Source: a virus
Taxonomy: Duplodnaviria > Heunggongvirae > Uroviricota > Caudoviricetes
Direction: 5' to 3' (one strand)
Length of the DNA stretch: 64,000 bases
Virus record (IMG/VR): IMGVR_UViG_3300014204_006419
Shown: piece after piece, positions 1-64,000 of the stretch
Layout of the letters: every line of letters begins with the position of its first letter
Position numbering within the stretch: position 1 is the first letter of the stretch
Program-made: the position numbers and the translations under genes
Notes under the pieces: generated by a model
Databases searched by the model: none
The model's input: only the letters and a program-made list of their open reading frames with translations
Told to the model about the DNA's origin: nothing

Positions 1-539
1 GTTCATCATAGAATGGTTTAGACATCTAAATCACCTTACTTACATTTCTCTGCGCAACAATCGCGTTCGTCTGCTTCTTTTTTAGTCTTGTAGATTTGCT
101 GGCATTCTCCACAAGACCATGTTCCGTCCTCTTCCTCGATTGAATCCAGCATATTCAATCACCTTACTCCTTTGGCTTTCCTTCTACGCAGCCATAGGCT
201 ACGAGCAAAGCAACTCCTGCTTCTGCCTTCTGCTTCGAGACTACTGGGGAGGTCAGATTTTGTTTATTGTTTCCAACTACTGCAACTGCCTTGACGCAGT
301 ACTTTCCGCCCTTTGCCTTCTCTATTCTTACATACATTTTGTTTCCCATTTCAAATCACCTTTTTTTTCTTCTCAATAAAATATACTGCATATTGCTGCT
401 ATATCCATCTGGAGTGACCGCAACAACTTCCCAGTCTTCGTATCCTTTTAATTGTTCCATAAGTTCTGAATTTAGCGGGCTTACTACAACAAATTTGAAT
501 TCGTATTCCTTTGGCGTTCCGTATCCAGTGTTTATCATA

Positions 540-1178
540 TCACTCACCAACTTCAGAACTGTTTTGTTCTGGGATTATGATTTGAGTTACAAGTGACCGC
601 GTGTTTAATTTGCAGTACGTTTTGCTAACATGTTCAGAGCTTCCTGCACGCATGAAATTCATATCATATGCACAGCCAATGTACGTTGTTCCATTGTATC
701 CTTCGTTGCAGGCAGATGCGTAATAAATAACTGACCGATTGTCTTGCAGTACTTCTTTTTGGAATATCGGAGCCGTTACATTACCAACAACCATCTTGAA
801 GTTTGTTACATTGAATTTGATTACTTGGTTGTTCTCGTCCTTGTACCAGTTCGTGTTGTTGTCAATGAGTGTTCCTCCTTGTTCTATTGTGTAGTTCATC
901 AGAGTAGTATTGCAGGCTGGTGGAATGCTGATTTTGTCATCTTGTGAAGCTTGTGCCAAGCATTCTATTGAATCGTATATTGGTTTGTTGTCGTGGTCAA
1001 CGCAATAGACTGTTGGTGGTGTCATATGAGCGAAGATTAAATTTATTACAAACATTGCTGAAACACAAAAACCAATGACTAGAAAGATTACAGCTAGCAG
1101 TGTCATAATCTTTTCACCAAAACTTGTTTTGTATTCTGGCTCTGGACTTCGATTTTCAAATTCACCCATGTTAAACAC
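540..1178 (-). CDS. membrane-anchored/secreted protein with many N-glycosylation sequons
   Basis: 212-aa ORF. N-terminal hydrophobic helix. Numerous NxT/S motifs. Cys-rich ectodomain. Confidence 0.45.
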   Translation of the reverse strand: MFNMGEFENRSPEPEYKTSFGEKIMTLLAVIFLVIGFCVSAMFVINLIFAHMTPPTVYCVDHDNKPIYDSIECLAQASQDDKISIPPACNTTLMNYTIEQGGTLIDNNTNWYKDENNQVIKFNVTNFKMVVGNVTAPIFQKEVLQDNRSVIYYASACNEGYNGTTYIGCAYDMNFMRAGSSEHVSKTYCKLNTRSLVTQIIIPEQNSSEVGE

Positions 1179-1649
1179 CTAAAATGCTGCTTCATTCAGC
1201 TCACGGTAAATCAAGTCCGTAGCCCAGGTATCTGCGTTCTTTACACGCACAGAATTTAATCTGCATTTTACCTGGTCTATTGTTCCTTCCAGGTTGACTT
1301 GCTCGCCCCAGTCTTTCATTACTTTCTTAGCTGCGTTAAGGTAAACTGCATCAGAATAATTGCGGTTAAAGAAGATGTAGTGATTTCCGTATGGTCTGCC
1401 ATTGTAGGTCTCTAGGTCTTGCATTCCATCAAAATCGCAGCCATGGTACTTTCCAGCGACTGCTTCTACTGCAGCTCTAGTTGCTCCATCTGTCCAGTCT
1501 ACGTTTATGCTAGAGCCACCTGCGTATCTGTCCAATCTGACACTGAACTTTATTGCTGGAAAATGTTCCTTCAGGTCTTTCCTTACCAACTTTGCTACTT
1601 CGGCTGCGTCAATATAACTTCCCACAACTTTCATCCCCACGAGAGTCAT
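1179..1649 (-). CDS. hypothetical protein (true start may be the downstream Met at 1634)
   Basis: 156-aa ORF. The annotated ATG lies in the loop of the conserved leader hairpin. The SD-like GGGGATGAAAGTTGTG context favours the second Met. Confidence 0.45.
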   Translation of the reverse strand: MTLVGMKVVGSYIDAAEVAKLVRKDLKEHFPAIKFSVRLDRYAGGSSINVDWTDGATRAAVEAVAGKYHGCDFDGMQDLETYNGRPYGNHYIFFNRNYSDAVYLNAAKKVMKDWGEQVNLEGTIDQVKCRLNSVRVKNADTWATDLIYRELNEAAF

Positions 1650-1705
1650 CTCTCGTAATGTATCTCTTATGAACCTACTAGTATATAAAGGTATCTGTTA
1701 ATCCA
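1636..1705 (-). promoter_or_regulatory. conserved promoter/5'-leader module, copy A (TATA 1682-1689, hairpin 1639-1656)
   Basis: On the minus strand: TTTATATACTAGTAGGTTCATAAGAGATACATTACGAGAG-ATGA-CTCTCGTGGGG. 7-bp stem, ATGA loop. Confidence 0.6.
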
Positions 1706-1725
1706 TTGGTTTAGTCCTTTCGTCT

Positions 1726-2058
1726 TTATACGGTTACGAATTTGTCTCCACACTTCGAACAGAACCATTTTCCGTTTACCCATCCGCCGTACTCTTTCTT
1801 TGTTCTGACCTTGTTGCAGTACTTGCAGTGATACTCTTTTTCATTTGAGTCTAGTGGCTGATTTAGTGATGGAGTTGGAGTATATCCGACTTCCTCTTGT
1901 TGTTCTTCCACCAAGAAGATTCTGTCATAATTCTCGAATTCAATGAAAGGAATCTCTAGGTCAATTGCTAGGTCTCTCCTTACATGCCAGTCTCCTTCAA
2001 GCTTCTGGAGAAGCCTGTCAAACTCTTCTACTTTCAATGTTGTCACTTCGAGTTCCAT
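1726..2058 (-). CDS. hypothetical protein with C-terminal zinc ribbon
   Basis: 110 aa. CKYCNK..CSKCGDK motif pair. Confidence 0.4.
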   Translation of the reverse strand: MELEVTTLKVEEFDRLLQKLEGDWHVRRDLAIDLEIPFIEFENYDRIFLVEEQQEEVGYTPTPSLNQPLDSNEKEYHCKYCNKVRTKKEYGGWVNGKWFCSKCGDKFVTV

Positions 2059-2064
2059 ATTTTT

Positions 2065-2484
2065 TCACCTTTTGATTCTGAACTTGAGCGTTACGTACTC
2101 TGTCTTCTCTTGGATGTATGGTATGCGGAATGAACGGTCAGAAACATATTGCTCAACTAAATCCCATCCATTCTGCCCTGCCAATTCGATTAACTGCTTG
2201 AGTGTGGACATTCTGTTCTCAGTATTGATTTCTTCATCTGTTTTTGGTTTGCACATTTGTGTTATATCTTGCCAGGAACTATTTGGTACATTGTTCATAA
2301 CCTCACCTTGTTTTCCGTATAAAATATTCATACACGTTCTGCATTTTCTTTCACTTTCTGGAATTCCATCCTCGCTTACTAAAATGTCATGGTCAATCAT
2401 GCGATATGCGTGACATAGCGCATTTCCATTTTGATTTGCTGCATGGTACACGATGCTTCTCTTGAACCAACCTTTGATACCCAT
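2065..2484 (-). CDS. hypothetical protein
   Basis: 139-aa ORF, co-directional, tightly packed. Confidence 0.4.
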   Translation of the reverse strand: MGIKGWFKRSIVYHAANQNGNALCHAYRMIDHDILVSEDGIPESERKCRTCMNILYGKQGEVMNNVPNSSWQDITQMCKPKTDEEINTENRMSTLKQLIELAGQNGWDLVEQYVSDRSFRIPYIQEKTEYVTLKFRIKR

Positions 2485-2636
2485 GTCACTTACCTCGGAT
2501 TATTGCTAATGCTTCTCTTCTTTGAATATATGGATTTCCATTCTCTGAATCCAATATTCTTTCTACTTTCTTCAACAATTTTATTGCATCTTCAGTTTCC
2601 ATTTAAGTCACCTTCATTTACTTCTTAACTAGCCTC

Positions 2637-3053
2637 TTATTTCTTTATTGGTTCTAATCCGATTGATTCTGCTTTGTCGTAGCAATCATCGCAGCTTATG
2701 AATTGCTTTCCATCTACTTCGCGGGAATAAATAGTTTCTCCAGCACGTTTACACTTTGGGCAAACTGCATCCTCACACCATCCATAAACGTGCCTCTTCA
2801 TTCCTTCCCAAGTACCTAGAATACCAACCTTTGCTCCTTTGAGGTCTGCGTTCTTTACAACTCTGCAAAGTACATCTTTTGGATTATCTTGACTCTCTTT
2901 TGCGCCAATCTTCTTGGCTTCCCAGTAGCTTCTTGCGATTACTCCTACACCACCGTCAGTCGGGTCATCATTCACGCTTACGAAATACGCTTTGAGTTCG
3001 TCCACTTCATCACCTTTTGATTTCACTTTTGCTCTCTTGAATTGCTCTTCCAA
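2637..3053 (-). CDS. hypothetical Cys-rich protein
   Basis: 138 aa. CPKCKR..CDDC motifs. Confidence 0.4.
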   Translation of the reverse strand: MEEQFKRAKVKSKGDEVDELKAYFVSVNDDPTDGGVGVIARSYWEAKKIGAKESQDNPKDVLCRVVKNADLKGAKVGILGTWEGMKRHVYGWCEDAVCPKCKRAGETIYSREVDGKQFISCDDCYDKAESIGLEPIKK

Positions 3054-3279
3054 AATCGTTAGCGCATTCGACTAAAACTCTGGCAAAGAATTGCTCTCGT
3101 GTTTCAGATGTTGGAATCGGGAACATATTTGCGTCATCGCAAGCGATAACATAATGCTTTCCGCAACCTTTACATTCGTAATAGTCATATCCCCTTCTCC
3201 TATTTGGTGTTAGGTAATGCCAAGAGAATAACTCGGCTTTTATCTCGTTGCAGAATCTACAGGTATAATCGTGGCTCAT
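3010..3279 (-). CDS. small zinc-ribbon protein
   Basis: 89 aa. CRFCNE..CKGCGKHY. The 5' end overlaps the neighbouring gene, so the start is uncertain. Confidence 0.35.
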   Translation of the reverse strand: MSHDYTCRFCNEIKAELFSWHYLTPNRRRGYDYYECKGCGKHYVIACDDANMFPIPTSETREQFFARVLVECANDFGRAIQESKSEIKR

Positions 3280-3291
3280 TTTATCCCCCTT

Positions 3292-3600
3292 TCAAACATC
3301 TGCAAACTCAAACACAGGGATGATTTCTCCATCTACGTTTTCTACCTCAAGCGTATTGAATTTGAACAGCCCACCGAGTGTGTAATTGCATGGCTTCTTT
3401 TTGTTTCCTATCTCTCCCTTACTCTCTGGCAGCCAACGCCCGATACAGGAGTAAAATACGACCTCATCAGGATTCACTCCAATCGCTCTGAAATCCTGTG
3501 GTGTCTGCACATTTCCGCATTGACAGCATTTGAATCTCCACTTCGATGGGTCTTTCCCGAAGCGTCTTTCGCCTTCTGCAATCCATTCTGAATATTTCAT
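3292..3600 (-). CDS. hypothetical protein
   Basis: 102 aa, CCQCGN motif. Confidence 0.4.
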   Translation of the reverse strand: MKYSEWIAEGERRFGKDPSKWRFKCCQCGNVQTPQDFRAIGVNPDEVVFYSCIGRWLPESKGEIGNKKKPCNYTLGGLFKFNTLEVENVDGEIIPVFEFADV

Positions 3601-3618
3601 TCGTCTTATTCCTGTTAT

Positions 3619-3978
3619 TTAATCACCCTTTGGTTTACTATTCTTCTCTTGCCATTTTCTAATAAAATCCATTCGGGCTTCTTCAAGTTTAAGTTCTTCG
3701 TTATTTGCACAACTACTTATCCTTTTCAGTTGTACTTCAAATGCATTAGTTAAATATACCGTGCAGTATCTGTCTATTATGCGAGATAGTTCTATTCCAT
3801 CTTTGGATAATCTGTCTATGCCTGCATCTAAGAATATTGCATCGTGCAGTTGCTTTCTATTGTCCTCAAATTTTTGTAGGTCTGATTTGTTACCAATATT
3901 CAGATGTGCGATATACTTATCTAGTTTGGTTTTGTTGATAGTAAATTTTCCAAGTTTTATCTTTACGATTTTAATCAC
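3619..3978 (-). CDS. hypothetical protein
   Basis: 119-aa ORF. Confidence 0.4.
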   Translation of the reverse strand: MIKIVKIKLGKFTINKTKLDKYIAHLNIGNKSDLQKFEDNRKQLHDAIFLDAGIDRLSKDGIELSRIIDRYCTVYLTNAFEVQLKRISSCANNEELKLEEARMDFIRKWQEKNSKPKGD

Positions 3979-3987
3979 CTTGTTTTA

Positions 3988-4069
3988 TGCCCTCGGTTGG
4001 ATTTGAACCAACGATTTCTCTCCCAAGGGAAAGATGTTTTGCCATGACGTCTATGCAAACTACGAGGAC
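3988..4069 (-). tRNA. tRNA-like element, aberrant (82 nt): canonical acceptor and T-arm but irregular D/anticodon region
   Basis: Minus-strand sequence GTCCTCG-TA...GTTGG-TTCAAAT-CCAAC-CGAGGGC-A. The acceptor stem pairs 7/7 and the T-loop is perfect. The middle cannot be folded as a standard cloverleaf. Confidence 0.3.
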
Positions 4070-4329
4070 ATTTGGAGAGGTTGGTGGGTGGGGTTGTGCA
4101 CGTGGGCGTGCAACGAAATAAGCCAACCCTCTCCGTTCGAGCCAAGCATAGAATTTCCGTGCTTGGTTTCTCGGTCTAGATTTGTTTTATCGTTACTCCT
4201 TCCTCAACTCCGCATTCAGGGCAGTGGAAGGTTGTTGGTACTTTTTGTTTCTGGTTATAGCGGGTATTGACTGGTTCTAGTATTCCACTGAATCCGCAAT
4301 CGCAAATCAATTCATATTGATTTCCCATG

Positions 4330-4686
4330 TTAATCACCAATTACTTCTTCCCATCTCTTGATTACGCTTTCAATTAATGATAGAATTCCTGCGAGCTGGT
4401 CAGAAGAGTCACAGGTCTTCAGTATCCCTGGGTGGCTCCAAGCAATACCAACCCAGTCTCCTTCTTGAAAACTTACTCCAAGAAATTCTCTTCGTAGCAG
4501 TCCTGCGTTTTTAAGTTTCACATAAGCGCAGAAGTAATTTTCTCCTGGTGGGCAGTCATCCGTTTTTCTGACCTCAACTTCCTTGCCACGAATGTTCAGC
4601 TTTGTAAATGGTAAGGTATTAAATCCTAGTTCGTCTGTCTCGAAGCACTTGTTCTTGTATCTGTCTTCCATACAATCACCTTGCAT
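4330..4686 (-). CDS. hypothetical protein
   Basis: 118-aa ORF. Confidence 0.4.
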   Translation of the reverse strand: MQGDCMEDRYKNKCFETDELGFNTLPFTKLNIRGKEVEVRKTDDCPPGENYFCAYVKLKNAGLLRREFLGVSFQEGDWVGIAWSHPGILKTCDSSDQLAGILSLIESVIKRWEEVIGD

Positions 4687-4888
4687 CTTTCAATTTATCT
4701 ATTACGGATACCAATTTTGTTTTCTCCCTACCTTCTCGCAAACCTGCGATTTCATCTCCTTGGATATTTGTTGCTTGGTTAACGTAATATTCAATTGCAG
4801 TAAGTGCGTGGTTTATCTCACTCTTTGTTAGTTCAATCTTTACCGTTATCCGCACCCTCAAACTTCTTTTTAATTTTGTTATAATCAT
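4676..4888 (-). CDS. hypothetical small protein
   Basis: 70-aa ORF. Confidence 0.3.
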   Translation of the reverse strand: MIITKLKRSLRVRITVKIELTKSEINHALTAIEYYVNQATNIQGDEIAGLREGREKTKLVSVIDKLKDAR

Positions 4889-5315
4889 TCTCTACAATAG
4901 TTCCCGAAACTGTTTCTGTCTTTCCACATTTTCTGCAGATTCGGTCATGCTGCGTCGGATACGAAGTTCGTACAATATTGCTATAGACCCACACATGCTT
5001 GCATTTTGCATCCAGTTTTCGATTAGCTTCGTGTTCAGCGAATTCATCTTTCTCGTGAATCTCTCTTGCAAGTTTTTCGAATTCATTGTCCTCTCTCCAA
5101 TCTTCGGTCATATATTCTACTTCTTTATATGCTTCTTTCCAAGCTTTCTCATCAATCCCTTTTGCTTCTAGTACTCTGAACATTGACTTGACTTCCCAGC
5201 ATCTACCACAATCTTGGCACTGATAAAGTTCATTGTATCCATAGCCAAGTTTTCGTGCATTGTTCTTGTCACAAAACATACAGTGTTCGTTATAATCTCT
5301 GCTCATGAACATCAT
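4833..5315 (-). CDS. multi zinc-ribbon protein
   Basis: 160 aa. CMFCDK, CQDCGRCW, CRKCGK motifs. Confidence 0.4.
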   Translation of the reverse strand: MMFMSRDYNEHCMFCDKNNARKLGYGYNELYQCQDCGRCWEVKSMFRVLEAKGIDEKAWKEAYKEVEYMTEDWREDNEFEKLAREIHEKDEFAEHEANRKLDAKCKHVWVYSNIVRTSYPTQHDRICRKCGKTETVSGTIVENDYNKIKKKFEGADNGKD

Positions 5316-5457
5316 CTCCAGATATTATATTGGTCATCGGCTTTCATTGGCGACTAAGGTGGTGGAAATAGGGCGACTTTTACTATGCCTCAAGCCTCGG
5401 TAATTCGTGCATTAGTGTGATTCCTCCTTCAGCATTTTGAGCACGGGTTTCGCGTCA

Positions 5458-5640
5458 AAAGCATCGCAGTATTTCTTGATTTCTTCCTGGTTTGTTTCTT
5501 TTGTTTAGTGTACCTATTGCGCAGATTACAAACGCTGCTGCGATATACGAAGACGATGCTTCGTAGTTACCACTGAGATTCTGGAATACTGCTAAGATTA
5601 TGCACAACAACCAGATGAACCATAGACTAATATTTGCCAT
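5458..5640 (-). CDS. small membrane protein (MANISLWFIWLLCIILAVF...)
   Basis: An internal Met of track ORF 5455..5724 is preceded by a GGAGGTTGATTAAA SD context. The upstream part of the track ORF overlaps the acidic-tail gene in another frame. Confidence 0.3.
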
Positions 5641-5643
5641 TTT

Positions 5644-5820
5644 AATCAACCTCCTCGACCTCTTCAACTTCTTCAACTGCGCTTGGTGCGTAGTCATCAC
5701 TCCATACCTTATTCTGTAAGTCATCCCAGACTATCTTTGCGATTATCGCACAAGCTCCAAAGATAAAAATAACTCCAAGTCCGTATGCGACTGTCATTGC
5801 CATTGCGAGTTCTCCTACCA
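5644..5820 (-). CDS. small membrane protein with acidic EEVEEVEEVD tail (59 aa, below the ORF-track cutoff)
   Basis: Hand translation: MVGELAMAMTVAYGLGVIFIFGACAIIAK...EEVEEVEEVD. Stop overlaps the next gene's SD/start (GGAGGTTGATTAAAATG). Confidence 0.3.
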
Positions 5821-5821
5821 T

Positions 5822-6370
5822 TTAGAGCACACCCCAGTTCGGATTGTATGAATAGTAACATATCTCAGTTGATACTGGTCTTGCAGCCAGTTCTCCATAC
5901 AACTCGTTCACCTTGCTATTCAGGTTGTTGAGTTCGATTCTCTGCCTGGCTATCTTGTTTTCTAACAGAGTCTTATCACTCTTGAGAGCATCGAGCTTGT
6001 ATCCAATCTCTTTCATTGCGATGTCAAGTGCCATTACGCTTAGGTCTTTTGAATCTGCTACAAGCTGCTTGTTCTTGGCACGCTCTTTGATTAGAAGTGC
6101 TACAAGGCAGTCTGTCTTGCTGAGCTTGCAGTCGCAGTACATGTCATGTAGGTTACTATAATCGTTTACGTGACAGTCTACCGAGTGGTCGCAGGCTGGG
6201 CACAATAATTCTACCTTTTCTACCTTGAAATATTTGTTCCTTGGAATTGACCCCTTGAACTCTTCAACAAGAATCTCTCCGCTGCTTTCGCTGATTGCCT
6301 TTACAGTACAGATGTTATCCTGGTCAAACATATTGACCGAAACCTTGTCTCCGACTTTTAGTTCTCCCAC
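5822..6370 (-). CDS. coiled-coil / Cys-containing hypothetical protein, GTG start
   Basis: 182 aa. GTG start directly downstream of conserved leader module copy B. Confidence 0.45.
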   Translation of the reverse strand: MGELKVGDKVSVNMFDQDNICTVKAISESSGEILVEEFKGSIPRNKYFKVEKVELLCPACDHSVDCHVNDYSNLHDMYCDCKLSKTDCLVALLIKERAKNKQLVADSKDLSVMALDIAMKEIGYKLDALKSDKTLLENKIARQRIELNNLNSKVNELYGELAARPVSTEICYYSYNPNWGVL

Positions 6371-6450
6371 TTAAATCAACCCCTACGAGAGACATCCCTC
6401 GTAATGTATTCTCTTATGAACCTACTAGTATATAAAGGTATCGTTTAGTT
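6371..6450 (-). promoter_or_regulatory. conserved promoter/5'-leader module, copy B (TATA 6429-6436, hairpin 6384-6403)
   Basis: Same module. Stem TACGAGAG/CCCTCGTA with one mismatch, ACAT loop, then GGGGTTGATTTAA-GTG. Confidence 0.6.
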
Positions 6451-6458
6451 GAAATGAT

Positions 6459-7598
6459 TTAACCTTTCTTTATCTCGTTGTCAAGGCGTTCAAAGAATGC
6501 GTCCCATGAGAACTTCGATAGGATGTGTTCATTTCCTGCTTCGCCCATTTCACGTGCCCAATCGGTATTCTCTGAGACGAACTGCATCTTGTCTGCCATG
6601 CCTAGTTCTGAATCTACTAGGAAGCCCGTAACGCCATCAATTATTGTTTCTCTGGCTCCGCCTTCATTCACTGATATTATCGGCTTGCTTGATGCTCCTG
6701 CTTCGAGTGGAATCAATCCAAAGTCCTCATCTCGTCCTGCGAATAGCACTGCCCCGCAGTTCGAATAAAAGAATGACATTTCCATATTTGAAACGTTCGG
6801 GAAGACTTCTATACAACCTGATGAACCGTGTCTTGCCTTCGCAATTGTTTCGTAGTATTCCTGCTGCTCTTTTCTTTCCTTCAGCACTGCACCAGCTAAG
6901 ATTAGTTTCCAACTATTCGTGTCATGCTTCTTGAATTCTCTGAATGCTTCGATTACGTACTCGAATCTCTTCTCAGGTGCAAATCTAGATGGATAGAAAA
7001 AGAACTTGTTGTAGCTCTTGCATGAGAATTCGCTGGGTGCTATCGCGGGATATAGTATTTCAGTTTCGATGTTTAGGTATTTGTTCAAACGTTGTTCGAC
7101 AGTGTGGCTAATCGAGAATATCTTCTTCATCTTAGGGATTACGTAGTTCTCTACTAAACTATATGGTATTGAGAACAGTTCGAATAGAATCTTTTGTGGT
7201 GTGCTTCTATTCGCTTGTCTTTCTTGATGCAAGTCGAAGACTTCTCTGTTCGGTGATAAGCAATACCAGATTACATTCTTGTTCCTATTTGCTATCCATT
7301 CGCTCGGAGTTCCGAATGTGATTATTGCATCGTATGGTTCTAGCTTTGCGAAGAAGAATGTAATCCCTGCGATAATCGAGTCTCTCACTCTTAGTGGTAG
7401 CAAAGATAACAACGGATTCAAGATAGATTTCATTGGTGGATTAAGAACTTCTACATTCTCGAATCCTTCGAAAGTTGCTTCTCTGTCAAACTTTACACAG
7501 TAAACCTTCGCATTGTAATGCTGTGCAATTTTTAGGATTACTTTGTCTGCTCCACTCTTGTGATACAGAAACGGATGACAGATTGCTACCTTCATCAT
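6459..7598 (-). CDS. glycosyltransferase, GT4/GT1 family
   Basis: 379 aa. C-terminal GLIPLEAGASSKPIISVNEGGARETIIDGVTGFLV matches the GT4 E-x7-E/UDP-sugar-binding motif. Confidence 0.7.
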   Translation of the reverse strand: MMKVAICHPFLYHKSGADKVILKIAQHYNAKVYCVKFDREATFEGFENVEVLNPPMKSILNPLLSLLPLRVRDSIIAGITFFFAKLEPYDAIITFGTPSEWIANRNKNVIWYCLSPNREVFDLHQERQANRSTPQKILFELFSIPYSLVENYVIPKMKKIFSISHTVEQRLNKYLNIETEILYPAIAPSEFSCKSYNKFFFYPSRFAPEKRFEYVIEAFREFKKHDTNSWKLILAGAVLKERKEQQEYYETIAKARHGSSGCIEVFPNVSNMEMSFFYSNCGAVLFAGRDEDFGLIPLEAGASSKPIISVNEGGARETIIDGVTGFLVDSELGMADKMQFVSENTDWAREMGEAGNEHILSKFSWDAFFERLDNEIKKG

Positions 7599-8734
7599 GC
7601 GTCACCTTTGCAATTCTTCTTTGTTGCACAATATGCACAGCATGGCGGAATCTCACCGTCTTCTAATTGCTTCTTGAAGCGTTCGTACTTTTCTCCGCGC
7701 CAGAGTTGTTCAAAAGTATCTACTTCAAAGATGTTTCCCATCGAGTGTTGAATCTGGTATGGTCTCTTGTTTGCTTCATTTCCCGCACAGCAAGTAATCA
7801 CAGTTCCATCCACGAAGATGAATGGCATCTGCCACTCTCCAACGCATTCAGAAACTGTTTCTGTCTTTGCGATTGTCTTGCTGAGCTTTAACAAGATTCC
7901 GTGCTTCTCTGCTCTCTTCTTTGCTTCTTCTGCAATTGGTTCTGGGAGGACAACTCTCATGCCTTTGATTTCTGCATACTCGTAGAGAATTGGACTCACT
8001 AGAACTACTGCTCCTTTAGAGTCAAGTCCTGCATCCTGGTAAATCTTTGCAACCAAGTCGATGTAATCTGGAATCTCTTGGTAGTTGTCCTTGCAGTATA
8101 CAAAGTGGAAGTCAATCCATGGAAGCTTGTCGTTCAGCTCTTTTCTTCTCTTCAAAAGATATGTGATATTCTCTACGACCTTGTTGAAGTTTCCATTTGG
8201 TCGGATTATCTTATAGGTTCCTTCTGTTGCTGCGTCCAACGAAACGAAAATGTGGTCTGTGAGTTTCTCTGTTAATATGGTATTAACACGCTCTTTTGTC
8301 ATGAAATTGAAGTTGTCAAAAATCTCAATGAATGGGTCGTGCTTTTGCTTTACATAACGGAACATGTCCAAGCAATTCGGATGTGTTTGGATTTCGCCAA
8401 TTCCTGTAAGCCCTGCATGGGATAAACGTGGAAATGCATCAATTAGATGTTTGAACTTGTCTAGCGGCATTAGTTGTTTGTATTCTGGTTTGAAAAATTT
8501 CTGTTCACACATTTTACAATTCATTCCACATATGGTTGTCGTCTCGATTTCTACTGCGATAGGAATCAAATCATAATTTTTCAATATTTTTCTAGTTGAA
8601 GGAATGTAATATTTTACTCCGACTTCAGCCCATTTGAATGCTTTATTTATTCCACGAGATTGCGCAATCTCAGTGAATCGTTGCATTCTGTGGTACTGAT
8701 GATGTGCTGCATTAATTATTTTTTCTGCTACCAT
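7595..8734 (-). CDS. radical SAM enzyme with C-terminal SPASM-like Cys cluster
   Basis: CGMNCKMC (Cx3Cx2C) near the N-terminus. C-terminal CCAGNE...CCAYCATKKNC cluster. Confidence 0.7.
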   Translation of the reverse strand: MVAEKIINAAHHQYHRMQRFTEIAQSRGINKAFKWAEVGVKYYIPSTRKILKNYDLIPIAVEIETTTICGMNCKMCEQKFFKPEYKQLMPLDKFKHLIDAFPRLSHAGLTGIGEIQTHPNCLDMFRYVKQKHDPFIEIFDNFNFMTKERVNTILTEKLTDHIFVSLDAATEGTYKIIRPNGNFNKVVENITYLLKRRKELNDKLPWIDFHFVYCKDNYQEIPDYIDLVAKIYQDAGLDSKGAVVLVSPILYEYAEIKGMRVVLPEPIAEEAKKRAEKHGILLKLSKTIAKTETVSECVGEWQMPFIFVDGTVITCCAGNEANKRPYQIQHSMGNIFEVDTFEQLWRGEKYERFKKQLEDGEIPPCCAYCATKKNCKGDA

Positions 8735-8760
8735 ATTCGTTCACCTCGGTGATTATTCTC

Positions 8761-9063
8761 TCAGTTATTTCTTTCGTCTTCGTTCAGATTCTTCTTTTCC
8801 AAAAATGGAGTTGCTACTATATTAACTATGAATGGAATTCCATAGAATACCAACCACATTGTGCCAATTCCGCTGGATATAATCCCGAATAATCTTACTG
8901 GAAGGTTTATTGTTTTATCTTGTGGCAATGACTGAAAAAATTCGTACATCAGATAGCAGATTAATATTCCAAATAAGACACTTAAAATGGTAACCAAAAT
9001 TAATCCAACTTTCTCTTTGTTAGAGAATTGCATAAACTCGTTTAAACTTCTTTTGAATCCCAT
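8761..9063 (-). CDS. small membrane protein (3 TM)
   Basis: 100 aa, hydrophobic helices. Confidence 0.4.
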   Translation of the reverse strand: MGFKRSLNEFMQFSNKEKVGLILVTILSVLFGILICYLMYEFFQSLPQDKTINLPVRLFGIISSGIGTMWLVFYGIPFIVNIVATPFLEKKNLNEDERNN

Positions 9064-9072
9064 GCATTCACC

Positions 9073-9696
9073 TCACAAGAATGCTTCAACGTCCTTTCTT
9101 TCCTGCTCGGACACATCGACTCTTTTTATGCTGTGCTCCTCTTTGAAACCTTCGGGGTATCTCTTTCTAAGCTTTGCAACGTTAGCCTTCTCAACCTCAT
9201 CTCTAGATGCGTTGATTGAATGCATTGCCAATTCAGTGTACCAGAGAATATCTCCAAGTTCGTTGATTAGCTTGTCTCGGTCAAGCGGATGTCCCTGGAA
9301 CGTTGCCTTCTTGATGATGTCCATAAACTCCCCAGATTCTCCCGACATACCCATTGCCGCTGCGAGCAAACCCCAATTGTATTCTCCAGTAGGTGGTTTG
9401 ATATTTGCAGTTCTGAGCACTTCTTTACGATACGCTTCTTGTGATATTCCATCTTCTGATACTTCGCAAATTTCAAATGTATTATTGCATCCAGTACACC
9501 TAAGTTCTTTTCCAACTTTTGGTTTTGATAATTCTACTGAAATTAAGTTTACTTTACATAGTGGGCACTTGAATCTCATTCCGTATTCTACCCCTATTTC
9601 TGTGTTGTTGATTATTTCAACTTTTACTTTTTGAGTTTCGGATTCCATTCGCATCACCAAATTCTCATTACGTTTGTTTCGTTCTGACAGATACAT
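9073..9696 (-). CDS. MazG-like NTP pyrophosphohydrolase with N-terminal zinc ribbon
   Basis: C-terminal ELGDILWYTELAMHSINASRDEVEKANVAKLRKR resembles the MazG/all-alpha NTP-PPase EExGDxL..K..R motif. N-terminal CPLCKV..CTGC. Confidence 0.5.
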   Translation of the reverse strand: MYLSERNKRNENLVMRMESETQKVKVEIINNTEIGVEYGMRFKCPLCKVNLISVELSKPKVGKELRCTGCNNTFEICEVSEDGISQEAYRKEVLRTANIKPPTGEYNWGLLAAAMGMSGESGEFMDIIKKATFQGHPLDRDKLINELGDILWYTELAMHSINASRDEVEKANVAKLRKRYPEGFKEEHSIKRVDVSEQERKDVEAFL

Positions 9697-10007
9697 CTAT
9701 CTGACCGTGCCATTCCACTGCCAGTAAGCTCATATCTGAAATCGGTATATTTATCCTTGGTACAGTCGTCTCCGCATTTAATACAACTTTCCACAGTTTG
9801 GAGATTGTTTTTGCATTGAGTATAGTTCGTAGTCTGAGATAATTGTATGTAGTGATTTGCTTGTGTTTGAATTTGTGAATCAATTGGTGCCCAGATTATG
9901 AATGCTAGGATAGCACTTACAATTAAAATAAATAGTCCGTATGTCCATTCTTCCATAATTAATCTCCTCTTCGAATACGTCCACAGCAGGAACACTGTAT
10001 ACAGCAA
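9654..10007 (-). CDS. TM + Cys-rich extracellular domain protein (paralog of 29664..29951)
   Basis: Shares C(I/V)KCGDDC(T/S)K and a C-terminal (R/K)IW with the ORF at 29664..29951. Confidence 0.4.
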   Translation of the reverse strand: MLYTVFLLWTYSKRRLIMEEWTYGLFILIVSAILAFIIWAPIDSQIQTQANHYIQLSQTTNYTQCKNNLQTVESCIKCGDDCTKDKYTDFRYELTGSGMARSDRCICQNETNVMRIW

Positions 10008-10390
10008 ATCCAGTTTGGTGAAAAATATTTATATTGTTTGTCTGCATCACCGCAGTACGGACAAATCAAATCGTCCAGATATTCGGTTGGCTCTGGGTAT
10101 GAGTTATTCTTGCGTGTAGCAATTTCGTAGAAAGAATTTCTCCAGTATTTGACTTGATTTTCTAGGGATTCGTTTCTTGCTGCTTCTGCTTTATTTTTTA
10201 TTGTACCTACTTTGTAGCAAGCATCTAAAAAGTCTAGAATTGCACAAACGAATAATCCCAGAACTACTCCTATAAATGAATATATAAATCCTGTTAGTAG
10301 GTGCCCGAATATAAGTCCAATTGTGGAAAATGCGAGTATGTATACTCCACCAAATTCAATGCCACTTTTAAGATAACTCGTACAAATCAC
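9959..10390 (-). CDS. membrane protein with C-terminal zinc ribbon (PTEYLDDLIC family)
   Basis: 143 aa. EPTEYLDDLICPYCGD...CCIQCSCCG. Tandem paralog of the next gene. Confidence 0.4.
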   Translation of the reverse strand: MICTSYLKSGIEFGGVYILAFSTIGLIFGHLLTGFIYSFIGVVLGLFVCAILDFLDACYKVGTIKNKAEAARNESLENQVKYWRNSFYEIATRKNNSYPEPTEYLDDLICPYCGDADKQYKYFSPNWICCIQCSCCGRIRRGD

Positions 10391-10733
10391 CCTCTTGTAT
10401 ATCTCTGCAATTCTTGCAACTTATATATTTCCTGCCTATGTGATTTACACTGTGACGTACCACATCAAATTCAACTCCTCCGCAGTTTATGCAGATTAAG
10501 TCGTCTAGGTACTCTGTTGGTTTTGGATAACGGCAGTTCAATTCGATTTCACGTCGTTCACGATTCTTTGATATTGTGTGGAGTTCGTTTAGATTCCATA
10601 ATAGGTATAGAACTAAGATTACGATTAATTCGATGATTGATAAAATAAATATAACTAGTGTCTGCCCAGTAATGAGTGCAATAAAAAGATTGACTAATCC
10701 AAGTTTGATACAACCCTTTAGTAGTTCGTTCAT
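10368..10733 (-). CDS. membrane protein with C-terminal zinc ribbon (PTEYLDDLIC family)
   Basis: 121 aa. KPTEYLDDLICINCGG...CKNC. Downstream of leader module copy E. Confidence 0.45.
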   Translation of the reverse strand: MNELLKGCIKLGLVNLFIALITGQTLVIFILSIIELIVILVLYLLWNLNELHTISKNRERREIELNCRYPKPTEYLDDLICINCGGVEFDVVRHSVNHIGRKYISCKNCRDIQEGDLYELS

Positions 10734-10800
10734 TTAAATCATCCCAACGGTCATCCGTTCATGTAGTATCTCTGTACGCCAATATATTTAAACCTATCTA
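10734..10800 (-). promoter_or_regulatory. conserved promoter/5'-leader module, copy E (subfamily 2; hairpin 10746-10759)
   Basis: Minus strand: GGTTTAAATATATTGGCGTACAGAGATACTACATG-AACGG-ATGA-CCGTT-GGGATGATTTAA-ATG. Confidence 0.6.
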
Positions 10801-12005
10801 AGAAAATTGTACAACCCCGTCTTTATTGCCAAGTCCTTCAGGAACTTGTTTGCTTTCTTCTGCCTGAATCCCTCAGTCATCTGGTAAATCTTCTTCTGCT
10901 GCTCTTTGGGATATGCATCTGAAGTCGGCTCTGCTAGATTTCCAAAGAACTGGGCATCGTCTGGTTTATCGCTTTGTGGTAGCAGATAAGAGAAGGTTGC
11001 ACGAATCTTCTTCTGCTTGACCCATTCTACTGCCCTCAAATCGGTTTCATAGGTGCTTCCTGGCAATCCGATTATGAAGTACGCATTTACCATTAGGTCT
11101 GCAGCCTTTGCCCATTCCACTGCTCTGTCTATCTGTTCGAACGATTCTCCCTTCTGGATTGTCTTCAGAACTTCATTATCTATGCTTTCTACTCCAAATG
11201 ATACTTCGTTACAACCAGACATCTTCATTGCCTTGAACATCTGTTGTGAACATCTGTCTGCTCTCAATCCATTCGCTGCTTTCCATTTCAGATTCAATGG
11301 GATGATTAAATCGCAGAAGTCGATTACTCTTTCTATGTCCATATTGAATGCGTCGTCCATTACCATGAAGTAATTGATTCCCCATTTTCTCTTTGCTCTC
11401 CATAGTTCGTCAAAGCAGTTTTGTGCAGACCTTGCAGCCCATCCACGATTTCTTGCAGCACAGTAAACACATCTCGCGGGGCAGCCAACCTCTGTTAAGA
11501 TTGGATAATAGCGTTCTCCATTCTGCCAGGACTTTGCTAGTAGTGAGAATGTATCAAAGTTCTCATATTTTGGAAAAGGCATATTGTCTCCGAATCTTCC
11601 ACCTACATATCTATTGTTCTCGAATGTGGAATACTTGAAACAACATAGTTCGTCTACTGCGCAAGTGATTGATTCTGCGTTGGGATATTTCTCTTTTATT
11701 GCTCTTGCGTGAGATGCTTGTGGTGAACGGAATGAAATAGAGATTGGCTCTTGAAAGTCTAATCTCTTCGAGTTCACGGTGTTGCAGTCGATTACTTTTT
11801 CGTCTGTAATTGCTGCTTCGTAGCCTGCAGCTACATCGGGGAAATGTGTATAGAACTCAGTCTTTCCTGACGGGATTACAATCATGCTTCCACCTCGGTT
11901 CCTGTTTTCTCGAATACGTGCAAGCTTGGATGAATTCCGACTCTCTTGCAGTTTGGACACCACTTCATCTGAGATTCTTTCATTGTGACCATTTCGTATC
12001 CGCAC
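10794..12005 (-). CDS. radical SAM enzyme (mid-protein Cx3Cx2C, N-terminal extension, possibly cobalamin-binding class)
   Basis: CPARCVYC motif at about residue 175. 403 aa. Confidence 0.6.
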   Translation of the reverse strand: MRIRNGHNERISDEVVSKLQESRNSSKLARIRENRNRGGSMIVIPSGKTEFYTHFPDVAAGYEAAITDEKVIDCNTVNSKRLDFQEPISISFRSPQASHARAIKEKYPNAESITCAVDELCCFKYSTFENNRYVGGRFGDNMPFPKYENFDTFSLLAKSWQNGERYYPILTEVGCPARCVYCAARNRGWAARSAQNCFDELWRAKRKWGINYFMVMDDAFNMDIERVIDFCDLIIPLNLKWKAANGLRADRCSQQMFKAMKMSGCNEVSFGVESIDNEVLKTIQKGESFEQIDRAVEWAKAADLMVNAYFIIGLPGSTYETDLRAVEWVKQKKIRATFSYLLPQSDKPDDAQFFGNLAEPTSDAYPKEQQKKIYQMTEGFRQKKANKFLKDLAIKTGLYNFLR

Positions 12006-12044
12006 TTCTTACATCTTTCTGTTAGATAGATTATTTCCATATTC

Positions 12045-12485
12045 TCACTCTTTTGGTGCGGGCAAAGCCAACGTCTTGTCCTTGATTAACTCATACATTG
12101 TCTTTTGCCCATTAAATGCATAAGGAAGCAAGACTTGTTCGGGTTCTGCTTGTCCCGATGCGATTATTGAAAGCTGTGCGTGAAGCCAATCTTTCAAAAC
12201 TCTCCACGCAACTCTGTTTGCTCTTTCTCTTAGATTCACTGCGTAGTTAGTCGTGTGCCTGGTTCTCTTTGGTGTTAATATCATCTTAACACCTTCCACG
12301 TTTATTGGAAGCTTGTATCCTGTTTCTTTGATTTTAAATAACAATGCGGTTGTGGTTCCGTCGCTCATGTACGATTTCATGATGTCGGATGCGCCGAACT
12401 TCACTAGCAATGTTTCAACTTCTGCAATCGACTTCGATGCTGGAACACTCGTCGTGTAATTCTTCAACTTGAATTCATTTCCCAT
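12045..12485 (-). CDS. hypothetical protein
   Basis: 146-aa ORF. SD context GGGGAATGATTTGAATG. Confidence 0.4.
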   Translation of the reverse strand: MGNEFKLKNYTTSVPASKSIAEVETLLVKFGASDIMKSYMSDGTTTALLFKIKETGYKLPINVEGVKMILTPKRTRHTTNYAVNLRERANRVAWRVLKDWLHAQLSIIASGQAEPEQVLLPYAFNGQKTMYELIKDKTLALPAPKE

Positions 12486-12648
12486 TCAAATCATTCCCCT
12501 CAGTTTTTTTATCGTAATTATGCTTCCATCTAGACTTATTCTTTCATTCAAATCTTTTGATTTTGAATATCTTTCCTTTAGACGTTCCTGTTCTTGAACT
12601 AGCCAGGTTCTCATTGCTTTAATAGATTTTAGTCTTAGTTTCATAGTA

Positions 12649-12855
12649 TCAGTCCTTGAATCTAAGTGCTTCTGAATTTCCTACTGCTCTTGCATATTCG
12701 TATTCATCGCATCTGTCTGCGTGCATGTGAATACACTGGTCGTGTACATCTGATTTGATACACATTAATTCGTCTTCTTTGTGGAATCGTTCTCCGCACA
12801 TAAAACATCTTGATAACGTCTTTCCGCAACAATCACACTTTGCCATCGTGCTCAC
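12649..12855 (-). CDS. small zinc-ribbon protein
   Basis: 68 aa. CDCCGK..CFMCGE plus His/Cys cluster. Confidence 0.35.
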   Translation of the reverse strand: MSTMAKCDCCGKTLSRCFMCGERFHKEDELMCIKSDVHDQCIHMHADRCDEYEYARAVGNSEALRFKD

Positions 12856-13582
12856 CTATTATTTCTTCTGCTCGTTTGAAATCATCTGGAGTATTCACGT
12901 TTACGTAATCTCCGTAGAAATTCGCTGCCTTGAAATCTTCTCTCATGCTTATCGCGGTTTGCAGAATATCTGTGAGTTCTATCTTTCCAGTTCTGGTATT
13001 TCTTGCGGTTGCTGGGATTTTCTTGAAGATGTTCTTGTCCAACAGATAGTATCCCATGCCCATATTCTGATTCATCAGTTGCAAAGTCGGTTTTTCGATT
13101 ACTCTAGTGATTTGATTGTCCTTTTCAAGCACCGCGTAACTTGTCTTTATCTTTTCTGGATTCACTTCCATTGCGTCTACGAACAAGCAGTTCTTTGCGT
13201 CAGGAAGCGAAAATAAACCACGGCAGATACAGTCTCCGAGAATTAACATGAATCTATCGGGCATTACCGCTTCGGCACTTCTCAATGCTCCTCCAAGTCC
13301 ATCTCCCATCCAATCGTTCTGAGCAATCATTGGATTGATGTCTAATTCCTTGCAGACCTTCACGATTGTTTCTCTGGTTTCTTCGTGTTGGTGCCCTGTT
13401 ATGAAAACCATGTTGCCTATATCCTTGCTCCAAGTCTTCAAATTCCAGTACAGAATTGGTTTGCCTTTGATTTCCTTTATTGTCTTCTGGTTTCCACCCA
13501 TTCGCTCTGACTTTCCTCCTACGAATACTAGAGCGTAATTCTCCTTTCGATTATTTGAACCAAGCCATTGTTTTAAGTGCAT
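12833..13582 (-). CDS. sugar-phosphate nucleotidyltransferase (NDP-sugar pyrophosphorylase-like)
   Basis: N-terminal LVFVGGKSERMG resembles the GxGxR(L/M) nucleotidyltransferase signature. 249 aa. Sits inside the glycosylation island. Confidence 0.6.
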   Translation of the reverse strand: MHLKQWLGSNNRKENYALVFVGGKSERMGGNQKTIKEIKGKPILYWNLKTWSKDIGNMVFITGHQHEETRETIVKVCKELDINPMIAQNDWMGDGLGGALRSAEAVMPDRFMLILGDCICRGLFSLPDAKNCLFVDAMEVNPEKIKTSYAVLEKDNQITRVIEKPTLQLMNQNMGMGYYLLDKNIFKKIPATARNTRTGKIELTDILQTAISMREDFKAANFYGDYVNVNTPDDFKRAEEIIGEHDGKV

Positions 13583-13714
13583 ATTTAACCACCCTGATAG
13601 TATCTTACCAAGAACATTGCTGCGATGCAGAATATTGCGAATAAAAATATGAAAGCGATTGCTGAAATCTTTTCTGTTGTATTTACATAGAAATATTCCG
13701 TCACGTTCATAGTA

Positions 13715-13948
13715 TCACTCACTCAACCAAATTGCCAACAACACGATTACTAGATTCAGTATAATTGCGATTACCCATGGCATCAGTGCATCACATATCT
13801 CATTTGTGTTCATAGTATTTCTCCACCGTTCAACCAAATCGTAACTAAAAGTATTGAACCAACTATACACACTGCAATACCTACAGCGATTAGATATGGT
13901 ATGGATACACGAAACAAATCTGCTAACGAATCGGATGGGGTCACACAA
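13715..13948 (-). CDS. small membrane protein
   Basis: 77 aa, C-terminal TM helix. Confidence 0.3.
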   Translation of the reverse strand: MCDPIRFVSRFVSCIHTISNRCRYCSVYSWFNTFSYDLVERWRNTMNTNEICDALMPWVIAIILNLVIVLLAIWLSE

Positions 13949-15092
13949 GCACCTCGTATACTTTCTTTATCTTTTCAATGTTCTTCTCTGGATTGTAGTA
14001 ATCTTGTGCAAACTCTTTAGCAGCGATTCCAAAATCTGCGTTTACCGCTTCGGTTATCTTTGCTGCCAAATCTGCTGCATTTAATTCAGCTAGCAATCCC
14101 GTCTTCCCATCCTGGACAATCTCAGGAATTCCTCCAACCTTTGTTGAAACAACATTCTTTCCTAAGAGCATTGCTTCACTTAGAATCACTGGAGACATGT
14201 TATCCCAGATTTCAGGTATGCAAATAACATTCGAAGACATGAACTCCTTTTCATATTCTTCTTTGGACAATCTCTCGGTTGTCAGAGTAACCCCAATCTT
14301 CTCGCATTCTTCTTTGATTTGGTTGGTGTATTTATTGTTTGTGTTCATCCCTGCAAATCTGAATTCAATATCCTTGCAAAGTGCTGCTGCAGATAGCAGT
14401 AGTTCTATTCCCTTGTTCGGTGAAATCCAGCCTGCCCAGAATACTTTGTTCTTCTTGACTGCAACTTCTTTGAAATCTGGGCGTGTGATAGGAAGCTGAA
14501 TCACTTCAACTTTTGCATTTGGTACGAACTGCTGAATCTTCTTCTTCGAATCTTCAGTCAATGCGATGAATGTATTCACTTTTGAGTATGCGTCTTTCAT
14601 TTGATTTTCAATGAGTTTCTTTTGAACTTTGCATCTGAAGCAAGTACCTGCGTATGGGTAGTTACATCTTTCGTTGTCGTCATCTAGATAGGTTCCCTTT
14701 GGACATCCGATTCCCCAGTAGTCATAGATGCTTGCGACTATTGGTTTGTTTAGTTCATTTGCTGCGATAATTGGGGAGATTCCAAACTTGTTGAATTTGT
14801 GAAGATGAACCACTTCTGCGTAAGTTAGAACTGTCTTCAAATCTTTTGTCAGAATCATTGAGTTAGGTGCGAATGAGTTCATCATCCTTCCGAGTATTCC
14901 ATTTTCAGTGAATGGAGAATTAACGGAAACTAATCTTTCATTCATGCCCCAACCATCTTTGATTCCTTTGCTCGATACTATACAAGTGTGGTCTTCAGGC
15001 ATTCTGTTTAGTATGCTTTCTGCTGCTGCTTCCGCGCCACCTGTGTTATTATGCCAGCTTGTCAATTCGTTTGATATGTGATATACTTTCAT
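13941..15092 (-). CDS. glycosyltransferase, GT4 family
   Basis: 383 aa. PEIWDNMSPVILSEAMLLGKNVVSTKVGGIPEIVQDGKTGLL C-terminal GT4 motif. Confidence 0.7.
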   Translation of the reverse strand: MKVYHISNELTSWHNNTGGAEAAAESILNRMPEDHTCIVSSKGIKDGWGMNERLVSVNSPFTENGILGRMMNSFAPNSMILTKDLKTVLTYAEVVHLHKFNKFGISPIIAANELNKPIVASIYDYWGIGCPKGTYLDDDNERCNYPYAGTCFRCKVQKKLIENQMKDAYSKVNTFIALTEDSKKKIQQFVPNAKVEVIQLPITRPDFKEVAVKKNKVFWAGWISPNKGIELLLSAAALCKDIEFRFAGMNTNNKYTNQIKEECEKIGVTLTTERLSKEEYEKEFMSSNVICIPEIWDNMSPVILSEAMLLGKNVVSTKVGGIPEIVQDGKTGLLAELNAADLAAKITEAVNADFGIAAKEFAQDYYNPEKNIEKIKKVYEVLV

Positions 15093-15280
15093 GCTTTCAC
15101 CTTCGACTTTATTAGCATTTTGTCTAGCTCTACTTTCACTGCATTTTTTTGTGATGTCAGCGATGTTATCCTGCTATTCAGCATATTTATTTTGTCGTCT
15201 AGGACAGCTATCCAATCAATTAAGTTTTGTGCAGCTCGTTTATCCGTATACTTCTTTGGTCTTCCAATTTGTTTTTCCAT
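15089..15280 (-). CDS. small coiled-coil protein
   Basis: 63 aa, charged heptad-like sequence. Confidence 0.3.
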   Translation of the reverse strand: MEKQIGRPKKYTDKRAAQNLIDWIAVLDDKINMLNSRITSLTSQKNAVKVELDKMLIKSKVKA

Positions 15281-15422
15281 TTAAATCAACTACCTGACAT
15301 CAGTTTATTTCTTCTTCTAATGTTGCCTTCTTGATTTCGCTTTTTTACTTTAGCTGCGAATTCTGGGTCGGTTAGCATTCGTTCTCTCTTGCGTAGTGTT
15401 CTTGAAACATTTCCTGTCATCG

Positions 15423-17933
15423 CTATCCACTCATCGACATTCCTACATTCTTGTATATCTTCACTTGCGAATTATCGAATACTTTTGTGAATCCGTCTAG
15501 CTGTCCTAGGAAGAACGCAGAATAAAAGTTCGAGTCATAGAACTTTCCCTTTCTGTCTGCCCATCCACTGATTCCATCCTGCCAGACTGAAGAATCTTTG
15601 AAGTATAGTAGCATATAAACTACATACTGCTTTCCATTGGCTTGCGTTAGTTGAGGGCTGACTGGGATTGCACGATTCTGCTTAGTCATATTGTCTTGAT
15701 ATACCATTACTCCGTTTGTTGTGTTCATGCAGTACTTTTCTCCAAGAGTTGATTGTACTCTAATCATTCCGTTTGTGCAGTAATCAGATATACTGCTTGT
15801 GCTGCTCTCTGGAACAAATATGTACTCTGGACTGTGCTCCTTCTCGCAGTTAGATGAACCAATTCCATATGTCTTTGCATAGGTCATATTTGTTTCGTTG
15901 TTATCTACGCAGGACAAGAAGTTCAGTGCACCCCATTTCTGGATTAAGTCAACGTCGAATACTGCATAGGTTGAATTATAGGTCTGCATGAATTGTGAAA
16001 GCGATTCTGGACTTGCATTTACATATTCGTTTGCAACCATCAGGTCTAGAGTTGTGTTTGTGTGGTCATTTCTTGTCAAGCAATCTCTTTCTCCGAAATA
16101 GTTAATCCAGTGTCCATAATCCCACCATGAAACGATTCTTGAATCATTCGTTGTATTATATTTTATGAAGTCCATTGTTTGCGTCCAGTACGCTGGTAAC
16201 TTTGAGCAGTACAGGTATGTTGGTGTTTCCAGTCCATCGTTCTGCATCTTTGCGCAGTCTACAGTATCGTTTGTGAAATAATTTCCTACGCTTACTTGAA
16301 TTAGGTTTGGCACGGCTCCATCAAAACGCATTGTCGCTAAGTTCGGTTCTAGCAAAGTTATTGCCAAGAATGCTACGATTATCGTGTTCACTAGTTTCTT
16401 GTCTTTCATTCTTCTTTCTAATTCTCCGAGCAGTATTCCGATTGACAAGATAAGCATCAAGCCCAGTTGCAAGAGATACTTGCTCTTCATTATTCCGATG
16501 AATGAAATCGGGAATATCAAGAGCAGAAGCAAGATTGCGACCTTTGAGCCTTTGTAAGCATTGTAGCCCAATACTAATGCTGTTGCTGCAAGTACTAAAT
16601 GAATGAACGATATGCCTGGCAATATTTGGTATCCTAGAATATCAAACGCTCCAGATAACTGACCCATTGTTGGTGCTTCTTCTGCCACGGTCATAAATAA
16701 TGCTTCACTGGTTCCTGCAAATCCAACTGCAGTCATTACGTAGTCTTTTATCATTCCAGCCAATGGCGTGATGAATAATAGAACTACAAACGCAATTGAA
16801 ACGTATTCAAGTACTTTGATTCTATCTTTCTGTTCTTTGACAAATTTGTTTCCTGCTACCCATAGAGCAACTGCAAACAAGTATGGCAGAAGTACTACTG
16901 CAACTCTTGTTATCAATGGGTATCCTGGAACATATGTTGACATGATTATCGCGGTTGCTAATATTGTGCCAACTATGATTCCGTTGTGGATTAAGAATTC
17001 TTTTGTGTCTTCTTTCTTGATGAAGTCCAGTGTTGCTCTTACTCCAAGATATGCCCCATAAACTAGTGAGAGCACAATGAAGTACTGCGACCCTGCGATT
17101 ACACTTATCGCTGCGATTGCCGAGAGGATTGCGAATTTAACATCCTTTCTGTTTACTAGGAGAACATATGCTGCGATGAAGAACATCAATGCGAATATTC
17201 CGTATGGCTGAATTTCTGCTTCTCCAGCTGCAAACTTTTGGATAAGCAATGGAAGTACTGCTGCTAACCCCGCTGCAACTAATCCAACTTTTGTAGTGTA
17301 CATCTCTCTGATGATTATGAACACCAGGAAACAAATCAGCATTCCGACAATTGGTGGATATATGTTTGAAACTACGGTCAGCATATCTTGGTTAAATGTA
17401 GTTCCTTGCGATAACGAATACCAGTTTGCTTCAAGATAGTTTGAAACTGGCGCGAGCCTGTGTCCACCACCTTGTGGGAACCATGCAGTAAAATCATGAA
17501 TTGGTATGCTTCCTTGGGTCAATATGTATTGTGTTGTGAAAATGTAGTAGTACGGGTCGAACTCGTAGAAGGTTGTTGAAAGACTTTGCATCCTTGCCCA
17601 TAAAGCGAAGACCATGATTAGAACTAGGATTACATATGGCAGACTTTTCTTGCTTAGCAGGTCTGGAAGTTGGAGGTTTAGTTTTGGTATTCCAGTTATG
17701 AAACATGAGAGCAACAATAATCCCGCGTTGATTACGAATGCTAATTCATAGCTGTACGAAATTCCGATTAATGAAGTCAAGAATAATATGAATGCGGGGA
17801 GCATCATACTTGTACAGATTCCGAATATGATTTTGTCGATTAGATTGAGCTTTGTATTTTTGAGTAATCCCAGCGTTATAAGAACGCTAGGCAATATCCC
17901 AAATAAAACAAGTGCAAAATAGTTAATGTCCAT
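15423..17933 (-). CDS. aglB: oligosaccharyltransferase AglB/STT3
   Basis: 836 aa. About 13 N-terminal TM helices. Diagnostic WWDYGHW motif (SWWDYGHWINYFGER) in the periplasmic C-terminal domain. Confidence 0.85.
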   Translation of the reverse strand: MDINYFALVLFGILPSVLITLGLLKNTKLNLIDKIIFGICTSMMLPAFILFLTSLIGISYSYELAFVINAGLLLLSCFITGIPKLNLQLPDLLSKKSLPYVILVLIMVFALWARMQSLSTTFYEFDPYYYIFTTQYILTQGSIPIHDFTAWFPQGGGHRLAPVSNYLEANWYSLSQGTTFNQDMLTVVSNIYPPIVGMLICFLVFIIIREMYTTKVGLVAAGLAAVLPLLIQKFAAGEAEIQPYGIFALMFFIAAYVLLVNRKDVKFAILSAIAAISVIAGSQYFIVLSLVYGAYLGVRATLDFIKKEDTKEFLIHNGIIVGTILATAIIMSTYVPGYPLITRVAVVLLPYLFAVALWVAGNKFVKEQKDRIKVLEYVSIAFVVLLFITPLAGMIKDYVMTAVGFAGTSEALFMTVAEEAPTMGQLSGAFDILGYQILPGISFIHLVLAATALVLGYNAYKGSKVAILLLLLIFPISFIGIMKSKYLLQLGLMLILSIGILLGELERRMKDKKLVNTIIVAFLAITLLEPNLATMRFDGAVPNLIQVSVGNYFTNDTVDCAKMQNDGLETPTYLYCSKLPAYWTQTMDFIKYNTTNDSRIVSWWDYGHWINYFGERDCLTRNDHTNTTLDLMVANEYVNASPESLSQFMQTYNSTYAVFDVDLIQKWGALNFLSCVDNNETNMTYAKTYGIGSSNCEKEHSPEYIFVPESSTSSISDYCTNGMIRVQSTLGEKYCMNTTNGVMVYQDNMTKQNRAIPVSPQLTQANGKQYVVYMLLYFKDSSVWQDGISGWADRKGKFYDSNFYSAFFLGQLDGFTKVFDNSQVKIYKNVGMSMSG

Positions 17934-17938
17934 TCAAA

Positions 17939-18433
17939 TCAGTCCTCAAACTTTTCTCCTTTAAATCCAGCACCTACTGTAAATGCATCCCACATTCTGT
18001 ACAAACGAGCTACTTGCTGAATCTGTTCGTTCGTTGGGCAGTACCTACTATCCTCACGTTGGTTGTTTCTATGAATAGTAATTAGTTCTGCTTCGGGGAA
18101 TTCTCTTTTGAATCTAACTCTTGCTTCTATAAGAGTTTCTTTCTTGCTCTCGGCTTTTAGATGGTCTATTTCTCCTTTCCTCTTTAATGCGCATAGCATC
18201 CATCTGTCTCGGTCTTTCGCTTGCTTTAGACCCCATTCCATTGGCACATTCCAGAAATCAATAAGATAAGAACGAAGAAGTGTAGCGGTCATAATTTTGT
18301 TAGTGAATTTCCCATCTTCTCCAACTTTTGATACTCCAGCTAGATTTTCAAGTAGGTCGAGTTGGTCGTATTCAGATTTGTTAATCCAGCGATTCCAAAA
18401 TCCCAATGGACTGTTGTTAATCGGTTTAGCCAT
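17939..18433 (-). CDS. hypothetical protein
   Basis: 164-aa ORF immediately downstream of a small TM ORF and upstream of aglB. Confidence 0.4.
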   Translation of the reverse strand: MAKPINNSPLGFWNRWINKSEYDQLDLLENLAGVSKVGEDGKFTNKIMTATLLRSYLIDFWNVPMEWGLKQAKDRDRWMLCALKRKGEIDHLKAESKKETLIEARVRFKREFPEAELITIHRNNQREDSRYCPTNEQIQQVARLYRMWDAFTVGAGFKGEKFED

Positions 18434-18595
18434 GTTTTCACCAGAATAGCACTATCACTGTAGCAAATATTGATGAGATAAATACAGTTTGGAAGTTAAA
18501 TATGCCAGAAGTTTGAAGTATCGCTATTTGGATAGCAGATAATGCTACTAGTAGTTTACCTATAAAAATCGCACGAAGCTTTAATCTTGTTAGGT
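18422..18595 (-). CDS. small hydrophobic protein (~58 aa, below the track cutoff)
   Basis: Hand translation MMINLTRLKLRAIFIGKLLVALSAIQIAILQTSG..., directly downstream of leader module copy F. Confidence 0.3.
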
Positions 18596-18610
18596 TAATC
18601 ATCATGTTTC

Positions 18611-18670
18611 CATCTCAACGGTCATCCGTTCATGTAGTATTTCTATAAGCCAATATATTTAAATGTATTG
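18611..18670 (-). promoter_or_regulatory. conserved promoter/5'-leader module, copy F (subfamily 2; hairpin 18617-18630)
   Basis: AACGG-TCAT-CCGTT hairpin plus CATGTAGTAT box and an AT-rich TATA region. Confidence 0.55.
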
Positions 18671-18672
18671 GT

Positions 18673-19224
18673 TCAGTCTCCTTCGAACTCAACGATTGAA
18701 GATACAGTGATTCCTGCAAGTTCTAGCTTTTCTCTTCCTTTCAAATCGGGCAGTTCTATAACGAAAACTGCTCCAGCTACAATTCCGCCTGCCTTTCTTA
18801 TTAGATTTGCTGCGGCTAATGCAGTTCCACCTGTTGCGAGCAAGTCATCTACTATAAGTACCTTCTCTCCTTTCTTGATTGCGTCTTCGTGAATCTGCAG
18901 CGTGTCTGTTCCATATTCAAGTTTGTACTCATGAGAGATGGTCTTTGCTGGAAGCTTTCCTTTCTTTCGCACTAGAACTAATCCACGGTTGTGCTTTGTT
19001 GCGATGTAATCTCCAAAGATAAATCCTCGTGAATCTATTGCTGCAACCTTGTCAAAGCAATACCATTCAGTTGTTTTGTCTAATTCTTGATTCACCAACT
19101 TTCTTGCTTCTGGGTTCAATAGCAAAGTCGTAATGTCTCTGAACATAATTCCTTCCTTTGGAAAGTTAGGGATAGTTCGGATACTGTTCTTGATTTGTTC
19201 TTGGTTTGTTTCTTTTGTTTTCAT
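18673..19224 (-). CDS. apt: adenine phosphoribosyltransferase
   Basis: 183 aa. PRPP-binding motif VLIVDDLLATGGTALAA. Overall APRT-like layout. Confidence 0.8.
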   Translation of the reverse strand: MKTKETNQEQIKNSIRTIPNFPKEGIMFRDITTLLLNPEARKLVNQELDKTTEWYCFDKVAAIDSRGFIFGDYIATKHNRGLVLVRKKGKLPAKTISHEYKLEYGTDTLQIHEDAIKKGEKVLIVDDLLATGGTALAAANLIRKAGGIVAGAVFVIELPDLKGREKLELAGITVSSIVEFEGD

Positions 19225-19553
19225 TGTATCACCCTTAAACTTTTACTAGTCTAAGTTCTTCCCAATTGCCACAAAATGGACGTTTACGCTCTTTAGCATG
19301 TTCATCGCAATAAAATCCGAGTTGACACCAATGACCCCCTAACCCGAATATTCCTGCGCAGTATCGTTCTAGTATATATGTGGATTCTTGTTCACATTTG
19401 TTCTAGTAGCATTTCAATGTATCACCATTCTTATTATCTCTGGGATAATTATGATTGTAAGTCTAAGGTACATTGGGTAAAGCATGTAGTAAGATACTGC
19501 TGCGACTGCGAGTATGAGCAGTACGCAATCGAGCCAATCTAGTTTTTGTATTT

Positions 19554-19931
19554 TCATGTTTTATCTCCCATGTCTTTGTTTTCGTGTTCTTCTTTCCATT
19601 TCTTTGCTCCTTTGTTTACTCTGTCTGCATAGCAATCATGGCATTCTGTCTTGTCACCATAATATCCAGTAGTGTCTTTCCAAGTAAAATAATAGATAAA
19701 TGATAGCGCGTTGTTATCTAGGACTACTGGTTTACCTTCGTGACCACAAGTGTACATGATTGGTTTGAATTCTTCGGTGTGCTCGTAAGAATCGGGTACA
19801 TCCCAATTGCGTTTGTGCTTAGTTCCTTCTTTACCTGAACAGTGAGGGCAGAACGGAGTTCGGTCTCCTAAATCTGCACAAATCATTTCTGTTCCGCACT
19901 TATTGCACGTCATATCTGCGTTTACTGCCAT
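19554..19931 (-). CDS. Cys/His-rich hypothetical protein
   Basis: 125 aa. CNKCGTEMIC, CPHCSG, CHDC motifs. Confidence 0.4.
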   Translation of the reverse strand: MAVNADMTCNKCGTEMICADLGDRTPFCPHCSGKEGTKHKRNWDVPDSYEHTEEFKPIMYTCGHEGKPVVLDNNALSFIYYFTWKDTTGYYGDKTECHDCYADRVNKGAKKWKEEHENKDMGDKT

Positions 19932-19935
19932 GGTC

Positions 19936-20430
19936 TCACTCCAAATCTTTCAATGCGCTCCTTGCTATTTCTCTTGGTGTCATCCAGATGGTTCCGCCAG
20001 TCTTTTCAGGCATATCTCCGTTTGGTCTTGGTTGATGGTGACCGTATTGCGTTTTGTCATTCTCAATTATTGCATTGAGTGCCTGCTTCATGTTTTCGAT
20101 TTGCTCTTCTTGATGAGTATTCATATCAGTCAAACGGATAACTTTTGCTATTAGTATTTCTGCATAATTATCTGCACTACCAAGAGCTTTATTGATACCT
20201 TCTGCACGAGAACGCTCTGTTCTCCAATTTCCGAGACAGGTTGGGCAATCTCCAAGTTTTATTTTTCCTAGTGCTTCTGCAAATTCAACACCGCTAGGTT
20301 CTGGAAAAGTAACGAAACCATCAGTAGCACGGGTCGTAAAGACTACTACTTTTTTTGTTTTTCTTCCAGTCTTAGAAATACGGTCAATCAATTTCTGGTC
20401 TTCAATTTCGGTTTTAGCCATTTTTACCAC
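19936..20430 (-). CDS. hypothetical protein
   Basis: 164-aa ORF. CPTC motif. Confidence 0.4.
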   Translation of the reverse strand: MVKMAKTEIEDQKLIDRISKTGRKTKKVVVFTTRATDGFVTFPEPSGVEFAEALGKIKLGDCPTCLGNWRTERSRAEGINKALGSADNYAEILIAKVIRLTDMNTHQEEQIENMKQALNAIIENDKTQYGHHQPRPNGDMPEKTGGTIWMTPREIARSALKDLE

Positions 20431-20529
20431 TCAGATTATTTCATGCGAGGGCAGTTAGTTGGATGTATTGTTGTGCATATCTCGCAAATCTTAGAATTTA
20501 CATACCCTTTGCATCCCTTTGGTTTCTCT

Positions 20530-20847
20530 TTAGTCATCTTCATCATCCCCGTCATCATTGTTCTCGATACTTGGTTTTCCTTTTGTATACCCTTCTGAAA
20601 CTAATTTATTCAATAATTTCTCACTCTCTTTTTTAGTTAATTCTTTTGACGATTTCACGTGGTCTTGATATGCATATTGTTCAGTATGCCCAACAACTGC
20701 AACAACCGTTTTAACAAAATAAATTCCGCCAGAATCCGAATAAGTTTTCCAGTATTCTGGATATGTTTTTACGGCTTCGTCAGTTCTCTTCTTTGATAAT
20801 TTTTCAATCCATGCAAATTTCTTTTCAGTCATCGTTATCCACCTCAA
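20530..20847 (-). CDS. hypothetical protein with acidic C-terminal tail
   Basis: 105 aa ending NNDDGDDEDD. Confidence 0.35.
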   Translation of the reverse strand: MRWITMTEKKFAWIEKLSKKRTDEAVKTYPEYWKTYSDSGGIYFVKTVVAVVGHTEQYAYQDHVKSSKELTKKESEKLLNKLVSEGYTKGKPSIENNDDGDDEDD

Positions 20848-21061
20848 TTACTTTGAATGTTTCTTCGTCAATCCAACATGTTCCTTCTTCTACGTATGGC
20901 TTCTGCTTCAAGTCCTTATGGCGATAGAAATGCCTCTCGCAAGTCTGTCCGAATATATTTGGTTTGCCTCGAATTATTGTTGTCCAAGGCATTTTTATGT
21001 GGCGACATTCTTTATCCTTTGGAAGCACTAGACTTCCTTTGATACACTTCAAAGTTCTCAT
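20825..21061 (-). CDS. hypothetical small protein
   Basis: 78-aa ORF. Confidence 0.3.
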   Translation of the reverse strand: MRTLKCIKGSLVLPKDKECRHIKMPWTTIIRGKPNIFGQTCERHFYRHKDLKQKPYVEEGTCWIDEETFKVIEVDNDD

Positions 21062-21486
21062 CCAGATAACCTTCTGAACTTTTCAGTCCAGTATTCCATA
21101 CTCTTTTCTACATCATCTTTGCTGAGGTCTTTGATTTCGAGCAACGCTGCAACTATTGTGGCTGCAGCAAGAACGCTGTTGTCTTGCTTAGCTTGCGAGA
21201 ATCCTCTTGGCTTGAATTTGCTCTTTATCTCTGTCATTGGTTTGCCTTGTTCGCCTATCCTGGTTATGTTCCTGAAGACTCCTCTCCCGTTGCTCATTGG
21301 CTTCTCTATGTATTCTATATCGTAGAACTTGCCTGTTTCCAATTCTGGATATGGTTTGTCCAGGATACTGAATATCGTTGGCTGCCCGTTAACTTCAAAG
21401 GTTAAGGCTAACCTATTGTTCTCTTCTTTCTTTGCTATCAATTTTGCGTTCAATGCTACCATTTCATATCCCCCCATAGTTTCCAA
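21058..21486 (-). CDS. hypothetical protein
   Basis: 142-aa ORF. Confidence 0.35.
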   Translation of the reverse strand: METMGGYEMVALNAKLIAKKEENNRLALTFEVNGQPTIFSILDKPYPELETGKFYDIEYIEKPMSNGRGVFRNITRIGEQGKPMTEIKSKFKPRGFSQAKQDNSVLAAATIVAALLEIKDLSKDDVEKSMEYWTEKFRRLSG

Positions 21487-21946
21487 ACGGCTTTAAGTTG
21501 TCTTCGTCAATTATATAGTCGTCTGTTTTCACTGTGATTTCTCGGTACCTATTCCCTTTAAGGATTAACTGACCCGTGCTTTCCACTTGATTTCGGTATA
21601 TAGTTCCCAGTATTGTCAGCTCGTTATTGTTCGTGCGTGTGAAAATGTAGGCATCGGTTTCATTGCCATTTTCCAATTGTCTCTTGCTTATCAGCACAAC
21701 ACCCTTGTCTGTTCCAGTGTTTTTTACATCATATTTTACTTCTCCAATCTTCAGGTCATATCCGCCGTCATAATCATCAGCGAATACTTTGGGTCTCGGC
21801 AATTTCAGTAAATCTCTGATTACGACCTCTGCAATCATTCCCATTCTCGTTGCTTCGAAGTTACTGAAAAATCTCCTTTTCCAGTGTGGCTTGTTCTTTT
21901 CTATGAACTCGTCAACCCACTTGATTTGTTCTTCAGTTATTTGCAT
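21464..21946 (-). CDS. hypothetical protein, possible PD-(D/E)xK-type nuclease
   Basis: DYDGGYDLKIGEVKYDVK resembles a D...E-x-K nuclease core. Weak evidence. Confidence 0.3.
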   Translation of the reverse strand: MQITEEQIKWVDEFIEKNKPHWKRRFFSNFEATRMGMIAEVVIRDLLKLPRPKVFADDYDGGYDLKIGEVKYDVKNTGTDKGVVLISKRQLENGNETDAYIFTRTNNNELTILGTIYRNQVESTGQLILKGNRYREITVKTDDYIIDEDNLKPFGNYGGI

Positions 21947-21948
21947 GG

Positions 21949-22416
21949 TCAGTCTCCAGTGTAGTCATTCAGTGTTGTTCCTTCCCCTAATGCATTTTTG
22001 TACGCAGCTTCACGTTTATTTCTCTTTCTCCTGACTCTTTCCGTTGGCTGAATATTCTTCTCTTCACCGTATTCTACAAGAGAACCTTTCAGTGCTTCGT
22101 TCAATGCTATCTTGATGTCTTCATCAGTGAATGCGGGGTTCTGCTGCCTTATGATTGATTCTACTCTGTCTCTTTGTTCCATCTGGAGCATTCTTCTTGC
22201 TCTTGTGATTGTCTCTGCTCTCATTGCCATTCTTAGTTGTTCGAACATCTTGAAAGAAATTCGAATGTTACTGTAGCGTCCGTAGAATTTCCATAGGAGC
22301 AAATTATCATCGCCTTTAGCTTGTGGATAGGTTTCTAAGATTTCTTTTACCTGCTCCTTAGCGGTACTTAGAGTCTCAAGCATTTCTGCCCCAGTTGGAA
22401 TCGGTTTTTCAGCCAT
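21949..22416 (-). CDS. hypothetical protein
   Basis: 155-aa ORF. Confidence 0.35.
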   Translation of the reverse strand: MAEKPIPTGAEMLETLSTAKEQVKEILETYPQAKGDDNLLLWKFYGRYSNIRISFKMFEQLRMAMRAETITRARRMLQMEQRDRVESIIRQQNPAFTDEDIKIALNEALKGSLVEYGEEKNIQPTERVRRKRNKREAAYKNALGEGTTLNDYTGD

Positions 22417-22421
22417 AGGTA

Positions 22422-22775
22422 TTACCTGTCCAAAACATTCTTCGCTTGCTTCACCATGTCCTCGTCCGTGTAGACTTCTGGCAGTTCACATTTTCCATAG
22501 CAGGTTATTCTGTGAACCCTGGTTTTTGCTTGTGCGCTTCCAATTATGTAATGGTAGTCGTTGTTGTCAATTTTATGATAGTTCACATAGAAGTTCGGTT
22601 CGTTGTTTTTGAATACTTTGAATCCTGAACTTGGGTCGTGAGATATAAAATGGTCGTACTCAATAGTGTATCCTTCTCCGAATAAACCTTGAAGGTACTC
22701 CATTGTCCATTCCTTACTGTTGAAGTCATGCGCAACCATTTTAGTCACCGTCTTCATCTGCAAATACTTCTTCAT
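22422..22775 (-). CDS. hypothetical protein
   Basis: 117-aa ORF. Confidence 0.35.
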   Translation of the reverse strand: MKKYLQMKTVTKMVAHDFNSKEWTMEYLQGLFGEGYTIEYDHFISHDPSSGFKVFKNNEPNFYVNYHKIDNNDYHYIIGSAQAKTRVHRITCYGKCELPEVYTDEDMVKQAKNVLDR

Positions 22776-22871
22776 TGTATTCTTCGTTCAGCTCATCATC
22801 ACAAACAAATTCATCTGGCTCGTAGGCATCGTCTTCGCGGTCTTGAAGTTCATCGGCAAATGTCATGGCAA

Positions 22872-23210
22872 TCACTTCACGTATATTACCTTGCTAGTGT
22901 CTCCATTCCAGTCGACTTCTAGTCCAAGGCTCTTTGCAAGTTCCGCACACCTATCTGCAGAACGTTTTATCTCTGCTTCGTCATCTCCACAGTAACGGAT
23001 AGGCAGCATACCATTTCCTCTACCATATCCTTTGCCTTCGAAATCATCGTTATCCTGGCGATGATAATAGAATGCAGTCTTTTTGGTCTCTGGAAGTGCA
23101 GCGATAGCACAGCCAGAGCAACACATAAAGTTCTGCCTTGCAACATACCCTTCTTTTCTAAGCTGTTTGAACAGCTTAGTAACCTTAATTTTAGTTTCTG
23201 TTTCTCCCAC
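22872..23210 (-). CDS. hypothetical protein, GTG start
   Basis: 112 aa. GTG start with the same first codons (GTG GGA GAA) as 5822..6370. Downstream of leader module copy C. Confidence 0.4.
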   Translation of the reverse strand: MGETETKIKVTKLFKQLRKEGYVARQNFMCCSGCAIAALPETKKTAFYYHRQDNDDFEGKGYGRGNGMLPIRYCGDDEAEIKRSADRCAELAKSLGLEVDWNGDTSKVIYVK

Positions 23211-23290
23211 TTAAATCAACCCCTACGAAGGTCATCCTTCGTAATGTATTCCTTATGAACCTACTACTATATAAAGGTATCGTTTAATGC
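23211..23290 (-). promoter_or_regulatory. conserved promoter/5'-leader module, copy C (TATA 23268-23275, hairpin 23224-23243)
   Basis: Stem TACGAAGG/CCTTCGTA (8 bp, compensatory relative to copies A and B), TCAT loop, GGGGTTGATTTAA-GTG. Confidence 0.6.
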
Positions 23291-23595
23291 CTATGTTTCA
23301 ACGATTGTTTATGTTGGTGATTCAAGAACGTTATGCATTGCGAAATGTACGTCATGCACCCAGAACTCCAGCGGGTATTGTTCTCTGGAAAGAAAGCGAA
23401 GCCCCTCCAACCTGCGTGCCACTTGATTATTCCAAGAAGTTCTCCGAATGCGTGAATGCTGTCTTTTCTTACGCAGTACACTGCTGTCTTTCTTTTCTTC
23501 ACCTGTTTTCCTTTGTACCAACCTTTTGTTGCTCGAACTAGGTACAGCTTGAATCCGTTGCCTCGAAGTTCTGGGTAGTGCATATTACCAGCCAT
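23284..23595 (-). CDS. basic small protein (possible nucleic-acid binding)
   Basis: 103 aa, K/R-rich. An alternative plus-strand ORF overlaps it, so strand choice follows the neighbours. Confidence 0.25.
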   Translation of the reverse strand: MAGNMHYPELRGNGFKLYLVRATKGWYKGKQVKKRKTAVYCVRKDSIHAFGELLGIIKWHAGWRGFAFFPENNTRWSSGCMTYISQCITFLNHQHKQSLKHRH

Positions 23596-23800
23596 CTCTT
23601 ACATAATCTACATCGGTTCCATCTTCACGATTCAATTTACCCACTGTGCTCATTAAGAACATTATTGCGATTAGAGCAAGTGGTACTACACACATGATTG
23701 TTCCACACGGTTGAAACCCTAGCGCATTTATAATTCCGCCTCCGATTACCAACGCGATAACTCCTAGCATAATTGCGAGATTTTTATTCATTTTATCCAC
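23585..23800 (-). CDS. small membrane protein
   Basis: 71 aa, 2 TM. Confidence 0.3.
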   Translation of the reverse strand: MDKMNKNLAIMLGVIALVIGGGIINALGFQPCGTIMCVVPLALIAIMFLMSTVGKLNREDGTDVDYVRDGW

Positions 23801-24779
23801 CTCCGAAATGCTTTTTGAATTTCCTTCCTGCGATTTTTATTGTATCAAATAATCCCAAGAAAGGCACTGGCTTCTTGATTCCTTCTCGGCTTGGCAATTT
23901 CTTTAATGAATCGAGTACTCCTCTCATTGTTGCAATTGCTCTTCCGAATTTAAGTTGAAGCATGAATCCGAAGGTCAACGCTGCAGAGAAACAATTCCCG
24001 ATTGGAAATAGCCATGCCAAATCTACCGTTCTTGCGTTTTTCCAGTATGACCATAGCTTGTTCCTGTTTATGAAATAGTACTTGTTATCCGAACGAGCAA
24101 TGCGGTATTTGTGGTACACGATTGCTTCGCTTGCTAGAACGTTTCTGTATCCTAGATTTCTGACTCTCCAGCCCAGGTCTACATCGTCTTCATACATCCA
24201 GAAAGGTTCGTAGAATCCACCTAGTTTGTCCCAGAGAGATTTTCTTATTGCCATTGCCCCCCCACATGGTGCGAACGGTTCAGTCTCAGGAATATCTGTT
24301 AGGTTGTTTCCGTCACCGATTGAACCAGAGAAACCTAAAACACTCACGAATGTTCCTAGACTGTTTATCTTTGTTGTGTCGTCCTGCAAGATTATTTTTG
24401 ATGTTGTAGTTCCGACTTCTGGTTCTTCTAAACGCTTGATTAGATTTCCTATCCATTTTGAATCTGCAACCATGTCCTGATTCATCAGTGCCAGGATTTC
24501 TCCCTGTGCTTGCTCTGCTGCTCTATTTGCTCCAACTGCGAATCCGACATTGTATTTGTACGCGATTAACTTGACTTCAGGGTATGATTCTTTTACCATC
24601 TGCCTCGTTCCATCTAATGAGCCATTGTCTAGAACGATTACTTCTTTATCCTTGAAGTCTTGTGTTCTCAGTGAATTCAGGCATTCTGCTAGTTCGTCCT
24701 TTGCATTGAAACTTACGATGATTATTGAGACCTTCATTTTACCACCCGAAATCGTGAGTATAAAATTGCATAATGCCAT
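23793..24779 (-). CDS. glycosyltransferase family 2
   Basis: 328 aa. N-terminal IIIVSFNAKDEL...VIVLDNGSLDGT GT2 DxD-type signature. Confidence 0.75.
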   Translation of the reverse strand: MALCNFILTISGGKMKVSIIIVSFNAKDELAECLNSLRTQDFKDKEVIVLDNGSLDGTRQMVKESYPEVKLIAYKYNVGFAVGANRAAEQAQGEILALMNQDMVADSKWIGNLIKRLEEPEVGTTTSKIILQDDTTKINSLGTFVSVLGFSGSIGDGNNLTDIPETEPFAPCGGAMAIRKSLWDKLGGFYEPFWMYEDDVDLGWRVRNLGYRNVLASEAIVYHKYRIARSDNKYYFINRNKLWSYWKNARTVDLAWLFPIGNCFSAALTFGFMLQLKFGRAIATMRGVLDSLKKLPSREGIKKPVPFLGLFDTIKIAGRKFKKHFGGG

Positions 24780-25026
24780 GAAAAATTGTTAGCCCGATTA
24801 TTCCGCCCAGGATAGCTACTATTCCGATTAACCAGTCTGGTGGGCTTGGGAAGAATTTTACTACAATTACAACTGATTGAAATGCGCAGATAAGAATTAC
24901 TGAGGCATAGATTATCGCACCTAAACAAACTACTACTGCAGACAAAAAAATATCTTTGATTGTTTCGTTCATAAATACCACTTGAAAAATGTTGAAACTA
25001 TACTCCAAAATAAATATGAAATACAC
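24739..25026 (-). CDS. small membrane protein
   Basis: 95 aa, hydrophobic. Confidence 0.3.
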   Translation of the reverse strand: MYFIFILEYSFNIFQVVFMNETIKDIFLSAVVVCLGAIIYASVILICAFQSVVIVVKFFPSPPDWLIGIVAILGGIIGLTIFHGIMQFYTHDFGW

Positions 25027-25355
25027 AGTCCCATAAGTCCAAGCATAATTGAATCTGCGCTAGGAAATATGCTATGTGCTGTCCAAAAGAATATCAGTGC
25101 TGGGATAATTAGCATCAGGGCTATCCATAGTTGTGTCTGTTGCTGTTCTTTTTCTTCTTCGGTCAAACGTTTTGGATGCATCAATGCTCTGTCAAGAACA
25201 TACCAGTAGATTAGTACGATAAGCGCAATTAGGGATATGCTGAAAAGATTAAAACCTACCTCGTGCTGTTGAAAATCTAAAACTATGAATAACGTTATTG
25301 GAATCATTAGAATACTACTTGTGTGTTCCTTTTTTATCCCAAACATTTCAGTCAC
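24969..25355 (-). CDS. membrane protein
   Basis: 128 aa, multiple TM helices. Confidence 0.3.
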   Translation of the reverse strand: MTEMFGIKKEHTSSILMIPITLFIVLDFQQHEVGFNLFSISLIALIVLIYWYVLDRALMHPKRLTEEEKEQQQTQLWIALMLIIPALIFFWTAHSIFPSADSIMLGLMGLCISYLFWSIVSTFFKWYL

Positions 25356-25545
25356 TCGTTTCTGGGATTAATTCCCCACCACTTACGTTTACTACGCAGT
25401 CATGCCAGCTTTGATTTGATTTGTCGCAGAGTTCGTGTAGTTGTTTGAATTGCTCAGTTAAAAGAACTTCGCTAACGTAAACCACAACAATTAACATGAG
25501 TAGACACATCACCACGGTGCATATTCTTTGTTTTGTAATTTTCAT
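25348..25545 (-). CDS. small membrane protein
   Basis: 65 aa, TM helix. Confidence 0.3.
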   Translation of the reverse strand: MKITKQRICTVVMCLLMLIVVVYVSEVLLTEQFKQLHELCDKSNQSWHDCVVNVSGGELIPETSD

Positions 25546-25678
25546 TTCAATCCCTTTCTAATGCTTTATCCAAATCCTTCCAGATGTCTTTCTTCTTGCC
25601 ACAGTACACGCACTTGAAGATTTCTACTCCAGGCTGCTTCCTGAAGTCGTGTGGATTTTCTTTTGTGCATCGCTTCAT

Positions 25679-25996
25679 TCAATCCATTCCGAACGTATAA
25701 TCCAATGCGATTACGAACTCGGTTCTTCCCTTTGTTCTTTGTTCTGGTTTGTCTTGGAATAACCAATTCTTGAAATCTCGTTCATCCTTGCATTTTCTTA
25801 ATACATGTTGTTCTATTTTTTGCATCTCTCGGATTTGCCTTATTAGCCTTGTGATTTCTTCTGTTGTGTATAGTGACCTACGATTTGTTTTTATCTTTAC
25901 GTATTCCTCTTGCAAATCTCGAATCATCTTACACCATTCTTCTTGATATGGCATAGCATCAACACTTCTCCCAAAATAACCACATAACACATCCAC
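25679..25996 (-). CDS. hypothetical protein
   Basis: 105-aa ORF. Confidence 0.3.
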   Translation of the reverse strand: MDVLCGYFGRSVDAMPYQEEWCKMIRDLQEEYVKIKTNRRSLYTTEEITRLIRQIREMQKIEQHVLRKCKDERDFKNWLFQDKPEQRTKGRTEFVIALDYTFGMD

Positions 25997-26195
25997 ATAT
26001 TATTAGTCCTAGAATGGTTCCTAGGATACTTTCAGCATAGTCTATGAGACAGTATGTTGCTTCATCGCAAGTATTTATTGGAATTGGAGTCTCTTTTTGT
26101 GGGAGATACCCTGCTTGATTACCCCAGAATACACATGCTATGAATACTACCGTGATAATTACGGTTACGGTTAGTTCTTTTGAGACGTTAAACAT
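25959..26195 (-). CDS. small membrane protein
   Basis: 78 aa, 2 TM. Confidence 0.3.
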   Translation of the reverse strand: MFNVSKELTVTVIITVVFIACVFWGNQAGYLPQKETPIPINTCDEATYCLIDYAESILGTILGLIICGCVMWLFWEKC

Positions 26196-26377
26196 TTTGA
26201 ATCACATTTGTATTACAAATATTAACCCTTTATTCTTTTATTTAATTTTCTCTGGTATTGCTTTCCAAGTTTGAATCCCATGTACGCGAACTCTTCCTTG
26301 TCCAGTTGGATAGAATTTCCTATTCTCTTGAACCACATCTGGCGTAATACTTGCAAATCTGAAACCATCCACGCACC

Positions 26378-26668
26378 TCAAAATATTGGCTCTGGGTCTT
26401 TCTTGGTTATCTTCTTCCCCTTCGCTGCTTGTTCTAGTTCGGGGAAATCATATAGTTCTCCGTTTTCAAGATACTTTTCTTGTCCAGCTTTAAGAACTCT
26501 TCTCAAACAATCGGCATGGCAAACCCATTCGTTCATTGGTTTCTTTTTGAATTCTTCGAAGTACTTCAACTCAACCATACCTGAAATATTTGGTCTTTCC
26601 TTTCCACGTATCCAGCACTCTGGATTTCCGCAGAATAAACAATGGTCGCTCATCAAATCATCTTTCAA
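26378..26668 (-). CDS. hypothetical Zn-binding protein
   Basis: 96 aa. CLFCGNPEC...CHADC. Confidence 0.35.
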   Translation of the reverse strand: MKDDLMSDHCLFCGNPECWIRGKERPNISGMVELKYFEEFKKKPMNEWVCHADCLRRVLKAGQEKYLENGELYDFPELEQAAKGKKITKKDPEPIF

Positions 26669-26852
26669 GTTTCTTCATTTGCTCTAACGAGCTTGTTAGG
26701 GACCTTATTAGATTCCTTACTTCTGATTGATTGCATAACACCAGGGTAGGTTTCTGTCTATCCGTTTTATTGTGCAGAAACACAAATGCTTCGTTAGAAT
26801 TATTACTGTAGAGAACATCTCCCCACAGGTCTCCGTAAATCTCTTTGCTCAT
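26658..26852 (-). CDS. hypothetical small protein
   Basis: 64 aa. Confidence 0.3.
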   Translation of the reverse strand: MSKEIYGDLWGDVLYSNNSNEAFVFLHNKTDRQKPTLVLCNQSEVRNLIRSLTSSLEQMKKLER

Positions 26853-27097
26853 AGTTTCACCTCGTCTTCTTTGAACATAACGATTGCTTTTCTCATCTCA
26901 TCGAGCAGAGCGAGGCAAGCGTCATAGCTGCCTTCTACGTTTGTTTTGAATCCCTTGCTCTCTATGTACTTCATTGGAACTCCATTAGAGAAACTAATCT
27001 TGATACTTGGTTTTATTTTCATCTTTGCGGGCTTGTTTGTTCTTATTGTAGTAGTAAATTCTCCAGTGTTAGAAATCTCTGTGACAAGTTGCTCCAT
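26849..27097 (-). CDS. hypothetical small protein
   Basis: 82 aa. Confidence 0.3.
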   Translation of the reverse strand: MEQLVTEISNTGEFTTTIRTNKPAKMKIKPSIKISFSNGVPMKYIESKGFKTNVEGSYDACLALLDEMRKAIVMFKEDEVKL

Positions 27098-27101
27098 AGT
27101 T

Positions 27102-28226
27102 TCACCTGATTACTTCTTTCAGTTCATCTTCCACTAGTGGATACTTGATTGCTTCTTCGGGCTTTTGTCCGTCTAGCATTGCGAATAGAAGTCCCTTGAA
27201 TGGATATTTGATTGCGTTCATTGCGAATTCCTTCCTGCTCTCGCGTGAGGTCTCGCTTGGTTTAATCTGTTCGAATACTTCTATTGCTTTATCCAGATAG
27301 TTCTTAATGAATGTTCTTGCCTTTTCTATCTTTACTTCTACTTCGGGGAATGCTTTCAAGAATTCAACGTCTATCTCGCAGTATGTTCCGTCTTCATACT
27401 TCTTGTTTAAGATGTAGTAGAAAATGTCCTTTACTGATAGCATCTTGATTCTCATGAGCTTCAGGTACTCTTCACTCTTGATTTTGATTCTGTTGAAGTT
27501 CTTGTCAACTACTACGAATCCTTCGAAATCCTTTGGCTGTGCTTCAAATAACTTCTTGACCTCTTCTACGTTATTTGCTTTGAACCTTCTTGGTTCTCTG
27601 AAATTCCTAAATTTCATTGGCTCGTTCCAGAGTTTGCAAAATCCAGTTTCTTCCATAGTACTTAGGTTTCTAGCACCAAGCAGTCCTATGAACTCTTCAT
27701 TATACTTAGTTACGATACGATTTTTTGCAGACACGAGTTCAAAGAATAAACAGTGTCTAAGTTTGCAGGTGTACTTCAATATCTTCAAATCATTTTCAGT
27801 CAAAAGGCTTCTGAACCATTTGTCGTACCTCTGGTCTTCTGGTGAGTTGTCATCATAGAAAGAACCTCTTGTGGTTATCTCTAATTCTCCTTGCTCATTC
27901 AAGAAAACACAGATTAGCGACCCGTCTAGCTTCTCTTGAATCTCTGCGCTCTCCCAATCTATGTTTACGGCTTCCTTCTCGTAGTGGTTGAAGAATCTGT
28001 TGAATGGATAGTTGAGAACCTTCCCGTCTTTATTCAGAACTAGACCTCTGCATTTCATAAGTACTGGGTGATTTCTTGGAACCAAAACTGCGTCATTATA
28101 GTTGTACCCGTACATGTTACCCTTGCGGGATACTTTGATATTTGACATCAGCTCTTCGCTCCACTCGGTGCATTCGTTTCCGATGAACTTCTTGAGAGGT
28201 TCGTAATCAGCTTCAGTTAACTCCAT
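27102..28226 (-). CDS. ATP-dependent RNA ligase, Rnl1 (T4 RnlA)-like nucleotidyltransferase
   Basis: 374 aa. Motif I lysine in QEKLDGSL (KxDG), placed as in T4 Rnl1 (KEDGSL). Covalent nucleotidyltransferase layout. A DNA-ligase-type function is not excluded. Confidence 0.5.
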   Translation of the reverse strand: MELTEADYEPLKKFIGNECTEWSEELMSNIKVSRKGNMYGYNYNDAVLVPRNHPVLMKCRGLVLNKDGKVLNYPFNRFFNHYEKEAVNIDWESAEIQEKLDGSLICVFLNEQGELEITTRGSFYDDNSPEDQRYDKWFRSLLTENDLKILKYTCKLRHCLFFELVSAKNRIVTKYNEEFIGLLGARNLSTMEETGFCKLWNEPMKFRNFREPRRFKANNVEEVKKLFEAQPKDFEGFVVVDKNFNRIKIKSEEYLKLMRIKMLSVKDIFYYILNKKYEDGTYCEIDVEFLKAFPEVEVKIEKARTFIKNYLDKAIEVFEQIKPSETSRESRKEFAMNAIKYPFKGLLFAMLDGQKPEEAIKYPLVEDELKEVIR

Positions 28227-28482
28227 CTTTACACCTTTGTTGAATTTTAGTTATATACTCCTCGTATGTTTCACCATTTTTTATCTTGACACCGTAGTAC
28301 TCGTCGAGTTCTCTTCTTCCCGTGTCCCATCCGATTACGAGAAGAATAAGTCCTGTGAATGAACCGATTAGTGGAAATAAACTGTTCTCGGTTAACGTTC
28401 CGAGTACCCAACCTAGTGCTACTATGGCAATCGTTAATCCTAGAATTATCTTTCCTTTCTTTATCGGCTCTGGGATGAGACT
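28213..28482 (-). CDS. small membrane protein (MSLIPEPIKKG...)
   Basis: C-terminal 89 aa of track ORF 28213..28842. The N-terminal 120 aa of that ORF overlap the previous gene in another frame and are treated as spurious. Confidence 0.35.
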   Translation of the reverse strand, partial: SLIPEPIKKGKIILGLTIAIVALGWVLGTLTENSLFPLIGSFTGLILLVIGWDTGRRELDEYYGVKIKNGETYEEYITKIQQRCKDGVN

Positions 28483-28856
28483 CATTTTCTCGCCTTGTCC
28501 ATCTGTTCGCGCATCTGCTTTCCAGCTTCTTGCAGCTTTACCCATGCGTGTGGTATGAAGTGAATTCCACCTTGTGCAATGATTACTAGACCAACTACGA
28601 TGAATCCTCCACCGTTTAGATAATCTCCGCTTGTTAGTTTTGGAATTCCCATTGCGACAATCATTGCTCCAATCAAGAAAATCATACCTTCTTGTACCAT
28701 TGGATTGACTGGTGCTTGTTGTACTCTTGGTTGGATTATTTCTGGCAGTGGTATGCAGTTTGGATACTGTGGATTGATTCTCGTGTGAACCCAATTCTGC
28801 TTGGTATCGTCGTAGTATATCTGTTCTCCGCATCTCTTGCATCTATACAGTGCCAT
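28482..28856 (-). CDS. zinc-ribbon protein with C-terminal TM segments
   Basis: 124 aa. CKRCGEQ at the N-terminus plus hydrophobic C-terminus. Confidence 0.4.
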   Translation of the reverse strand: MALYRCKRCGEQIYYDDTKQNWVHTRINPQYPNCIPLPEIIQPRVQQAPVNPMVQEGMIFLIGAMIVAMGIPKLTSGDYLNGGGFIVVGLVIIAQGGIHFIPHAWVKLQEAGKQMREQMDKARK

Positions 28857-28861
28857 TCAAA

Positions 28862-29044
28862 TCACCTCAATAAATCTGAGTCTTTTATCTCTTCATATTT
28901 TCCACATTTGGTGCATTTTACTAGTATACTCAAAAACTTAATTGTATTATTTCTATTCATATCTACGTCTTTGTCAAGGTTAAGAGTTGTGAGAAAAAAT
29001 ATTGTGCTTCCGCATTTATCACATTTTACTCCAGTGTGCATCAT
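28862..29044 (-). CDS. small zinc-ribbon protein
   Basis: 60 aa. CDKCGS..CTKCGK. Confidence 0.35.
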   Translation of the reverse strand: MMHTGVKCDKCGSTIFFLTTLNLDKDVDMNRNNTIKFLSILVKCTKCGKYEEIKDSDLLR

Positions 29045-29045
29045 T

Positions 29046-29327
29046 CTAAATCGCCTCGATTTCTTCTATGAATCTCCTCGCGTCTTCGGTTTCTTGATTT
29101 GAGTATGCTCTTGATAATTCTACCGCAGCGTAAGAAGAAACGAGAACAAGCAATGCGCTTATTCCGAACGCAGCCCAGATTGGCATCTCAATCTGCTTTG
29201 CTGAATTTACTACCATGCCTAATCCGAAAAGTATCAGGTAGAGATAGTTAATTATGACTACAGCTCCGCAGATTAGCATTCCAGCGATGATTAAGATTTG
29301 GTTTCGATTCATAGGTTCACCACTCAA
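29046..29327 (-). CDS. small membrane protein
   Basis: 93 aa, 3 TM. Confidence 0.3.
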   Translation of the reverse strand: MSGEPMNRNQILIIAGMLICGAVVIINYLYLILFGLGMVVNSAKQIEMPIWAAFGISALLVLVSSYAAVELSRAYSNQETEDARRFIEEIEAI

Positions 29328-29658
29328 TTTTCTCGATGTCTTCTGTACTTTGCTTGTTGTGAAGTTTCCACCAACTTGCTCTAAGTATATCTATCCCAGT
29401 TAGCGCATTACTTATTATGAGCAAGGAAGATATTACAATCATTGCGATTAAATCATATTTTATAGCGTTTGCGGGTAATGCGTTGACTAGATAAACTACT
29501 GAATCTTTGAACATATTTTCTGGTACGTTAGTGTCTAGATAGTTTACCGCAAAAATTAAATTTGCGATTAGCTGCCCCAGCGCATAACAAAGTACAAGCA
29601 CTAACATAGGTATTATGTACGTCAGTGCTTTGTCTACTTTGTTTGAGATATTCTGCAT
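29317..29658 (-). CDS. membrane protein
   Basis: 113 aa, multiple TM. Confidence 0.3.
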   Translation of the reverse strand: MQNISNKVDKALTYIIPMLVLVLCYALGQLIANLIFAVNYLDTNVPENMFKDSVVYLVNALPANAIKYDLIAMIVISSLLIISNALTGIDILRASWWKLHNKQSTEDIEKIEW

Positions 29659-29663
29659 CTAGT

Positions 29664-29951
29664 TCACCATATCTTTTTCGCGTCAGTTCCTTTTAGGCAA
29701 GTGCAAGTATCTGCTATTTCTGACGTTCCTGGTATGTACCTCAGAATCGTGCCGTTAATCTTTGAGCAATCGTCTCCACATTTTACACATGAACTACCAT
29801 AACTTGGATTGTCCTTGCACATTTGATAGCCACTTAGATATGCTATACTTTGTTCTTCGTTAGCATGAACGCATAGTAGATATGCTCCATACCCCATTAA
29901 TACCCCGAATAGCACAATTATTGCAGTTCCGATTATATCCCATTTATCCAT
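29664..29951 (-). CDS. TM + Cys-rich domain protein (paralog of 9654..10007)
   Basis: 95 aa. CVKCGDDCSK..CTCLKG..KKIW. Confidence 0.4.
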   Translation of the reverse strand: MDKWDIIGTAIIVLFGVLMGYGAYLLCVHANEEQSIAYLSGYQMCKDNPSYGSSCVKCGDDCSKINGTILRYIPGTSEIADTCTCLKGTDAKKIW

Positions 29952-29953
29952 GT

Positions 29954-30277
29954 CTACACCCCTTTTGTCTTTATGGTTTCGATTGTGTTCTTCAATCCCT
30001 CAATCGAATCCCCCATGAACTTGAATCTCCTGCATTCGCTGCAGCAGATGAATTCCCATGGCTTCTCTGGCTTTCGAATAAGCCTTCCGTCATCTCCTTT
30101 CATTCCAGTTTCCCAGATTATCTTTGCGCAGACCTTGCATCTGATTACTTCGATGTTCTTGTCCTTCTGCCTCTTCTCAAAGCAGTCTGGGCAGTAAGAT
30201 AGTTTCTTAGGACTTTGGAATTCCTTCTTGCATTCCCAGCAAGTTAGGTTTAGCATTTCTGGTGTCATTGGCTTCAT
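29954..30277 (-). CDS. multi zinc-ribbon protein
   Basis: 107 aa. CWECKK, CPDC, CKVC, CCSEC. Confidence 0.4.
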   Translation of the reverse strand: MKPMTPEMLNLTCWECKKEFQSPKKLSYCPDCFEKRQKDKNIEVIRCKVCAKIIWETGMKGDDGRLIRKPEKPWEFICCSECRRFKFMGDSIEGLKNTIETIKTKGV

Positions 30278-30296
30278 CTTATTACCTCCGTTAATG

Positions 30297-30719
30297 TTAG
30301 CAATCTCCTGCTTCTTCTGCGCTTTGAATCAGTGGGTAATTGTAGTTCAAATCCCATCTGTATCCTGTTGTTTGAATATTATACATTTTTCCGATTGTCA
30401 TATCTCCGTATATTAGGTCGGGATTACTAGAACCAAGATTTGTCAATGAACGGTCAATTTCGAATGCTCTTCCGTCTCTTGCGATAATCATGTAGTGGCT
30501 TCCTTCGCTCCCTGGGTCTATGAATTTATTTTTTACACAAATTGTTGTATTTTCTGAATTTGCTCCAATAGTTCCTAGGCATCCAAACAACATCAGACCC
30601 GCTATGATAACTACTAAGATGGTGTGTTTCATAGAATCACCTATTTCTCTTTCGTCTTCTAAGGTATACATAATCGTCTGTGAATGATAGCACTTCAAAT
30701 CCTTCGTGTTCTTTTTCAA
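30297..30719 (-). CDS. lipoprotein-like secreted protein (probable true start near 30632: MKHTILVVIIAGLMLFGC)
   Basis: Signal peptide plus LFGC lipobox-like motif. The upstream part of the track ORF overlaps a 50-aa small ORF (30643..30795) that sits behind leader module copy G. Confidence 0.35.
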   Translation of the reverse strand: MKKNTKDLKCYHSQTIMYTLEDEREIGDSMKHTILVVIIAGLMLFGCLGTIGANSENTTICVKNKFIDPGSEGSHYMIIARDGRAFEIDRSLTNLGSSNPDLIYGDMTIGKMYNIQTTGYRWDLNYNYPLIQSAEEAGDC

Positions 30720-30808
30720 ATTGGATTATCTCTTCTGTTTCATCATCTAGACAAAAGTTTATTCGTTTGAATTCGTACTCGCTTGGTTTACCAAAAGTTT
30801 TCATGCTA

Positions 30809-30870
30809 ATCATCCAACGGACATCCGTTCATGTAGTATCTCTGTACGCCAATATATTAAAAGGTTTCGG
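30809..30870 (-). promoter_or_regulatory. conserved promoter/5'-leader module, copy G (subfamily 2; hairpin 30816-30829)
   Basis: AACGG-ACAT-CCGTT hairpin, CATGTAGTATCTCTGTACGCCAATATATT box shared with copy E. Confidence 0.55.
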
Positions 30871-30871
30871 T

Positions 30872-31183
30872 TTATTTCGCGGCGTTCTTTACAGGGATTT
30901 CTTTGACAACCTTTACTGGTGCGGCTTCTTTAATCGCATTTACAATTGTTTCTGCGACGTATTTTGCGCGACCACATTCTTGAGAGCAGGTTCCGTCTTC
31001 GAACATATCTCCCACTTCGTCGCTTGATACTCCACAAACTACGCAGTTCTGTTCAACTTCCTCTGGCTCTTCTGTGGTCTCTTCTTTGTCCTCATCTTTA
31101 CCATATTTTAGCACAAAATAAACCGCTACCCCGATGAGTAACAATATTGCGCCTAAAATTATAGTTGGTACTAGTTCTGTCAT
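30872..31183 (-). CDS. TM-anchored acidic Cys-containing protein
   Basis: 103 aa, N-terminal TM helix. Confidence 0.35.
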   Translation of the reverse strand: MTELVPTIILGAILLLIGVAVYFVLKYGKDEDKEETTEEPEEVEQNCVVCGVSSDEVGDMFEDGTCSQECGRAKYVAETIVNAIKEAAPVKVVKEIPVKNAAK

Positions 31184-31184
31184 T

Positions 31185-31907
31185 TCAATCTACCTCTTCG
31201 TTTACACTCATTTTTTGTACACCGTACTTCATTTCGAAAGTTGTTTCGAATATCTTGTTTGTTGCTGCAACTAATGCATCCGAGTTTGTCATTTCTGCTC
31301 CTAGAATCTCTCTTGCAGTTTCGAACGATTTCTTGTACTCGTTCTTGATTATGTCCTCTATATATTCTACAGAGATAACCTCCGAAAGCTCCATTGCGAT
31401 GTCGTCGTCTTCATCGGTAAAAGTTAGCTCTACCGTGACAATAGCCTTTGACTCGAATGCTTTCTTTATCTCTTCTGGGAAATCATTTGGATTTCCATCT
31501 TCGTCAGCTCCGATGCTCACTTTTGTGATGTCACCAGCGATTTTGTCTGCAATTGTGAACCAACTTGGCGAGCTATTATCACTGTCGACTTCATTGTATG
31601 AGAGTATTCTTCCTACCGCTCTCCTAGCATATCCTACGCCTTCAACCACGTTATCACCTTCTTCTGTTGTTTCTTCTGCATCCCTTACTTGCTCCGCATC
31701 TGATTTTGCTTTGCTGTACGCTTCCCATATCTTATTTTTTGTCTCGTCACTTAGTGTTGTAGAACTTAATGTGCGTTGGGTACTTCTTGGATGCTGTTCT
31801 CTGTACTTTTCTTCCTCGCTTTTACTACCTGCTAAAACCTTTATTGCGATTACTGCCAATAGAAGTCCAACAAGTGCGGGAAGAACTATTCCACATAAAT
31901 CCATCAT
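31185..31907 (-). CDS. membrane-anchored acidic protein
   Basis: 240 aa. N-terminal TM, then an acidic low-complexity region. The S-rich plus-strand ORF 31165..31950 is its shadow. Confidence 0.4.
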   Translation of the reverse strand: MMDLCGIVLPALVGLLLAVIAIKVLAGSKSEEEKYREQHPRSTQRTLSSTTLSDETKNKIWEAYSKAKSDAEQVRDAEETTEEGDNVVEGVGYARRAVGRILSYNEVDSDNSSPSWFTIADKIAGDITKVSIGADEDGNPNDFPEEIKKAFESKAIVTVELTFTDEDDDIAMELSEVISVEYIEDIIKNEYKKSFETAREILGAEMTNSDALVAATNKIFETTFEMKYGVQKMSVNEEVD

Positions 31908-31957
31908 ATCACCTTTGGTGAGGCTTTGGGGTAATTTAGTGAAAGCCTAACTATGCC

Positions 31958-33256
31958 TTAATATGGCTTCTCTGGTTTCTTTCCCAATGAAGACAACACA
32001 GATGCTAACTTTGATGTATTCTCAGCACCAAGTGTCTCCATCATCAGATTTGCGGCTACACCCTCTTTTGCACCTACGCTGAAGTTTCCAAGAACTCCTC
32101 CGCTGAAGATTTCTTGGGTACTTCCCGCAACGATATGGATTGTCGCTTTCTCGAATCCTTTCTGTAGTGCATATTCATGGGCAAGCCCAATCTCTTTTAC
32201 GGCTTTAATCTTTTCGATGTTTGTTGCAGAATCGTTGTATTTCTGCTGCGCCTCGGCAAGTTTCTCGATACCTTCAGCATCGGCAACCTTCTTTGCTTTG
32301 ATGATTTCTGCCTCTGCAAGACCTGTTGTCTTTGTTCTTGCTGCGTCACCTTCTGCTTCAAGTTCGGCTTTCTTCTTGAATGCTTCCGCATTCTTTGTGA
32401 TAACTTCACGGTTTACATCGGCATTCCCGACATCAAGCTTTCTCTTTGCCTCAACCTTCTGTTGGTTGGCTTCGGCTTCCATTTCTGCAACCTTCTTTGA
32501 CTGGTCTTGCTGTGCAATTCCAATCTGCCTGTCCTTTTCAATCTGTCTCTTGCGGTACTCTTCTTCTGTAGATGCACGAATCAATTCTGCCTCTTTCAGA
32601 TTCTGAGCTTCTGAAATCTGTGCCCTCTTGTTCTCTTCTGCTGTCTTGACACGAGCATCTGCACTGATTGTTGCCGCAGACTTTCTCTCAATATCTTTGA
32701 TGATTGTACTCTCTTCTGCATCGGTTATTGCAATAATCTCAAGGTCAACTAATGACAGACCCCAACGTGGGAATACGTCCTTCACCTCATCAGTAACTGC
32801 TTTTACCAGCTGTGCTCTGTTCTTGAATATATCAGAAATTGTTTGCTGTGTTGCTACGGTTCTTCCGATAGATGCAAGAATTGCTTCGAAGTCACTGGAG
32901 ATTGCAATTGGTTGGTCTTCAAACTTATACTTCTCTACTGTAATTTCAGTTCTTTCCGCAGCCAAAAGTGGGTCGCTGATATTAACGAAGCAGACCAAAT
33001 CGCACATGAACTTCGCCATGTTTGAATCGTTCAACTTTACGTCTTTAATATCTATCCTCAAGTTATTGAGAGGAAGACGAATCACTTTTGTTACTCCTGG
33101 AACTATCCAGTAACTCGATTTCGTTTTCTGTCCCTCGATTACACGCGGAGAAAATAGTTCTTTCTTATCGAACATATTCCTAACGTGTGCTTCGTTGGCT
33201 GGTACAACTTTGTAAAGACCAACTGCTCCTCCTACTAAGTCCAATATTTCGCTCAT
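31958..33256 (-). CDS. SPFH/band-7 flotillin-like protein
   Basis: 432 aa. N-terminal SPFH-like region followed by a long A/E/K-rich coiled coil (AEAE..KR repeats) typical of flotillins. Confidence 0.7.
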   Translation of the reverse strand: MSEILDLVGGAVGLYKVVPANEAHVRNMFDKKELFSPRVIEGQKTKSSYWIVPGVTKVIRLPLNNLRIDIKDVKLNDSNMAKFMCDLVCFVNISDPLLAAERTEITVEKYKFEDQPIAISSDFEAILASIGRTVATQQTISDIFKNRAQLVKAVTDEVKDVFPRWGLSLVDLEIIAITDAEESTIIKDIERKSAATISADARVKTAEENKRAQISEAQNLKEAELIRASTEEEYRKRQIEKDRQIGIAQQDQSKKVAEMEAEANQQKVEAKRKLDVGNADVNREVITKNAEAFKKKAELEAEGDAARTKTTGLAEAEIIKAKKVADAEGIEKLAEAQQKYNDSATNIEKIKAVKEIGLAHEYALQKGFEKATIHIVAGSTQEIFSGGVLGNFSVGAKEGVAANLMMETLGAENTSKLASVLSSLGKKPEKPY

Positions 33257-33270
33257 TCAAATCCCTCCAT

Positions 33271-33471
33271 TTATCTTACACTATTCCAATCGCAAGAAAT
33301 CCCGCGTGAATATTCTAGGCAGGTTATTTGCGTACCGTTTTTTAAGATTGGGTGAACTTCATAGATTCCGTAAACTGTTCCACCGTATGAATCATCAGTG
33401 GTAGACACATTTGTGCATCCAAAAAACAAAAGTCCTACAAGTAATACTAACGCTAAAAGCTTTCCGTTCAT
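33271..33471 (-). CDS. small secreted/lipoprotein-like protein
   Basis: 66 aa. Signal peptide with LFFGC. Confidence 0.3.
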   Translation of the reverse strand: MNGKLLALVLLVGLLFFGCTNVSTTDDSYGGTVYGIYEVHPILKNGTQITCLEYSRGISCDWNSVR

Positions 33472-33594
33472 GCTAATGCACCTCTGGAAATAAATCCACA
33501 GAATACTCCAACTCCATAGCTTCCGAGCATCAATAAAACAATTGCAACGAAAGTTGTTTTTCTTTCTACAGTAACAAATTCAACCATACCCATG

Positions 33595-34227
33595 TTAACC
33601 ACTTCCTGTGATGTTGAATACTACTGTTGGTGCGGTTTGTGCAGTATCTGTTGCAGCGAACATCTTCCACTTGTTTGCGTTGAAGTTGAACATTCCAGCG
33701 ATAATATTATTCGGGAATGTCTGGAGCGTGTTCTTGTAGTTCTGTACTTCAGTGTTGTACTCGTCTCTCTCGTACTTCACACGGTTCTCAGTTCCTTCTA
33801 GTTGACTCTGCAAATCTCTGAATGCTTGTGTTGATTGAATTGTTGGATATGCTTCAACCACTACTAGCAATCTTGAGATTGCAGATTCCATTTGTGTGTC
33901 TGCAGCATTCACAGCATCAGTATCTCCTGGCTGTGCGTTTGCAACGGATTGTCCTGCGGTTCCTGCTTGGCTTCTGTACTGCGCTATCTTGGTTAGTGTT
34001 GATTGCTCAAAGTTTGCTGAACCCTGCACAGTTGCGACCAAATTTGGTACCAATTCTGCTCTGCGCTGATATACACTCTGTACGTTTCCCCAGTGTGCTG
34101 CAACACTGTTATCTGCTTGCACCATACTATTGTAGATTCCTCCAATTGTAGATATTCCGATTAACGCTACAACTGCAAGAACCGTTAGCACTGCAATCAA
34201 ACCAATTCCTAGTTCTTTCAATCCCAT
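33595..34227 (-). CDS. LemA family protein
   Basis: 210 aa. N-terminal TM, then HWGNVQSVYQRRAELVPNLV (LemA consensus W..V...RR.DLIPNLV). Confidence 0.75.
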   Translation of the reverse strand: MGLKELGIGLIAVLTVLAVVALIGISTIGGIYNSMVQADNSVAAHWGNVQSVYQRRAELVPNLVATVQGSANFEQSTLTKIAQYRSQAGTAGQSVANAQPGDTDAVNAADTQMESAISRLLVVVEAYPTIQSTQAFRDLQSQLEGTENRVKYERDEYNTEVQNYKNTLQTFPNNIIAGMFNFNANKWKMFAATDTAQTAPTVVFNITGSG

Positions 34228-34236
34228 ATTTTCACC

Positions 34237-34854
34237 TCAAACTCTCTTGACTCTAAATGGAATTTCACTGTCCAGTTTAGTCTCACATGTGCATGGAATA
34301 CAGTAGCACTTCATGCACTCTCTGACTATATCCAAGTGTTCCATATGATTTTCGCGTGATGAATTCTCGTTGAAACGCAGTTGAATGTCCCGTTTCATTT
34401 TTCTTTGTGGGTGGATTTCTCTGCGGTACCAGAATCCTCCTTCTTTCTTGAAGTATTTCTCTTTGACCAACTGTGACAAACTTTCATCGTCTTCTCTCAT
34501 TTGATATATTGGTGCGTCCATTGGAATCATTTCATAATCTACCTTTGATGGAACTTTCTCTCCGAATATCCCGCATCCCCAGTAATTGAATGCTTCATCA
34601 AAACCGCAAATCTGTATTGTGTTCTCGGTTTCGTATTTTGTATCTGCAGGAGCAAATACTTGCCCAACTTCCTTACCATTCAGCATAATTCTAATCTGGT
34701 TAGGAGATTCTAGTTCAAATGTTATTTTTCCTTTCATATCAATCACCTTAGAACTTTCCTCCTCCGCCTCCAAAACTTCCTCCTCCGAAACTGCCTCCAC
34801 TGAAACCTCCACTAGATGGGATACTGAAGCTTCCACTGTCGTGGTCATCATCAA
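34237..34854 (-). CDS. hypothetical protein
   Basis: 205 aa. The N-terminus overlaps the TPM gene, so the true start is probably internal. Confidence 0.3.
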   Translation of the reverse strand: MMMTTTVEASVSHLVEVSVEAVSEEEVLEAEEESSKVIDMKGKITFELESPNQIRIMLNGKEVGQVFAPADTKYETENTIQICGFDEAFNYWGCGIFGEKVPSKVDYEMIPMDAPIYQMREDDESLSQLVKEKYFKKEGGFWYRREIHPQRKMKRDIQLRFNENSSRENHMEHLDIVRECMKCYCIPCTCETKLDSEIPFRVKRV

Positions 34855-35515
34855 ACATGCTCATTCCTGCAAGTACCCCGATTCCAAAATCATTATCGTC
34901 TTCTTTATGATGTCTTCCTTTTGTTGAACCCGAACCACCAAGAAAAACTGGTATTGCCACACAAAGTATTCCGATTAAAACTAGAAAAGGGAATATCTGC
35001 CAGTAACTAGTCATTATAACTTGTGGGTCATTTGTAGTAGTCTGCGGAGTATTTTGACTAACGATAGTCTTGTTCATCTCAGAAATTATGTATGCAAATC
35101 CATCGTAGTACGACCTGTTGTCAAAATATGGTCTAGCGGTTCTTCCGATTTCAGCCACTCGTGCATCGGTTATCACAGATTCGATTCCTCTCCCAGTTGC
35201 AATTGCGCCGCCTTTCTCGTTATTCATTGACCATAAGATTACAATTCCGTTATCTGTAGCTCTCTTTCCAACTCCGTTCTGTTCTCCTATATGGTTTGCG
35301 TAGAGTGTGCTGTCTTCTCCGTTTGTTGAATTTAATGTGAGTACTGCGATTTCTACGCTCGTATTCTTCTCGATTGTAGCAATCTGTAAGTTTAGATTGT
35401 TGATTTCAGTTGCAGATAGCAGATGCGCAGTGTCGGTCACGTATGGTGTCATTGTTGGATATGCGATAGCTAGTACCGAAAACATAACCAATGCGATTAA
35501 AATATTGAGTTTCAT
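34748..35515 (-). CDS. TPM-domain (TLP18.3/Psb32/YgcG-like) protein with C-terminal TM and Gly-rich tail
   Basis: 255 aa. Signal peptide, TPM fold motifs (YVTDTAHLLS..., IAVLT..., GIVILWS), TM helix, GGSFGGGSFGGGGG tail. Confidence 0.7.
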   Translation of the reverse strand: MKLNILIALVMFSVLAIAYPTMTPYVTDTAHLLSATEINNLNLQIATIEKNTSVEIAVLTLNSTNGEDSTLYANHIGEQNGVGKRATDNGIVILWSMNNEKGGAIATGRGIESVITDARVAEIGRTARPYFDNRSYYDGFAYIISEMNKTIVSQNTPQTTTNDPQVIMTSYWQIFPFLVLIGILCVAIPVFLGGSGSTKGRHHKEDDNDFGIGVLAGMSMFDDDHDSGSFSIPSSGGFSGGSFGGGSFGGGGGKF

Positions 35516-36171
35516 CGTGCATCACCGTTCATAAACTTCAGCGAGTTAATCCACAGGTATCCAATTACTAGTACAATGAATACAAGTATGCCAACTGCGC
35601 CAAGAATAATGCTTTGAATTACGCTTGGAGGAAGCGAAATTACATATCCAATTGCATTCCCTATTTGTTGAAGTACCCAGAGAATTATTCCAAGTACTGT
35701 GAGTATAAGACCGATTATTGTGAATATGTGAAGTTCGTACACTACTGCTGGACTGAAAGAAATTATTTTTCGTAATAACGCAAATGCAAGTTTATTGGTA
35801 GTTTCATTTGGTTTGCTTCTATCAACTTTCCAGTACATAATTTCCATTATCACGAATGCAATTCCTACGTATACACTAAGTACAATAGCCGATATTGATG
35901 CCAATTCGGTATGTACTGTAGTGCACCATATTATGAATAGTATTGGGCATATGATTAACCAAAATGTATTACCAATCGCTTTGAATTTGTGACAAGTTAA
36001 ATCCCAATAAAACTGGTCGAGTTCGCGTTTTGAGCTAGCCATCTCAAAACATTCCTGACAAATAGGAAAGTACACACCGTCATCTTTTATGTCTCTTTTC
36101 ATTACGGGTATATCTAACATTTCGCAGTAATGGCAGACTCCGATTTCCTCTTGCTCGAATTTCTTGACCAT
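35512..36171 (-). CDS. N-terminal zinc-ribbon + polytopic membrane protein (tandem paralog A)
   Basis: 219 aa. CHYCE...CQEC, 4-5 TM helices, shared WKVDRSKP motif. Confidence 0.45.
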   Translation of the reverse strand: MVKKFEQEEIGVCHYCEMLDIPVMKRDIKDDGVYFPICQECFEMASSKRELDQFYWDLTCHKFKAIGNTFWLIICPILFIIWCTTVHTELASISAIVLSVYVGIAFVIMEIMYWKVDRSKPNETTNKLAFALLRKIISFSPAVVYELHIFTIIGLILTVLGIILWVLQQIGNAIGYVISLPPSVIQSIILGAVGILVFIVLVIGYLWINSLKFMNGDAR

Positions 36172-36816
36172 TTAATCACAATCCTTGAACTTCAGTGAGT
36201 TCAGATATGCTCCAATGTATCCGATTGTGGTAATCAATACAATTCCAAGAGTACCGATTATGAATTTGATTATTTCATTTGGTGGTAGGGTTACGAAATA
36301 ACCGATTATCCCTTCTGAAATCATTACTAACGTGAATATCGCAGCACCAACGGTTTCTACTGCGGATACTAGTATTACTGCGGGAATTAGTGAAACTAGT
36401 TTTCTGTATATCGCAAAAACGAGTTTGTTTTCTCCCTTTTTTGGCTTTGAACGGTCTGCTTTCCAGTAGAACAGTTCCATTAGAGTAAGTGCAAGTAGTA
36501 CCGCAAATCCCATAGTCATTAAAAATATCCCTGGAAATCCTGCTACAATACCCAATGATATGAGCAGTGCTACTGGGATTAATAGGACTAATGGCGACTC
36601 TGAGCTGAGACAGTTCTGATAAAAATTAACTAGCTTATCTGATTTTATTGCGTTAAAGCAGTCCTTGCAGATATATTTTGTATTCCATCTATCGCAACCT
36701 AGCGTGCTCATTAGTACAACATTTTCTTTGTTACAGTAATTGCAGGTACCTGTTCTTATTACTTTGATACCAGACCCGATGGGTTTGAATTCGTTTGGCA
36801 TTTCCATGACAATCAC
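36172..36816 (-). CDS. N-terminal zinc-ribbon + polytopic membrane protein (tandem paralog B)
   Basis: 214 aa. CNYCNK...CKDC, shared WKADRSKP motif. Same architecture as 35512..36171. Confidence 0.45.
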   Translation of the reverse strand: MIVMEMPNEFKPIGSGIKVIRTGTCNYCNKENVVLMSTLGCDRWNTKYICKDCFNAIKSDKLVNFYQNCLSSESPLVLLIPVALLISLGIVAGFPGIFLMTMGFAVLLALTLMELFYWKADRSKPKKGENKLVFAIYRKLVSLIPAVILVSAVETVGAAIFTLVMISEGIIGYFVTLPPNEIIKFIIGTLGIVLITTIGYIGAYLNSLKFKDCD

Positions 36817-36817
36817 T

Positions 36818-37117
36818 TCAAATCTCTTTAAGCTTCTCTTTCATTACCCCTGCAGCGGTAACTAGCGCAATCGTAGACATCAATAGAAGTCCTGCACCCA
36901 CTAGTCCACCTAGGAAGATAGTTCCACTTGCGATAATGATTCCCATGAGAATCATCCCAAGACCTATAATTAGTGAATAAACATATGCTCTGCTTGCTGT
37001 TTGCTCTCTCTGATATTCGAGTGCTTCTGTCTTCATTTTATCTATTGAATCTTGTGTCAAGTCACCTACTGACTCGATTTTATCAATTTCACTTTCATCA
37101 GTGAACTGTTCAGCCAT
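36818..37117 (-). CDS. small membrane protein
   Basis: 99 aa, 2 TM. Downstream of leader module copy D. Confidence 0.4.
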   Translation of the reverse strand: MAEQFTDESEIDKIESVGDLTQDSIDKMKTEALEYQREQTASRAYVYSLIIGLGMILMGIIIASGTIFLGGLVGAGLLLMSTIALVTAAGVMKEKLKEI

Positions 37118-37200
37118 CTAATTCAACCCCACGAAGGACATCCTTCGTAATGTATTTCTATTTGAACACACTGTTATATAAAGCTATCGTTTAGTCGATA
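37118..37200 (-). promoter_or_regulatory. conserved promoter/5'-leader module, copy D (TATA 37175-37182, hairpin 37131-37148)
   Basis: Stem ACGAAGGA/TCCTTCGT (8 bp) with a 2-nt CA loop. GGGGTTGAATTAG-ATG. Confidence 0.55.
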
Positions 37201-37330
37201 CCTTTCGATTGTTACTAGGATATTGAATCGCTACTATTTAAACATTTCTATTTCTGAATATGTTTAGACCATTGCCGCTGATACCTTTATTAACTTCAAG
37301 GTTTATAAGAAAGGTCGGAGTTGGTAAGAA

Positions 37331-37630
37331 ATGGATGCAATTGGCGTTGTCATATCAAAGGAGAAGAAAGAGAAAACGTCTATGCTCGAAGAAAGCGAAG
37401 GCATAGAGAAAAAGACGATGTGGGTTATAATGGCTAAGGATTTGACCACGGGAATCAGAATTTCTATTATCAGTGATGAAGAGCTTGAGTATATGGTTGG
37501 AGACCATATCGAAATCAAGAAAGTTGCTGCTCAGACCAAGATTACTGTCGACCCAGGAATGGAAGTCGGTGAAGTAAAGCATATAGAAATCGAGAAGCCG
37601 AAGAAGAAGGCTTCTGAGGAAAAGAGGTGA
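37331..37630 (+). CDS. hypothetical protein
   Basis: 99 aa, plus strand, charged. Confidence 0.35.
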   Translation: MDAIGVVISKEKKEKTSMLEESEGIEKKTMWVIMAKDLTTGIRISIISDEELEYMVGDHIEIKKVAAQTKITVDPGMEVGEVKHIEIEKPKKKASEEKR

Positions 37631-37634
37631 GGAA

Positions 37635-37847
37635 ATGGTTAAATTCAAGATGTTGACGTGTGTACGTTGTGTTGATGCGCCTGGAACTCCAAGAGCTGGA
37701 CTTCCGCATCAGTGGCTACCGCGCAAGCCGCAGTTGCCTGCTACGTGCCCACAGTGCAATTCTCCGTACTGGAATCGCCCTCGCGTAAACAAGAAGAGAG
37801 CGGTTGTTGAGAAGCCAGTTGAAGCTACCGCAGAACAAAAAGTCTAG
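37635..37847 (+). CDS. small zinc-ribbon protein
   Basis: 70 aa. CVRC...CPQC. SD AAGAGGTGAGGAAATG. Followed by an oligo-T terminator. Confidence 0.4.
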   Translation: MVKFKMLTCVRCVDAPGTPRAGLPHQWLPRKPQLPATCPQCNSPYWNRPRVNKKRAVVEKPVEATAEQKV

Positions 37848-37850
37848 TTA

Positions 37851-37877
37851 TCTTTAATTTTTTATTCTTCTTATTTT
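37851..37877 (+). terminator. oligo-T (archaeal-type) terminator
   Basis: TCTTTAATTTTTTATTCTTCTTATTTT immediately after the stop codon. Confidence 0.4.
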
Positions 37878-38070
37878 GGTGTCTCTCATTGCCAGCGGTA
37901 GCGATGAAATCAATAAGACCGTAGGCTCAAGCATTCCAAATATGTACGTACATGTTGCGATTTCTTCTTGTGAATTGTAGTATATAAATGTTTCGATTTG
38001 TTTGTCTTACGTACCGTTAAGAAGCTCGTTCCTAATAAAGAGCCACAGAATACAAACATCTGGTGATTAT

Positions 38071-38217
38071 ATGGAAAATGAGGAAGAGGCGATTGTTAGA
38101 TTTGAAAAAGAATTTCCTACAGTAGCAAAATATGTTTTAAAAGAATGCAAGAACGAACCCACTATACCTAGAAATGAAGCTGCTTTTTGCACCAGTCATG
38201 AACGCACCAAGCATTAA
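38071..38217 (+). CDS. small hypothetical protein (MENEEEAIVRFEKEFP...)
   Basis: Internal Met of track ORF 38002..38217, preceded by GGTGATTAT-ATG SD context and a TATA-like box near 37977. Confidence 0.25.
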   Translation: MENEEEAIVRFEKEFPTVAKYVLKECKNEPTIPRNEAAFCTSHERTKH

Positions 38218-38389
38218 CAACAGTGGTAAACATGGAATAAGAAGAAAGATGCCAGCAGCCCTCGGTGAACTGCTGGCTTGTTGATGGGGCGGAGGGTGGT
38301 CAAACTTACTCTGCCTTTGGGGATATATTCTACCTCATTATGAAATTCGGTGCCAGCTGCGTCAAAGCACTCGTTGCTGTAAAGTTCTT

Positions 38390-38656
38390 CTAGTTCTTGA
38401 TATATTTAAAGCTTTCGATTCTTTCTTTCTCTTTTATCGCATTCTTCAGTAGCTCTGGCGTGTAGTAATATTTTTCTAGTTCTTCGTTTGTGAAGTAGTC
38501 GTGAGCTTTATCATGACATTTCAAACAAGTCCAAATCTGTTTGTTTCGCTCTTCTTCTGGAAGATTTGGATTGCGTTCCCCATTGATACGCGGGTGGAGA
38601 TGATGGCTATTGATAAGGGAATAGTGAAAGTCCTTGCCGCATAACTGACAAGTCAT
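38390..38656 (-). CDS. HNH endonuclease
   Basis: 88 aa. CQLCGK..HHLHPRINGE..N..CLKCHDKAH fits the HNH C-x2-C...H-x-H...N...C-x2-C-H..H signature. Confidence 0.55.
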   Translation of the reverse strand: MTCQLCGKDFHYSLINSHHLHPRINGERNPNLPEEERNKQIWTCLKCHDKAHDYFTNEELEKYYYTPELLKNAIKEKERIESFKYIKN

Positions 38657-38709
38657 TTCTTTAACTAGTACCTTAGTAGCCGTATCTCAAACCACCCTTT
38701 GATTATTTT

Positions 38710-39897
38710 TTACGGTTGTTGATATTTTCCCTTTGACAAATCATCAACGAACTTGTTGATATGCTCTAATTCGTCGGCAACAATGTCTTTTGCCTTCTTT
38801 TCGTCATCTCCCTTGACTAGTTTGATGAACGTCCTCGGCTCGTCAATAGGTCTTCCAATCTTCGAAACGAGCCACACATAGGCTTCTTCCGCATTTGTTT
38901 CTTTGACTATACGATTAGCCATCTTGAAGGTCAAATGGTTGTAGATGTTCCCTATGTGGCTCACAGGGTTCTTTCCTGCAGCAGCCTCGCTTGTGCAAGG
39001 TCGGCATAGTGAAATTACTCCATTTACCCTGTTTCCTCGCCCTACTTGACCACAATCTCCATCTTCTGCGCTAGTGCCTAGAAGCGTGAGGTAAGTTCCG
39101 TGAACTCCGCGTCCCTTCTGGTCGAGTGTATTGAAAGAGATTTTGAAGTGCCCGTTGTAGTTGGTTTCTACGCAGTCATTCATTGCTTCGAGAAGTTCAG
39201 CTTTCTTCTCGAAATATTGATTTTCATTCTCGATTTCTCTCTCGTTTAGTCCCATTGCCACGGTGATGTCCAGGTCTCTCTTGTTTCTGATGCACATCAC
39301 TTTAACGTCTTCACCGCTTTCTGGATGAGCTGCCTTGAAGTCTTTTGAGTTGAGCCATTGTTCTAGGTTCAATGCTACGAGTTCAGTTTCGCTGTATGGG
39401 GCGTAACCAACTGATGCGGAGGTATCATTTGCTCCGATTTTCTTGCGATTGAAAATATCTGTGAGTTCAACTGACCCTGGCTGCAGTTTGCTGTAAAATT
39501 CCATGTGCTCATCTGGTTTTATGAATCTGGAATTCTTTAGAAACCACTTCTTTGCAGTGTTTTTTGCTATCTCGTGAATAGGAATCTCTTTGTTTCCGAC
39601 TTTCGCTGTTGCACGGTCTCCGAAGTACATCTCCATCTTCTTTGTCATTTTTCCTCCGCCAAATGCGTGGTCTACCCCACCTGCAACTAGGAGGCATTTA
39701 TCAACGTTATAGTGCTGGATTTTACCTACTTCTTTGATGTATTCCTTACATAAACTCAACGAGATTGAGTTCATTACCTGGTCTGAAATTGTATCGGGAT
39801 GAAGTTTTCCTTTTCGTTCTACAATTTCGAATGGCTGCTCCCCGATTAATTGTCCTGTTGATACCATATTAACACCCCGCGTTCCCGCAGATTTCAT
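38710..39897 (-). CDS. metK: S-adenosylmethionine synthetase, archaeal type
   Basis: 395 aa. N-terminal EIVERKGKLHPDTISD (archaeal MAT ERKG-GHPD-x-CD block, Gly replaced by Leu). C-terminal GDCGQVGRGNR block. Confidence 0.75.
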   Translation of the reverse strand: MKSAGTRGVNMVSTGQLIGEQPFEIVERKGKLHPDTISDQVMNSISLSLCKEYIKEVGKIQHYNVDKCLLVAGGVDHAFGGGKMTKKMEMYFGDRATAKVGNKEIPIHEIAKNTAKKWFLKNSRFIKPDEHMEFYSKLQPGSVELTDIFNRKKIGANDTSASVGYAPYSETELVALNLEQWLNSKDFKAAHPESGEDVKVMCIRNKRDLDITVAMGLNEREIENENQYFEKKAELLEAMNDCVETNYNGHFKISFNTLDQKGRGVHGTYLTLLGTSAEDGDCGQVGRGNRVNGVISLCRPCTSEAAAGKNPVSHIGNIYNHLTFKMANRIVKETNAEEAYVWLVSKIGRPIDEPRTFIKLVKGDDEKKAKDIVADELEHINKFVDDLSKGKYQQP

Positions 39898-40441
39898 TCA
39901 TGCACTCACATGCTTCTTGTCTCCATCCAGATTCAACCACGCAGGATTCTACTGGAGAAAAGTAGTATCCTAAGTTGTATTTATCACGAATTACACAGGT
40001 ACATTCATGAGAGTAAATCTTAGCCACCCAGGGCAGGTTAACCATGTTGTCGGGCATTTCACATCGTAATCCTGCTGCTTGCCATGAAGAAATTACAGTC
40101 GGAGTTGGCGTAGGTGATGGTGTCGGTGTAGGTGTTGGAGACGGTGTTGGAGTTGGTGTCTCTGTTGGAGTAACTACAGGTGGAGGAGTTTCGATAGGTG
40201 TTGATATGATAGTAACTGTTGGCTCTGGAGTTGGAGTTTGAATGGGGATTTGGATAATGATAGGAGTATTCTGAGTTACGGCTGTTGAACCGTTTTGATT
40301 TACGATAACTAACTCATTTGGAGTTGGCGTTGTCACATTTTGTAGTTCTGCGGCGTTTCTCATTCCGCTTACCATTATCGCTCCACCAACTAGGAAAACT
40401 ACGGCAATCATACCCCAGAAATATAAGTCTTGTTCATTCAT
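39869..40441 (-). CDS. secreted/surface protein with Thr/Pro-rich linker and Cys-rich C-terminal domain
   Basis: 190 aa. N-terminal TM/signal. PTPEPT...PTPTPSPTPTPTPSPTPTPT linker. Confidence 0.45.
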   Translation of the reverse strand: MNEQDLYFWGMIAVVFLVGGAIMVSGMRNAAELQNVTTPTPNELVIVNQNGSTAVTQNTPIIIQIPIQTPTPEPTVTIISTPIETPPPVVTPTETPTPTPSPTPTPTPSPTPTPTVISSWQAAGLRCEMPDNMVNLPWVAKIYSHECTCVIRDKYNLGYYFSPVESCVVESGWRQEACECMNEICGNAGC

Positions 40442-41349
40442 ATGTCTTCGTCCACTCGTCTTACGAATCTCTTGTGTTTTGTAATTTTCATTTCGTTCAT
40501 CCAGCGCGAGATTGTGGAATCTGGGAGACCAAGCGCAGTTGCCACTTCGTTCTGCGGAATATCTGGCTTCATCTCGTAAATCTTCTTGATAGCATTCTTG
40601 ATTCCGTTTGAATATAATTTCATCCTTGGAGTTCCTTCGTCATCTTCGTTTTCTGCGTCTAATGCACCGTACTTGTACTTTGCGTCTAGTTCTAAGTATT
40701 CTTTTTCTACATCAGGCGGCATTGGGTCGAAGTAAGTTTCTCCAGCGTAGATTGGTAAGTTTCTGAATATTTTTACTTGCTCGTCTGTATTAGCCATATC
40801 CGCTGCGTTCTTGAATCTTGCCATCTTTTTCCAGGCTTTATTGCATTCTTTGATGTGCCAGCGGTCTTCTGCGAAAATGTTTGGGTCTTTCAAGAACCAT
40901 AGTGCGTAACCTCTAATGGGTACGTGGAACCAGAAATCTACTAAGTTTTGCCTGAAACTGTTTCTCAATTCATTGAAAATAGGAAGGCACATCACTGTGT
41001 GTTTGTTCTCTTTTCTGCTCATTGTGAATAGCTTAATTAGGTCATTTTGGAGCTTAGCTGCCCAGTCCATCTTGTAGAACGCTTTGATTGTTTCGTCGAT
41101 TACTGTAACTGAGCATTTTGGAAGTTTCAATAGTTTTTCTTTGATATTTGTGTAAGTTGGGTCGTAAATAAAATTGTTGTGTACGTCGAATGATTCGCCA
41201 GAATATTTCCCTAAGTCGTATGCAAAAGTAGTTTTTCCTTCTCCTTTGTTTCCTGAAACTACGGACAACGCATCTTTGTTTTTTTCTAAGCGTTCCTTGC
41301 GGATATACTCTGAAATCTTCTTGAGGGATACTTCTTCTGCGTCGCCCAT
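40438..41349 (-). CDS. P-loop NTPase with C-terminal helix-turn-helix
   Basis: 303 aa. Walker A GNKGEGKTT. Walker B-like VTVIDE. C-terminal ...VATALGLPDSTISRWM HTH. Confidence 0.5.
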   Translation of the reverse strand: MGDAEEVSLKKISEYIRKERLEKNKDALSVVSGNKGEGKTTFAYDLGKYSGESFDVHNNFIYDPTYTNIKEKLLKLPKCSVTVIDETIKAFYKMDWAAKLQNDLIKLFTMSRKENKHTVMCLPIFNELRNSFRQNLVDFWFHVPIRGYALWFLKDPNIFAEDRWHIKECNKAWKKMARFKNAADMANTDEQVKIFRNLPIYAGETYFDPMPPDVEKEYLELDAKYKYGALDAENEDDEGTPRMKLYSNGIKNAIKKIYEMKPDIPQNEVATALGLPDSTISRWMNEMKITKHKRFVRRVDEDI

Positions 41350-41350
41350 G

Positions 41351-41797
41351 TTAGCCCTCGCTGTTGCTTCTCAAGCGTTCAAGAACAGACTTGTGCTCTC
41401 TTGCAGAAACACCAAAACCGACTATCTGTGCCATTTTATTTAAGTCATCGCGGAAGCTGCTTAGTTCGTATATGAATTCTCTAGGGATAGAAATTTGTCT
41501 CCCATACCTCATATCTTTTTGTATTGCGATGTCTTCACGGACTGCTCTTGCACGAAATGAAATAAATCTAGTATCAAAATCACTCATCCGTTTTCCTTCA
41601 ATTAGTGGTTTGATTTCAGAATAAAAAGCGTACATTTGCTCTACAAACTGCTCAAAAAATGTAGGATATTTGTAGTATGTTTCTAGAACAAAAGACATTG
41701 GAAATGATTCATTTATGATTGCACGTGCCTTATCTGCGCGGTTGAATGCCATCCCGAATGGGTTATATTCACTGGTTTGTCCTGGTGCATCAGCCAC
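41351..41797 (-). CDS. hypothetical protein
   Basis: 148-aa ORF. Confidence 0.35.
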   Translation of the reverse strand: MADAPGQTSEYNPFGMAFNRADKARAIINESFPMSFVLETYYKYPTFFEQFVEQMYAFYSEIKPLIEGKRMSDFDTRFISFRARAVREDIAIQKDMRYGRQISIPREFIYELSSFRDDLNKMAQIVGFGVSAREHKSVLERLRSNSEG

Positions 41798-41806
41798 GTT
41801 GCCACC

Positions 41807-42292
41807 TTAATCAGCTTCTTCCTTTTCTCCTTTGAACTCTTTCACTTCTTTTTTTATTTGCTCAACGTCTTTTCTAAGATTCATGATTCTGATTTCCGCA
41901 GAAGCAAGGTCGTTTGTGAGGTTATTTAGGAGCACGTCCTGTCTTTCAGTTAGAACTTTTTGTTGTTTCTCTTTCAATCTAGCTACTGCTTCATATGGTA
42001 TCATTGGAGATATGTTTTCTGTTTTTTCTAACACTATAGGTACATGAGCAGATAATTTTTTTAGCATATTGGTTGGAATATTTGTTGCTACCACGGACAT
42101 CCCAGAACCTTTTTGCCCATAGATTATTTTTTCAGATTTCTTTTTTGCATTCTTCAAAATATTTGTAAGACGTATTTTGTTGCACTTCGGAGAACGTCCT
42201 GTCTTCTTAGCATACAGACCCCTCAATTCCGCTATTGTTGAGCAGGTCTTTGCTAACTTTGCGAGTACTTCTGATTCGGTCATAAAAAACAC
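41807..42292 (-). CDS. hypothetical K-rich coiled-coil protein
   Basis: 161-aa ORF. Confidence 0.35.
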   Translation of the reverse strand: MFFMTESEVLAKLAKTCSTIAELRGLYAKKTGRSPKCNKIRLTNILKNAKKKSEKIIYGQKGSGMSVVATNIPTNMLKKLSAHVPIVLEKTENISPMIPYEAVARLKEKQQKVLTERQDVLLNNLTNDLASAEIRIMNLRKDVEQIKKEVKEFKGEKEEAD

Positions 42293-43006
42293 CTAAGCCA
42301 CTTTTATGCATTGGTTTGCGTAAGTTTGGAACGATTGCGCCAGACTTGCAAATCCATTTGCTACTGTTGTCATCTTGTCCATTGTAATCCATACGAGTAC
42401 AATAATTCCTACTACTGTTAAGGCAAGAGCAAAATATGGGAGATACATTTGCTGCCAACTTTGCTTTTGAAATCTGTCACGATTTGCGTATGCAGCATTG
42501 ACAAATGCCATTTTTGTTGCTTCATCCATTGCTGGTTCGAGTCCCAAAGTTTTTTCGGTCTTGTATTTTGTCTGACCTGTTTCTGGGTCTTTGTATTCTA
42601 CTTGAACTTCTTTTTCAATAAAGTTTACTGCGCGATAAGTATCTCTCGAATCTGCGATTACGACCAGAATTCCGCTGCGTGTCGAAGAAGGAATGATATG
42701 TTTAAACTCAATGGCAGGCATTGGTTTTCTTCCACTCTTGAATTCGAACCACCATTCCCCTTTTGAGTCTTGGTAGGGTTTTGCAGAATCCGCCATGGGG
42801 TTTCCAAATCCTTTTCCAAAAACAGGGAGTACCATTACCTGGAGAGGGTATTGCTTGAAAACTGACATCTTATTTTTACGCATGTACCAAACAGCGACTA
42901 CACCGATTACTATTACTAGTAACCCAATCCACATTATTGAATTGTAGAAAATTCCTGTTAGGTTAGCTACGTCTAATGCGCCACCTAAATCTGTTGGTAC
43001 TGCCAT
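42293..43006 (-). CDS. membrane protein (2 TM)
   Basis: 237 aa. Confidence 0.4.
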   Translation of the reverse strand: MAVPTDLGGALDVANLTGIFYNSIMWIGLLVIVIGVVAVWYMRKNKMSVFKQYPLQVMVLPVFGKGFGNPMADSAKPYQDSKGEWWFEFKSGRKPMPAIEFKHIIPSSTRSGILVVIADSRDTYRAVNFIEKEVQVEYKDPETGQTKYKTEKTLGLEPAMDEATKMAFVNAAYANRDRFQKQSWQQMYLPYFALALTVVGIIVLVWITMDKMTTVANGFASLAQSFQTYANQCIKVA

Positions 43007-43022
43007 TAAGAAAACCTCCTGA

Positions 43023-43595
43023 TTAGTCTCCGCCCAAGAACGGAATTCCTTTTACTGCATTACCTGCATTGTTTATTGCACTGGTGATTTGTCTGCTGAC
43101 CTGTTCGGTTCTTGTCAAGAACACACGCTCACCCTGTCCGAGTGCACGCCTTATTGAGAATTCGTTGTAGTTGTTAAAAAGATTCATTATGCTATCTAGC
43201 TTGTCTGGCTTCATTCCAAACTCATCTTTGTTTAAAACAAGTGCGCGAAGAACGGAGTCTGCATTGTTCAAGCATAGTTTCATTACTCTTTCTTCTGATG
43301 GGATGTTTGACATCACCACATTCTTTCCGCTGATTTGCGCAACCTGAAGGACTACGAACTGTACGCCCTTATCATTGAGCATTGATTCGCCAGTCTGCTT
43401 CCACACACCATTCATTAGAGATTCTCCCTTCAAGTAGTGCGTTAAGAACTCTAGCATCTCTTGATTGTCTTGGTACCAGTGCTGGTCTCGCTGTTGCATT
43501 CCCCCCATTGGCATCTGCATGTATTGTCCTTCGTCCAAACCAGCACCTCTGCGTGAGTTCTGGTTAAGGTAATATATAAACCTATCAGCGAACAA
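43023..43595 (-). CDS. hypothetical protein
   Basis: 190 aa. First gene of the minus-strand block. Confidence 0.4.
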   Translation of the reverse strand: MFADRFIYYLNQNSRRGAGLDEGQYMQMPMGGMQQRDQHWYQDNQEMLEFLTHYLKGESLMNGVWKQTGESMLNDKGVQFVVLQVAQISGKNVVMSNIPSEERVMKLCLNNADSVLRALVLNKDEFGMKPDKLDSIMNLFNNYNEFSIRRALGQGERVFLTRTEQVSRQITSAINNAGNAVKGIPFLGGD

Positions 43596-43689
43596 TTCGT
43601 TGAAGTGTTTAACTCCATCTTGTTTCCTTCGGAGTGCCGCGAAAATTCAGACCCTCTCTTTCTATCTATTATTTTCAAGTTTCTTTTTC

Positions 43690-44250
43690 TACATATGTGA
43701 TTATAAGTATATAATTATAGATTCGCGCGGGGGTTTCTGCCCATCTCTTCCCCGTAAGCAACAATTGATTGGAATTGTTGCACTACCAAAAATGAAGATA
43801 AGGGACTTTTTTATCTGGAAAATTAAATGCACCCCCACCCTACGCACATATGGAAGCCCGTGACATGTGAGCCAGGATACTTCGGCTCGAATCTTGTTTA
43901 GAACCGCGTGGTCATGTAATCAGACTACATGACCAAACTTCTCGCGGAGCATTGCGCTGTCATGCGCTGTCAAGGATTACTGGAAGTGGGGAGTCTGTGG
44001 GTTGCGATTAAACAATTCCCCGAAACGTTTAAATACAACCGCTTCGGAATTGTTTCGCAGGAAACTGCAGAAGCAAATTGGAGTCAAAGGGGTAGCTATC
44101 ATTTGATAGCCTGGAATCGTACTGCGAAAGCAGGACGGTTCAGCCCTTCAATGGGCACAGGCAACCTTTGAACAAGCGATTAACGCTGGAACGAGGCGTT
44201 GCAACATGCCTACCAATTTGTTTCAAAATGTACCTGTAGCGCAATGGTAG
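43690..44250 (+). ncRNA. candidate structured non-coding RNA / tRNA-array leader (class unknown)
   Basis: No ORF of 60 aa or more on either strand. Locally elevated GC. Many perfect hairpins with tetraloops, including GCAACAATT-GATTGG-AATTGTTGC, TGGTCATGTA-ATCAGAC-TACATGACCA, CTGC-GAAA-GCAG, CCGC-TTCG-G and GCTATCA-TTT-GATAGC. Confidence 0.3.
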
Positions 44251-44254
44251 ATAA

Positions 44255-44337
44255 GCGAGGATTCCAGAGCGGTCAAACGGGGCGGGCTTAAGACCCGCTG
44301 TCTCAGGACTTCGCAAGTTCAAATCTTGCTCCTCGCA
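44255..44337 (+). tRNA. tRNA-Leu (anticodon UAA), type II with long variable arm
   Basis: Acceptor GCGAGGA/TCCTCGC 7/7. Anticodon loop CTTAAGA. T-arm GCAAG-TTCAAAT-CTTGC. Confidence 0.75.
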
Positions 44338-44343
44338 TAAATC

Positions 44344-44414
44344 GCGCTTGTAGTCTATTGGTAGGATGCTAGCCCTCCAAGCTGGAGAGATGGGTTCGAT
44401 TCCCATCAGGCGCA
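44344..44414 (+). tRNA. tRNA-Gly (anticodon UCC) candidate
   Basis: Acceptor GCGCTTG/CAGGCGC. Anticodon stem CTAGC/GCTGG with loop CCTCCAA (unusual C33). T-arm ATGGG-TTCGATT-CCCAT. Confidence 0.55.
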
Positions 44415-44418
44415 TAGT

Positions 44419-44503
44419 GCCTCAGTAGTTCAGCAGGAAGAACGCTTGACTGTTACACTCTGCAGAAATCAAGAAGTCACTGGTTCGAGTCCAGTCTGAG
44501 GCG
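44419..44503 (+). tRNA. tRNA-Asn (anticodon GUU) with 12-nt intron in the anticodon loop
   Basis: Acceptor GCCTCAG/CTGAGGC. D-stem GTTC/GAAC. Anticodon stem CTTGA/TCAAG enclosing 19 nt (7-nt loop CTGTTAx + 12-nt insert). T-arm ACTGG-TTCGAGT-CCAGT. Confidence 0.7.
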
Positions 44504-44508
44504 TAAAT

Positions 44509-44590
44509 GCGAGGGTGCTGGAGCGGTCTAACAGGACGGGCTTAGAACCCGTTGCTCTAGGGCTTCGCAGGTTCGAATCCTGCCTCTCGC
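44509..44590 (+). tRNA. tRNA-Leu (anticodon UAG), type II
   Basis: Acceptor GCGAGGG/CTCTCGC (one GU pair). Anticodon loop CTTAGAA. Long variable arm. T-arm GCAGG-TTCGAAT-CCTGC. Confidence 0.7.
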
Positions 44591-44597
44591 ATTGTAT

Positions 44598-44670
44598 GGG
44601 ATTGTCGGCTAACCTGTCAGGCTCCGCGATTTGGAATCGCGTGATGTCAGTTCAAATCTGACCATTCCCA
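44598..44670 (+). tRNA. tRNA-like, probable tRNA-Pro (anticodon UGG) with irregular D-arm
   Basis: 73 nt. Acceptor GGGATTG/CATTCCC (one mismatch). Anticodon stem CGCGA/TCGCG with loop TTTGGAA. T-arm GTCAG-TTCAAAT-CTGAC. The D-arm pairing is imperfect. Confidence 0.45.
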
Positions 44671-44672
44671 TC

Positions 44673-44745
44673 GCATCCATAGTCGAATGGTTAAGATACT
44701 GCTTTTACAAAGCAGTGACTGCAGGTTCGATTCCTGCTGGGTGCA
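44673..44745 (+). tRNA. tRNA-Val (anticodon UAC)
   Basis: Acceptor GCATCCA/TGGGTGC. Anticodon stem CTGCT/AGCAG, loop TTTACAA. T-arm GCAGG-TTCGATT-CCTGC. Confidence 0.7.
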
Positions 44746-44750
44746 TCAAG

Positions 44751-44933
44751 GTGAATTGTTTGCGGAATAAAACACTGAAAGAGAAATGTGCTTATTGTGG
44801 AACCAAGATGATTACCAACGATAATTCTCCAGTCATGTGGTGCCCTGTTTGTGTTGGTATGGGGATTGACCGTGGACTTTGTGTTTTCAGAAAGGACTCG
44901 GACGATAACATGGATATAGTTGGAGTTGATTGA
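44751..44933 (+). CDS. small zinc-ribbon protein (GTG start), 60 aa
   Basis: Part of track ORF 44631..44933 that does not overlap tRNAs. CAYCGT...CPVC. A GTG start right after tRNA-Val is assumed, since the genome shows other GTG starts. Confidence 0.3.
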
Positions 44934-45900
44934 AATGGTGGAAACTAAACAAAAGACGGCTTTGATAACAGGGATAACTGGGCAGGATGGTTCGTATCTA
45001 GCAGAGTTTCTTCTTGATAAAGGATACAAAGTTTGTGGATTGATGAGACGCTCTAGTTCAGACAATACTACTAGAATTGAACACATTCTTTCTAAAATTA
45101 GTATCTACTACGGAGATTTGAGTGATGCGAATTCTATTGCGAGCGTGGTCAAGGAAGTCCAGCCAGATGAACTTTATCACCTTGGAGCGCAGAGCTTTGT
45201 CAAGTCCAGCTTTGATACTCCAGAATACACTGGGGACATTACAGGTCTTGGTACAACTAGAGTTCTTGAAGCAATTAGGAGATACTCTCCAAAGACTAGA
45301 TTCTATAATGCAGCGTCTAGTGAGATGTTTGGGAAAGTTGTTGAAACTCCTCAGAATGAGAGTACTCCATTTTATCCGCGCAGTCCGTATGGAGTTGCAA
45401 AGCTCTATGCGTACTGGATGACTAAGAATTATCGTGAGAGTTATGGATTATTCGCTTGCAGTGGGATAATGTTCAACCATACTTCTCCTCGTCGTGGTTC
45501 TGAATTCGTGACAAAGAAAGTTGTTGAAACTGTAGCTAAGATAAAGAATGGTGAACAGAAAGAGTTGTTCCTTGGAAATCTTGATTCTAAACGTGATTGG
45601 GGATTTGCTGGGGATTACGTTCGCGCAATGTGGCTCATGCTTCAGCAGGATGTCTCGGATGATTATGTTGTTTCTTCTGGAGAGACTCACTCTATTCGTG
45701 AACTTTGTGAAGTTGCATTCAGTCGCGTTGGTTTGAATTGGCAAGACTATGTTCGTGTAGACCCTAAGTTCTTCCGCCCTGCAGAGGTTGAATTGCTAAT
45801 TGGGGATTCAACTAAGGCTAAGACTGTACTAGGGTGGAAACCTACTGTTGACTTCAAAGGACTCGTCAATATGATGGTCGATGAGGAGATGGTAAAATGA
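44920..45900 (+). CDS. gmd: GDP-mannose 4,6-dehydratase
   Basis: 326 aa. N-terminal [20 protein letters not shown] Rossmann motif. SDR-type YxxxK (YGVAKLY). Overall Gmd layout ([21 protein letters not shown]). Confidence 0.85.
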
Positions 45901-46592
45901 GCGATGAGATTAAGGCGATTACTGAATTAGAAGCGATACTCCCGCAGGAATTCAAGCAGAAGAAGAAACCGATTCCATATCCACTAGGTATGCGTGAGAC
46001 TCTTGCAAAAGCAGATGAACTCTCGCGTGAGGAATTCAAGATATTTTATTATCTCTCTTATCTGACTGGTGCCAGAGCTACTGAAGCACTTCGAACAAAG
46101 GGAAAAGATTTCAGTGTCAATGAACATGACAATGCGATGATTGTTCAGCTTCAGACCGAGAAGAATCGTCGTGAACCTCTTCGCAATATTCCAATTCCGC
46201 TTTATGGCACTGAAGAGACTGCAGCAAATAAAGTTCTTGATTATGTCCAATCAATCGGAGAGAATGAGCATTTGTTCAACTTCAATCGTATCACAGCATG
46301 GCGTGCTCTTGGTTCGATTCAGATAAATACTCGCGCAATATTCTTAGCCCCTGAGAAGAAAGTTGATGACTATTCTTTTCCGCTGTTTCCTCATTTTCTA
46401 CGCCATTCGCGTTTGACACATCTTGTAGTTGATTATGGTTATGATGCTTCTAGATTGAAAGCGTTTGCTGGATGGAGTTCGCTTTATCCTGCAACTTATT
46501 ATGTTCATCTCTCATGGAAGAACCTGCTTGCCCCAATTAGGTCGGCTTCTATGACACAACCAGTACAGAATTTTGTAAAACAGGAGGGATAA
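45897..46592 (+). CDS. tyrosine recombinase / integrase
   Basis: 231 aa. [10 protein letters not shown] (box I Arg), [12 protein letters not shown] (box II H-x-x-R...H), C-terminal ...YYVHL catalytic Tyr region. ATGA overlap with the gmd stop. Confidence 0.65.
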
Positions 46593-46593
46593 G

Positions 46594-46854
46594 ATGGTGC
46601 ATATATGCAAAGTATGTAAGCAAGCGTTGAAAGAAGGGGACACATGTAGGATACATTTGATGTCTCATTTGCCAGATGTATTCTTTGTCGCATCTCCAGT
46701 AGTTCACTGGGAAAAAGGCATTATTGAAGGAAAGTATCGTCTTATTTGCAAGATATGCAATGAGGAAGTAAAGAATGAGTCTCCTATAGACCATTTGAGA
46801 ACAAAGCACACTGCAGATGAGTTCTATACCGAGTACAAGCCAATGGATTGGTGA
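46594..46854 (+). CDS. small C2H2-like zinc-finger protein
   Basis: 86 aa. CKVCKQ...H...H and CKICNEEV...H..H. Confidence 0.4.
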   Translation: MVHICKVCKQALKEGDTCRIHLMSHLPDVFFVASPVVHWEKGIIEGKYRLICKICNEEVKNESPIDHLRTKHTADEFYTEYKPMDW

Positions 46855-47027
46855 TTTGATGGAAAACGCATTTGATGGAAATCTACAGAGTATTGAACAG
46901 GTACCAATAAGACCAGCAATTGAATTGCCTGGCATCGCTAGCATAAACTGGAATCTCAAGGCGAGACAATGAGTATGCAATCTCCTGACCTATCTGAACT
47001 AGATGGCAAAGATAGCCGTTTTGTTCG

Positions 47028-47312
47028 GTGGGTCAAGGGAATTTTTGGGGTGAAGAAATGAACTTTGTGATGCAGTTTTGGCTTGAACATCGCTTTACGA
47101 TTGCGATTGTGTTTGTCGCAATCTGTGCAATATTTATGGCGTGTACACTAATCTATGATTCAGTCCAATATACTAACGCCGTAAATCAGTGCAAAGCGAT
47201 GTACACAAATCAGCAACAAGAATTCTGTGATGCACACAATGGCACTATGTCAAATGGAGTATGCAGCGTACCATTCAATACAACTTTGGTATTCCCATCA
47301 TCCGTTCGATAG
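47028..47312 (+). CDS. small TM + Cys-rich protein (likely start at MNFVMQFW, 47048)
   Basis: 94 aa. TM helix, then a Cys-rich tail. Confidence 0.3.
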   Translation: MGQGNFWGEEMNFVMQFWLEHRFTIAIVFVAICAIFMACTLIYDSVQYTNAVNQCKAMYTNQQQEFCDAHNGTMSNGVCSVPFNTTLVFPSSVR

Positions 47313-47574
47313 TTTCTCTTGGTTTTCTTCCAGGTCTGCGGCTCTTTCTGTTTTTCTTTATTTCATCTGCGATTTCTTTAACAAGTTGCTTCTTTATCCT
47401 AGACATGTTTGGACTCTTTGCGATTAGATATGAAACGTCAGTCATATTGATTAGATTCATTTCTTTTGCATCTTCTTCGGTATCTCGGACTACCATTTCT
47501 GCTTCTTCCTTGATGTCATCAAGCATTCTAGAAAACTCTGCGGAAACCCTTTTTATTATGGATTCTTCATTCAT
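47275..47574 (-). CDS. hypothetical charged protein downstream of the giant gene
   Basis: 99 aa. ATGA overlap with the giant ORF's stop. Confidence 0.35.
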   Translation of the reverse strand: MNEESIIKRVSAEFSRMLDDIKEEAEMVVRDTEEDAKEMNLINMTDVSYLIAKSPNMSRIKKQLVKEIADEIKKNRKSRRPGRKPRETIERMMGIPKLY

Positions 47575-50500
47575 TTTCGTCCCTCGTTCAAAAGATAGTC
47601 GTCATTAACTTCTTTTCCGTTGGTAGAAAGTGCAATCATCGTCTTTGTTGACCTGCGTGTGAGCTTGTATCCGATGTAAATCACGATTAACAAGATGAAT
47701 ACTGCGAACACATAGATTCCAATGTCGATAAGTCCCGAAGTTGCGCTCGGCACTTTTGTAAATGTGTAATTTGTGAATGTTTGGTTACCTACTACTGTAG
47801 TTACCGATGAATTCATTACCATATCTCCTTGAGCTAAACTCATCCCAGCTATGCTCATTGCCAGGAATAGCCAGATTATTGCGAAGAAGAAACATGCATA
47901 CTGGATGAATGGATTAATTCTAAGTTTGAAGCCAGCTAGCGCGAATAATCCAGATGCAAATAGCAAAACTAGAACACCTATAATCGCCATAGGCGTTCCT
48001 GCGTTGTAAATTACTAGTCCTCCACCACTCGATGGTGTTGTTGGCTTTGTTGGGTCATAGGATAGGACGTACACTATATTGTTCGTGGAATTCAATAGTT
48101 GTTGGTTGTTGATTATTATCCTTCCTCCAACTTTCGTGTAATTTGGTACGATACTCCAGTCTACATAATTGTCTATGTCGCAGCTAGCATTATTGCAGTA
48201 GTAGAGCAATTCTGACTGACAATTTACGCAGGTATCATTTATGTTTCCAGTGAAGTTCTCTGTTATTCCATATGAATTGTTGAATTTTACTTCGTAGTTG
48301 AAAGGATATGGGAATACGTGTGGCATTGAATAGGTCACATTAGATGCAGTAACTGGAGTGGAGAACGATACATTGATTACAGAATCTCCATTCGCAGCAA
48401 TTGGGTGTAATCCTGAGCAGTTTGCAATACAAATTGCTCCTGGACTGCTCCAATTCAGATAGATTGCAGTGAAATTTATGGATGCATTATTTGTTATAAT
48501 TTCTGGGCTTATCCCGTAGTAGTTCACCGATAATTCGTTTAGGTTCGTATTAGGATTTTGCGCAGTCGTATCTGGGATAAATTCGCTTAATGAATCACCA
48601 GAACCATTTTCGCTTGCACTCTTTGTTTCGATTCCAGAAAAGTTGAATTCTCCACTTGCATTTGTGCAGATGAACTGTGTTGGGCAGGTACCAAAATCGG
48701 ATTCGTTGTAAGTGATATTGTTTAGTACAATTGCGTTATTCCATGTAGCATTCAGTTGAGAAATTATAAACTGAATTGTTAGGTCGGATTGACTTGCATT
48801 TGTAACTACGTCTTGAATCCATCCAGTTTTAACTACGTTCAATGCACTTGCGTTTATTCCTTCTAGCAAACTCTTTGTCTCTGCAGTACTGAAATCTACT
48901 GTTCCATTAAATAGGCAGGTGAATCCGTTCGGACAGGTATCGTAATCCGCTTGTGTATACGCTACGTTGCTGAGTGGAATATCGTTGCCCCAGGTTGCGT
49001 TTATTTGCTCTTGTAAGTATTGCTGCGTTAGTGTAGAAGTTATTGAATTGTTTTGCATCCAGCCAGTTCTGCTTACGCTTATGTTGTCTCCAGAGATTCC
49101 GCTGAAAATCTGGTTTGTTCCACTTTCATCCCAGCTAGTTGTTCTCGTCCATGAGCATACGAATCCATCTGGGCAAGTTGAGAAATCTGATTGAGTGTAC
49201 TGTACGGTTATTGGGAATGATTGACTCCAAGTTGCATTTATATTTTCTTTTAGATACTGAGTTGAGAAAGTACTTATTGCGCTAGTATTCTGAATCCATC
49301 CACCTTGTACTATGCTTATCGAATCTCCATTTGTGCCTTGTGTTTTTATGTCTGTTGAATTGAATTGTAGCAGTGCAGTGCTCTGATTGGTGAATGTACA
49401 AGCCCATCCGCTTATACATGCTGCGGTTGCACTTACGTTTGAATAGTTCAATGAGGATGGGTTTGTGAGTGCGCAGTTTCTTTCTGCATATTGCATTGAG
49501 AATGTGGAAGTTGCTGAATCATTTTGAATCCATCCGTTATTTGATGAACAATTGTAGGTTGGTGTACTCATATTGAAATTAATCGAATAGTTGTCATTAT
49601 TGCATGACCAGGCAACCCAGTCAGTTCCGTTTGATATTTCTTGCGCATTCGAAGTCGAATTTATTACTTCTAAGTCAATCCTATCTGTAGGTAGATAGGT
49701 GTAATTGCAGATTCCAGTTCCAGTTACGTTTGCTCTAATGCTGAATGATACGTTATAACCCACAGTAGCGTTTGTTTGTTGAATTATATTTCCATATTTC
49801 TCTTCTCTGAACATCATGTTCTGGTACTGCGTGGTTTCATTATTTCCTACATTATCATCTGAGAAATATCTTATGTATTGTAATCCATCTTTATCTATTT
49901 TGATTACTCCAGTGTAGTTAGTTGTTGGAGTGCAACTATTTGAAGTATCCAGACAATACTTGGTGATGTTGCATCCACTGCCAGAATCGGAGCAAGTTAA
50001 AGTGATGTTCACATATGGGCTGCTAGTCCAAGTTCCGAATGTGTACGATGCACTTGTATTTGTGATTGCAGTTGCGTTTGTTACGGGTGCTAATGATTCA
50101 TTCGCATATGCAACTGTGGAATTGTTTCCAAATGCATCGAAATTAAGCGTTCCAGAAGTATTGTAGCAAGTATATCCTACTGGGCAAGTGTCGAAATCAG
50201 ATGGATTAAACTGCACGGCGTTCATTGAGGTATTAACTCCCCAAGTTAGGTTCATTTGCTCGGTCTTATTCCCTAGACCAATCCAACCACTTAATGTCTT
50301 TGTGAGACTGTTTCCAGTTATTCCTTCTGTGAATGATTTTGACTCTTCTCCAGTGAAGTTTGTTGTTCTGGTGAAAGAGCAAATAAATCCAATTGGGCAG
50401 GTCGAGAAATCTGCTTGCGTATATTGAACGTTATCTAAAGCCCAGGTCAATTCCCAGGTTGCATTCGTTGTTTCTTGCAAGAATTGGTTGGTTACGTTGC

Positions 50501-53500
50501 TTGTAGCAGAGATATTCTGAATCCAAGTTCCTTTGGTTAGATTAATTGAATTTCCAGATGCTGATGCCCACGTTGAATTGCTTCCAAGTGAAGTGAAATT
50601 CATGGTTCCTGATGTATCTGTGCAACTCCATCCTGATGGGCAAGTGTCAAAATCTGATTGGGAATAGCTAATTTCAATTAATTGAATTGATATGTTGTTT
50701 GAGATATTCAATTGTTCCTTTCCGTATTGTATACTGAAGGTACTTGTCGGTGTTGCATTCTGCATCCATCCTGAAAGTGATTTTGTAAGTGCGTTTCCAC
50801 TTATCTGCACGATTGTTGAATTCGTTCCTGATGCAGATAGGTTCATGATTCCAGTCAAAGTTCCTGTGAATCCTATAGGTTCTGCTGGGAAATCATTACT
50901 TGAATACGAAACATTTGAGAATGGAATATTTGCTGCGTTACTGATTGATAGATTACTCATTAGATATTGGATACTTGTTGTTGAAGATGCTGATACATTC
51001 TGTGCCCAATCGGTTGCTCCACAAGTTAGAGCATTTCCAGAAACTCCTTCGGTTATATTGTTATCCCCATTGCTGATTGTTGCAGTGTGTGAGAAAGTGC
51101 CTGAGAATCCTATTGGTTGAGTTGCAAAATCGGTTTGTGTGTAGCTAACTCCTGTCAATATTATCGCATTGCCCCATGCCACTGTATCATTAGCATATAT
51201 TGATTGGATTGAACAATTCGTTGTAGCACTAGTATTCTGTGTCCATGCTCCTTTGGTTACAGTGATATTGTTTCCACTGATTCCCTTTGTAATATTGTTT
51301 GTTCCTGAATCAGTCCATGAAGTATTTTCTGTCCATGAGCACACAAATCCATTAGGACATGTATCAAAATCACTTTCTGTGTATTGCACGTTCATTGGGA
51401 AATTGTTACCCCAAGTCGCGTTTATTGTGTCCTGCAAGTATTGCATCGAGAATGTGGAAGTTGCTGAATCATTTTGAATCCATCCGTTCTTTACTATTGA
51501 GATGTTGTTTCCACTGAGTGCCCAGTTGCTTGAATTGCTGCCCAATGCTGAAATGTTCAAACTTCCACTGTGTGTTCCAGAGAATCCGTTTGGTAAAGCA
51601 TTGTAATCGGTTTCTGAGTAAGCGATGTTCTGCCAGGTAAAGTTTGAAGTATCTATTATGCTAAGAGTGCTGTTTATGTACTGAGTCGTGAATGTTGAAG
51701 TCTGTGAATTGTCTTGCGCCCAGTCTGCTGCAGAGCAGGTTAATCCACTTCCGCTTGTTGTCTTGTTTATACTCGTTGTTGTTGATGGTGAAAGTAGCAG
51801 TATTCCGCCTTCTGGCTTTGCGAATCCAGTTGGAGCAGTTGGAAAATCTGATTGGTAGTATGTTAGGTTAAGTGATGTTGTTCCGCCCCAAGCAACGCTC
51901 AGTGTATCGTAGAGATACTGTGTCGTGCAATTGCTTGTTTGATTGATGTCTTGATAGTAATTGCTGAATGTGCAAGTTGCATTGCTTCCAGATGCATATT
52001 CTTGGAGTTGGATTGTTCCATTTTCTGCGAAGGATAGATTCCCGCTTATGCTTGCGGATATTCCATCGGGTAGTGCATTAAAGTCAGTTCCAGAATAATT
52101 TACGTTGATTGGAATTGTTCCGTTATAGGTTACGTTGTTCGTTGCGAATAAATATTGTGATGTACAGTTGCTTGTGTTTGTATTATCCTGAATCCAATCT
52201 CCTTTAACATTGACTATACTTGAACTATTTGCTCCAGCAGTAGTTGAATTGCTGCTTGTTGCTTGTATATCCAAGGTTCCAGAGGTTCCTGTTGTTGTCC
52301 ATCCTGCGGGTGTAGCTGCAAAATCATCTGCTACAAACGAAAATCCTGTCAGCGGGAATGCGTTGCCCCACGTGAAGTTACTTGTAGCTTGTGCATACTG
52401 AATACTGAAGTTACTAATCGCGCTGACATTTTGTATCCATGCACCTTTTGTTACGGTTATATTATTTCCAGATGCTCCTCTTGTGCTTGTGTTAGTACCA
52501 AGAGGTGTGAAATTGAATGTTCCAGACCAGAAGCAAATGAATCCGTTAGGGCACGTATCATAATTATCTTGTGTGTATTCTACGTTACTTAGAGAGAATG
52601 ACTGATTCCAACTTGCATTTAATTGCTCTTGTCCATATTGGATTGAAGATGTGCTAGTCGCGCTTGTATTCTGCATCCATCCACTCTTGGATAGTGTTAT
52701 ACTGTTTCCAGATGCTCCCGCTGTTGTAGAATTTGAATTGCTTGCTGCGATATTAATAGTTCCTGTCTCTCCTGTTGCTACCCATCCAAAAGGAGTAGTT
52801 GTGAAATCCCCTTCTGCATATTCAAATCCAGTAAGTGGGAAGTTATTACCCCAAACGAAAGTGCTAGTTGATTGTCCGTATTGTGTTGATAACGTAGATG
52901 TTGCGGATGCATTCTGTTGCCAAGCGTCCTTGGTTACGGTAATGTTATTACCCGAACTTCCTCTTGTACTAGTATTTGTTCCTAACCCAGTAAAGTTGAA
53001 TGTATCCGACCATGAACAGGTGAATCCGTTCGGACAGGTATCGTAATCTGCTTGCGAATATGCTACGTTGCTAAGCGTAAAGGATTGATTCCATGAAGCG
53101 TTAAGCTGCTCCTGCGCGTATTGTATGCTAGATGTAGAAGTTGCTGAGATGTTCTGTATCCAACCACTTAACGTCTTTGTGATTGAACTTCCATTTGCGC
53201 TTGAAGTTGTGGAATTATTTCCGTTAGCTTGAATGTTCAACGTTCCCGAAGTTTCTGAACAAGTCCATGAATCAGGACAAGTGCTGAAATCTTCGCTATT
53301 GAATGATACTCCAGTTAGATTTATCGAATTGCCCCAGTAGAAGGTAGATGTTGCCTGTGCATATTGCATTGCTAGTGTGCTGGTCGCGTTCGTATTTTGG
53401 ATGTAACTATCTTTGCTGACTGTTATGTTATTTCCGCTTATTTCCTTCCAAGTCTGTGTGGTTTCTCCTGCACTTATGTTTGTTGTATCTGTCCATGAAC

Positions 53501-56500
53501 ATACGAATCCGTTTGGACAGGTATCGTAATCTGCTTGTGTATATTGGACTCCCGTAAGATTGAATCCTAGATTATTTGTTGCGTTAACGTTCTCCATTAA
53601 GTACTGAATTGTCGAATTGCTGGTATGATTATTGTCTTGAACCCAACCACTTTTTACTACGGTTACGTTATTTCCATTTCCTGTTGCATTTGTGTTGTTG
53701 CTGCCACCTGCTGGAACTAGTAAACTTCCTGATTCTCCAGAACATGTAAATCCAATTGGGCACGAATCAAAATCTCCGCTACTGTATGGGATAGTCCATG
53801 AATCACCCGATGAATTTAGAGTTAGTGTCTCTTTTCCATATTGTGTGGTAAACGTAGACGTATATGCATTGTCTTGAACCCAACCGCTTAACGTCTTTGA
53901 AATTACACTTCCGCTAATCTGTTTCGTGATATTTGTTGTTTGACTTGCATTTAAGTCGATTGTCCCATTAACGTTTCCTGTGAATCCTGCTGGCTTTGAT
54001 TGGAAATCGTTATCTCCAAATGTAATTGATACTAAGTCTATTGTTCCAGTGTTGTTTATCACTAGTGTACTGTTGTAATATTGAGTTGCTATAGTGCTTG
54101 ATTCTTGAGTCCATGGCGAGGCACTGCAAGTTAATTCATTTCCCTGCACGTTTTCATTTAACTGCGCCGTAGCTCCCGCACTTATGTTTATTGTTCCAGA
54201 CCAGGTGCTGCTAAAGTTGCTTGGTAATGTATCCCAATCTGATTGAGTGTAGTTAACTTCGGTTAATCCGAAGGATAGATTAGAAGTTGCGTTGAGATAT
54301 TCTTGTATTGTTTGTTGTGTGCAATTTGTAGTAGCTGATACATTCTGTGCCCATCCGCTCTTTGTTATTGTTAGACCGTTTCCTTCACCAGTTGCGGTGG
54401 TTGAGTTGCTTCCCAGTGCAGAAAAGTTTAATGTACCAGACATCCCTGAGCAAGACCAGCCACTAACGCATGCGACGAAATCTGAACTCTGGAAATTAAT
54501 GTTTGATAGAACTATTGAAGTATTACTTGTTGCACTTAGATTCTGTGCTGCATATTGTGTACTCAATGTAGAAGTATTGGTTAAATCTTGTAGCCAGTTA
54601 GTGTTTGATTCGGTTAACCAGTCTCCGCTTCCTGTTCCTTGTGTACTATTGGAGCCTGAAGCTTCAAAATCTAACGTTCCATTAGTTCCTGTGCAGATTG
54701 CTCCAGTAGGGCATACTGCGAAATTAGTACTGTTAAAGGTTATCCCTGTGAAAGCGATTGCTAGTTGGTTTGTAGCACTCAAAGTACTGTTGAGATATTG
54801 TGTTTGCATATTGCTAGTTTCCGATGCATTTTGTTGCCAAGCAGTATTTGATTCTGTGAGATTATCTCCATTCGCTCCCTGTGTAATATTATTCGTTGCT
54901 CCTGCATCTAGCGGAGTTATTGATTGTGTTGTTACATTGCATGTTTCTCCTGCTAGACAATCTAATATTGCTGAAGCATTAGTGTAATTCGTAGTCGTAC
55001 TTGGATTAGTCAATGTGCAGTTCCTTTTTTCGTATTGCATCTCTAATGTTGAGGTATATCCGTTGTCTTGAATCCAAGAAGTACAAGAACTTTCTACCGC
55101 AGGTAAAGTGATATACGCTTCATACGAACTATCTGTGCTGTTACAAGTCCACGCGAGCCAATTTGTTCCGTTACTGCTGGTTATATTGTCTCCTGAACTG
55201 TTTTGAACATAAGTAATAATGTAATCTATTGGAATTGTGAGGTTACAGGTTCCTGAACCTGTTACATTTACTTGTGCTCCAAATAATACATTTGTCCCTG
55301 CTGTTGCGTTGATTAATTGTGATAATTCTCCATATGTTGGAGTGAAACTACTTGTTGTTGTATAATTGAATGGAAGGTCACAGGAGGTTGAGTTCCAATT
55401 ATTATCCGTGTCATTTGCGTAGACGCACCATCTGATTGTACTTCCTGCAGTTGAATTCACAGTCTTTGTTACGTTAGACCAATTGCTTGTGCCCGTCATT
55501 TCTACTGCTGAATCATTGATTAGTTCTCCAGTACCATTATCGAATGAGAATATGTAACTGGATAGTCCTGAAGAGTCTAGCCATTCTAGACTGAAGAGTG
55601 TGTCCACTCCAGCAAGTGTATCATTTGTACTATTATTTGTGTATGTAGGTGGGATTATATCTGGGTTTCTTATTGTGAATACTTCGCTGTATCCAATTGA
55701 GTGCTGACCTATGACGTCGAATGCTTCAACGGAAACTTCATATTGACCTTCTGCTAATCCAAGAGTGTCCCATCCATAAGAAGTCGAAGGTTCGGACTCG
55801 ACAATGGTGCTGATAAACGTTCCATTTACGTCTGTCAATGAAATGTTATAGTAAGATATTGCATACTCATTTGGCGAGATTGAAGGCAACCAGGTTATTG
55901 AAACTAGATTTCCTGAAGTATATGTTGTATTCTCTGGACTTACTACAAATGGCGCAGTAGGCGGAAGTCCTCCGAGTTCCATTAAGTCCTCTCTCACGCT
56001 TGAGCAAACTTCTGTCCCATTGGTGTAATTTGCACAGACATAGTAATAGAAACTTGCATTTCCTAGGAATTGGTGAAGATGTGAATCTACTGTATATGTT
56101 TGGTCAGTCCATGAGTTTCCATTGTTTTCTGTTGTCGCAGTTGTTCCAACTCTAATCTCTTCTGCAACATGCCAAATACTCCAGTCTTTAGCCCCACCAA
56201 ATGCGAAGTAAGAATCTGGTGTTACTTTCAATCCATTTATTGTTCCGTCTGTAGTGTTGAACGTAAATGGTAGCCAGTTGTGGCATGATGCGTTTAGGTG
56301 GCAGTGTGAATAATTCGTTGTTGGTGCGAGTGTTCCAATCAGGGTGCAATTTGATAGGCTGCTTGTGAATTTATCTCCTCCTATATATGAACCGTTGCAG
56401 TAGAAAAGATTTGCTGGTGCGGCATTTGCTGTAGAATTTGCCATTATCTCAAAAATTCCCCAGTTCTTTACGTCACTCACGTTGAGAATCTGCATTTTGA

Positions 56501-58886
56501 TGTAGTCGTTCTTGTTGTTTGTAGTGTACGCTGTGTGTGCCATGTTATCTGCGGATACTGCTCCGACCATGAAAGTTCCTGGATAAATCTCATTGTCAAG
56601 AAGTCTGAAACTGTAATTAGTTCCTGATGAGGCATTAACCGTTTCAGGGAAATATCCTGCATGTGCGGTTCCGTTTAGGTAGTATTGAATATTGTCTATT
56701 GAATCATTTGATTTATAGTAAATCCTAATTGTGGATGTATTGATGTTGTCTCCAGTAATCGAGTAGTTTATGAACATTGGATTTCCCTGAACGTTAGTGA
56801 TGTTCAAGTCTGCAGGTGTTTGTGATTGGAAAGTAATGCTTATTGGATTAACCCAATCCCAGCTTCCATCAGATTTCTTGAGTTTGTAATTAAATCCGTT
56901 AGAATCTCCCGCATAAACGTCGTCGATTCCAACTTGTATTGAGTCTATTGCCTTGAAATATACTTGAACACACCATGCAGTTGTTCCGTTATATAACGTC
57001 TTACATACTACTCCTGCTGCGTGTCCTGTATAAATTGCGCCTTCGGTATCATCAATTCTAAGTGCATAGATTTGTCCTGTTCCGTTTGGCTGCACCAGAG
57101 TTTGACCTGTTCCCCAGCTTACTGCTGCGTTTGAGATTGCCACCTTTGAGATATTTCCGTTCTGGTGCCCAGCATAAATGTAGCCATTTGCTTCGTCTAA
57201 TGCCAAACATCCTGGGTTAATTGCGCTTGCATACGGTTGAACTTTTGTAGCAGTAGTCCCCCAGACTATTGTTCCATTTGGATAAGTCTTTGAGAGGTTT
57301 CCTCCGCTTGTTCCTGTGTAAATGAAAGAACCACAAGCAATCGAATTTCCTTGTGCTGTTGTTGGTCTTGTTGTTGCGTTCCAAACTTTAGTTCCAGAAG
57401 TTGTGTACTTGTTCAAATATCCTGTTCCAACCACAGCGTAAACATTGTCTCTCGCGGGGTCTATACATATGTCGTAAGGTATGTTTGAGCCTAAACTCGA
57501 AGTCCAATTCTGCGTTCCATCTAAGTTTAATGCGGTTATGCGGTCTGTTGCTCCATTTCCTATTGCAACAAAAAGTCTAATATAATCTCCAATAATTGCA
57601 CGAGTTGTTACTAATGCTGGTCTTACTTGTCGAGTCCAATTTGCGGTTCCATTTCCGCTGCTTACACTTGAAATATATCCACTCTCCATTGCGTTATAAA
57701 GCCAACCATTAGTAGTATCGAGCCAACTTCCGTAAATCCAATTTGCGTGTGCTTGCGGGTTTGGATTCCAAAGAAATACAGTTCCACCGTCCTCTTTAGT
57801 CGTTCCTGCTGGCTGATTTATTCCTGTGTCGCTTGATAGATTATTCAGATTAATATAACCATTTGCTCCACCGCTCCAACACAAAGGTGTTGAATTTGAG
57901 CACCAACCCGTGTTTTCTGCCGCAGTTTGTGTCTGTGCTGAAAGATTCCATAGTGCAGTTCCATTGCTTTTGTAGATTTTATTTCTTTGTCCTTGTCCGA
58001 GTTGGGTAGTGAAAAGATATGTGTCGTTGTGAGCATCAACTTCTGAAACGTAGTTGGTTGTGTCCTGCATTTCAATTAGCCAAATGTTTGCACCTGTTGT
58101 GAGGTTTCCTTTTGCTACCCAGCCATATCTGTAACCTACATAATACGCATCGTCTGCTTCGTTAATGTGATTATTTCCTGCGGTTACGTTATTCCCTGTA
58201 ATTACCGACCACCTTTGCGAACCGTCTGCTTTTGCGAAACTCGTTACATTTCCATTATTTCCAGTTAAAACGCAATAACCTGTTGCATTTGTATCGCAGT
58301 CGAGTCCATAAGCGTATGTTGCACCACTTGGTTGAATTAGAGATTGCCCTGCTCCCCAGACCCATGTTCCGTCAGTTATATTTATTTTGCTCACGTTACC
58401 TGTTGCATGACCTACATACAAAAATCCGTCATTTCCCAAGTCCATTGAATATGGATTGCAGTTTGCTCCAGTGTAAGGAGTTACGCAAGTATCATTCCAA
58501 CCGTTGCCTGTCATTGAACCGTTCGTAAATGAAACTTTACAGATTGAGCAGCCACCACCCTGATAGCCAACGTAAATCCATGTTTTTGCGTCATCAACTG
58601 CCAAAATGTTTGCCGCCTTGTTTAATGGGTCAATCGCAAGGCAAGCTGATGCCCATCCGTTGTCTGTTGTGCTTCCGTTGTAAGCATTGAATTTGCATAG
58701 GTTGTTTGCCGATGCAGCTTCAATACAATATGAACTTGAATTCATTGGTTCCTCGCACCAAATCCTATTTACAGCTTGCGCTACTGGGCGAACGATTTGA
58801 GGGGAGTTCCAAGTCCCATCAGCAAAAATCATCTCGGATAGGAAAATTAAGCAAAATAACGCTAGATAGATTCGTTTTAAATCCAT
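47571..58886 (-). CDS. giant cell-surface protein (3771 aa): signal peptide, beta-propeller-like N-terminal region, about 25 tandem ~95-aa repeats, C-terminal TM anchor, extremely sequon-rich
   Basis: Single uninterrupted ORF. N-terminus MDLKRIYLALFCLIFLSEMIFADG. Repeated YVGY/YAGH propeller-blade-like motifs. The repeat unit is SGWIQN-SATSTFS-QY...NATWGN-FPL...YTQ-DFDTCPNGF-CSW. Two C-terminal TM helices. Confidence 0.8.
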   Translation of the reverse strand: MDLKRIYLALFCLIFLSEMIFADGTWNSPQIVRPVAQAVNRIWCEEPMNSSSYCIEAASANNLCKFNAYNGSTTDNGWASACLAIDPLNKAANILAVDDAKTWIYVGYQGGGCSICKVSFTNGSMTGNGWNDTCVTPYTGANCNPYSMDLGNDGFLYVGHATGNVSKINITDGTWVWGAGQSLIQPSGATYAYGLDCDTNATGYCVLTGNNGNVTSFAKADGSQRWSVITGNNVTAGNNHINEADDAYYVGYRYGWVAKGNLTTGANIWLIEMQDTTNYVSEVDAHNDTYLFTTQLGQGQRNKIYKSNGTALWNLSAQTQTAAENTGWCSNSTPLCWSGGANGYINLNNLSSDTGINQPAGTTKEDGGTVFLWNPNPQAHANWIYGSWLDTTNGWLYNAMESGYISSVSSGNGTANWTRQVRPALVTTRAIIGDYIRLFVAIGNGATDRITALNLDGTQNWTSSLGSNIPYDICIDPARDNVYAVVGTGYLNKYTTSGTKVWNATTRPTTAQGNSIACGSFIYTGTSGGNLSKTYPNGTIVWGTTATKVQPYASAINPGCLALDEANGYIYAGHQNGNISKVAISNAAVSWGTGQTLVQPNGTGQIYALRIDDTEGAIYTGHAAGVVCKTLYNGTTAWCVQVYFKAIDSIQVGIDDVYAGDSNGFNYKLKKSDGSWDWVNPISITFQSQTPADLNITNVQGNPMFINYSITGDNINTSTIRIYYKSNDSIDNIQYYLNGTAHAGYFPETVNASSGTNYSFRLLDNEIYPGTFMVGAVSADNMAHTAYTTNNKNDYIKMQILNVSDVKNWGIFEIMANSTANAAPANLFYCNGSYIGGDKFTSSLSNCTLIGTLAPTTNYSHCHLNASCHNWLPFTFNTTDGTINGLKVTPDSYFAFGGAKDWSIWHVAEEIRVGTTATTENNGNSWTDQTYTVDSHLHQFLGNASFYYYVCANYTNGTEVCSSVREDLMELGGLPPTAPFVVSPENTTYTSGNLVSITWLPSISPNEYAISYYNISLTDVNGTFISTIVESEPSTSYGWDTLGLAEGQYEVSVEAFDVIGQHSIGYSEVFTIRNPDIIPPTYTNNSTNDTLAGVDTLFSLEWLDSSGLSSYIFSFDNGTGELINDSAVEMTGTSNWSNVTKTVNSTAGSTIRWCVYANDTDNNWNSTSCDLPFNYTTTSSFTPTYGELSQLINATAGTNVLFGAQVNVTGSGTCNLTIPIDYIITYVQNSSGDNITSSNGTNWLAWTCNSTDSSYEAYITLPAVESSCTSWIQDNGYTSTLEMQYEKRNCTLTNPSTTTNYTNASAILDCLAGETCNVTTQSITPLDAGATNNITQGANGDNLTESNTAWQQNASETSNMQTQYLNSTLSATNQLAIAFTGITFNSTNFAVCPTGAICTGTNGTLDFEASGSNSTQGTGSGDWLTESNTNWLQDLTNTSTLSTQYAAQNLSATSNTSIVLSNINFQSSDFVACVSGWSCSGMSGTLNFSALGSNSTTATGEGNGLTITKSGWAQNVSATTNCTQQTIQEYLNATSNLSFGLTEVNYTQSDWDTLPSNFSSTWSGTINISAGATAQLNENVQGNELTCSASPWTQESSTIATQYYNSTLVINNTGTIDLVSITFGDNDFQSKPAGFTGNVNGTIDLNASQTTNITKQISGSVISKTLSGWVQDNAYTSTFTTQYGKETLTLNSSGDSWTIPYSSGDFDSCPIGFTCSGESGSLLVPAGGSNNTNATGNGNNVTVVKSGWVQDNNHTSNSTIQYLMENVNATNNLGFNLTGVQYTQADYDTCPNGFVCSWTDTTNISAGETTQTWKEISGNNITVSKDSYIQNTNATSTLAMQYAQATSTFYWGNSINLTGVSFNSEDFSTCPDSWTCSETSGTLNIQANGNNSTTSSANGSSITKTLSGWIQNISATSTSSIQYAQEQLNASWNQSFTLSNVAYSQADYDTCPNGFTCSWSDTFNFTGLGTNTSTRGSSGNNITVTKDAWQQNASATSTLSTQYGQSTSTFVWGNNFPLTGFEYAEGDFTTTPFGWVATGETGTINIAASNSNSTTAGASGNSITLSKSGWMQNTSATSTSSIQYGQEQLNASWNQSFSLSNVEYTQDNYDTCPNGFICFWSGTFNFTPLGTNTSTRGASGNNITVTKGAWIQNVSAISNFSIQYAQATSNFTWGNAFPLTGFSFVADDFAATPAGWTTTGTSGTLDIQATSSNSTTAGANSSSIVNVKGDWIQDNTNTSNCTSQYLFATNNVTYNGTIPINVNYSGTDFNALPDGISASISGNLSFAENGTIQLQEYASGSNATCTFSNYYQDINQTSNCTTQYLYDTLSVAWGGTTSLNLTYYQSDFPTAPTGFAKPEGGILLLSPSTTTSINKTTSGSGLTCSAADWAQDNSQTSTFTTQYINSTLSIIDTSNFTWQNIAYSETDYNALPNGFSGTHSGSLNISALGSNSSNWALSGNNISIVKNGWIQNDSATSTFSMQYLQDTINATWGNNFPMNVQYTESDFDTCPNGFVCSWTENTSWTDSGTNNITKGISGNNITVTKGAWTQNTSATTNCSIQSIYANDTVAWGNAIILTGVSYTQTDFATQPIGFSGTFSHTATISNGDNNITEGVSGNALTCGATDWAQNVSASSTTSIQYLMSNLSISNAANIPFSNVSYSSNDFPAEPIGFTGTLTGIMNLSASGTNSTIVQISGNALTKSLSGWMQNATPTSTFSIQYGKEQLNISNNISIQLIEISYSQSDFDTCPSGWSCTDTSGTMNFTSLGSNSTWASASGNSINLTKGTWIQNISATSNVTNQFLQETTNATWELTWALDNVQYTQADFSTCPIGFICSFTRTTNFTGEESKSFTEGITGNSLTKTLSGWIGLGNKTEQMNLTWGVNTSMNAVQFNPSDFDTCPVGYTCYNTSGTLNFDAFGNNSTVAYANESLAPVTNATAITNTSASYTFGTWTSSPYVNITLTCSDSGSGCNITKYCLDTSNSCTPTTNYTGVIKIDKDGLQYIRYFSDDNVGNNETTQYQNMMFREEKYGNIIQQTNATVGYNVSFSIRANVTGTGICNYTYLPTDRIDLEVINSTSNAQEISNGTDWVAWSCNNDNYSINFNMSTPTYNCSSNNGWIQNDSATSTFSMQYAERNCALTNPSSLNYSNVSATAACISGWACTFTNQSTALLQFNSTDIKTQGTNGDSISIVQGGWIQNTSAISTFSTQYLKENINATWSQSFPITVQYTQSDFSTCPDGFVCSWTRTTSWDESGTNQIFSGISGDNISVSRTGWMQNNSITSTLTQQYLQEQINATWGNDIPLSNVAYTQADYDTCPNGFTCLFNGTVDFSTAETKSLLEGINASALNVVKTGWIQDVVTNASQSDLTIQFIISQLNATWNNAIVLNNITYNESDFGTCPTQFICTNASGEFNFSGIETKSASENGSGDSLSEFIPDTTAQNPNTNLNELSVNYYGISPEIITNNASINFTAIYLNWSSPGAICIANCSGLHPIAANGDSVINVSFSTPVTASNVTYSMPHVFPYPFNYEVKFNNSYGITENFTGNINDTCVNCQSELLYYCNNASCDIDNYVDWSIVPNYTKVGGRIIINNQQLLNSTNNIVYVLSYDPTKPTTPSSGGGLVIYNAGTPMAIIGVLVLLFASGLFALAGFKLRINPFIQYACFFFAIIWLFLAMSIAGMSLAQGDMVMNSSVTTVVGNQTFTNYTFTKVPSATSGLIDIGIYVFAVFILLIVIYIGYKLTRRSTKTMIALSTNGKEVNDDYLLNEGRK
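48800..54900 (-). repeat. tandem in-frame coding repeats (~285 nt / ~95 aa unit, about 25 copies) inside the giant surface-protein gene
   Basis: Recurrent peptide motifs (SGW[IMA]QN.SATST.S.QY, DFDTCPNGF.CSW) and matching DNA periodicity across this span. Boundaries are approximate. Confidence 0.6.
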
Positions 58887-58889
58887 AAT

Positions 58890-59321
58890 TTATCTTCCAT
58901 AGTCGTTATTGAAATAATCGTTGTCTGGTTTGTGTTTTCCTTTGAGTGAATCTAATAATGTCCTTGAAGTTGTGAAGAACAATTTGTATCCGATATACAT
59001 TACCATTAGCATGATGAACAATCCAAATACGTAGATTCCAATATCAAGCAATCCAGAGGTTGCGCTCGAAGAATTTCCGTATGTAACCAATGTCTGTGTG
59101 GAATTAGTAGATAGAATTGTTGTGGTTGTTGAGTTTAGAACTGGGTCTCCTTGCGTCAATCCCATTCCAGCTAGTGTCATTGCCAGGAATAGCCAGATTA
59201 TTGCGAAGAAGAAACATGCGTACTGAATGAACGGTGTGATTCTTAGCTTGAACCCAGCTAGCGCGAATAAGCCAGAACAGAATAAAAGTACTAGAATTCC
59301 CGCAAGAATTAAATCCACCAA
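58890..59321 (-). CDS. stand-alone membrane-anchor module, paralog of the giant protein's C-terminal ~140 aa
   Basis: 143 aa. LFALAGFKLRI[TN]PFIQYACFFFAIIWLFLAM...SATSGL[LI]DIGIYVF...YIGYKL is nearly identical to the C-terminus of 47571..58886. DNA at about 59160..59300 is ~85-90% identical to about 47830..47975. Confidence 0.6.
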   Translation of the reverse strand: MVDLILAGILVLLFCSGLFALAGFKLRITPFIQYACFFFAIIWLFLAMTLAGMGLTQGDPVLNSTTTTILSTNSTQTLVTYGNSSSATSGLLDIGIYVFGLFIMLMVMYIGYKLFFTTSRTLLDSLKGKHKPDNDYFNNDYGR

Positions 59322-59448
59322 TACACCTTATGACGGCTTTTGGCTTTCTTTATTTAAAAACGTTGTGGTTTGAGAAAAAGAAATATTAGGTGGTTCATCC
59401 CGCATCACGCAGTCCCCACTTTTTCAATGGCGAGCCTCAATTCAGTAA

Positions 59449-59751
59449 CTAGTACTGAACAGACTCTACGCCAAACTGACCCGCTCCGCGCTGTCCGAAC
59501 ATGCCTGTTACAAGTCCGACCATGATTGCGCCGACAAAGACCACTACGATGATTTGTAGCCACTGTGGTACTGTCGCAAGTGCAGTAATAACCTGTCCGA
59601 TAGCAGTGTATGCAGTGCTGTTGTTTCCGCCACCAGTCATGTTATTGACTACGCTCTGTGTCTGAGCAAGCGTCAAGAATGCAACTGCGATAACAATTGC
59701 AAACACAAGCAAGCCCATTGCGAGATTGGTTAATTGGTCAAGTGCTCCCAT
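59449..59751 (-). CDS. small membrane protein (2 TM, central sequon-rich loop)
   Basis: 100 aa. Confidence 0.35.
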   Translation of the reverse strand: MGALDQLTNLAMGLLVFAIVIAVAFLTLAQTQSVVNNMTGGGNNSTAYTAIGQVITALATVPQWLQIIVVVFVGAIMVGLVTGMFGQRGAGQFGVESVQY

Positions 59752-59887
59752 TGAAAATTCACCCCTTTTACGACGATTGGGTACGTGCGATAAACCTTAC
59801 GGTATCTCCTTTGTTTATAATAATTATATAAAGGCTTGTTAACACGGTACCAACACGTATACTTTTGTATCCAAGCTTTGTATTCGT

Positions 59888-60277
59888 TCAATTTGTATTC
59901 TTGAACGTCAGATACATGAATCCAATTAGGAACATGGCAAGAAGAATCGTTAGGAACCAGCCTGCCAGTAATCCGACCCACCATAGAATAAGTCCGACGA
60001 TAAATGCAACGAATGCAGCATATGTGAAAGAGATACTTTTTGGATAATTGCTTAGAATAATGAATATAATCGTGCCTATTGTAAGGGTTAATGCAACGCC
60101 CCAAACACCGCCAGTAATCGTATTGACAAATCCCATCATTGTTTCGAAAGAATTTATTTGCGTGATGTTTGTGATGTTTGCGAGATTCAGAACCATGAGT
60201 ACACCTACATACGGTACTTGAAGTACATGCTGACTACTTCTAGCAAGATTATTATTGAAATTGCTGCTCCGATACAC
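59888..60277 (-). CDS. polytopic small membrane protein
   Basis: 129 aa. 3-4 TM. The start may be internal. Confidence 0.3.
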   Translation of the reverse strand: MYRSSNFNNNLARSSQHVLQVPYVGVLMVLNLANITNITQINSFETMMGFVNTITGGVWGVALTLTIGTIIFIILSNYPKSISFTYAAFVAFIVGLILWWVGLLAGWFLTILLAMFLIGFMYLTFKNTN

Positions 60278-60699
60278 GCCATTATGATTAGTATCAAGGA
60301 TTGCGCGGATGTATTTGAATTAGACGTGGATGAATTTGAATTAGGGGTCATTGCACCTAACCCAAATATTAACACGTTTCCAGTTTGACTTAACATTGTT
60401 GCGGTTATTGTTACAGATTGAGTAGCTATCTTTGCCATGTACCATGGGTTAGTCAATGATGCTCCAGATTGGTCTGTTGTCGCCGTAGCGGGTTGATTGA
60501 TTACGTTCTGCATTCCCTGCGTCATATTTACATATTGGTCAGAATAACCACTGTAATCAAAATTATTTGTAACGCTCTGAATCCCAGGTGCCCCAGCACC
60601 AAGATATGCAGCTCCACTTTCTGAGATTAGCATGGTTACGGCTGCTGCTATGATTATCATGCAAATTCCTGAAATTATCATTCCTCTAGTCTCTGCCAT
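60205..60699 (-). CDS. pilin-like protein candidate (possible class III signal peptide)
   Basis: 164 aa. N-terminal MAETRG followed by a long hydrophobic segment. S/T/N-rich middle with sequons. C-terminal hydrophobic helix. Confidence 0.3.
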   Translation of the reverse strand: MAETRGMIISGICMIIIAAAVTMLISESGAAYLGAGAPGIQSVTNNFDYSGYSDQYVNMTQGMQNVINQPATATTDQSGASLTNPWYMAKIATQSVTITATMLSQTGNVLIFGLGAMTPNSNSSTSNSNTSAQSLILIIMACIGAAISIIILLEVVSMYFKYRM

Positions 60700-60700
60700 T

Positions 60701-63700
60701 TTACGTCCTCGCTTTCATTGCGAATAGAATTGCGACTACTATCAATGCGATGCACGCGCCAAGGCTCAACTGTGTGAATCCCATTACCGCCATCAAGATA
60801 AGTCCTACAACCCCTAGGAACATTGAGACTATCGGGTTGTATAATCCTATGCCTACGAGAGTCAAGAATACGATTAACGTCGGGAAAATTCCCATATCCG
60901 CGAACTGCTTCTGCGCAGTGTAATCTAGAGAAGATAACATTAGGCTTCTGTTGTTGTCAGTGTAGTTTGAATCATATGAATAGACTGACACGGTGTACAT
61001 TTTTCCTGTGAATCCATTTATGTCGCATACTAAGGTTCCACTTGCTCCAGTCACTGCATCAGTGCAGGCTCTCCCCAGGGTTGCATTTGATGAAAAGCTG
61101 AGTTCATTTATTGTCAAATTGTAGGTTCTTGCTCCTGCATTGGCATCTACGAATTGACAGGTTACTTCTTGTGTTGTACTATTTATTGAAACGTTTAGGC
61201 ATCCTATTGCAATTGAACCCATTGTACTCCAGTATGAGGTAGATGTTGGAGATAATCTTAGCACTACTTGGCAGGTCGAAGTTGCACATGAGATAATCTG
61301 CTGAGTGAATGTCTGCAGAACTACTCCATTTTTTGATACTACATAATTATACCAGATGTCATTTGGTCTAAGATATGTGCTTGCTACTCCATTCGAATCC
61401 GTCTGGATGATTCCGATTGTTTGGTATGAAGCGTTACCAGTAAAGTATCTTTGTATAGTTATGTATGCGCTGGTTACTGGATTATTATCTGCGTCGAGCA
61501 GTAGGAATTGAGTCTGTCTTGCGTATTCTGGGGATTCGCAGAACAGTGTGTAGTATGCAGTAGTATTTGTTGGATTCAGAGACATGTTCTGGATGAAATA
61601 ACTTCTCATCGGATATTTTACTGTTGTATTTGACCAGAGATATGTATATCCGTAGAATGTGAAGGTTTCGTTTGTTGAAGCATTGTATTGGCTAGTTGTG
61701 TTGCTCATTATTGTTCCTGCAATTGCACTTGCATTCACCTGGCAGGCGTATTGGTTGTTGATTGTCACGTTTGCTGGAAGACTGTTTGGATTTATGCAGA
61801 TGATTGCCGAAGTTGCATTTTCTATTATTGCACCTGCAGTGTAATTTCCACTTGATGCGGTCAAATACACTGAGATGAACTGCGTTGCGTAATTCAAACT
61901 TTGATTCTCTTCGTCCCTTGTTGTGAAATTGAATTTTGTATAATTTATTCCTGCTCCGCTGTAGTTTACACAATCTCCGTTGTAAGCAAATGTTGGAGCA
62001 TTGTAATCCGCGTAGTACAATGTATCTGGACTGCAAGCAAATGTCCAGGTCAATCCAGTTCCACTTCCCGAATTATTATACAATGTTGTGTTCAGTTGAG
62101 TTCCATTTGTGTAATAAATTGTTGGCTGGCTTGATGCAGACAGTGTGCAATATGTTGCATTCTGTGTTGAAAGCGCAGTCTGCCTTAGTATTCCACCTGT
62201 TGAATTTATCCCATTGGCAACCAAGTCGATGTTGTTTCCAATCGCATATCTCCAGGTGTAATTTATTTTTGTACTGTTTGTTGGTGCAAGCTGCGATATG
62301 GTATATCGAGTAGTGGAGTTATAATTGAAGTAATGCGAATCATCTCCAAGTCTAACTCCTATTCCATTACCTATTGATGCATTATTTTGTACTTTGATTA
62401 AGTTCGTTATGTTTGAATCTACGAATGAATTCCATCCCCATGTTGTTCCTATAGCTGCACTCCCAAATGAAGTCGATACTGTTGGGTTCAGATTCCAGGT
62501 TAAATTACTTGCATTCCAATTGCTTGTCGTGTAATATGCGCTCAATGTTTGACTTGCATTTGAAATACTGTACGCACTTATATTGATACTCGAAAGTATG
62601 AGTCCTTGTCCAAGATAGTACTTTGAGAATACAAATTCTTTCTGGCTTGTCGCTACTGAGGGGTCATTTGTATTCAATCCTTCGAAATTTATGGTTGCGT
62701 TTCCTGCGTTTGTGAAAGTATCCTCACTCGAATTAACTAGTGAAGTCTGATTTATCGTGTACCAATCGCATACTCCAGAACAATTACTCCAATAGTTGTA
62801 TCCGCCATCAGTGAGATTTGTTGAACTGTTCAGGTCGTTTGTATTGTTGTATAGATTTAGGTTTAGTACTGTTGTGGCTAGATTTGTTGCAGTGAAAACA
62901 TTTATTCCATAGGTATTGTTCGCAATCGAATTTGATTTGAGTGTGTTGTTTCCAGTAGTATTTATCCCGATTCCGTTTGTCGAATTTCTGATTACACTCC
63001 ATTTAATCATGTTATTGTTTGAGGTTCCATTAAGCAGAATACCATACTTGCTTTGTCCAACTGTGAAATTCGAAATTGTATTTCCATCACCATTGATTAC
63101 GATTGCATTTGCTCCATCAGATTTTACGTTTAACCAGCTACCAGTTACCGAATTGTTGTATCCGTTTATGACTAAACAATCTGCTCCCGCACCATCAATG
63201 CTTGTGTACAATTTGTAAGTTGTATTGTTACCATTGTATGTTCCGCATTCGATGATTGCTCCTGCTGGAGTTCCTCCGTACCAGGCAAATTGTGTAAATG
63301 TTGTGCTACTAGATGAATTCAATGCTGTTTGACTCTTTGATATAGGCAAACATCCATAACCGATTGGGCATCCGAATGACTCCGTTGCATTCGAATAATT
63401 TGTGGTAGTGCTTGGATTTGCATATACACAACTTCTGTTCCAATAACTTGTTTGGTCTATAAATCCTGCTGAGCCACTGCAGTTGTTTGATATTTGTGGA
63501 AGATTCCAGAATATGGAATAGTTTCCAGAAGTTGCATTGCACAAGAATGATACCCAGGTAGTTCCGTTGCTTGCTATTGTGATGTTCGCTCCAGTTCCAT
63601 TCTGTACCCATAAGTTTCCTGAAGGCATAAGCCTATCGGATTGCATTGCTGTGAAATTGCATGTTCCATTTCCTATTGGATTTGCGGCAGCTGTGAAAAT

Positions 63701-64000
63701 TACTGGAGTTGTATCACTAGCGTTATTATATTGAGATACACTTCCATAGGACAATGCGGAAAGTAGAACACTCACGTTCTTAGTTGTTTCGTTGTTGCTT
63801 ACATTGTCCATTGAATAGTATCTGAAGTAATTTGTTCCGCTTAAACTGATTTGCACTGGTGTTGTGTAGGTAGTTGATGGTGTGCAAGTATTCGTGGTGT
63901 CATTGCAGTATTTGGTGATATTGCAGCCGCTTCCATTTCCATCAGAACACGATAAGGTAACATTTACATAAGTGCTATTCGTCCAAGTATTGAAAGTGTA
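60701..64000 (-). CDS. large surface protein with parallel beta-helix-like repeats and C-terminal TM anchor (5'-truncated by window end)
   Basis: At least 1100 aa. The frame stays open upstream of the GTG at 63856 to the window edge. NG-rich repeats (ANAIVINGDGNTISNF.., NGTSNNNMIKWS.., GIGINTTGNNTL..) suggest a PbH1/beta-helix. C-terminal multi-TM anchor. The N-terminal region is homologous to giant-protein residues ~2950-3030. Confidence 0.6.
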   Translation of the reverse strand, partial: YTFNTWTNSTYVNVTLSCSDGNGSGCNITKYCNDTTNTCTPSTTYTTPVQISLSGTNYFRYYSMDNVSNNETTKNVSVLLSALSYGSVSQYNNASDTTPVIFTAAANPIGNGTCNFTAMQSDRLMPSGNLWVQNGTGANITIASNGTTWVSFLCNATSGNYSIFWNLPQISNNCSGSAGFIDQTSYWNRSCVYANPSTTTNYSNATESFGCPIGYGCLPISKSQTALNSSSSTTFTQFAWYGGTPAGAIIECGTYNGNNTTYKLYTSIDGAGADCLVINGYNNSVTGSWLNVKSDGANAIVINGDGNTISNFTVGQSKYGILLNGTSNNNMIKWSVIRNSTNGIGINTTGNNTLKSNSIANNTYGINVFTATNLATTVLNLNLYNNTNDLNSSTNLTDGGYNYWSNCSGVCDWYTINQTSLVNSSEDTFTNAGNATINFEGLNTNDPSVATSQKEFVFSKYYLGQGLILSSINISAYSISNASQTLSAYYTTSNWNASNLTWNLNPTVSTSFGSAAIGTTWGWNSFVDSNITNLIKVQNNASIGNGIGVRLGDDSHYFNYNSTTRYTISQLAPTNSTKINYTWRYAIGNNIDLVANGINSTGGILRQTALSTQNATYCTLSASSQPTIYYTNGTQLNTTLYNNSGSGTGLTWTFACSPDTLYYADYNAPTFAYNGDCVNYSGAGINYTKFNFTTRDEENQSLNYATQFISVYLTASSGNYTAGAIIENATSAIICINPNSLPANVTINNQYACQVNASAIAGTIMSNTTSQYNASTNETFTFYGYTYLWSNTTVKYPMRSYFIQNMSLNPTNTTAYYTLFCESPEYARQTQFLLLDADNNPVTSAYITIQRYFTGNASYQTIGIIQTDSNGVASTYLRPNDIWYNYVVSKNGVVLQTFTQQIISCATSTCQVVLRLSPTSTSYWSTMGSIAIGCLNVSINSTTQEVTCQFVDANAGARTYNLTINELSFSSNATLGRACTDAVTGASGTLVCDINGFTGKMYTVSVYSYDSNYTDNNRSLMLSSLDYTAQKQFADMGIFPTLIVFLTLVGIGLYNPIVSMFLGVVGLILMAVMGFTQLSLGACIALIVVAILFAMKART

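Follow-up and report, generated by a model that had tools for sequence, protein, structure and literature searches.

An element of an uncultured archaeon, a large mobile element or virus of roughly 115 kb, reuses a promoter-and-leader cassette of about 70 bases seven times. In the window (the whole stretch of DNA analysed, 64,000 nucleotides) the cassette occupies seven intergenic sites, all on the minus strand, and each heads one of a succession of gene blocks. Read in mRNA sense, it consists of a TATA box, 25-26 nt ending in (A)TACAT, a hairpin, a Shine-Dalgarno (SD) sequence and the start codon. The hairpin follows the consensus ACG(RRG)G-AUGW-C(YYC)CGU, and the SD is a G-rich variant of the GGG(G)NUGAU type, set off from ATG or GTG by a spacer of 5-7 nt. 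There are two subfamilies: the sequence between TATA box and initiator has diverged almost completely between them, the TATA-to-stem distance is constant in both (25-26 nt), and the TACAT initiator, present in 7/7 cassettes, is the only box element common to all.

Four copies form subfamily 1. Copy 1, the 37118 site (37115..37190, (-), covariance-model score 94.0 bits), has a BRE-like ACGATAG, a TATA box at 37175-37182, TACAT at about 37151-37155, the SD GGGGTTGAA and an ATG at 37115-37117; its hairpin (37129-37150, core ACGAAGG-AUGU-CCUUCGU plus two outer U-G pairs) is in the minimum-energy fold, and gene calls behind it give a 99-aa membrane protein, a paralogous zinc-ribbon pair, TPM, LemA and Band7. 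The region directly upstream of this first cassette is divergent and control-like and contains small plus-strand ORFs, one of which is a zinc ribbon. Copy 3, at 23211 (23208..23283, (-), 97.9 bits), combines a TATA box at 23268-23275, TACAT at 23244-23248, a hairpin at 23224-23243 (UACGAAGG-AUGA-CCUUCGUA), the SD GGGGTTGAT and a GTG at 23208-23210, and its block runs from a DUF6891 protein through a phosphoribosyltransferase. The same SD GGGGTTGAT recurs in copy 6, at 6371 (6368..6444, (-), 99.4 bits; TATA 6429-6436, TACAT 6404-6408, GTG 6368-6370), whose hairpin at 6384-6403, UACGAGGG-AUGU-CUCUCGUA, contains an internal G-U pair and whose block holds about 12 small ORFans. Copy 7, at 1636 (1623..1697, (-), 93.0 bits; TATA 1682-1689, TACAT 1658-1662, SD GGGGATGA), starts at GTG 1623-1625 or at an in-frame alternative, ATG 1632-1634; its hairpin (1638-1657) is ACGAGAG-AUGA-CUCUCGU plus an outer U-G pair, and an LPD29-domain protein comes first in the block.

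The other three copies form subfamily 2. Copy 2, at 30809 (30802..30870, (-), 22.2 bits and E 0.03 with a subfamily-1-only model), carries the TATA variant TTTTAATA at 30856-30863, where TTTAAATA had been read before, with TACAT at 30831-30835, the SD GGATGAT, an ATG at 30811-30813 or 30802-30804 and the hairpin AACGG-AUGU-CCGUU at 30816-30829, ahead of a T4 Rnl1-like RNA ligase and a GT2. Copies 4 and 5 share the hairpin AACGG-AUGA-CCGUU (18617-18630 and 10746-10759). Copy 4, at 18611 (18600..18671, (-), 20.4 bits, E 0.07; TATA 18656-18663, TACAT 18632-18636, SD GAGATGG, ATG 18603-18605), precedes ORFs of 55 and 164 aa, an AglB-like protein of 836 aa, a GT4 and a radical SAM enzyme; an AglB-like gene does lie, as proposed, behind one of the copies. 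Copy 5, at 10734 (10731..10800, (-), 29.7 bits, E 9e-4; TATA 10785-10792, TACAT 10761-10765, SD GGGATGAT, ATG 10731-10733), precedes a membrane/zinc-ribbon protein of 121 aa, MazG, a radical SAM-SPASM protein and a GT4.

How real is this repeat? A covariance model trained on the four subfamily-1 copies was run over both strands of the whole window with filters off. It returned those copies at 93-99 bits (E about 1e-16), its next three matches were exactly the subfamily-2 copies (20-30 bits, E 1e-3 to 0.07), and no eighth cassette was found. An independent repeat search recovered the cassettes as the sole intergenic repeat families in the window (D12-D16). The seven minus-strand sites named in the sequence-only reading all exist at the coordinates given there. 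Proteins flanking different cassettes are unrelated in an all-against-all BLASTP comparison, which rules out a segmental duplication, and no Rfam family matches. Details of that reading need amending. Its conserved boxes are exact in some copies only: the claimed subfamily-1 box AGAGAATACATTAC occurs at 6371 alone, the others being AGAGATACATTAC at 1636, AAGGAATACATTAC at 23211 and TAGAAATACATTAC at 37118, with TAGAAATACTACATG at 18611; what holds throughout is TACAT. The proposed two-nucleotide UG loop is sterically impossible; four copies in fact have the loop AUGA and the other three AUGU. An SD and spacer do precede the start codons, in looser form than claimed (GGGGTTGATTTAA, GGGGTTGAATTAG, GGGGATGAAAGTT, GGGATGATTTAA, GAGATGGAAAC, GGATGATTAGC).

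The promoter half and the hairpin are separable. The best covariance-model match after the seven copies, a relative of the subfamily-1 promoter half (GATACCTTTATTAACTTCAAGGTTTATAAG, 37278..37337, (+), 16.3 bits), has the hairpin region of the model deleted and lies in the opposite orientation to the cassettes, upstream of a plus-strand ORF (37331-37630). A fifth copy of the BRE/TATA half alone (AACAAATCGAAACATTTATATACTA, 37978..38002, (-), family D14, 14.9 bits) also lacks a hairpin; it has no minus-strand ORF behind it and runs antisense to plus-strand ORFs at 37331-37847. A 109-kb contig that is only distantly related has the promoter half nine times within 21 kb, and it is also present at 56 IMG/VR loci, including other archaeal viral contigs, in no case with the hairpin.

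The cassettes recur every 4.4-7.9 kb, and the gaps that they occupy are the only large ones in an array of closely packed genes on one strand. They head seven consecutive, tightly packed, co-directional multi-gene blocks, which together cover about 37 kb of genes that are accessory and non-structural: glycosyltransferases, radical-SAM enzymes, AglB, an RNA ligase, Band7/LemA and others. The zinc-ribbon membrane pair at 35512-36816 is indeed paralogous (31% identity, E 6e-27), but a dedicated regulon of small membrane and zinc-ribbon proteins does not describe these mixed blocks, in which the small genes are merely the first cistrons. No oligo-T terminators precede the cassettes; read-through from upstream is thus possible, and some transcripts would in that case carry the hairpin internally.

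What, then, do the cassettes do? We consider it probable that the seven sites are two-class copies of an element-specific promoter-and-leader cassette that launches gene units, with a hairpin selected as RNA. Each would be a strong canonical archaeal core promoter, made of a BRE-like purine-rich stretch, an 8-bp TATA box and, 17-18 nt beyond it, the TACAT initiator. Judged from geometry, transcription by host RNA polymerase with TBP and TFB would begin at the A of TACAT: relative to that predicted start the TATA box occupies about -31 to -24, which is canonical for archaea and was also measured for the repeats of halovirus HF2 (PMC8707807). The transcript would open 3-4 nt before a hairpin of 5 or 8-9 bp, with the ribosome-binding site and first cistron immediately after it; the fixed distance from an archaeal-type promoter thus supports the earlier placement of the hairpin at the predicted 5' end. 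In this way the cassettes would launch, or re-boost, seven successive co-directional transcription units over about 37 kb, a layout that we infer to mark them as viral promoters of one temporal or expression class. The hairpin itself would most likely be a 5'-proximal stem-loop common to seven mRNAs, most probably protecting the 5' end from 5'-to-3' decay and/or providing a standard context for translation initiation, and less probably serving as a common handle for one regulator. Archaea do possess 5'-to-3' exoribonucleases, aRNase J and aCPSF2 (PMC7144898, PMC3792030).

Pairing is what favours a role at the RNA level. In an alignment of seven paralogues fitted to the structure, 47/47 stem cells form standard pairs and three of eight pairs are changed on both sides, against none in controls in which the 3' partner was slid by 1-3 columns. 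One pair runs through the series A-U, G-U, G-C, and the subfamily-2 stem AACGG/CCGUU equals the subfamily-1 stem less 3 bp per arm. The hairpin is in the minimum-energy and centroid folds of 7/7 predicted leaders, at about -10 kcal/mol in subfamily 1 and about -5 kcal/mol in subfamily 2; whole-leader z-scores are unremarkable (-0.1 to -2.3). In the 6371 copy the sense strand folds at -10.4 and the antisense strand at -6.9 kcal/mol, its G-U pair working on the sense strand only, and this gain of 3.5 kcal/mol favours RNA over duplex-DNA symmetry. The covariation is nevertheless weaker than first implied: stem changes do preserve pairs, but they amount to about three independent variants, all of them transitions passable through G-U. 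Searches of IMG/VR, JGI metagenomes and about 1.2 Mb of relatives and host-lineage loci turned up no orthologous cassette, so the covariation rests on seven paralogues and roughly three lineages, which puts significance of the R-scape type out of reach. The loop with its closing pair, G-AUGW-C, is conserved across both subfamilies, which a purely thermodynamic 5' stabiliser would not need and which hints at sequence-specific recognition or recent common ancestry.

Could the palindrome instead be read as DNA? It may be an operator at about +3 to +24, through which a dimeric factor of the element or host switches all seven units, either as a repressor that keeps polymerase from being recruited or by regulating them in time, and the two classes would reflect two factors or two affinities. 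Many archaeal repressors bind just downstream of the TATA box, over the start site, which is where the palindrome lies; its outer half-sites are invariant (TACGA/TCGTA in subfamily 1, AACGG/CCGTT in subfamily 2), and the divergent region with its zinc-ribbon ORF beside the first cassette also points this way. Early genes of archaeal viruses also carry conserved core-promoter regulatory sequence with inverted repeats read as repressor sites (PMC11065993), and the HF2 gamma motif across the start site is essential for activity (PMC8707807). We nonetheless hold an operator to be unlikely. Variable arm positions change complementarily, which a protein site does not require; the G-T position at 6371 breaks DNA symmetry and keeps RNA pairing; two copies extend the stem by U-G pairs only; the centre, ATGA/ATGT, is asymmetric; and half-site spacing differs between the classes by 6 bp, about half a helical turn, so that one factor cannot read both alike.

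Somewhat less likely still is a hairpin without function, a palindrome hitch-hiking in a cassette recently copied by recombination or shuffling, as in the promoter-early stem-loop cassettes (PeSLs) of T4-type phages, where such copying has precedent (PMC2839356, PMC4122927). Complementary changes would then reflect template-switch (quasi-palindrome) correction or gene conversion rather than selection, and the repeats would be important chiefly as patches of homology at which gene modules are exchanged. Within-class identity is indeed very high over the whole 60-77 nt, including the normally unconstrained TATA-initiator stretch, and the coding sequences, though unrelated, are still conserved over their first 6-9 nt (GTGGGAGAA in two of the copies and GTGGGAAGT in another). 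The blocks are rich in ORFans, and over the 21 kb compared with the independently assembled ENA source contig the window shows three differences, all inside copy 3, which fits inter-copy conversion or repeat assembly cross-talk. Yet substitutions are about equally frequent outside and inside the stem and no stem change breaks a pair in seven copies; the classes have diverged from TATA to initiator, yet both retain a same-loop hairpin at the same distance; and a matched loss of 3 bp from each arm would not readily arise unless pairing were selected for. That the loop AUG opens a leader ORF of 4-7 codons, whose termination and reinitiation couple or gate first-cistron translation, is very improbable: the ORF stops exactly before or overlaps the main start in 4/7 copies (UAG-AUG at 37118, UAA-AUG at 10734, overlapping AUGA at 18611 and 30809), is in frame with the gene at 1636 and keeps its frame across the 3-nt class difference in arm length, but at 6371 and 23211 it extends out of frame over 14-23 codons of the gene, its peptides are alike only because the nucleotides are, and its AUG, in a 4-nt loop about 11-13 nt from the predicted 5' end with no upstream ribosome-binding site, is neither leaderless nor SD-led.

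A hairpin selected as RNA has working parallels elsewhere. Stabiliser stem-loops of bacterial and phage mRNAs lie, as predicted here, within a few nucleotides of the 5' end, and the lambda nut boxB is likewise a hairpin near the beginning of long early operons, its loop conserved and its stem variable. We know of no established archaeal or archaeal-virus example of either type, and the likeness would be one of working principle only, no boxA-like partner or N-like protein being identified here.

The cassette as a whole had been taken for something not described; repeated virus-specific promoter cassettes are in fact established in HF2, SIRV2 and T4-type phages (PMC8707807, PMC11065993, PMC2839356, PMC4122927). 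HF2 has seven near-identical class I intergenic repeats of 56-58 bp with BRE, TATA and initiator (PMC8707807; Russ, Pfeiffer, Dyall-Smith 2021), distributed across some 33 kb of non-structural genes of the early/middle class, those for tRNA repair among them, and positionally conserved across related viruses; promoter activity and start sites were shown experimentally, and a second repeat class serves other genes (PMC8707807). The number, the intergenic position, the BRE, TATA and start-spanning motif, the non-structural genes and the second class are all shared. The HF2 repeats, however, have no sequence similarity to the cassettes, their classes occupy separate genome arms whereas the two classes here are interleaved, and no leader hairpin is reported for them; in one variant copy a 9-bp inverted repeat replaces the gamma motif. 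Early genes of SIRV2 and other archaeal viruses show virus-specific conserved sequence around a near-identical strong BRE/TATA core, repeated before many unrelated small genes per genome, with virus-dependent flanks and some inverted repeats (PMC11065993). Each of those sequences stands before one early (anti-defence) gene, and the inverted repeats among them overlap the BRE and are presumed to bind repressors (PMC11065993), whereas the present cassettes head long operons and carry the inverted repeat downstream of the start site, with pair-preserving variation. The PeSLs are likewise small promoter and stem-loop composites repeated in ORFan-rich regions, proposed to act as regulatory units and homology patches for modular shuffling; their promoters are bacterial sigma-70 promoters, and the stem-loop lies upstream, terminating incoming transcription (PMC2839356, PMC4122927), whereas the present hairpin follows an archaeal promoter, has no U-tract and would form part of the leader. 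The SAS and extended SAS of cluster K mycobacteriophages are short conserved sequences directly before the start codons of a gene subset, repeated many times per genome, sometimes preceded by imperfect inverted repeats and of unresolved function (PMC3203893); they differ in domain and sequence, have no fixed-distance promoter, and no compensatory stem variation is described for them (PMC3203893). Against these systems, the sole new-looking part appears to be a leader hairpin attached to such a cassette.

Seven intergenic sites on the minus strand of the window, named here by coordinate (37118, 30809, 23211, 18611, 10734, 6371 and 1636), carry the same parts in the same order when read in the mRNA sense: a TATA box, 25-26 nt that close with (A)TACAT, an inverted repeat, a G-rich Shine-Dalgarno-like stretch and, 5-7 nt after it, an ATG or GTG start codon. 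The 8-bp TATA box reads TTTATATA in four copies, TTTAAATA in two and TTTTAATA in the 30809 copy. Is this a closed set? Exact and near-exact word searches confine the core words to these sites. A covariance model (R1), trained only on the four subfamily-1 copies (1636, 6371, 23211 and 37118) with the stem modelled at 8 bp, was run over the whole window on both strands with filters off; it scores its training copies at 93-99 bits and places exactly the three subfamily-2 copies (10734, 18611 and 30809) at ranks 5-7 (20-30 bits, E 1e-3 to 0.07), while no eighth copy appeared among the remaining matches on either strand of the window, all weak at <=16 bits. In an independent repeat search of the window no intergenic families other than the cassettes emerged; the remaining families all fall within the coding repeats of a 3771-aa ORF. 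There is no additional copy in the 8.3 kb past the window start or the 5.7 kb past its end. Because word searches, R1 ranking and repeat search all single out the same seven sites, the observation made in the sequence-only reading is confirmed, with small corrections.

Could the copies be remnants of one segmental duplication, as that reading had allowed? The similarity among them starts ~8 nt upstream of the BRE and stops 6-9 nt inside the first cistron, where the shared coding start is GTGGGAGAA in two copies and GTGGGAAGT in one. An all-against-all BLASTP of 13 flanking proteins gave a best E-value of 0.01 over 29 residues; the proteins flanking the copies are unrelated, and duplication is rejected. 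A miniature transposable element (MITE) is likewise rejected, terminal inverted repeats and a target-site duplication being absent at the cassette edges. Comparison with an independently assembled ENA contig over 21 kb revealed three nucleotide differences, all within copy 23211 and outside its stem (window 23245-23267 versus 14950-14985 of the source-contig locus L001). Three sources are conceivable: true polymorphism, gene conversion from one copy to another, or cross-talk in the assembly of the repeats.

Where would transcripts begin? TACAT lies 17-18 nt after the 8-bp TATA box in all seven copies and its pyrimidine-purine step (C-A) sits 22-23 nt after the box, which gives the box a position of about -31 to -24; the mapped repeats of HF2 have the same canonical archaeal TATA spacing (PMC8707807). 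The conserved ACG of the 5' arm begins 25-26 nt past the last TATA base in both classes, with pairing in subfamily 2 starting one base before it. Judged from the TATA/TACAT geometry, the 5' ends would fall 3-4 nt ahead of the stem, and the predicted transcripts would open with 5'-AUUACGA... in subfamily 1 and with 5'-AUGAACGG... in subfamily 2.

The inverted repeat folds into a hairpin in both the minimum-energy and the centroid structures of all seven predicted leaders. It has 8-9 bp and about -10.5 kcal/mol in subfamily 1 and 5 bp and about -5 kcal/mol in subfamily 2 (predicted folds), and the z-scores of the whole leaders are modest (-0.1 to -2.3). The subfamily-2 stem corresponds to the subfamily-1 stem minus 3 bp in each arm, and the G-AUGW-C loop with its closing pair is identical in both classes. 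Within subfamily 1, one stem pair is evenly split between G-C and A-U (two copies each), the adjacent pair occurs as A-U, G-U and G-C, and the outer pair is U-A or U-G; the G-U of copy 6371 makes the sense-strand fold better than the antisense one by 3.5 kcal/mol. MAFFT gave no structural alignment of the two classes, and a model-based alignment was used instead. In this structure-fitted alignment of the seven paralogues 47/47 stem cells pair (100%) and three pairs are changed on both sides, counts that are biased towards structure because the alignment was fitted to it, and that come from about three independent variants or lineages. The stem changes are transitions only, all of which a G-U pair can bridge. 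Controls in which the 3' partner was slid by 1-3 columns contain no double-sided change.

What are these cassettes for? We consider it highly probable that they are a family of promoter/leader cassettes specific to this element, from which seven successive units of accessory genes are transcribed. That they additionally have a hairpin acting at the RNA level is, taken as one statement and judged from sequence, the account that we favour on balance. An RNA-level role is preferred because the variation preserves pairs, G-U and U-G pairs occur on the sense strand, the arm deletion is matched and the position at the predicted 5' end is fixed. The most likely mechanism would be that the hairpin protects the mRNA 5' end from 5'-to-3' exonucleases, standardises the initiation context, or does both; archaea do have 5'-to-3' exonucleases (PMC7144898, PMC3792030). 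An inverted repeat held in place at the start site might also be an operator that works as DNA. With pair-preserving variation and sense-strand G-U pairs speaking for RNA, we regard this as unlikely.

A more specific proposal is that the hairpin is a dedicated RNA operator, bound on all seven leader RNAs by one protein encoded by the element or its host. A specific binder is conceivable because the loop is conserved: G-AUGW-C is invariant and the stem varies freely. The binder would coordinate the 37-kb accessory region after transcription has started. Such a protein could render the polymerase processive across the 4-8-kb units, in the manner of lambda N/boxB, or the hairpin could act as a translational operator. 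We hold this to be quite unlikely; if true, it would give archaeal viruses and mobile elements their first RNA-based regulon of this sort, apparently in an element of a DPANN (Micrarchaeota-like) host. To our knowledge, almost nothing is known of how transcription is organised in large archaeal viruses and mobile elements, and still less of post-initiation control in archaea.

The hairpin may, on the other hand, be a functionless palindrome hitch-hiking within a shuffling cassette. Template-switch correction of quasi-palindromes can yield complementary changes without selection. Given the matched loss in both arms and the constant placement of the hairpin, we find this explanation improbable. 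If it holds, the element offers another case of repeated viral promoter cassettes. The seven promoters, alike in geometry, make up a natural series for reporter assays that spans two classes of sequence, two lengths of stem and compensatory variants.

The loop AUG opens a mini-ORF of 4-7 codons in the cassettes. In four copies (37118, 10734, 18611 and 30809) its end directly abuts or overlaps the main start codon; in copy 1636 it shares the frame of the gene, and in copies 6371 and 23211 it enters the gene in another frame. As an explanation of the leader this mini-ORF is very improbable, and we treat it as a curiosity and a low-probability rival. The internal genes of the element have a classical (G)AGGTGA(T) ribosome-binding site; that of the cassettes is the variant GGG(G)NTGAT.

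The copies are spaced 4.4-7.9 kb apart, occupy most of the few sizeable gaps in the one-strand gene array and each head a block of roughly 10-20 genes, the classes interleaving as 1-2-1-2-2-1-1 when followed in the sense of transcription. Small membrane and zinc-ribbon genes, which the sequence-only reading noted behind the cassettes, are no more than first cistrons; the blocks carry glycosylation, RNA-repair and membrane genes. The cassettes mark predicted transcription-unit boundaries and aid the annotation of an otherwise opaque 115-kb genome.

The promoter half also occurs by itself. The subfamily-1 BRE/TATA part AAACGATACCTTTATATACTAGTAGG recurs without the hairpin inside the window, at 37278-37337 (+) ahead of a plus-strand ORF and at 37978-38002 (-) without a following ORF, and outside it as well. 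Both places belong to a control-region-like stretch (37200-38400) immediately upstream of the first cassette. The 37278 promoter copy lies before a pair of small plus-strand ORFs, one of them encoding a zinc ribbon; RNA from the 37978 copy would be antisense to this same pair. An HNH-like 88-aa ORF lies at 38390-38656. A 109-kb related contig (L012), whose RNA ligase is 47% identical to that of the element, has nine copies in 21 kb of a very similar 28-mer, AAAACGAAAGATTTAAATACTAGTAAG, with leaders that are short or absent and the hairpin absent from all nine. The degenerate pattern CGAWASNTTTAWATANTAGTA matches 56 IMG/VR loci, and the hairpin is absent at these too. The two halves of the cassette can be separated. 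The promoter half represents a common strong archaeal promoter type, since hairpin-less copies recur elsewhere; the hairpin leader is, as far as the data reach, private to the element. In the 9780-10000 region of the same related contig a promoter of this type is followed by ~200 nt of GC-richer non-coding sequence just upstream of the RNA ligase gene, a possible small RNA gene. A second promoter-like motif, CAAACC-N6-TTTTTAAA..GAAGCNAAAAGCCGTCA..AAGGTG, occurs in two copies ahead of genes near the giant ORFs (window about 59340-59395 (-) and about 445-510 of the source-contig locus L154) and may represent a distinct class of promoter serving that region.

How far does the complete cassette extend? 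IMG/VR has 0 matches to the exact pattern of either class, and a scan of JGI metagenomes that left the stem positions free yielded two chance matches only, on unrelated coding or GC-rich DNA. Searches of IMG/VR anchored on the AglB and RNA-ligase proteins recovered no close relatives, and an INPHARED megablast of 25 kb had no match. RNA-ligase homologues of 40-49% identity sit on many long archaeal viral-like contigs; in the three of these that were read (six loci in all) the hairpin is absent, and distant relatives (L012, L016 and L156) have repeated promoters without it. It was not found in 80 AglB-relative (Micrarchaeota) loci. R1 and a hairpin regular expression, run over about 1.2 Mb of fetched loci, gave nothing convincing except one locus (L018) in which a TATA box is followed after 25 nt by a 5-bp hairpin and then a Shine-Dalgarno sequence (R1 33 bits), a single occurrence there.

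What kind of element carries the cassettes? The window matches a 114,686-bp metagenomic contig (ENA ERZ27247350 k141_2421657), with identical fragments in SRR6484787, and the genes are small, tightly packed and nearly all on one strand. Recognisable functions include an AglB-like oligosaccharyltransferase (15423-17933 (-)), GT4 and GT2 glycosyltransferases, a GDP-mannose dehydratase, three radical-SAM proteins, MazG, a phosphoribosyltransferase, a T4 Rnl1-like RNA ligase, Band7, LemA and TPM membrane proteins and an archaeal SAM synthetase. An integrase gene (45897-46592) adjoins a cluster of six tRNA genes (44255-44745 (+)). Within the cluster ARAGORN calls an 87-nt 'tRNA-Stop' with anticodon TTA (44418-44504); TAA serves as a normal stop codon in 29/77 long ORFs, and an intron or a long variable arm of an archaeal tRNA may lie behind the call rather than a true suppressor. 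A Ro60/TROVE-vWA protein is encoded just outside the window on the source contig (L003 16316-17878), and it forms part of an RNA repair/quality-control gene set whose other members are the Rnl1-like ligase, an HD-domain protein and the tRNA cluster. Neither giant ORF, one of 3771 aa (47571-58886 (-)) and one of 2618 aa when complete on the contig (window 60701-63856 (-); L154 1195-9051), has a Pfam or PHROG match. The former consists of about 240-nt periodic repeats (about 80-aa units), and its last ~100 codons are ~80% DNA-identical to a separate ORF at 58890-59321. A large virus or other mobile element would fit such a content of integrase, clustered tRNAs, Rnl1-like ligase, Ro60 and giant ORFs. 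Capsid, terminase and portal genes were not found among the 30 larger window ORFs compared with Pfam and 20 compared with PHROGs, so that the carrier can be called no more than a likely virus. The closest AglB relatives (42-49% identity) lie on cellular contigs next to TBP, Rpb4 and L21e, and in GTDB genomes nearly all of the best 80 loci (L074-L153) are from Micrarchaeota or related DPANN lineages. This affinity points to the probable host lineage, and the element, which has N-glycosylation and RNA-repair genes of its own, probably infects a DPANN (Micrarchaeota-like) archaeon. An element of ~115 kb would equal about a tenth of such a host genome.

Do the cassettes belong to a described class? 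Rfam at gathering threshold matched only six tRNAs over the whole window, and two cassettes searched at E up to 1 had no match, so that no known family accounts for them. The interpretation in the sequence-only reading holds in part: the absence of a segmental duplication and of an Rfam family stands, but on present evidence this is not a categorically new RNA class. K-turns have a three-nucleotide bulge and tandem sheared G-A pairs, and box C/D RNAs have a C box RUGAUGA and a D box CUGA; inspection rejects both K-turn/L7Ae and box C/D (4-nt loop, continuous stem, GGAUGAC not UGAUGA, no CUGA) and also rules out a bulge-helix-bulge. Bacterial readings fare no better, as neither sigma-70-like sites (56 found versus 50.7 expected) nor terminator-like sites (14 versus 13.1) are enriched. 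Comparable arrangements are the promoter-early stem-loop (PeSL) cassettes of T4-type phages in bacteria (PMC2839356, PMC4122927) and, as a looser parallel, the SAS/ESAS of cluster K mycobacteriophages (PMC3203893). PeSLs combine a sigma-70 early promoter with a stem-loop upstream of it that is a terminator, whereas the cassettes here have archaeal TATA boxes and a hairpin 25-26 nt downstream of them, followed by GGGG and not by a T-run. Closer are the class I intergenic repeats of HF2, seven copies with BRE, TATA box and initiator among early/middle genes (PMC8707807), and the regulatory sequence of SIRV2 early genes (PMC11065993). Like these, the seven copies here are near-identical intergenic sequences with unrelated flanks, and in their sequence geometry they share a BRE/TATA and conserved initiator at canonical archaeal spacing; what they add to the described repeated cassettes is the 5'-proximal hairpin.

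What the first reader, a model, noticed from the sequence alone, without database searches (positions are those of the whole stretch)
44255..44745. Tight six-tRNA array with 2-7-nt spacers, including an intron-containing tRNA
Six tRNA genes sit within 491 bp, separated by only 2-7 nt: Leu-UAA, Gly-UCC, Asn-GUU, Leu-UAG, a probable Pro-UGG and Val-UAC.

Such head-to-tail arrays are unusual for small archaeal genomes, where tRNAs are mostly dispersed. They are typical of virus- or mobile-element-borne tRNA arrays, or of a single polycistronic precursor.

The array is bordered upstream by a highly structured non-coding region. Downstream it is followed by gmd overlapping a tyrosine recombinase. 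Together these mark a recombination or integration hotspot.

Two members are atypical: Gly has C33 in its anticodon loop, and the Pro candidate has an irregular D-arm. They may be pseudo- or variant tRNAs.
Basis: seen in the sequence. Interest (0 to 1): 0.6.

Follow-up and report, generated by a model that had tools for sequence, protein, structure and literature searches.

The report
Six-tRNA operon on archaeal mobile element
Six real tRNA genes, one with a short archaeal-type intron, sit head to tail as a single operon on a large, mostly unknown-gene virus- or plasmid-like element of uncultivated archaea; this extends a known habit of big viruses to a new archaeal lineage and is not a new kind of system.

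Summary
Six tRNA genes lie on the + strand at 44255-44745: Leu-UAA, Gly-UCC, Asn-GUU, Leu-UAG, Pro-UGG and Val-UAC. They score 46-70 bits in Rfam, are separated by 2-6 nt, and are the only tRNAs in about 105 kb read from a 114.7-kb metagenome contig.

The third gene has a 12-nt insertion at position 37/38. It folds into a relaxed archaeal splice motif (hBH/BHL), and splicing there gives Asn-GUU. ARAGORN's Stop-UUA and Tyr-GUA calls do not fit that geometry or the G1-C72/G73 acceptor end. C33 in tRNA-Gly and the degenerate D-arm of tRNA-Pro are real.

The setting is not a small archaeal chromosome. About 95% of genes share one strand, most are ORFans, no housekeeping genes were found, and promoter cassettes are repeated. 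The element encodes a T4 Rnl1-type RNA ligase, Ro60, MazG and archaeal-type SAM synthetase and AglB.

A BRE/TATA element matching the element's own promoters lies 227 nt upstream. It is followed by a strongly structured 197-nt leader, the tRNAs, a Zn-ribbon ORF, gmd and a short tyrosine recombinase. No T-run terminator occurs before 47042.

All five four-box/Leu tRNAs carry U34, matching the element's preferred A-ending codons. The best reading is an auxiliary tRNA operon of an archaeal virus-like element. An integration hotspot is not supported.

The parts
44021..44035 (+). Archaeal BRE/TATA-like promoter (cgaaacg-TTTAAATA) for the tRNA operon. The predicted transcription start is near 44058-44062.
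   Evidence: TTTAWATA occurs 15 times in the window. Twelve of these lie in the 13.7% of sequence that is non-coding (binomial P = 1.3e-8). They are preceded by CGAAA/CGATA and oriented with genes. This is the only intergenic + strand copy. The start site is inferred from the usual archaeal TATA-to-start distance.
44058..44254 (+). Structured 5' leader of about 197 nt. A multi-branch domain is closed by a 12-bp helix (44070-44081 with 44213-44224) and includes a GAAA-tetraloop hairpin. Its function is unknown.
   Evidence: MFE -72.4 kcal/mol, z = -5.1, 0 of 200 shuffles as stable. No Rfam family at E <= 1. No tRNA with ARAGORN in intron mode. No similarity to the Ro60-adjacent RNA candidate.
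44255..44337 (+). tRNA-Leu(UAA), type II with a long variable arm, A73, and one D-stem mismatch.
   Evidence: (46.5 bits).
44344..44414 (+). tRNA-Gly(UCC) with C33 (base 44375) in place of the near-universal U33. It has A73, the archaeal/eukaryal type of discriminator.
   Evidence: (60.2 bits). The anticodon loop CCUCCAA was read directly from the sequence.
44419..44503 (+). Intron-containing tRNA-Asn(GUU), with G1-C72 and G73.
   Evidence: Rfam 60.7 bits with an insertion after position 37. The MFE structure is a cloverleaf with an hBH splice motif. ARAGORN's Stop-UUA and Tyr-GUA calls were rejected on BHB geometry and acceptor identity.
44456..44467 (+). 12-nt intron (cacucugcagaa) at the canonical 37/38 position. 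Intron GCAG pairs with C32-U35 to form a 4-bp helix. The 3' bulge is a-a-A38. The 5' site lies in an 8-nt loop, so the motif is the relaxed hBH/BHL type.
   Evidence: frequency of the MFE structure in the ensemble 0.62. Motif definitions and enzyme specificities are from PMC3239211. A DPANN tRNA-Asn has the same design.
44509..44591 (+). tRNA-Leu(UAG), type II. It is 79% identical to Leu-UAA, against 43-64% for all other pairs, so the two are a likely duplicate pair.
   Evidence: (57.4 bits).
44598..44670 (+). tRNA-Pro(UGG) with G1-C72 and A73, a U5:U68 mismatch, a D-stem with two G:U pairs and a D-loop without GG.
   Evidence: (51.3 bits).
44673..44745 (+). tRNA-Val(UAC), the most canonical member.
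   Evidence: 70.2 bits.
44751..44933 (+). Small Zn-ribbon ORF with CxxC...CPxC. It is 60 aa from a GTG start; the gene caller chose ATG 44808, giving 41 aa. It starts 6 nt after tRNA-Val.
   Evidence: Translation; gene call; no significant Pfam hit.
44935..45900 (+). GDP-mannose 4,6-dehydratase (gmd).
   Evidence: PF16363, E = 9e-135; gene call of 321 aa.
45897..46592 (+). Short tyrosine recombinase (231 aa, catalytic domain only). The catalytic motifs LTGAR, HFLRH, GW and Y are visible.
   Evidence: PF00589, 32.3 bits; phrog_1. Sequence. Only 11 homologues, at 35% identity or less.
46594..46854 (+). 86-aa ORF, the last gene of the + strand unit.
   Evidence: Gene call; no significant Pfam hit.
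47042..47046 (+). First run of five or more T on the + strand downstream of the promoter; candidate archaeal terminator.
   Evidence: no T5 run on the + strand between 43900 and 47041.
27102..28226 (-). T4 Rnl1-type RNA ligase, 16 kb from the array. It is possibly linked in function (tRNA repair or exon ligation), but this is not shown.
   Evidence: PF09511, E = 7e-19. (PDB 2C5U, T4 Rnl1, E = 5e-12 over residues 28-338). (homologues in 1403 phage records).

Best explanation
The array is an auxiliary tRNA operon of a large (at least 115 kb), ORFan-rich virus-like or plasmid-like element of uncultivated mesophilic archaea, probably a TACK or DPANN host.

Proposed mechanism:
1. Host RNA polymerase starts at an element-type BRE/TATA promoter (44021-44035). 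It makes one precursor: a structured leader of about 197 nt, six tRNAs separated by 2-6 nt, and probably the downstream Zn-ribbon, gmd, recombinase and 86-aa mRNAs.
2. Host RNase P and RNase Z cut out the tRNAs, and host CCA-adding enzyme completes them, since no CCA is encoded.
3. The 12-nt intron of pre-tRNA-Asn is removed at a relaxed hBH motif by a broad-specificity splicing endonuclease, of the (alpha-beta)2 or epsilon2 type.
4. The exons are joined by host RtcB or possibly by the element's own Rnl1-type ligase.
5. The mature tRNAs raise the supply of decoders for the element's dominant codons: GGA, CCA, GUA, CUA and UUA/G through five U34 tRNAs, and AAU/AAC for the Asn-rich giant proteins.

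Shown here: the genes, the promoter motif class, the fold, the codon match and the element context. Inferred: co-transcription, processing, splicing, function and host.
For: - The tRNAs are real and clustered. No other tRNA or Rfam family was found in the rest of the window or in the flanking contig sequence L002/L003.
- The contig is 114,686 bp, with nearly all genes on one strand.
- No ribosomal, RNA polymerase, aaRS or replication genes were found, and most genes have no Pfam or PHROG hit.
- Phage-like auxiliary genes are present: T4 Rnl1-type ligase, Ro60/TROVE, MazG, two radical-SAM enzymes, a PRTase, an HD protein and LPD29.
- Promoter-plus-leader cassettes are repeated.
- Archaeal affiliation: PF01941 SAM synthetase at only 54-55% identity to Bathyarchaeia/Thermoproteota/DPANN proteins, an AglB/STT3-like protein, and BRE/TATA promoters.
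- The intron forms an hBH motif at 37/38 in the MFE structure. Relaxed motifs need (alpha-beta)2 or epsilon2 endonucleases (PMC3239211).
- Codon match: RSCU is 2.42 for GGA, 2.48 for CCA, 1.76 for GTA and 1.31 for CTA. GGA, AAT and AAC are the 2nd, 4th and 6th most used codons. Asn makes up 11.4% of the giant ORFs. The six tRNAs read 21-27% of codons.
- All five four-box/Leu tRNAs have U34 (chance about 0.006).
- One promoter, and no T5 run until 47042.
- Precedent: haloarchaeal virus HGTV-1 has 34-36 tRNA genes, one with an intron, plus RNA ligases (PMC13532342; PMC8651126).
Against: - No capsid, portal, terminase or plasmid replication gene was identified, so the element type is unproven. 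About 10 kb of the contig (record positions 1-11,196) was not read at all, and about 24 kb (90,718-114,686) could not be read.
- No relatives were found, so nothing could be tested by conservation or covariation.
- The host is unknown, so no comparison of host codon usage or host tRNAs was possible.
- The top codons GCA, GAA, ACA, AAA and AGA have no element tRNA, so the match to demand is partial.
- The preference for A-ending codons reflects a DNA-strand bias at silent sites that is the same for genes of both orientations. It is therefore mutational in origin, and the operon's own protein genes prefer T-ending codons.
- C33 and the degenerate Pro D-arm could mean that some members are weak or inactive.
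Confidence: 0.6

Rival explanations
1. The array is an ordinary cellular tRNA operon. On this reading the contig is part of a small archaeal (for example DPANN) chromosome or a genomic island in it, and the array holds the cell's own essential copies of these isoacceptors.
For: - DPANN genomes are ORFan-rich, encode giant surface proteins and carry intron-rich tRNAs.
- A DPANN MAG (GW2011_AR18) has a tRNA-Asn with the same anticodon arm and the same 37/38 intron design.
- ARMAN tRNA-Pro also has a degenerate D-arm (PMC3239211).
- SAM synthetase, AglB, gmd, LemA, TPM and SPFH are cell-type genes.
- The SAM synthetase is as close to DPANN proteins as to Bathyarchaeia proteins.
- No viral hallmark gene was found.
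Against: - About 105 kb with more than 100 genes contains no informational or housekeeping gene.
- About 95% of genes are co-oriented.
- Promoter cassettes are repeated.
- Rnl1 ligase, Ro60, LPD29 and MazG are typical of phages and mobile elements.
- The cell-type genes are only about 55% identical to any cellular homologue.
- Sole essential tRNAs would not be expected to carry C33, a U:U acceptor mismatch and a D-loop without GG.
Confidence: 0.13
2. The array is a counter-defence set. On this reading the tRNAs are mainly replacements that resist, or outlast, host tRNA-cleaving defences. Anticodon-loop variants such as C33 in tRNA-Gly would escape anticodon nucleases. The set would work together with the Rnl1-type tRNA repair ligase and Ro60. 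This can coexist with the codon-supply explanation.
For: - C33 lies in the anticodon loop of tRNA-Gly.
- The element encodes a full-length homologue of T4 Rnl1, the ligase that repairs nuclease-cut tRNA anticodon loops, and Ro60.
- Phage tRNAs carrying anticodon-loop mutations are proposed to evade anticodon nucleases (PMC10264068).
Against: - Only one of the six tRNAs has an unusual anticodon loop.
- No polynucleotide kinase/phosphatase partner for the ligase was identified; the 209-aa neighbour has no hit.
- No archaeal anticodon-nuclease defence is linked to this host.
- There are no host tRNAs to compare with.
- The ligase is 16 kb from the array and Ro60 about 49 kb.
Confidence: 0.15
3. 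The array is an integration module. On this reading one of the tRNA genes (for example Val, the closest to the recombinase) is the attP site. It would match a host tRNA gene, so that the adjacent tyrosine recombinase inserts the element into the host chromosome and rebuilds the tRNA.
For: - A tyrosine recombinase with an intact catalytic set lies 1.15 kb downstream in the same unit.
- Archaeal viruses and jumbo elements integrate at tRNA genes by means of tyrosine integrases (PMC4090602; PMC13444090; PMC8651126).
Against: - An att site needs one partial tRNA match, not six complete genes with a promoter.
- No duplicate of any tRNA segment longer than 13 nt occurs in the sequence read.
- The recombinase is minimal (231 aa). 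Its few distant relatives sit in contigs of about 23 kb without tRNAs. It could equally be a dimer resolvase.
Confidence: 0.06
4. The array complements a deficient host. On this reading the element supplies isoacceptors that the host genome lacks, creating mutual dependence, as reported for a Methanoperedens plasmid.
For: [quoted passage not shown]
Against: U34 tRNAs and Asn-GUU belong to the minimal decoding set that every archaeon needs to read NNA codons and Asn codons (established knowledge). A host lacking all six is therefore implausible.
Confidence: 0.04

Closest known systems
tRNA gene set of the haloarchaeal myovirus HGTV-1 (Hagravirus capitaneum) and other archaeal tailed viruses
   Same: Archaeal virus-borne tRNA genes, one of them with an intron, together with virus-encoded RNA ligases thought to act in tRNA splicing or repair (PMC13532342; PMC8651126).
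   Different: HGTV-1 is a GC-rich halovirus with 34-36 tRNAs covering nearly all amino acids and with Rnl2/RtcB-type ligases. Here there are only six tRNAs in one tight operon. The ligase is T4 Rnl1-type, the element has 40% GC, it is not related to HGTV-1 by sequence, and no capsid genes were seen.
tRNA clusters of large bacteriophages (T4, T5, cluster C1 mycobacteriophages)
   Same: Head-to-tail arrays with very short spacers, a match to phage-preferred codons, non-canonical members, and co-occurrence with an Rnl1 repair ligase (as in T4). Both codon compensation and evasion of anticodon nucleases have been proposed as functions (PMC10264068).
   Different: Bacterial tRNAs lack protein-spliced BHB introns. 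Here the promoter is archaeal BRE/TATA, the acceptor ends of Gly (A73) and Pro (G1-C72, A73) are of the archaeal/eukaryal type, and there is a 37/38 BHB-type intron.
Chlorovirus (PBCV-1, CVK2) tRNA clusters
   Same: From memory, not tested here: a polycistronic tRNA cluster in a large DNA virus, with some members carrying short introns at 37/38 that the host's protein enzymes splice.
   Different: The host is eukaryotic and the virus is an NCLDV. There is no sequence relationship.
tRNAs on Methanoperedens plasmid HMp_v5
   Same: tRNA genes carried on a large archaeal extrachromosomal element (PMC9674854).
   Different: Those are three tRNAs whose anticodons the host lacks. The present set consists of core U34/G34 decoders that any host must already have.
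Multi-intron tRNA-Asn(GUU) of the DPANN archaeon GW2011_AR18
   Same: Same anticodon stem, same GUU loop, same variable region and G73. The intron at 37/38 uses the same GCAG:C32-U35 helix and a 3-nt 3' bulge.
   Different: It is a cellular gene in a genome of 28% GC, with two further insertions in the D- and T-loops and different acceptor, D- and T-stems. Part of the match was imposed by the search pattern.

Membership tests
tRNA (Rfam RF00005) | Cloverleaf sequence and structure scoring above the curated gathering score of 29 bits | tested here: met
   All six score 46.5-70.2 bits. ARAGORN finds the same six.
Archaeal/eukaryal protein-spliced (BHB) tRNA intron | Insertion at the canonical 37/38 position of the anticodon loop | tested here: met
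   The Rfam alignment places the insertion after position 37. The MFE fold places the splice sites two nucleotides 3' of a 4-bp helix on each strand, giving intron 44456-44467.
Archaeal/eukaryal protein-spliced (BHB) tRNA intron | Strict 3-4-3 hBHBh' motif, meaning two 3-nt bulges around a 4-bp helix plus an inner helix | tested here: not met
   Only the 3' bulge and the 4-bp helix form. The 5' site lies in an 8-nt loop, and a 12-nt intron cannot form an inner helix. This is the relaxed hBH/BHL class, which (alpha-beta)2 and epsilon2 endonucleases accept (PMC3239211).
Archaeal/eukaryal protein-spliced (BHB) tRNA intron | Actual excision by a splicing endonuclease followed by exon ligation | not testable with these tools
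   This needs RNA-seq or an in vitro splicing assay. No endonuclease gene was found on the element.
tRNA-Asn, as opposed to Tyr or a suppressor | Anticodon GUU after splicing, with discriminator G73. Archaeal tRNA-Tyr would have C1-G72 and A73 (established identity rules). | tested here: met
   Sites predicted by BHB geometry give the loop CUGUUAA. The gene has G1-C72 and G73. ARAGORN's Tyr-GUA would require cuts at the very ends of the helix, and Stop-UUA ignores the intron.
Virus-encoded tRNA cluster | Carried on a viral genome, shown by capsid, portal or terminase genes or other hallmarks | tested here: inconclusive
   No hallmark gene by Pfam or PHROGs in about 105 kb. About 10 kb of the contig was not read. 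Phage-typical Rnl1, Ro60, MazG and LPD29 genes and the promoter cassettes are suggestive only.
Virus-encoded tRNA cluster | tRNAs clustered on one strand and matching codons favoured by the element | tested here: met
   Six tRNAs in 491 bp on one strand. Five of five have U34, matching the A-ending codon preference, and Asn codons are abundant. Several of the top codons are not covered.
Virus-encoded tRNA cluster | Difference from the host's tRNA pool or codon usage | not testable with these tools
   The host is unknown. No relatives or proviruses were found.
tRNA-targeting integration module (attP plus integrase) | Tyrosine recombinase with its catalytic residues | tested here: met
   PF00589 at 32.3 bits against a cut-off of 27.1. 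R, HxxR, W and Y motifs are visible in the sequence.
tRNA-targeting integration module (attP plus integrase) | att-type duplication of a tRNA segment, or junctions with host sequence | tested here: not met
   The longest match of any array segment elsewhere in the window, L002 or L003 is 13 nt. Host junctions could not be searched.
Cellular archaeal chromosome | Universal housekeeping genes interspersed, and mixed gene orientation | tested here: not met
   No such genes in more than 100 examined. About 95% of genes are co-oriented.

The most novel reading that the evidence does not exclude
The contig is a first view of a large (at least 115 kb) virus or extrachromosomal element of uncultivated TACK or DPANN archaea. 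It would carry its own tRNA-maintenance toolkit:
- a spliceable six-tRNA operon released from a structured leader RNA
- a T4 Rnl1-type tRNA ligase
- Ro60 with an adjacent Y-RNA-like gene

On this reading the C33 tRNA-Gly is a variant that resists anticodon nucleases. That would make it the archaeal counterpart of the phage contest with hosts over tRNA cleavage.
Probability: 0.15. Interest if true: 0.7.

Novelty: new member of a known kind. Interest (0 to 1): 0.4.

Why it matters
tRNA genes on archaeal viruses have so far been studied essentially in haloarchaeal tailed viruses. This locus shows the same strategy in an unrelated, largely unknown-gene element of non-halophilic archaea.

It also adds two practical leads. 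First, a relaxed splice motif that only (alpha-beta)2 or epsilon2 endonucleases should cut narrows the candidate hosts to TACK or DPANN-type archaea. Second, tRNAs, an Rnl1-type ligase and Ro60 on one element hint at tRNA repair or counter-defence in archaea, which has not been explored.

The case is also a caution for annotation. Default tools gave three different identities for the same intron-bearing tRNA: Stop, Tyr and Asn.

Tried and rejected
1. ARAGORN's 'tRNA-Stop(UUA)' and 'tRNA-Tyr(GUA) with intron' were rejected. The first ignores the intron. The second needs cuts at the very ends of the helix, against BHB geometry, and clashes with G1-C72/G73.
2. Searches for relatives led nowhere:
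   - recombinase and the 190-aa neighbour in IMG/VR: none
   - homologues of the recombinase: only 35% identity or less, in tRNA-free contigs of about 23 kb
   - ATPase/HTH protein: no homologue at all
   - the array against annotated phages and archaeal viruses: only a 35-nt match to tRNA-Asn
3. The C33 tRNA-Gly anticodon arm gave two IMG/VR matches, both chance hits in non-tRNA sequence.
4. The Asn anticodon-arm-plus-intron pattern, scanned in genomes and metagenomes, gave 12 matches. Only the DPANN AR18 locus and its metagenome twin are tRNAs, and their 28% GC rules them out as the host.
5. A hidden or multi-intron tRNA, or a known RNA family, in the upstream region: none by Rfam at E <= 1 or by ARAGORN in intron mode.
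6. A replication origin at the cumulative GC-skew minimum (43-44 kb) was rejected. The skew change tracks the composition of the giant ORF. The silent-site strand bias does not flip across the array.
7. A foreign origin for the + strand island, suggested by its different codon usage, was rejected. Fourfold-degenerate sites have the same composition as the rest once expressed on the same DNA strand.
8. The leader as a Y RNA related to the Ro60-adjacent candidate: no meaningful similarity.
9. Homology between the Zot-like ATPase near the array and the one next to the distant recombinases is negligible (19% identity, E = 0.006 for the single comparison).
10. No independent sequence of the array was obtained. 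A second contig of 10-20 kb carries identical SAM synthetase and recombinase proteins with the same neighbours, but its DNA is not shown.
Full report
**1. Observation**

ARAGORN and Rfam's tRNA model at its gathering threshold agree on six + strand tRNA genes:
- Leu-UAA, 44255-44337, 46.5 bits
- Gly-UCC, 44344-44414, 60.2 bits
- a third gene, 44419-44503, 60.7 bits
- Leu-UAG, 44509-44591, 57.4 bits
- Pro-UGG, 44598-44670, 51.3 bits
- Val-UAC, 44673-44745, 70.2 bits

The spacers are TAAATC, TAGT, TAAAT, TTGTAT and TC. No CCA is encoded. These are the only tRNAs, and the only Rfam families, in the window. None occurs in the further contig sequence I could read. The array is real and far beyond chance.

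**2. The third tRNA**

Three tool settings gave three identities: Stop-UUA, Tyr-GUA with a 12-nt intron, and Rfam's alignment with a 12-13-nt insertion after position 37, which implies Asn-GUU.

The precursor's minimum-free-energy structure has an ensemble frequency of 0.62. It is a clean cloverleaf whose anticodon arm continues as follows:
- the 5-bp anticodon stem
- a 3-nt bulge (a, a, A38) on the 3' side
- a 4-bp helix between C32-U35 and the intron bases GCAG
- an 8-nt loop

In the archaeal bulge-helix-bulge motif both cuts fall two nucleotides 3' of the 4-bp helix. That gives A37|c and a|A38, so the intron is 44456-44467 (cacucugcagaa) and the mature loop is CUGUUAA, which is Asn-GUU.

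The Tyr reading would need cuts at the very ends of the helix. It also conflicts with G1-C72 and G73, because archaeal tRNA-Tyr has C1-G72 and A73 whereas tRNA-Asn has G73 (established identity rules).

A 12-nt intron cannot form the inner helix of a strict hBHBh' motif, so this is the relaxed hBH/BHL class. According to PMC3239211, alpha4 and alpha2 endonucleases need the strict motif, while the (alpha-beta)2 enzymes (Crenarchaeota, Thaumarchaeota, Nanoarchaeota) and the epsilon2 enzyme (ARMAN) also cut relaxed ones.

A scan of 185,579 species genomes and of JGI metagenomes used this anticodon arm with any 8-30-nt insertion. It found one true tRNA: the tRNA-Asn of the DPANN archaeon GW2011_AR18 and its metagenome twin. 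That gene has the same GCAG helix and 3-nt bulge, plus further insertions in the D- and T-loops. Its 28% GC shows it is not the host, but the intron design is a natural archaeal one.

**3. Atypical members**

- tRNA-Gly has the loop CCUCCAA, so base 44375 is C33 where U33 is nearly universal.
- tRNA-Pro has a U5:U68 mismatch, a D-stem with two G:U pairs and a D-loop without GG.
- Leu-UAA has one D-stem mismatch.

All still score well above threshold. Gly A73 and Pro G1-C72/A73 are archaeal/eukaryal-type acceptor ends (established knowledge). The two Leu genes are 79% identical, against 43-64% for other pairs, which suggests duplication with an anticodon change. tRNA GC content is 47-61%, which suggests a non-hyperthermophilic host.

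**4. Context**

The window is positions 17896-81895 (reversed) of ENA ERZ27247350 contig k141_2421657, which is 114,686 bp long. A further 8.8 kb and 6.7 kb beyond the two window ends were read.

Nearly all genes lie on one strand. Most have no Pfam or PHROG match.

The identifiable genes are:
- an archaeal-type SAM synthetase and an AglB/STT3-like protein
- gmd and a second epimerase
- glycosyltransferases and two radical-SAM enzymes
- MazG, a nucleotidyltransferase and a PRTase
- LemA, TPM and SPFH proteins
- LPD29 and an HD protein
- Ro60/TROVE
- a full-length homologue of T4 RNA ligase 1
- giant ORFs of 3771, 2618 and 1051 aa

No ribosomal, polymerase, aaRS or replication gene was found, and no capsid or terminase gene either.

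The SAM synthetase is only 54-55% identical to its best cellular homologues, which are mostly Bathyarchaeia with some DPANN. The recombinase has 11 distant homologues. A neighbouring ATPase/HTH protein has none. No relative exists in IMG/VR or among annotated phages.

TTTAWATA motifs preceded by CGAAA/CGATA are concentrated in intergenic DNA (12 of 15; P = 1.3e-8) and are oriented with the genes. Two families of near-identical promoter-plus-leader cassettes recur across the window.

Together this points to a large archaeal virus-like or plasmid-like element and not to a small chromosome. The element type itself remains unproven.

**5. The transcription unit**

The only intergenic + strand BRE/TATA element (cgaaacg-TTTAAATA, 44021-44035) points at the array.

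The 197 nt between the predicted start and the first tRNA fold very stably, at z = -5.1. They match no Rfam family.

No run of five or more T occurs on the + strand until 47042. The leader, six tRNAs, a Zn-ribbon ORF starting 6 nt after tRNA-Val, gmd, the recombinase (with a 4-nt overlap) and an 86-aa ORF therefore look like one unit of about 3 kb. This is inferred from sequence, not shown.

**6. Function**

Genes on the majority strand strongly prefer A-ending codons. RSCU is 2.42 for GGA, 2.48 for CCA and 1.76 for GTA, and CTA is the top CTN codon. All five four-box/Leu tRNAs carry U34, which has a chance of about 0.006.

GGA, AAT and AAC are the 2nd, 4th and 6th most used codons. Asn makes up 11.4% of the giant ORFs. 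The six tRNAs read 21-27% of all codons.

The match is only partial, because GCA, GAA, ACA and AGA have no element tRNA.

There is also a caveat on its origin. Fourfold-degenerate sites have the same composition on the + DNA strand (T 0.43-0.58, A 0.21-0.28) in genes of both orientations and on both sides of the array. The codon bias is therefore a strand-wide mutational bias. The tRNAs fit its consequence for the roughly 95% of genes on that strand.

The same result rejects two ideas I had considered: that the + strand island is compositionally foreign, and that the cumulative GC-skew minimum at 43-44 kb marks a bidirectional origin.

**7. Rival explanations**

- A cellular tRNA operon (DPANN-like chromosome or island) is weakened by the gene content, the gene orientation, the promoter cassettes, the phage-type genes and the non-canonical tRNAs. 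It cannot be excluded without the host or the full contig.
- A counter-defence role is attractive. It would involve nuclease-resistant tRNA variants together with Rnl1 and Ro60, and has phage precedent (PMC10264068). It rests on a single C33 and on unlinked genes.
- An attP role for a tRNA next to the recombinase has precedent in archaeal elements. It has no support here, because no att-like repeat longer than 13 nt was found.
- Complementation of tRNAs missing from the host, as in plasmid HMp_v5, is unlikely for core U34/G34 decoders.

**8. Comparison and novelty**

The closest known case is the haloarchaeal virus HGTV-1, with 34-36 tRNA genes (one with an intron) and virus-encoded RNA ligases. 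Phage tRNA clusters are the functional analogue.

The present locus is a new member of that kind in an unrelated, non-halophilic archaeal element. Its noteworthy details are:
- the relaxed BHB intron, which constrains the host
- C33 in tRNA-Gly
- a long structured leader
- co-transcription with protein genes
- an Rnl1-type ligase and Ro60 elsewhere on the element

It is of moderate interest and is not a new kind of system.

Noticed in passing
L002 15600-15906 (+), same contig, outside the window; just upstream of the Ro60 gene at L002 15907-17469: The element encodes Ro60 (TROVE E = 3e-38, plus the Ro60 vWA domain). The 300-nt gap before the gene holds a TATA-like element and a structured RNA candidate (147 nt, z = -4.3). 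It has a long terminal stem around a branched core with a canonical T-arm (UUUGG-UUCGACU-CCAAA), which is the architecture of YrlA-type Y RNAs. Rfam gives only a weak tmRNA-like hit (E = 0.027). This is a possible Ro60/Y-RNA pair on an archaeal element.
   Followed up: partly
window 27102-28226 (-), with the overlapping 209-aa ORF at 28213-28842 (-): Full-length homologue of T4 RNA ligase 1 (PF09511; PDB 2C5U, E = 5e-12; 25-30% identical to ligases in about 1400 phage genomes). This is unusual for an archaeal element. The overlapping upstream ORF has no detectable family and could be an end-healing partner.
   Followed up: partly
window 1635-1712, 6374-6452, 23213-23298, 37120-37198 (family A); 10740-10797, 18611-18668, 30810-30867 (family B); all on the - strand: Two families of near-identical cassettes of 58-80 nt, each with a promoter (BRE/TATA) and a 5' leader containing a hairpin, are repeated across the element. 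They look like virus-style temporal promoter classes.
   Followed up: partly
whole window; fourfold-degenerate codon positions: There is a strong, uniform DNA-strand bias at silent sites (T 0.43-0.58 against A 0.21-0.28 on the + strand). It is independent of gene orientation and position, with no flip anywhere in 64 kb. This suggests one-directional or strand-displacement replication across the window.
   Followed up: partly
window 37100-38700: An ORF-poor stretch of 1.6 kb carries four BRE/TATA motifs on the - strand (37182, 37242, 37988, 38410) and only short ORFs on either strand. No Rfam family matches at E <= 1. It may encode small proteins or unknown RNAs.
   Followed up: partly
window 47571-58886 (-), 60701-63856 (-); L003 2143-9999: Giant ORFs of 3771 and 1051 aa in the window, the latter continuing into the 2618-aa gene called in L003. 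They are rich in Thr, Ser and Asn. The largest has internal repeats of about 240 nt (80 aa). None has a Pfam or PHROG match. They are probably surface or adhesin-like proteins.
   Followed up: no
window 43596-44020: The non-coding stretch between the divergent promoters has an AT-rich segment (about 43650-43720). It also has several perfect hairpins (43758-43781, 43909-43935), a tandem TGCGCTGTCA x2 (43953-43972) and a repeated GGAATTGTT/AACAATTCC motif (43771, 44011, 44046). It may be a protein-binding or regulatory region. Function unknown.
   Followed up: partly
L013 3120-3250 (-) and L021 1005-1135 (+): The tRNA-Asn(GUU) of the DPANN archaeon GW2011_AR18 carries three insertions (D-loop, 37/38 and T-loop). 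Both ARAGORN and Rfam's tRNA model miss it at their default thresholds.
   Followed up: partly
L006, L007, L008 (contigs of about 23 kb from ENA, JGI and Logan samples): The distant short recombinase homologues sit in contigs of small ORFs with a Zot-like ATPase and a Rad25-type helicase. These are likely small archaeal viruses or plasmids, and they carry no tRNAs.
   Followed up: no

Follow-up and report, generated by a model that had tools for sequence, protein, structure and literature searches.

In the two-component S-layer of Sulfolobales, SlaA is devoid of a membrane anchor and depends on SlaB, which has a single C-terminal transmembrane (TM) helix with an extracellular stalk or beta-sandwich domains and is not paralogous to any part of SlaA. 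Short C-terminal isoforms that co-assemble are known from phage lambda C/Nu3, ClpB, and CheA-L/S, where they originate from nested or internal starts. Silent-cassette antigenic variation occurs at Neisseria pilE/pilS, Borrelia vlsE/vls, and Mycoplasma surface genes. In these systems, several cassettes are usually present, which have neither a promoter nor a translation start and encode the variable, exposed region. Class I holins have three TM helices in an N-out/C-in arrangement and a charged tail. Here, we analyzed a 64,000-nt stretch of DNA, hereafter called the window, in which a small gene apparently encoding a membrane anchor lies immediately upstream of the gene for a giant glycoprotein that ends in a paralogous anchor module (Table 1).

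Table 1. Coordinates of the anchor-only gene, its signals and protein segments, the giant glycoprotein gene, and neighboring genes
Feature	Position	Strand	Description or basis
Small anchor-only gene	58890..59318	-	142 aa from GTG 59318; database call P0001
TM1 of small protein, residues 3-23 (LILAGILVLLFCSGLFALAGF)	59250..59312	-	Hydropathy
TM2 of small protein, residues 29-54	59157..59234	-	Hydropathy and AlphaFold
Ser/Thr-rich extracellular loop, residues 55-92	59043..59156	-	Sequons N62/N72/N82
TM3 of small protein, residues 93-113 (IGIYVFGLFIMLMVMYIGYKL)	58980..59042	-	Hydropathy and AlphaFold
Cytoplasmic tail of small protein, residues 114-142	58893..58979	-	
Shine-Dalgarno-like AAGGTG	59324..59329	-	GGTG 5 nt before GTG 59318
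TATA-box-like TTTTTAAATA	59351..59360	-	33-42 nt before GTG; putative promoter
T-rich tract TTTCTTTTTCT	59373..59383	-	In 130-nt spacer 3' of preceding gene
Giant glycoprotein gene	47571..58886	-	3771 aa
C-terminal anchor module of giant, residues 3633-3771	47574..47990	-	Paralog of small gene
99-aa charged protein	47275..47574	-	Downstream of giant
100-aa two-TM membrane protein	59449..59751	-	Final gene of upstream unit
102-aa membrane protein	59888..60196	-	
164-aa membrane protein	60205..60699	-	N- and C-terminal TM helices, Ser/Thr-rich middle
Second giant glycoprotein gene, 3' part	60701..64000	-	2618 aa in full contig

For the small open reading frame (ORF), the GTG start with 142 aa is more probable than an alternative TTG at 59321, which would give a protein of 143 aa (58890..59321, minus strand). 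A longer N terminus is ruled out by an in-frame TAA upstream (59330..59328). The stop codon, read directly from the sequence, is a TAA at 58892..58890. The GGTG(A) motif in front of the GTG precedes many further genes in the window with equal spacing. Upstream of the TATA-box-like element, the T-rich tract may represent an archaeal oligo-T terminator of the preceding transcription unit. RNA structure in the leader of the small gene was not significant.

The product would cross the membrane with three TM helices, arranged as in the anchor of the giant: a short N terminus outside, TM1 running inward, a K/R turn inside, TM2 running outward, a glycosylated Ser/Thr loop outside, TM3 running inward, and the tail inside. 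The turn after TM1 reads K-L-R-I and is cytoplasmic by the predicted topology, and the positive residues of the protein fall on the predicted inside. AlphaFold placed TM1 as a helix of residues 2 to 26 with low confidence, and the model of the anchor module also had low confidence (pLDDT 61.5). The tail includes the peptides LFFTTSRTLLDSLK and HKPDNDYFNNDYGR. The giant has three hydrophobic helices of its own at residues 3633 to 3736, as judged from hydropathy.

By blastp, the small ORF aligned to residues 3633 to 3768 of the giant with 81 of 137 identities (59%; E = 3e-50). The earlier note, written from the sequence, had described the ORF at 58890..59321 as a paralog, near-identical to the C-terminal ~140 residues of the giant, with two TM helices and the ending YIGYKL. 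The ORF and its paralogy were borne out, and near-identity held for the core of TM1 and TM2 only, given 59% amino acid and 63% nucleotide identity over the whole module. Moreover, three hydrophobic helices were found rather than two, and YIGYKL proved to be the end of TM3, after which comes a diverged tail. For positions 59160 to 59300, a DNA identity of 85 to 90% had been given; against 47838 to 47978 we measured 82%, the best value over 141 nt. A blastn alignment of the two copies extended over 297 nt with 73% identity (E = 4e-45). In register, the copies lie 11,322 bp apart, in agreement with the direct repeat about 11 kb apart that the note had pointed out. No third copy of the module was found in the window by tblastn, and a single extra copy is present in the ~88 kb of contig.

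Divergence was unevenly distributed along the module. TM2 was the most conserved part (87% amino acid identity), the loop was 51% identical, with three N-X-S/T sequons in each copy, and the tails of ~29 residues after TM3 shared only 14% of their residues. All substitutions in the helices were conservative (I/V/L/M, G/A, T/S, and C/A), and the juxtamembrane motifs QGD and SATSGLxDIGIYVF were nearly identical in both copies. The longest exact run comprised 43 nt (59177-59219 on the minus strand, matching 47855-47897) and covered 13 consecutive identical degenerate codons (permutation P of about 0.008), possibly marking a short stretch of gene conversion. Among the 78 degenerate codons specifying the same residue in both copies, 34 differed synonymously. 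The sole indel between the copies is 3 nt long and in frame. No significant similarity was detected upstream of TM1 or past the stop codons, and the duplicated unit spans exactly from TM1 to the homologous stop codon. Since the stop of the small ORF aligns with that of the giant, it belongs to the duplicated unit and is not a recent nonsense mutation.

The synonymous divergence (dS) between the copies was 1.25 overall and omega was 0.30 overall (0.13 for TM2, 0.08 for TM3, 0.08 to 0.2 for the helices, and 0.59 for the tail), all values coming from one pairwise comparison with dS near saturation. These values point to an old duplication and to purifying selection on the helices. When neutral drift to the observed divergence was simulated, the frame stayed open in only 0.9 to 6% of trials. 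The small ORF looks like a working gene rather than debris, and a decaying remnant is unlikely. Against this, the composition constraint of hydrophobic helices can depress apparent omega.

The giant protein begins with the signal peptide MDLKRIYLALFCLIFLSEMIFA, which is canonical only if translation starts at ATG 58886; the public call P0002 (3724 aa) begins 47 codons downstream and thereby loses it. The protein contains 221 N-X-S/T sequons, one OmpL47-type domain, and ~25 tandem units of roughly 80 aa each. Since the ATG of the 99-aa gene overlaps the TGA of the giant gene (ATGA), the operon runs on past the giant. About 1 kb past the giant gene lies a gene for a tyrosine recombinase (integrase), which adjoins a tRNA array. 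The 2618-aa and the 3771-aa proteins have common ectodomain modules with 37 to 59% amino acid identity, and their C-terminal anchors are unrelated. No paralogy analogous to that of the small ORF was found between the anchor of the 2618-aa protein and the three small membrane ORFs (164, 102, and 100 aa).

At the junction, the TAA of the small ORF is followed by ATT and the ATG of the giant at 58886, which confirms the distance of 3 nt given before. Unlike many genes of the window, the giant has no GGTG motif in front of its ATG. The two genes thus show the features of a translationally coupled pair, i.e., a close stop-start arrangement and a downstream gene without a strong ribosome-binding site. 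Ribosomes terminating on the small gene probably go on to translate the giant, and such coupling would tie the output of the small protein and the giant together. A hairpin around the AUG of the giant was not significant (z = -0.99), nor was RNA structure at the stop-start junction. Conceivably, a weak internal promoter could instead give rise to a leaderless giant mRNA.

Relatives of the anchor module were sought in several collections. When 5.8 billion proteins were searched by word index, only the small protein's own cluster was retrieved, and a HMMER profile run against 1.84 billion representative proteins detected the module in these two copies only; a third HMMER match was discarded as a eukaryote-like repeat artifact. 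Pattern scans of GTDB genomes and IMG/VR gave nothing, and a pattern scan of JGI metagenomes, which was incomplete and missed one JGI contig carrying the gene, found no module. Neither the small protein nor the module had a match in Pfam-A, NCBIfam, PHROGs, or PADLOC, or among PDB sequences at an E value of ≤1. With the last 500 aa of the giant as the query, no relatives were obtained, and its last 1000 aa were absent in phage records. The anchor module appears to be an orphan, with nothing like the small gene found elsewhere in the collections searched. By comparison, the OmpL47-like ectodomain module 'YTFGTWTNSSYVNVTLSC...' was related, at identities of up to 60%, to sequences at 44 loci of JGI metagenomes. 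None of these 44 loci contained the three-helix anchor module or an anchor paralog; the design is hence not a general one.

The element itself is best read as an archaeal virus- or plasmid-like element from one population in landfill leachate. A 2-kb contig from a landfill metagenome (JGI 3300035208; well LW1, with raw reads published as SRS12485774) was 100% identical to positions 60834..58835, thereby covering the small ORF, the junction, and 55 nt of the giant gene. The ~88 kb examined of the 114.7-kb contig showed no virus hallmark genes, so the designation virus- or plasmid-like is drawn solely from gene content. This includes a tRNA array, Ro60/TROVE, a T4-type RNA ligase, MazG, LPD29, an integrase, and a transposase, along with many ORFans, a one-strand gene order, and a repeated promoter element. 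The recurrent promoter motif of the contig was absent in IMG/VR, and its AdoMet synthetase was absent in GTDB and phage records.

The best explanation for the small ORF, as far as sequence can tell, is that of a genuine translated gene. Tentatively, and with rather less than full conviction, we favor a wider reading in which this old duplicate is a real first cistron and encodes an anchor-only subunit co-produced with the giant. The transcription unit would run from the anchor-only gene through the 3771-aa glycoprotein gene to the 99-aa gene. It would have originated by an old partial duplication of the 3' end of the giant gene or, equivalently, from a tandem copy of the giant gene that lost its ectodomain. 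The opposite direction, in which an ancestral small gene was duplicated and the duplicate fused to the giant, is also conceivable. Since the intramembrane helices are nearly the same in both copies and loop and tail have drifted, the free module most likely packs via its helices, either with the anchor of the giant or with the same membrane partner. The anchor-only subunit would then be part of a mixed oligomeric membrane base in which the huge ectodomain does not occupy every position. If such co-assembly is true, it would provide a way to space an ectodomain of ~3600 residues with 221 potential N-glycosylation sites in the membrane. The earlier note had suggested a separately expressed anchor that partners with a secreted ectodomain. 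The separately expressed partner is the reading that fits best; "secreted ectodomain" is not quite right, since the giant retains a full anchor of its own.

Several other readings were weighed against an anchor-only subunit. An unlikely alternative is an independent small membrane glycoprotein that acquired a new role after the duplication and merely shares an operon with the giant, for example, in the envelope or at the surface, comparable to the three small membrane proteins encoded upstream. The strong divergence of loop and tail (51% and 14% identity) and the presence of three unrelated small membrane proteins (164, 102, and 100 aa) at the locus agree with such a role, and purifying selection is compatible with any membrane function. 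However, the near-identity of TM2 with its 13 identical codons and the conserved QGD and SATSGLxDIGIYVF motifs exceed the needs of generic hydrophobicity, and the 3-nt stop-start junction links synthesis of the small protein to that of the giant. We consider it quite doubtful that the ORF is a nonfunctional leftover of a truncated giant copy, its frame being open by chance or because translation of this leader brings ribosomes to the giant start, with an irrelevant amino acid sequence. Such a leftover could have arisen by duplication and deletion, which tandem paralogous giant genes favor; the giant start, 3 nt past the small-ORF stop, has no strong Shine-Dalgarno sequence, and the 1.84 billion representatives offered no homologs to show conservation. 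Yet helix omega is 0.08 to 0.2 at a dS near saturation, compared to roughly at least 0.5 expected under free drift. In addition, the lone indel is in frame, neutral simulations kept the frame in only 0.9 to 6% of trials, the GGTG Shine-Dalgarno sequence is properly spaced, and the loop sequons were kept. Regarding the recombination remnant proposed in the earlier note, duplication or recombination is a plausible origin, with two paralogous giants sharing modules, but omega, the 3-nt indel, and the simulations speak against decay.

A recombination device, in which direct repeats 11.3 kb apart delete the ectodomain in frame or the small copy serves as a donor cassette, is improbable. Recombination between these direct, in-register repeats would yield an intact chimeric anchor gene and spare the downstream operon. 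The 43-nt tract with its 13 identical codons (P of about 0.008) hints at an earlier exchange, and the gene for a tyrosine recombinase is situated ~1 kb past the giant. We assign an equally low probability to a scarless excision switch combined with a spare part, where the copies still exchange sequence and the 43-nt tract is the footprint; if true, a population of the element would be able to lose and to vary its giant surface protein with no polar damage. Outside the 43-nt tract, however, identity is just 63 to 82%, making the repeats a poor substrate. The single extra copy has start signals of its own, the conserved part is embedded in the membrane (the opposite of known cassettes), the integrase lies beside the tRNA array as in ordinary integrative elements, and the second assembly is identical over 2 kb. 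No chimeric or deleted variant was present in the protein collections searched. Accordingly, deletion of the giant gene across the repeat, anticipated earlier, is physically possible and would be in frame, but is disfavored by the poor substrate and the lack of variants in protein databases. The suggested donor cassette for phase variation fits poorly with a single copy that has its own Shine-Dalgarno sequence, start, and promoter-like box and is most similar in its membrane part. Far less probable, and largely refuted, is read-through of the TAA, by which small ORF and giant would form one gene whose product has the module as an anchor at each end. Both lie in the same frame with just TAA-ATT between them, the fusion would be topologically consistent by hydropathy, and ARAGORN by default called a tRNA-Stop(tta) at 44418..44504. 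As called, this candidate UAA-suppressor tRNA had a mismatched anticodon stem, and removal of a 12-nt intron yielded a perfect 5-bp stem; with introns allowed, ARAGORN gave Tyr(GTA), and the canonical 37/38 position gave Asn(GTT). Against read-through, TAA terminates 25 of 64 genes, neither giant gene has an in-frame stop, in-frame neighbors are no more frequent for TAA than for TGA, the small-ORF stop is homologous in position to the giant's own stop, and a shared frame is expected by chance in one of three cases. Finally, the probability of an assembly duplication artifact, by which the earlier note thought its observation might be refuted, is negligible. The only point in its favor is that the contig is metagenomic; 37% of nucleotides and 41% of residues are different between the copies, too much for such a duplication, and the second contig, from JGI 3300035208, is 100% identical over the small ORF and the junction.

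If the anchor-only subunit is compared to described systems, a likeness to class I holins is found in its approximate size, its three TM helices with a predicted N-out/C-in orientation, and its hydrophilic tail at the C terminus, although such a topology is generic. In contrast to holins, its 38-residue sequon-bearing loop is atypical and its only homolog is a structural anchor; no adjacent lysis enzyme was seen (the neighbors being giant glycoproteins and small membrane proteins that lack enzyme domains), nor any PHROG match. With pilE/pilS and vlsE/vls, the locus shares a partial surface-gene copy near the expressed gene and recombinable direct repeats. Unlike silent cassettes, the copy is one complete ORF with its own start signals and stop, and its membrane part is the most conserved.

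Giant surface proteins of archaea that combine OmpL47-type or Ig-like repeats with a C-terminal TM anchor are common in metagenomic archaeal contigs. Several of the 44 related JGI loci encode proteins of 1000 to 4200 aa that end in a TM helix and a basic tail. Where C termini were readable, they showed an apparent single TM helix, without the three-helix module or an adjacent paralog. As in C/Nu3, ClpB, and CheA-L/S, a full-length form exists alongside a form consisting of the C-terminal module only; in those systems, the shared module assembles and the short form tunes stoichiometry. They differ in that their short form is encoded within the full-length gene and shares its exact sequence, whereas here it is the product of a separate, diverged paralogous gene upstream, and co-assembly would be its putative mode of action. 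The locus is, in addition, a clean case of a partial gene duplication long retained as a gene; its reach is limited to an orphan module from one landfill-leachate population, whose function we infer.

A close parallel is to SlaA and SlaB (PMC10903991), to which the proteins have no sequence relationship by Pfam, NCBIfam, PHROG, or PDB matches. In that system, a giant glycosylated surface protein and a small membrane partner are likewise encoded adjacently and are presumably co-produced. Here, in contrast, the giant retains a complete anchor with three helices, of which the small protein represents a copy. Also in contrast to SlaB, the 142-aa protein consists almost wholly of three TM helices and the 38-residue loop. 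If our reading is correct, the pair would represent a new form of the archaeal theme of a large canopy protein plus a small membrane partner.

The small ORF and the C-terminal end of the 3771-aa surface glycoprotein encoded beside it (hereafter the giant) share a membrane-anchor module, and their paralogy is real and far beyond chance. Blastp aligned the small protein with residues 3633 to 3768 of the giant at 81 of 137 identities (59%) with one gap (E = 3e-50), bearing out an earlier note that had read it as a paralog of the last ~140 residues. At the DNA level, the copies matched at 73% identity over 297 nt (blastn, E = 4e-45), with a longest exact run of 43 nt (59177-59219, equal to 47855-47897). 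Their description as near-identical holds for the TM1-TM2 core only, nucleotide identity over the whole module being 63%, and the stretch 59160-59300, credited with 85 to 90% identity, matched 47838-47978 at 82%. The register offset of 11,322 bp agrees with the direct repeat of about 11 kb noted before, as does the reading of the small-ORF stop TAA (58892..58890), ATT, and the giant's ATG with the 3-nt gap. No third copy of the module was found within the window (tblastn) or in ~88 kb of the parent contig (profile search).

Hydropathy revealed three hydrophobic segments in each copy rather than the two TM helices claimed, and the motif YIGYKL, though present, ends TM3 and not the protein. An AlphaFold model of low confidence (pLDDT 61.5) placed helices at 2-26, 30-56, and 87-127, with a small hairpin between. 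Since the giant carries a signal peptide and 221 ectodomain sequons, its anchor should have the ectodomain outside; by the positive-inside rule, TM1 would then run inward, the basic turn lie inside, TM2 run outward, the glycosylated loop lie outside, TM3 run inward, and the tail lie inside. The free small protein could adopt the same topology by this rule, with a very short N-terminus outside.

The small ORF is very likely a real, selected gene. In a codon alignment of the copies (Nei-Gojobori), dS was 1.25, near saturation, and omega was 0.30 overall, 0.13 in TM2, 0.08 in TM3, and 0.59 in the tail, a single pairwise comparison subject to saturating dS and to constraint on TM composition; ∼0.5 or more is expected with one copy drifting freely. 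Synonymous differences occurred at 34 of the 78 degenerate codons specifying the same residue, so that identity is held at the protein level. The sole indel was 3 nt. In simulations that introduced random mutations into the giant's module up to the divergence seen between the copies, the open frame was kept in 0.9% of trials with all change on one copy and in 6% with half of it there. An in-frame TAA at 59330..59328 fixes the N-terminus, and AAGGTG lies 5 nt before GTG 59318, a motif and spacing shared by many other genes of the window. Upstream, a T-rich tract and TTTTTAAATA are a putative archaeal terminator and TATA box, respectively. In the alignment the stop codons of the small ORF and the giant coincide, which indicates that the small-ORF stop was part of the duplicated unit and did not arise recently as a nonsense mutation within some longer gene. 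Duplication during assembly, which the earlier note had considered, was rejected, since near-identity would be expected, yet the copies differ at 37% of nucleotides; moreover, IMG metagenome 3300035208 contains a contig of 2000 bp that is 100% identical to window 60834..58835, a span covering the small ORF plus 55 nt at the start of the giant gene. The sampled material was leachate from well LW1 at a landfill in Southern Ontario (bioRxiv 10.1101/2024.05.30.596742). The same 142-aa protein is also present in the database from JGI/IMG (P0125).

The window lies within ENA contig ERZ27247350 k141_2421657 (114,686 bp), where the gene order is a second giant glycoprotein (2618 aa), three small membrane-protein genes, a spacer, the anchor-only gene, the 3771-aa giant, and a 99-aa gene. 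Seven OmpL47-type 'YTFGTWTNSSYVNVTLSC' domains occur in the 2618-aa protein, which has ectodomain modules in common with the 3771-aa giant (37-59% identity) but an unrelated multi-helix C-terminal anchor. In the public annotation, the giant (P0002, 3724 aa) is called from an internal ATG preceded by a GAGGA motif, leaving out 47 codons (58745..58886, minus strand) that form a canonical signal peptide. Because this peptide would be lost, ATG 58886, which gives the N-terminus MDLKRIYLALFCLIFLSEMIFA, is most likely the true start. The absence of a GGTG motif before it, together with the small-gene stop so close upstream, makes translational coupling of the giant to the small gene likely. A small hairpin including the giant's AUG was not significant.

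The small ORF and the giant are in frame with a single TAA between them, so that read-through could yield one protein with an anchor at both ends, and ARAGORN in default mode called a tRNA-Stop(tta) at 44418..44504. However, this call has a mismatched anticodon stem, whereas allowing a 12-nt intron gives a perfect 5-bp stem; a UAA-suppressor tRNA was rejected since the intron lies in the anticodon loop and its removal leaves a sense anticodon. The identity was Tyr(GTA) by ARAGORN -i, and Asn(GTT) with the intron at the canonical position 37/38 and a bulge-helix-bulge-like fold. TAA also terminates 25 of the 64 genes, neither giant gene has an in-frame stop of any kind, in-frame neighbors are equally common for TGA and TAA, and two ORFs fall in frame with a one-in-three chance. 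Read-through was therefore dropped.

A crossover between the anchor copies, the route of the deletion suggested in the earlier note, would be in frame and would remove 11.3 kb and leave a chimeric anchor gene, but the substrate is short and diverged, and no chimeric anchor protein was found in protein collections. The proposal of a dedicated switch or donor cassette for anchor swapping or phase variation is further argued against by the single copy with its own start signals and by a conserved part that is membrane-buried, not exposed. Thirteen consecutive identical degenerate codons in TM2, a run exceeding the permutation expectation (P about 0.008), may reflect a short gene-conversion tract or nucleotide-level constraint.

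Among 1.84 billion representative proteins, a full HMMER profile search recovered only the two copies of the module; a third match was discarded as a repetitive, eukaryote-like artefact. No match came from a word-indexed protein search, from the three contig collections, or from Pfam, NCBIfam, PHROGs, PADLOC, and PDB sequences; the small protein belongs to no known family. Relatives of the giant's OmpL47-type domain, with identities reaching 60%, occur in 44 JGI loci, and several lie within proteins of 1000-4200 aa ending in a TM helix and basic tail. None of these 44 loci contained the three-helix module or a neighboring paralog of the protein's own C-terminus, and this population is so far the only one in which the arrangement is known.

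As neither capsid, portal, or terminase genes nor ribosomal protein genes were seen in the ~88 kb read, we call the element virus- or plasmid-like, and archaeal. Features that mark it as archaeal, across the window and its extensions, are an AglB/STT3-like oligosaccharyltransferase, an archaeal-type AdoMet synthetase, the intron-containing tRNA, GGTG ribosome-binding sites, and TATA-like boxes. Mobile or viral markers are the placement of nearly all genes on one strand, a six-gene tRNA array, many ORFans, a ~65-nt leader element repeated before at least four genes, and genes for a tyrosine recombinase, a transposase, MazG, T4-type RNA ligase, LPD29, Ro60/TROVE, HD, and RyR domains. An intron-bearing tRNA in a six-tRNA array is unusual on such an element. 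The Ro60/TROVE-vWA protein and RNA ligase on the same element as this array hint at an RNA repair or quality-control module. The only plus-strand island in the window, ~1 kb beyond the giant operon, holds the array and genes for a GDP-mannose 4,6-dehydratase and a 231-aa tyrosine recombinase, and looks like an insertion or attachment region. The interval 36817..38709 (~1.9 kb), flanked by the membrane-protein genes and the gene for AdoMet synthetase, lacks any ORF of ≥100 aa and carries only shorter ones, on both strands; its GC skew is near zero, and it may be a regulatory or origin region. The element's many glycosylation genes, among them several for glycosyltransferases and sugar-nucleotide enzymes, one for a nucleotidyl transferase, and two for radical SAM enzymes, fit the sequon-rich giant proteins, in which ~6% of residues begin a sequon; with the oligosaccharyltransferase, they look like a private N-glycosylation toolkit for these glycoproteins. 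The promoter-plus-leader element reads ACCTTTATATA-TAGTAGGTTCATAAG-AATACATTACGA(G/A)GGATG....TCGTAGGGGTTGATTTAA; no copies are expected by chance, and it was found neither in IMG/VR nor before the anchor gene. Its hairpin stem varies between copies in a compensatory-looking manner.

Features of the anchor locus and the surrounding element (window positions; residues of the small protein numbered in the 142-aa form from GTG 59318)
Feature	Position	Strand	Remarks
Small ORF	58890..59321	-	143 aa from TTG; giant ORF directly next
Giant ORF	47571..58886	-	3771 aa
TM1	residues 3-23
Turn K-L-R-I	between TM1 and TM2
TM2	residues 29-54
Ser/Thr-rich loop	residues 55-92		three N-X-S/T sequons in each copy
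TM3	residues 93-113		ends in YIGYKL
Tail	~29 residues after TM3		diverged from giant's tail, 14% identity
T-rich tract	59383..59373	-	in 130-nt spacer upstream of small ORF
TTTTTAAATA	59360..59351	-	in same spacer
Second giant glycoprotein	60701..64000, continuing to 762..8618 of L001 (contig region outside window)	-	2618 aa, 168 sequons; upstream of small membrane-protein genes
Three small membrane-protein genes	between 2618-aa giant gene and spacer		164, 102, 100 aa
Charged protein	last of operon		99 aa; ATG overlaps giant's TGA
Intron-containing tRNA	44418..44504	+	inside tRNA array 44255..44745
Plus-strand island	44255..46592	+	higher GC (0.45)
AglB/STT3-like oligosaccharyltransferase	15423..17933	-	weak, divergent Pfam hits below curated cut-offs
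Other glycosylation gene regions	about 6.4-15 kb and 23.8-24.8 kb
Promoter-plus-leader element, ~65 nt	upstream of starts 1649, 6370, 23210, 37117	-	weaker at 10733
Promoter-plus-leader core 24-mer	1666..1689, 6413..6436, 23252..23275	-
T4 Rnl1-type RNA ligase	27102..28226	-
Ro60/TROVE-vWA protein	6895..8457 of L049		contig region beyond window's low-coordinate end

Our preferred reading, held tentatively and at slightly less than even confidence, is that the small gene arose by an old partial duplication and was then retained, co-transcribed with the giant and probably translationally coupled to it, to encode an anchor-only subunit. Because it shares the giant's intramembrane helices, we infer that it would most likely pack with those helices or with the same partner. 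The data show the paralogy, the age of the duplication, the constraint, the start signals, and the gene layout; co-assembly and coupling are proposals. The reach of this reading is modest, concerning an orphan module, a single case, and an inferred function. Of the known systems, the pair would come closest in its workings to a two-component surface layer, or to a full-length protein with its short-isoform partner.
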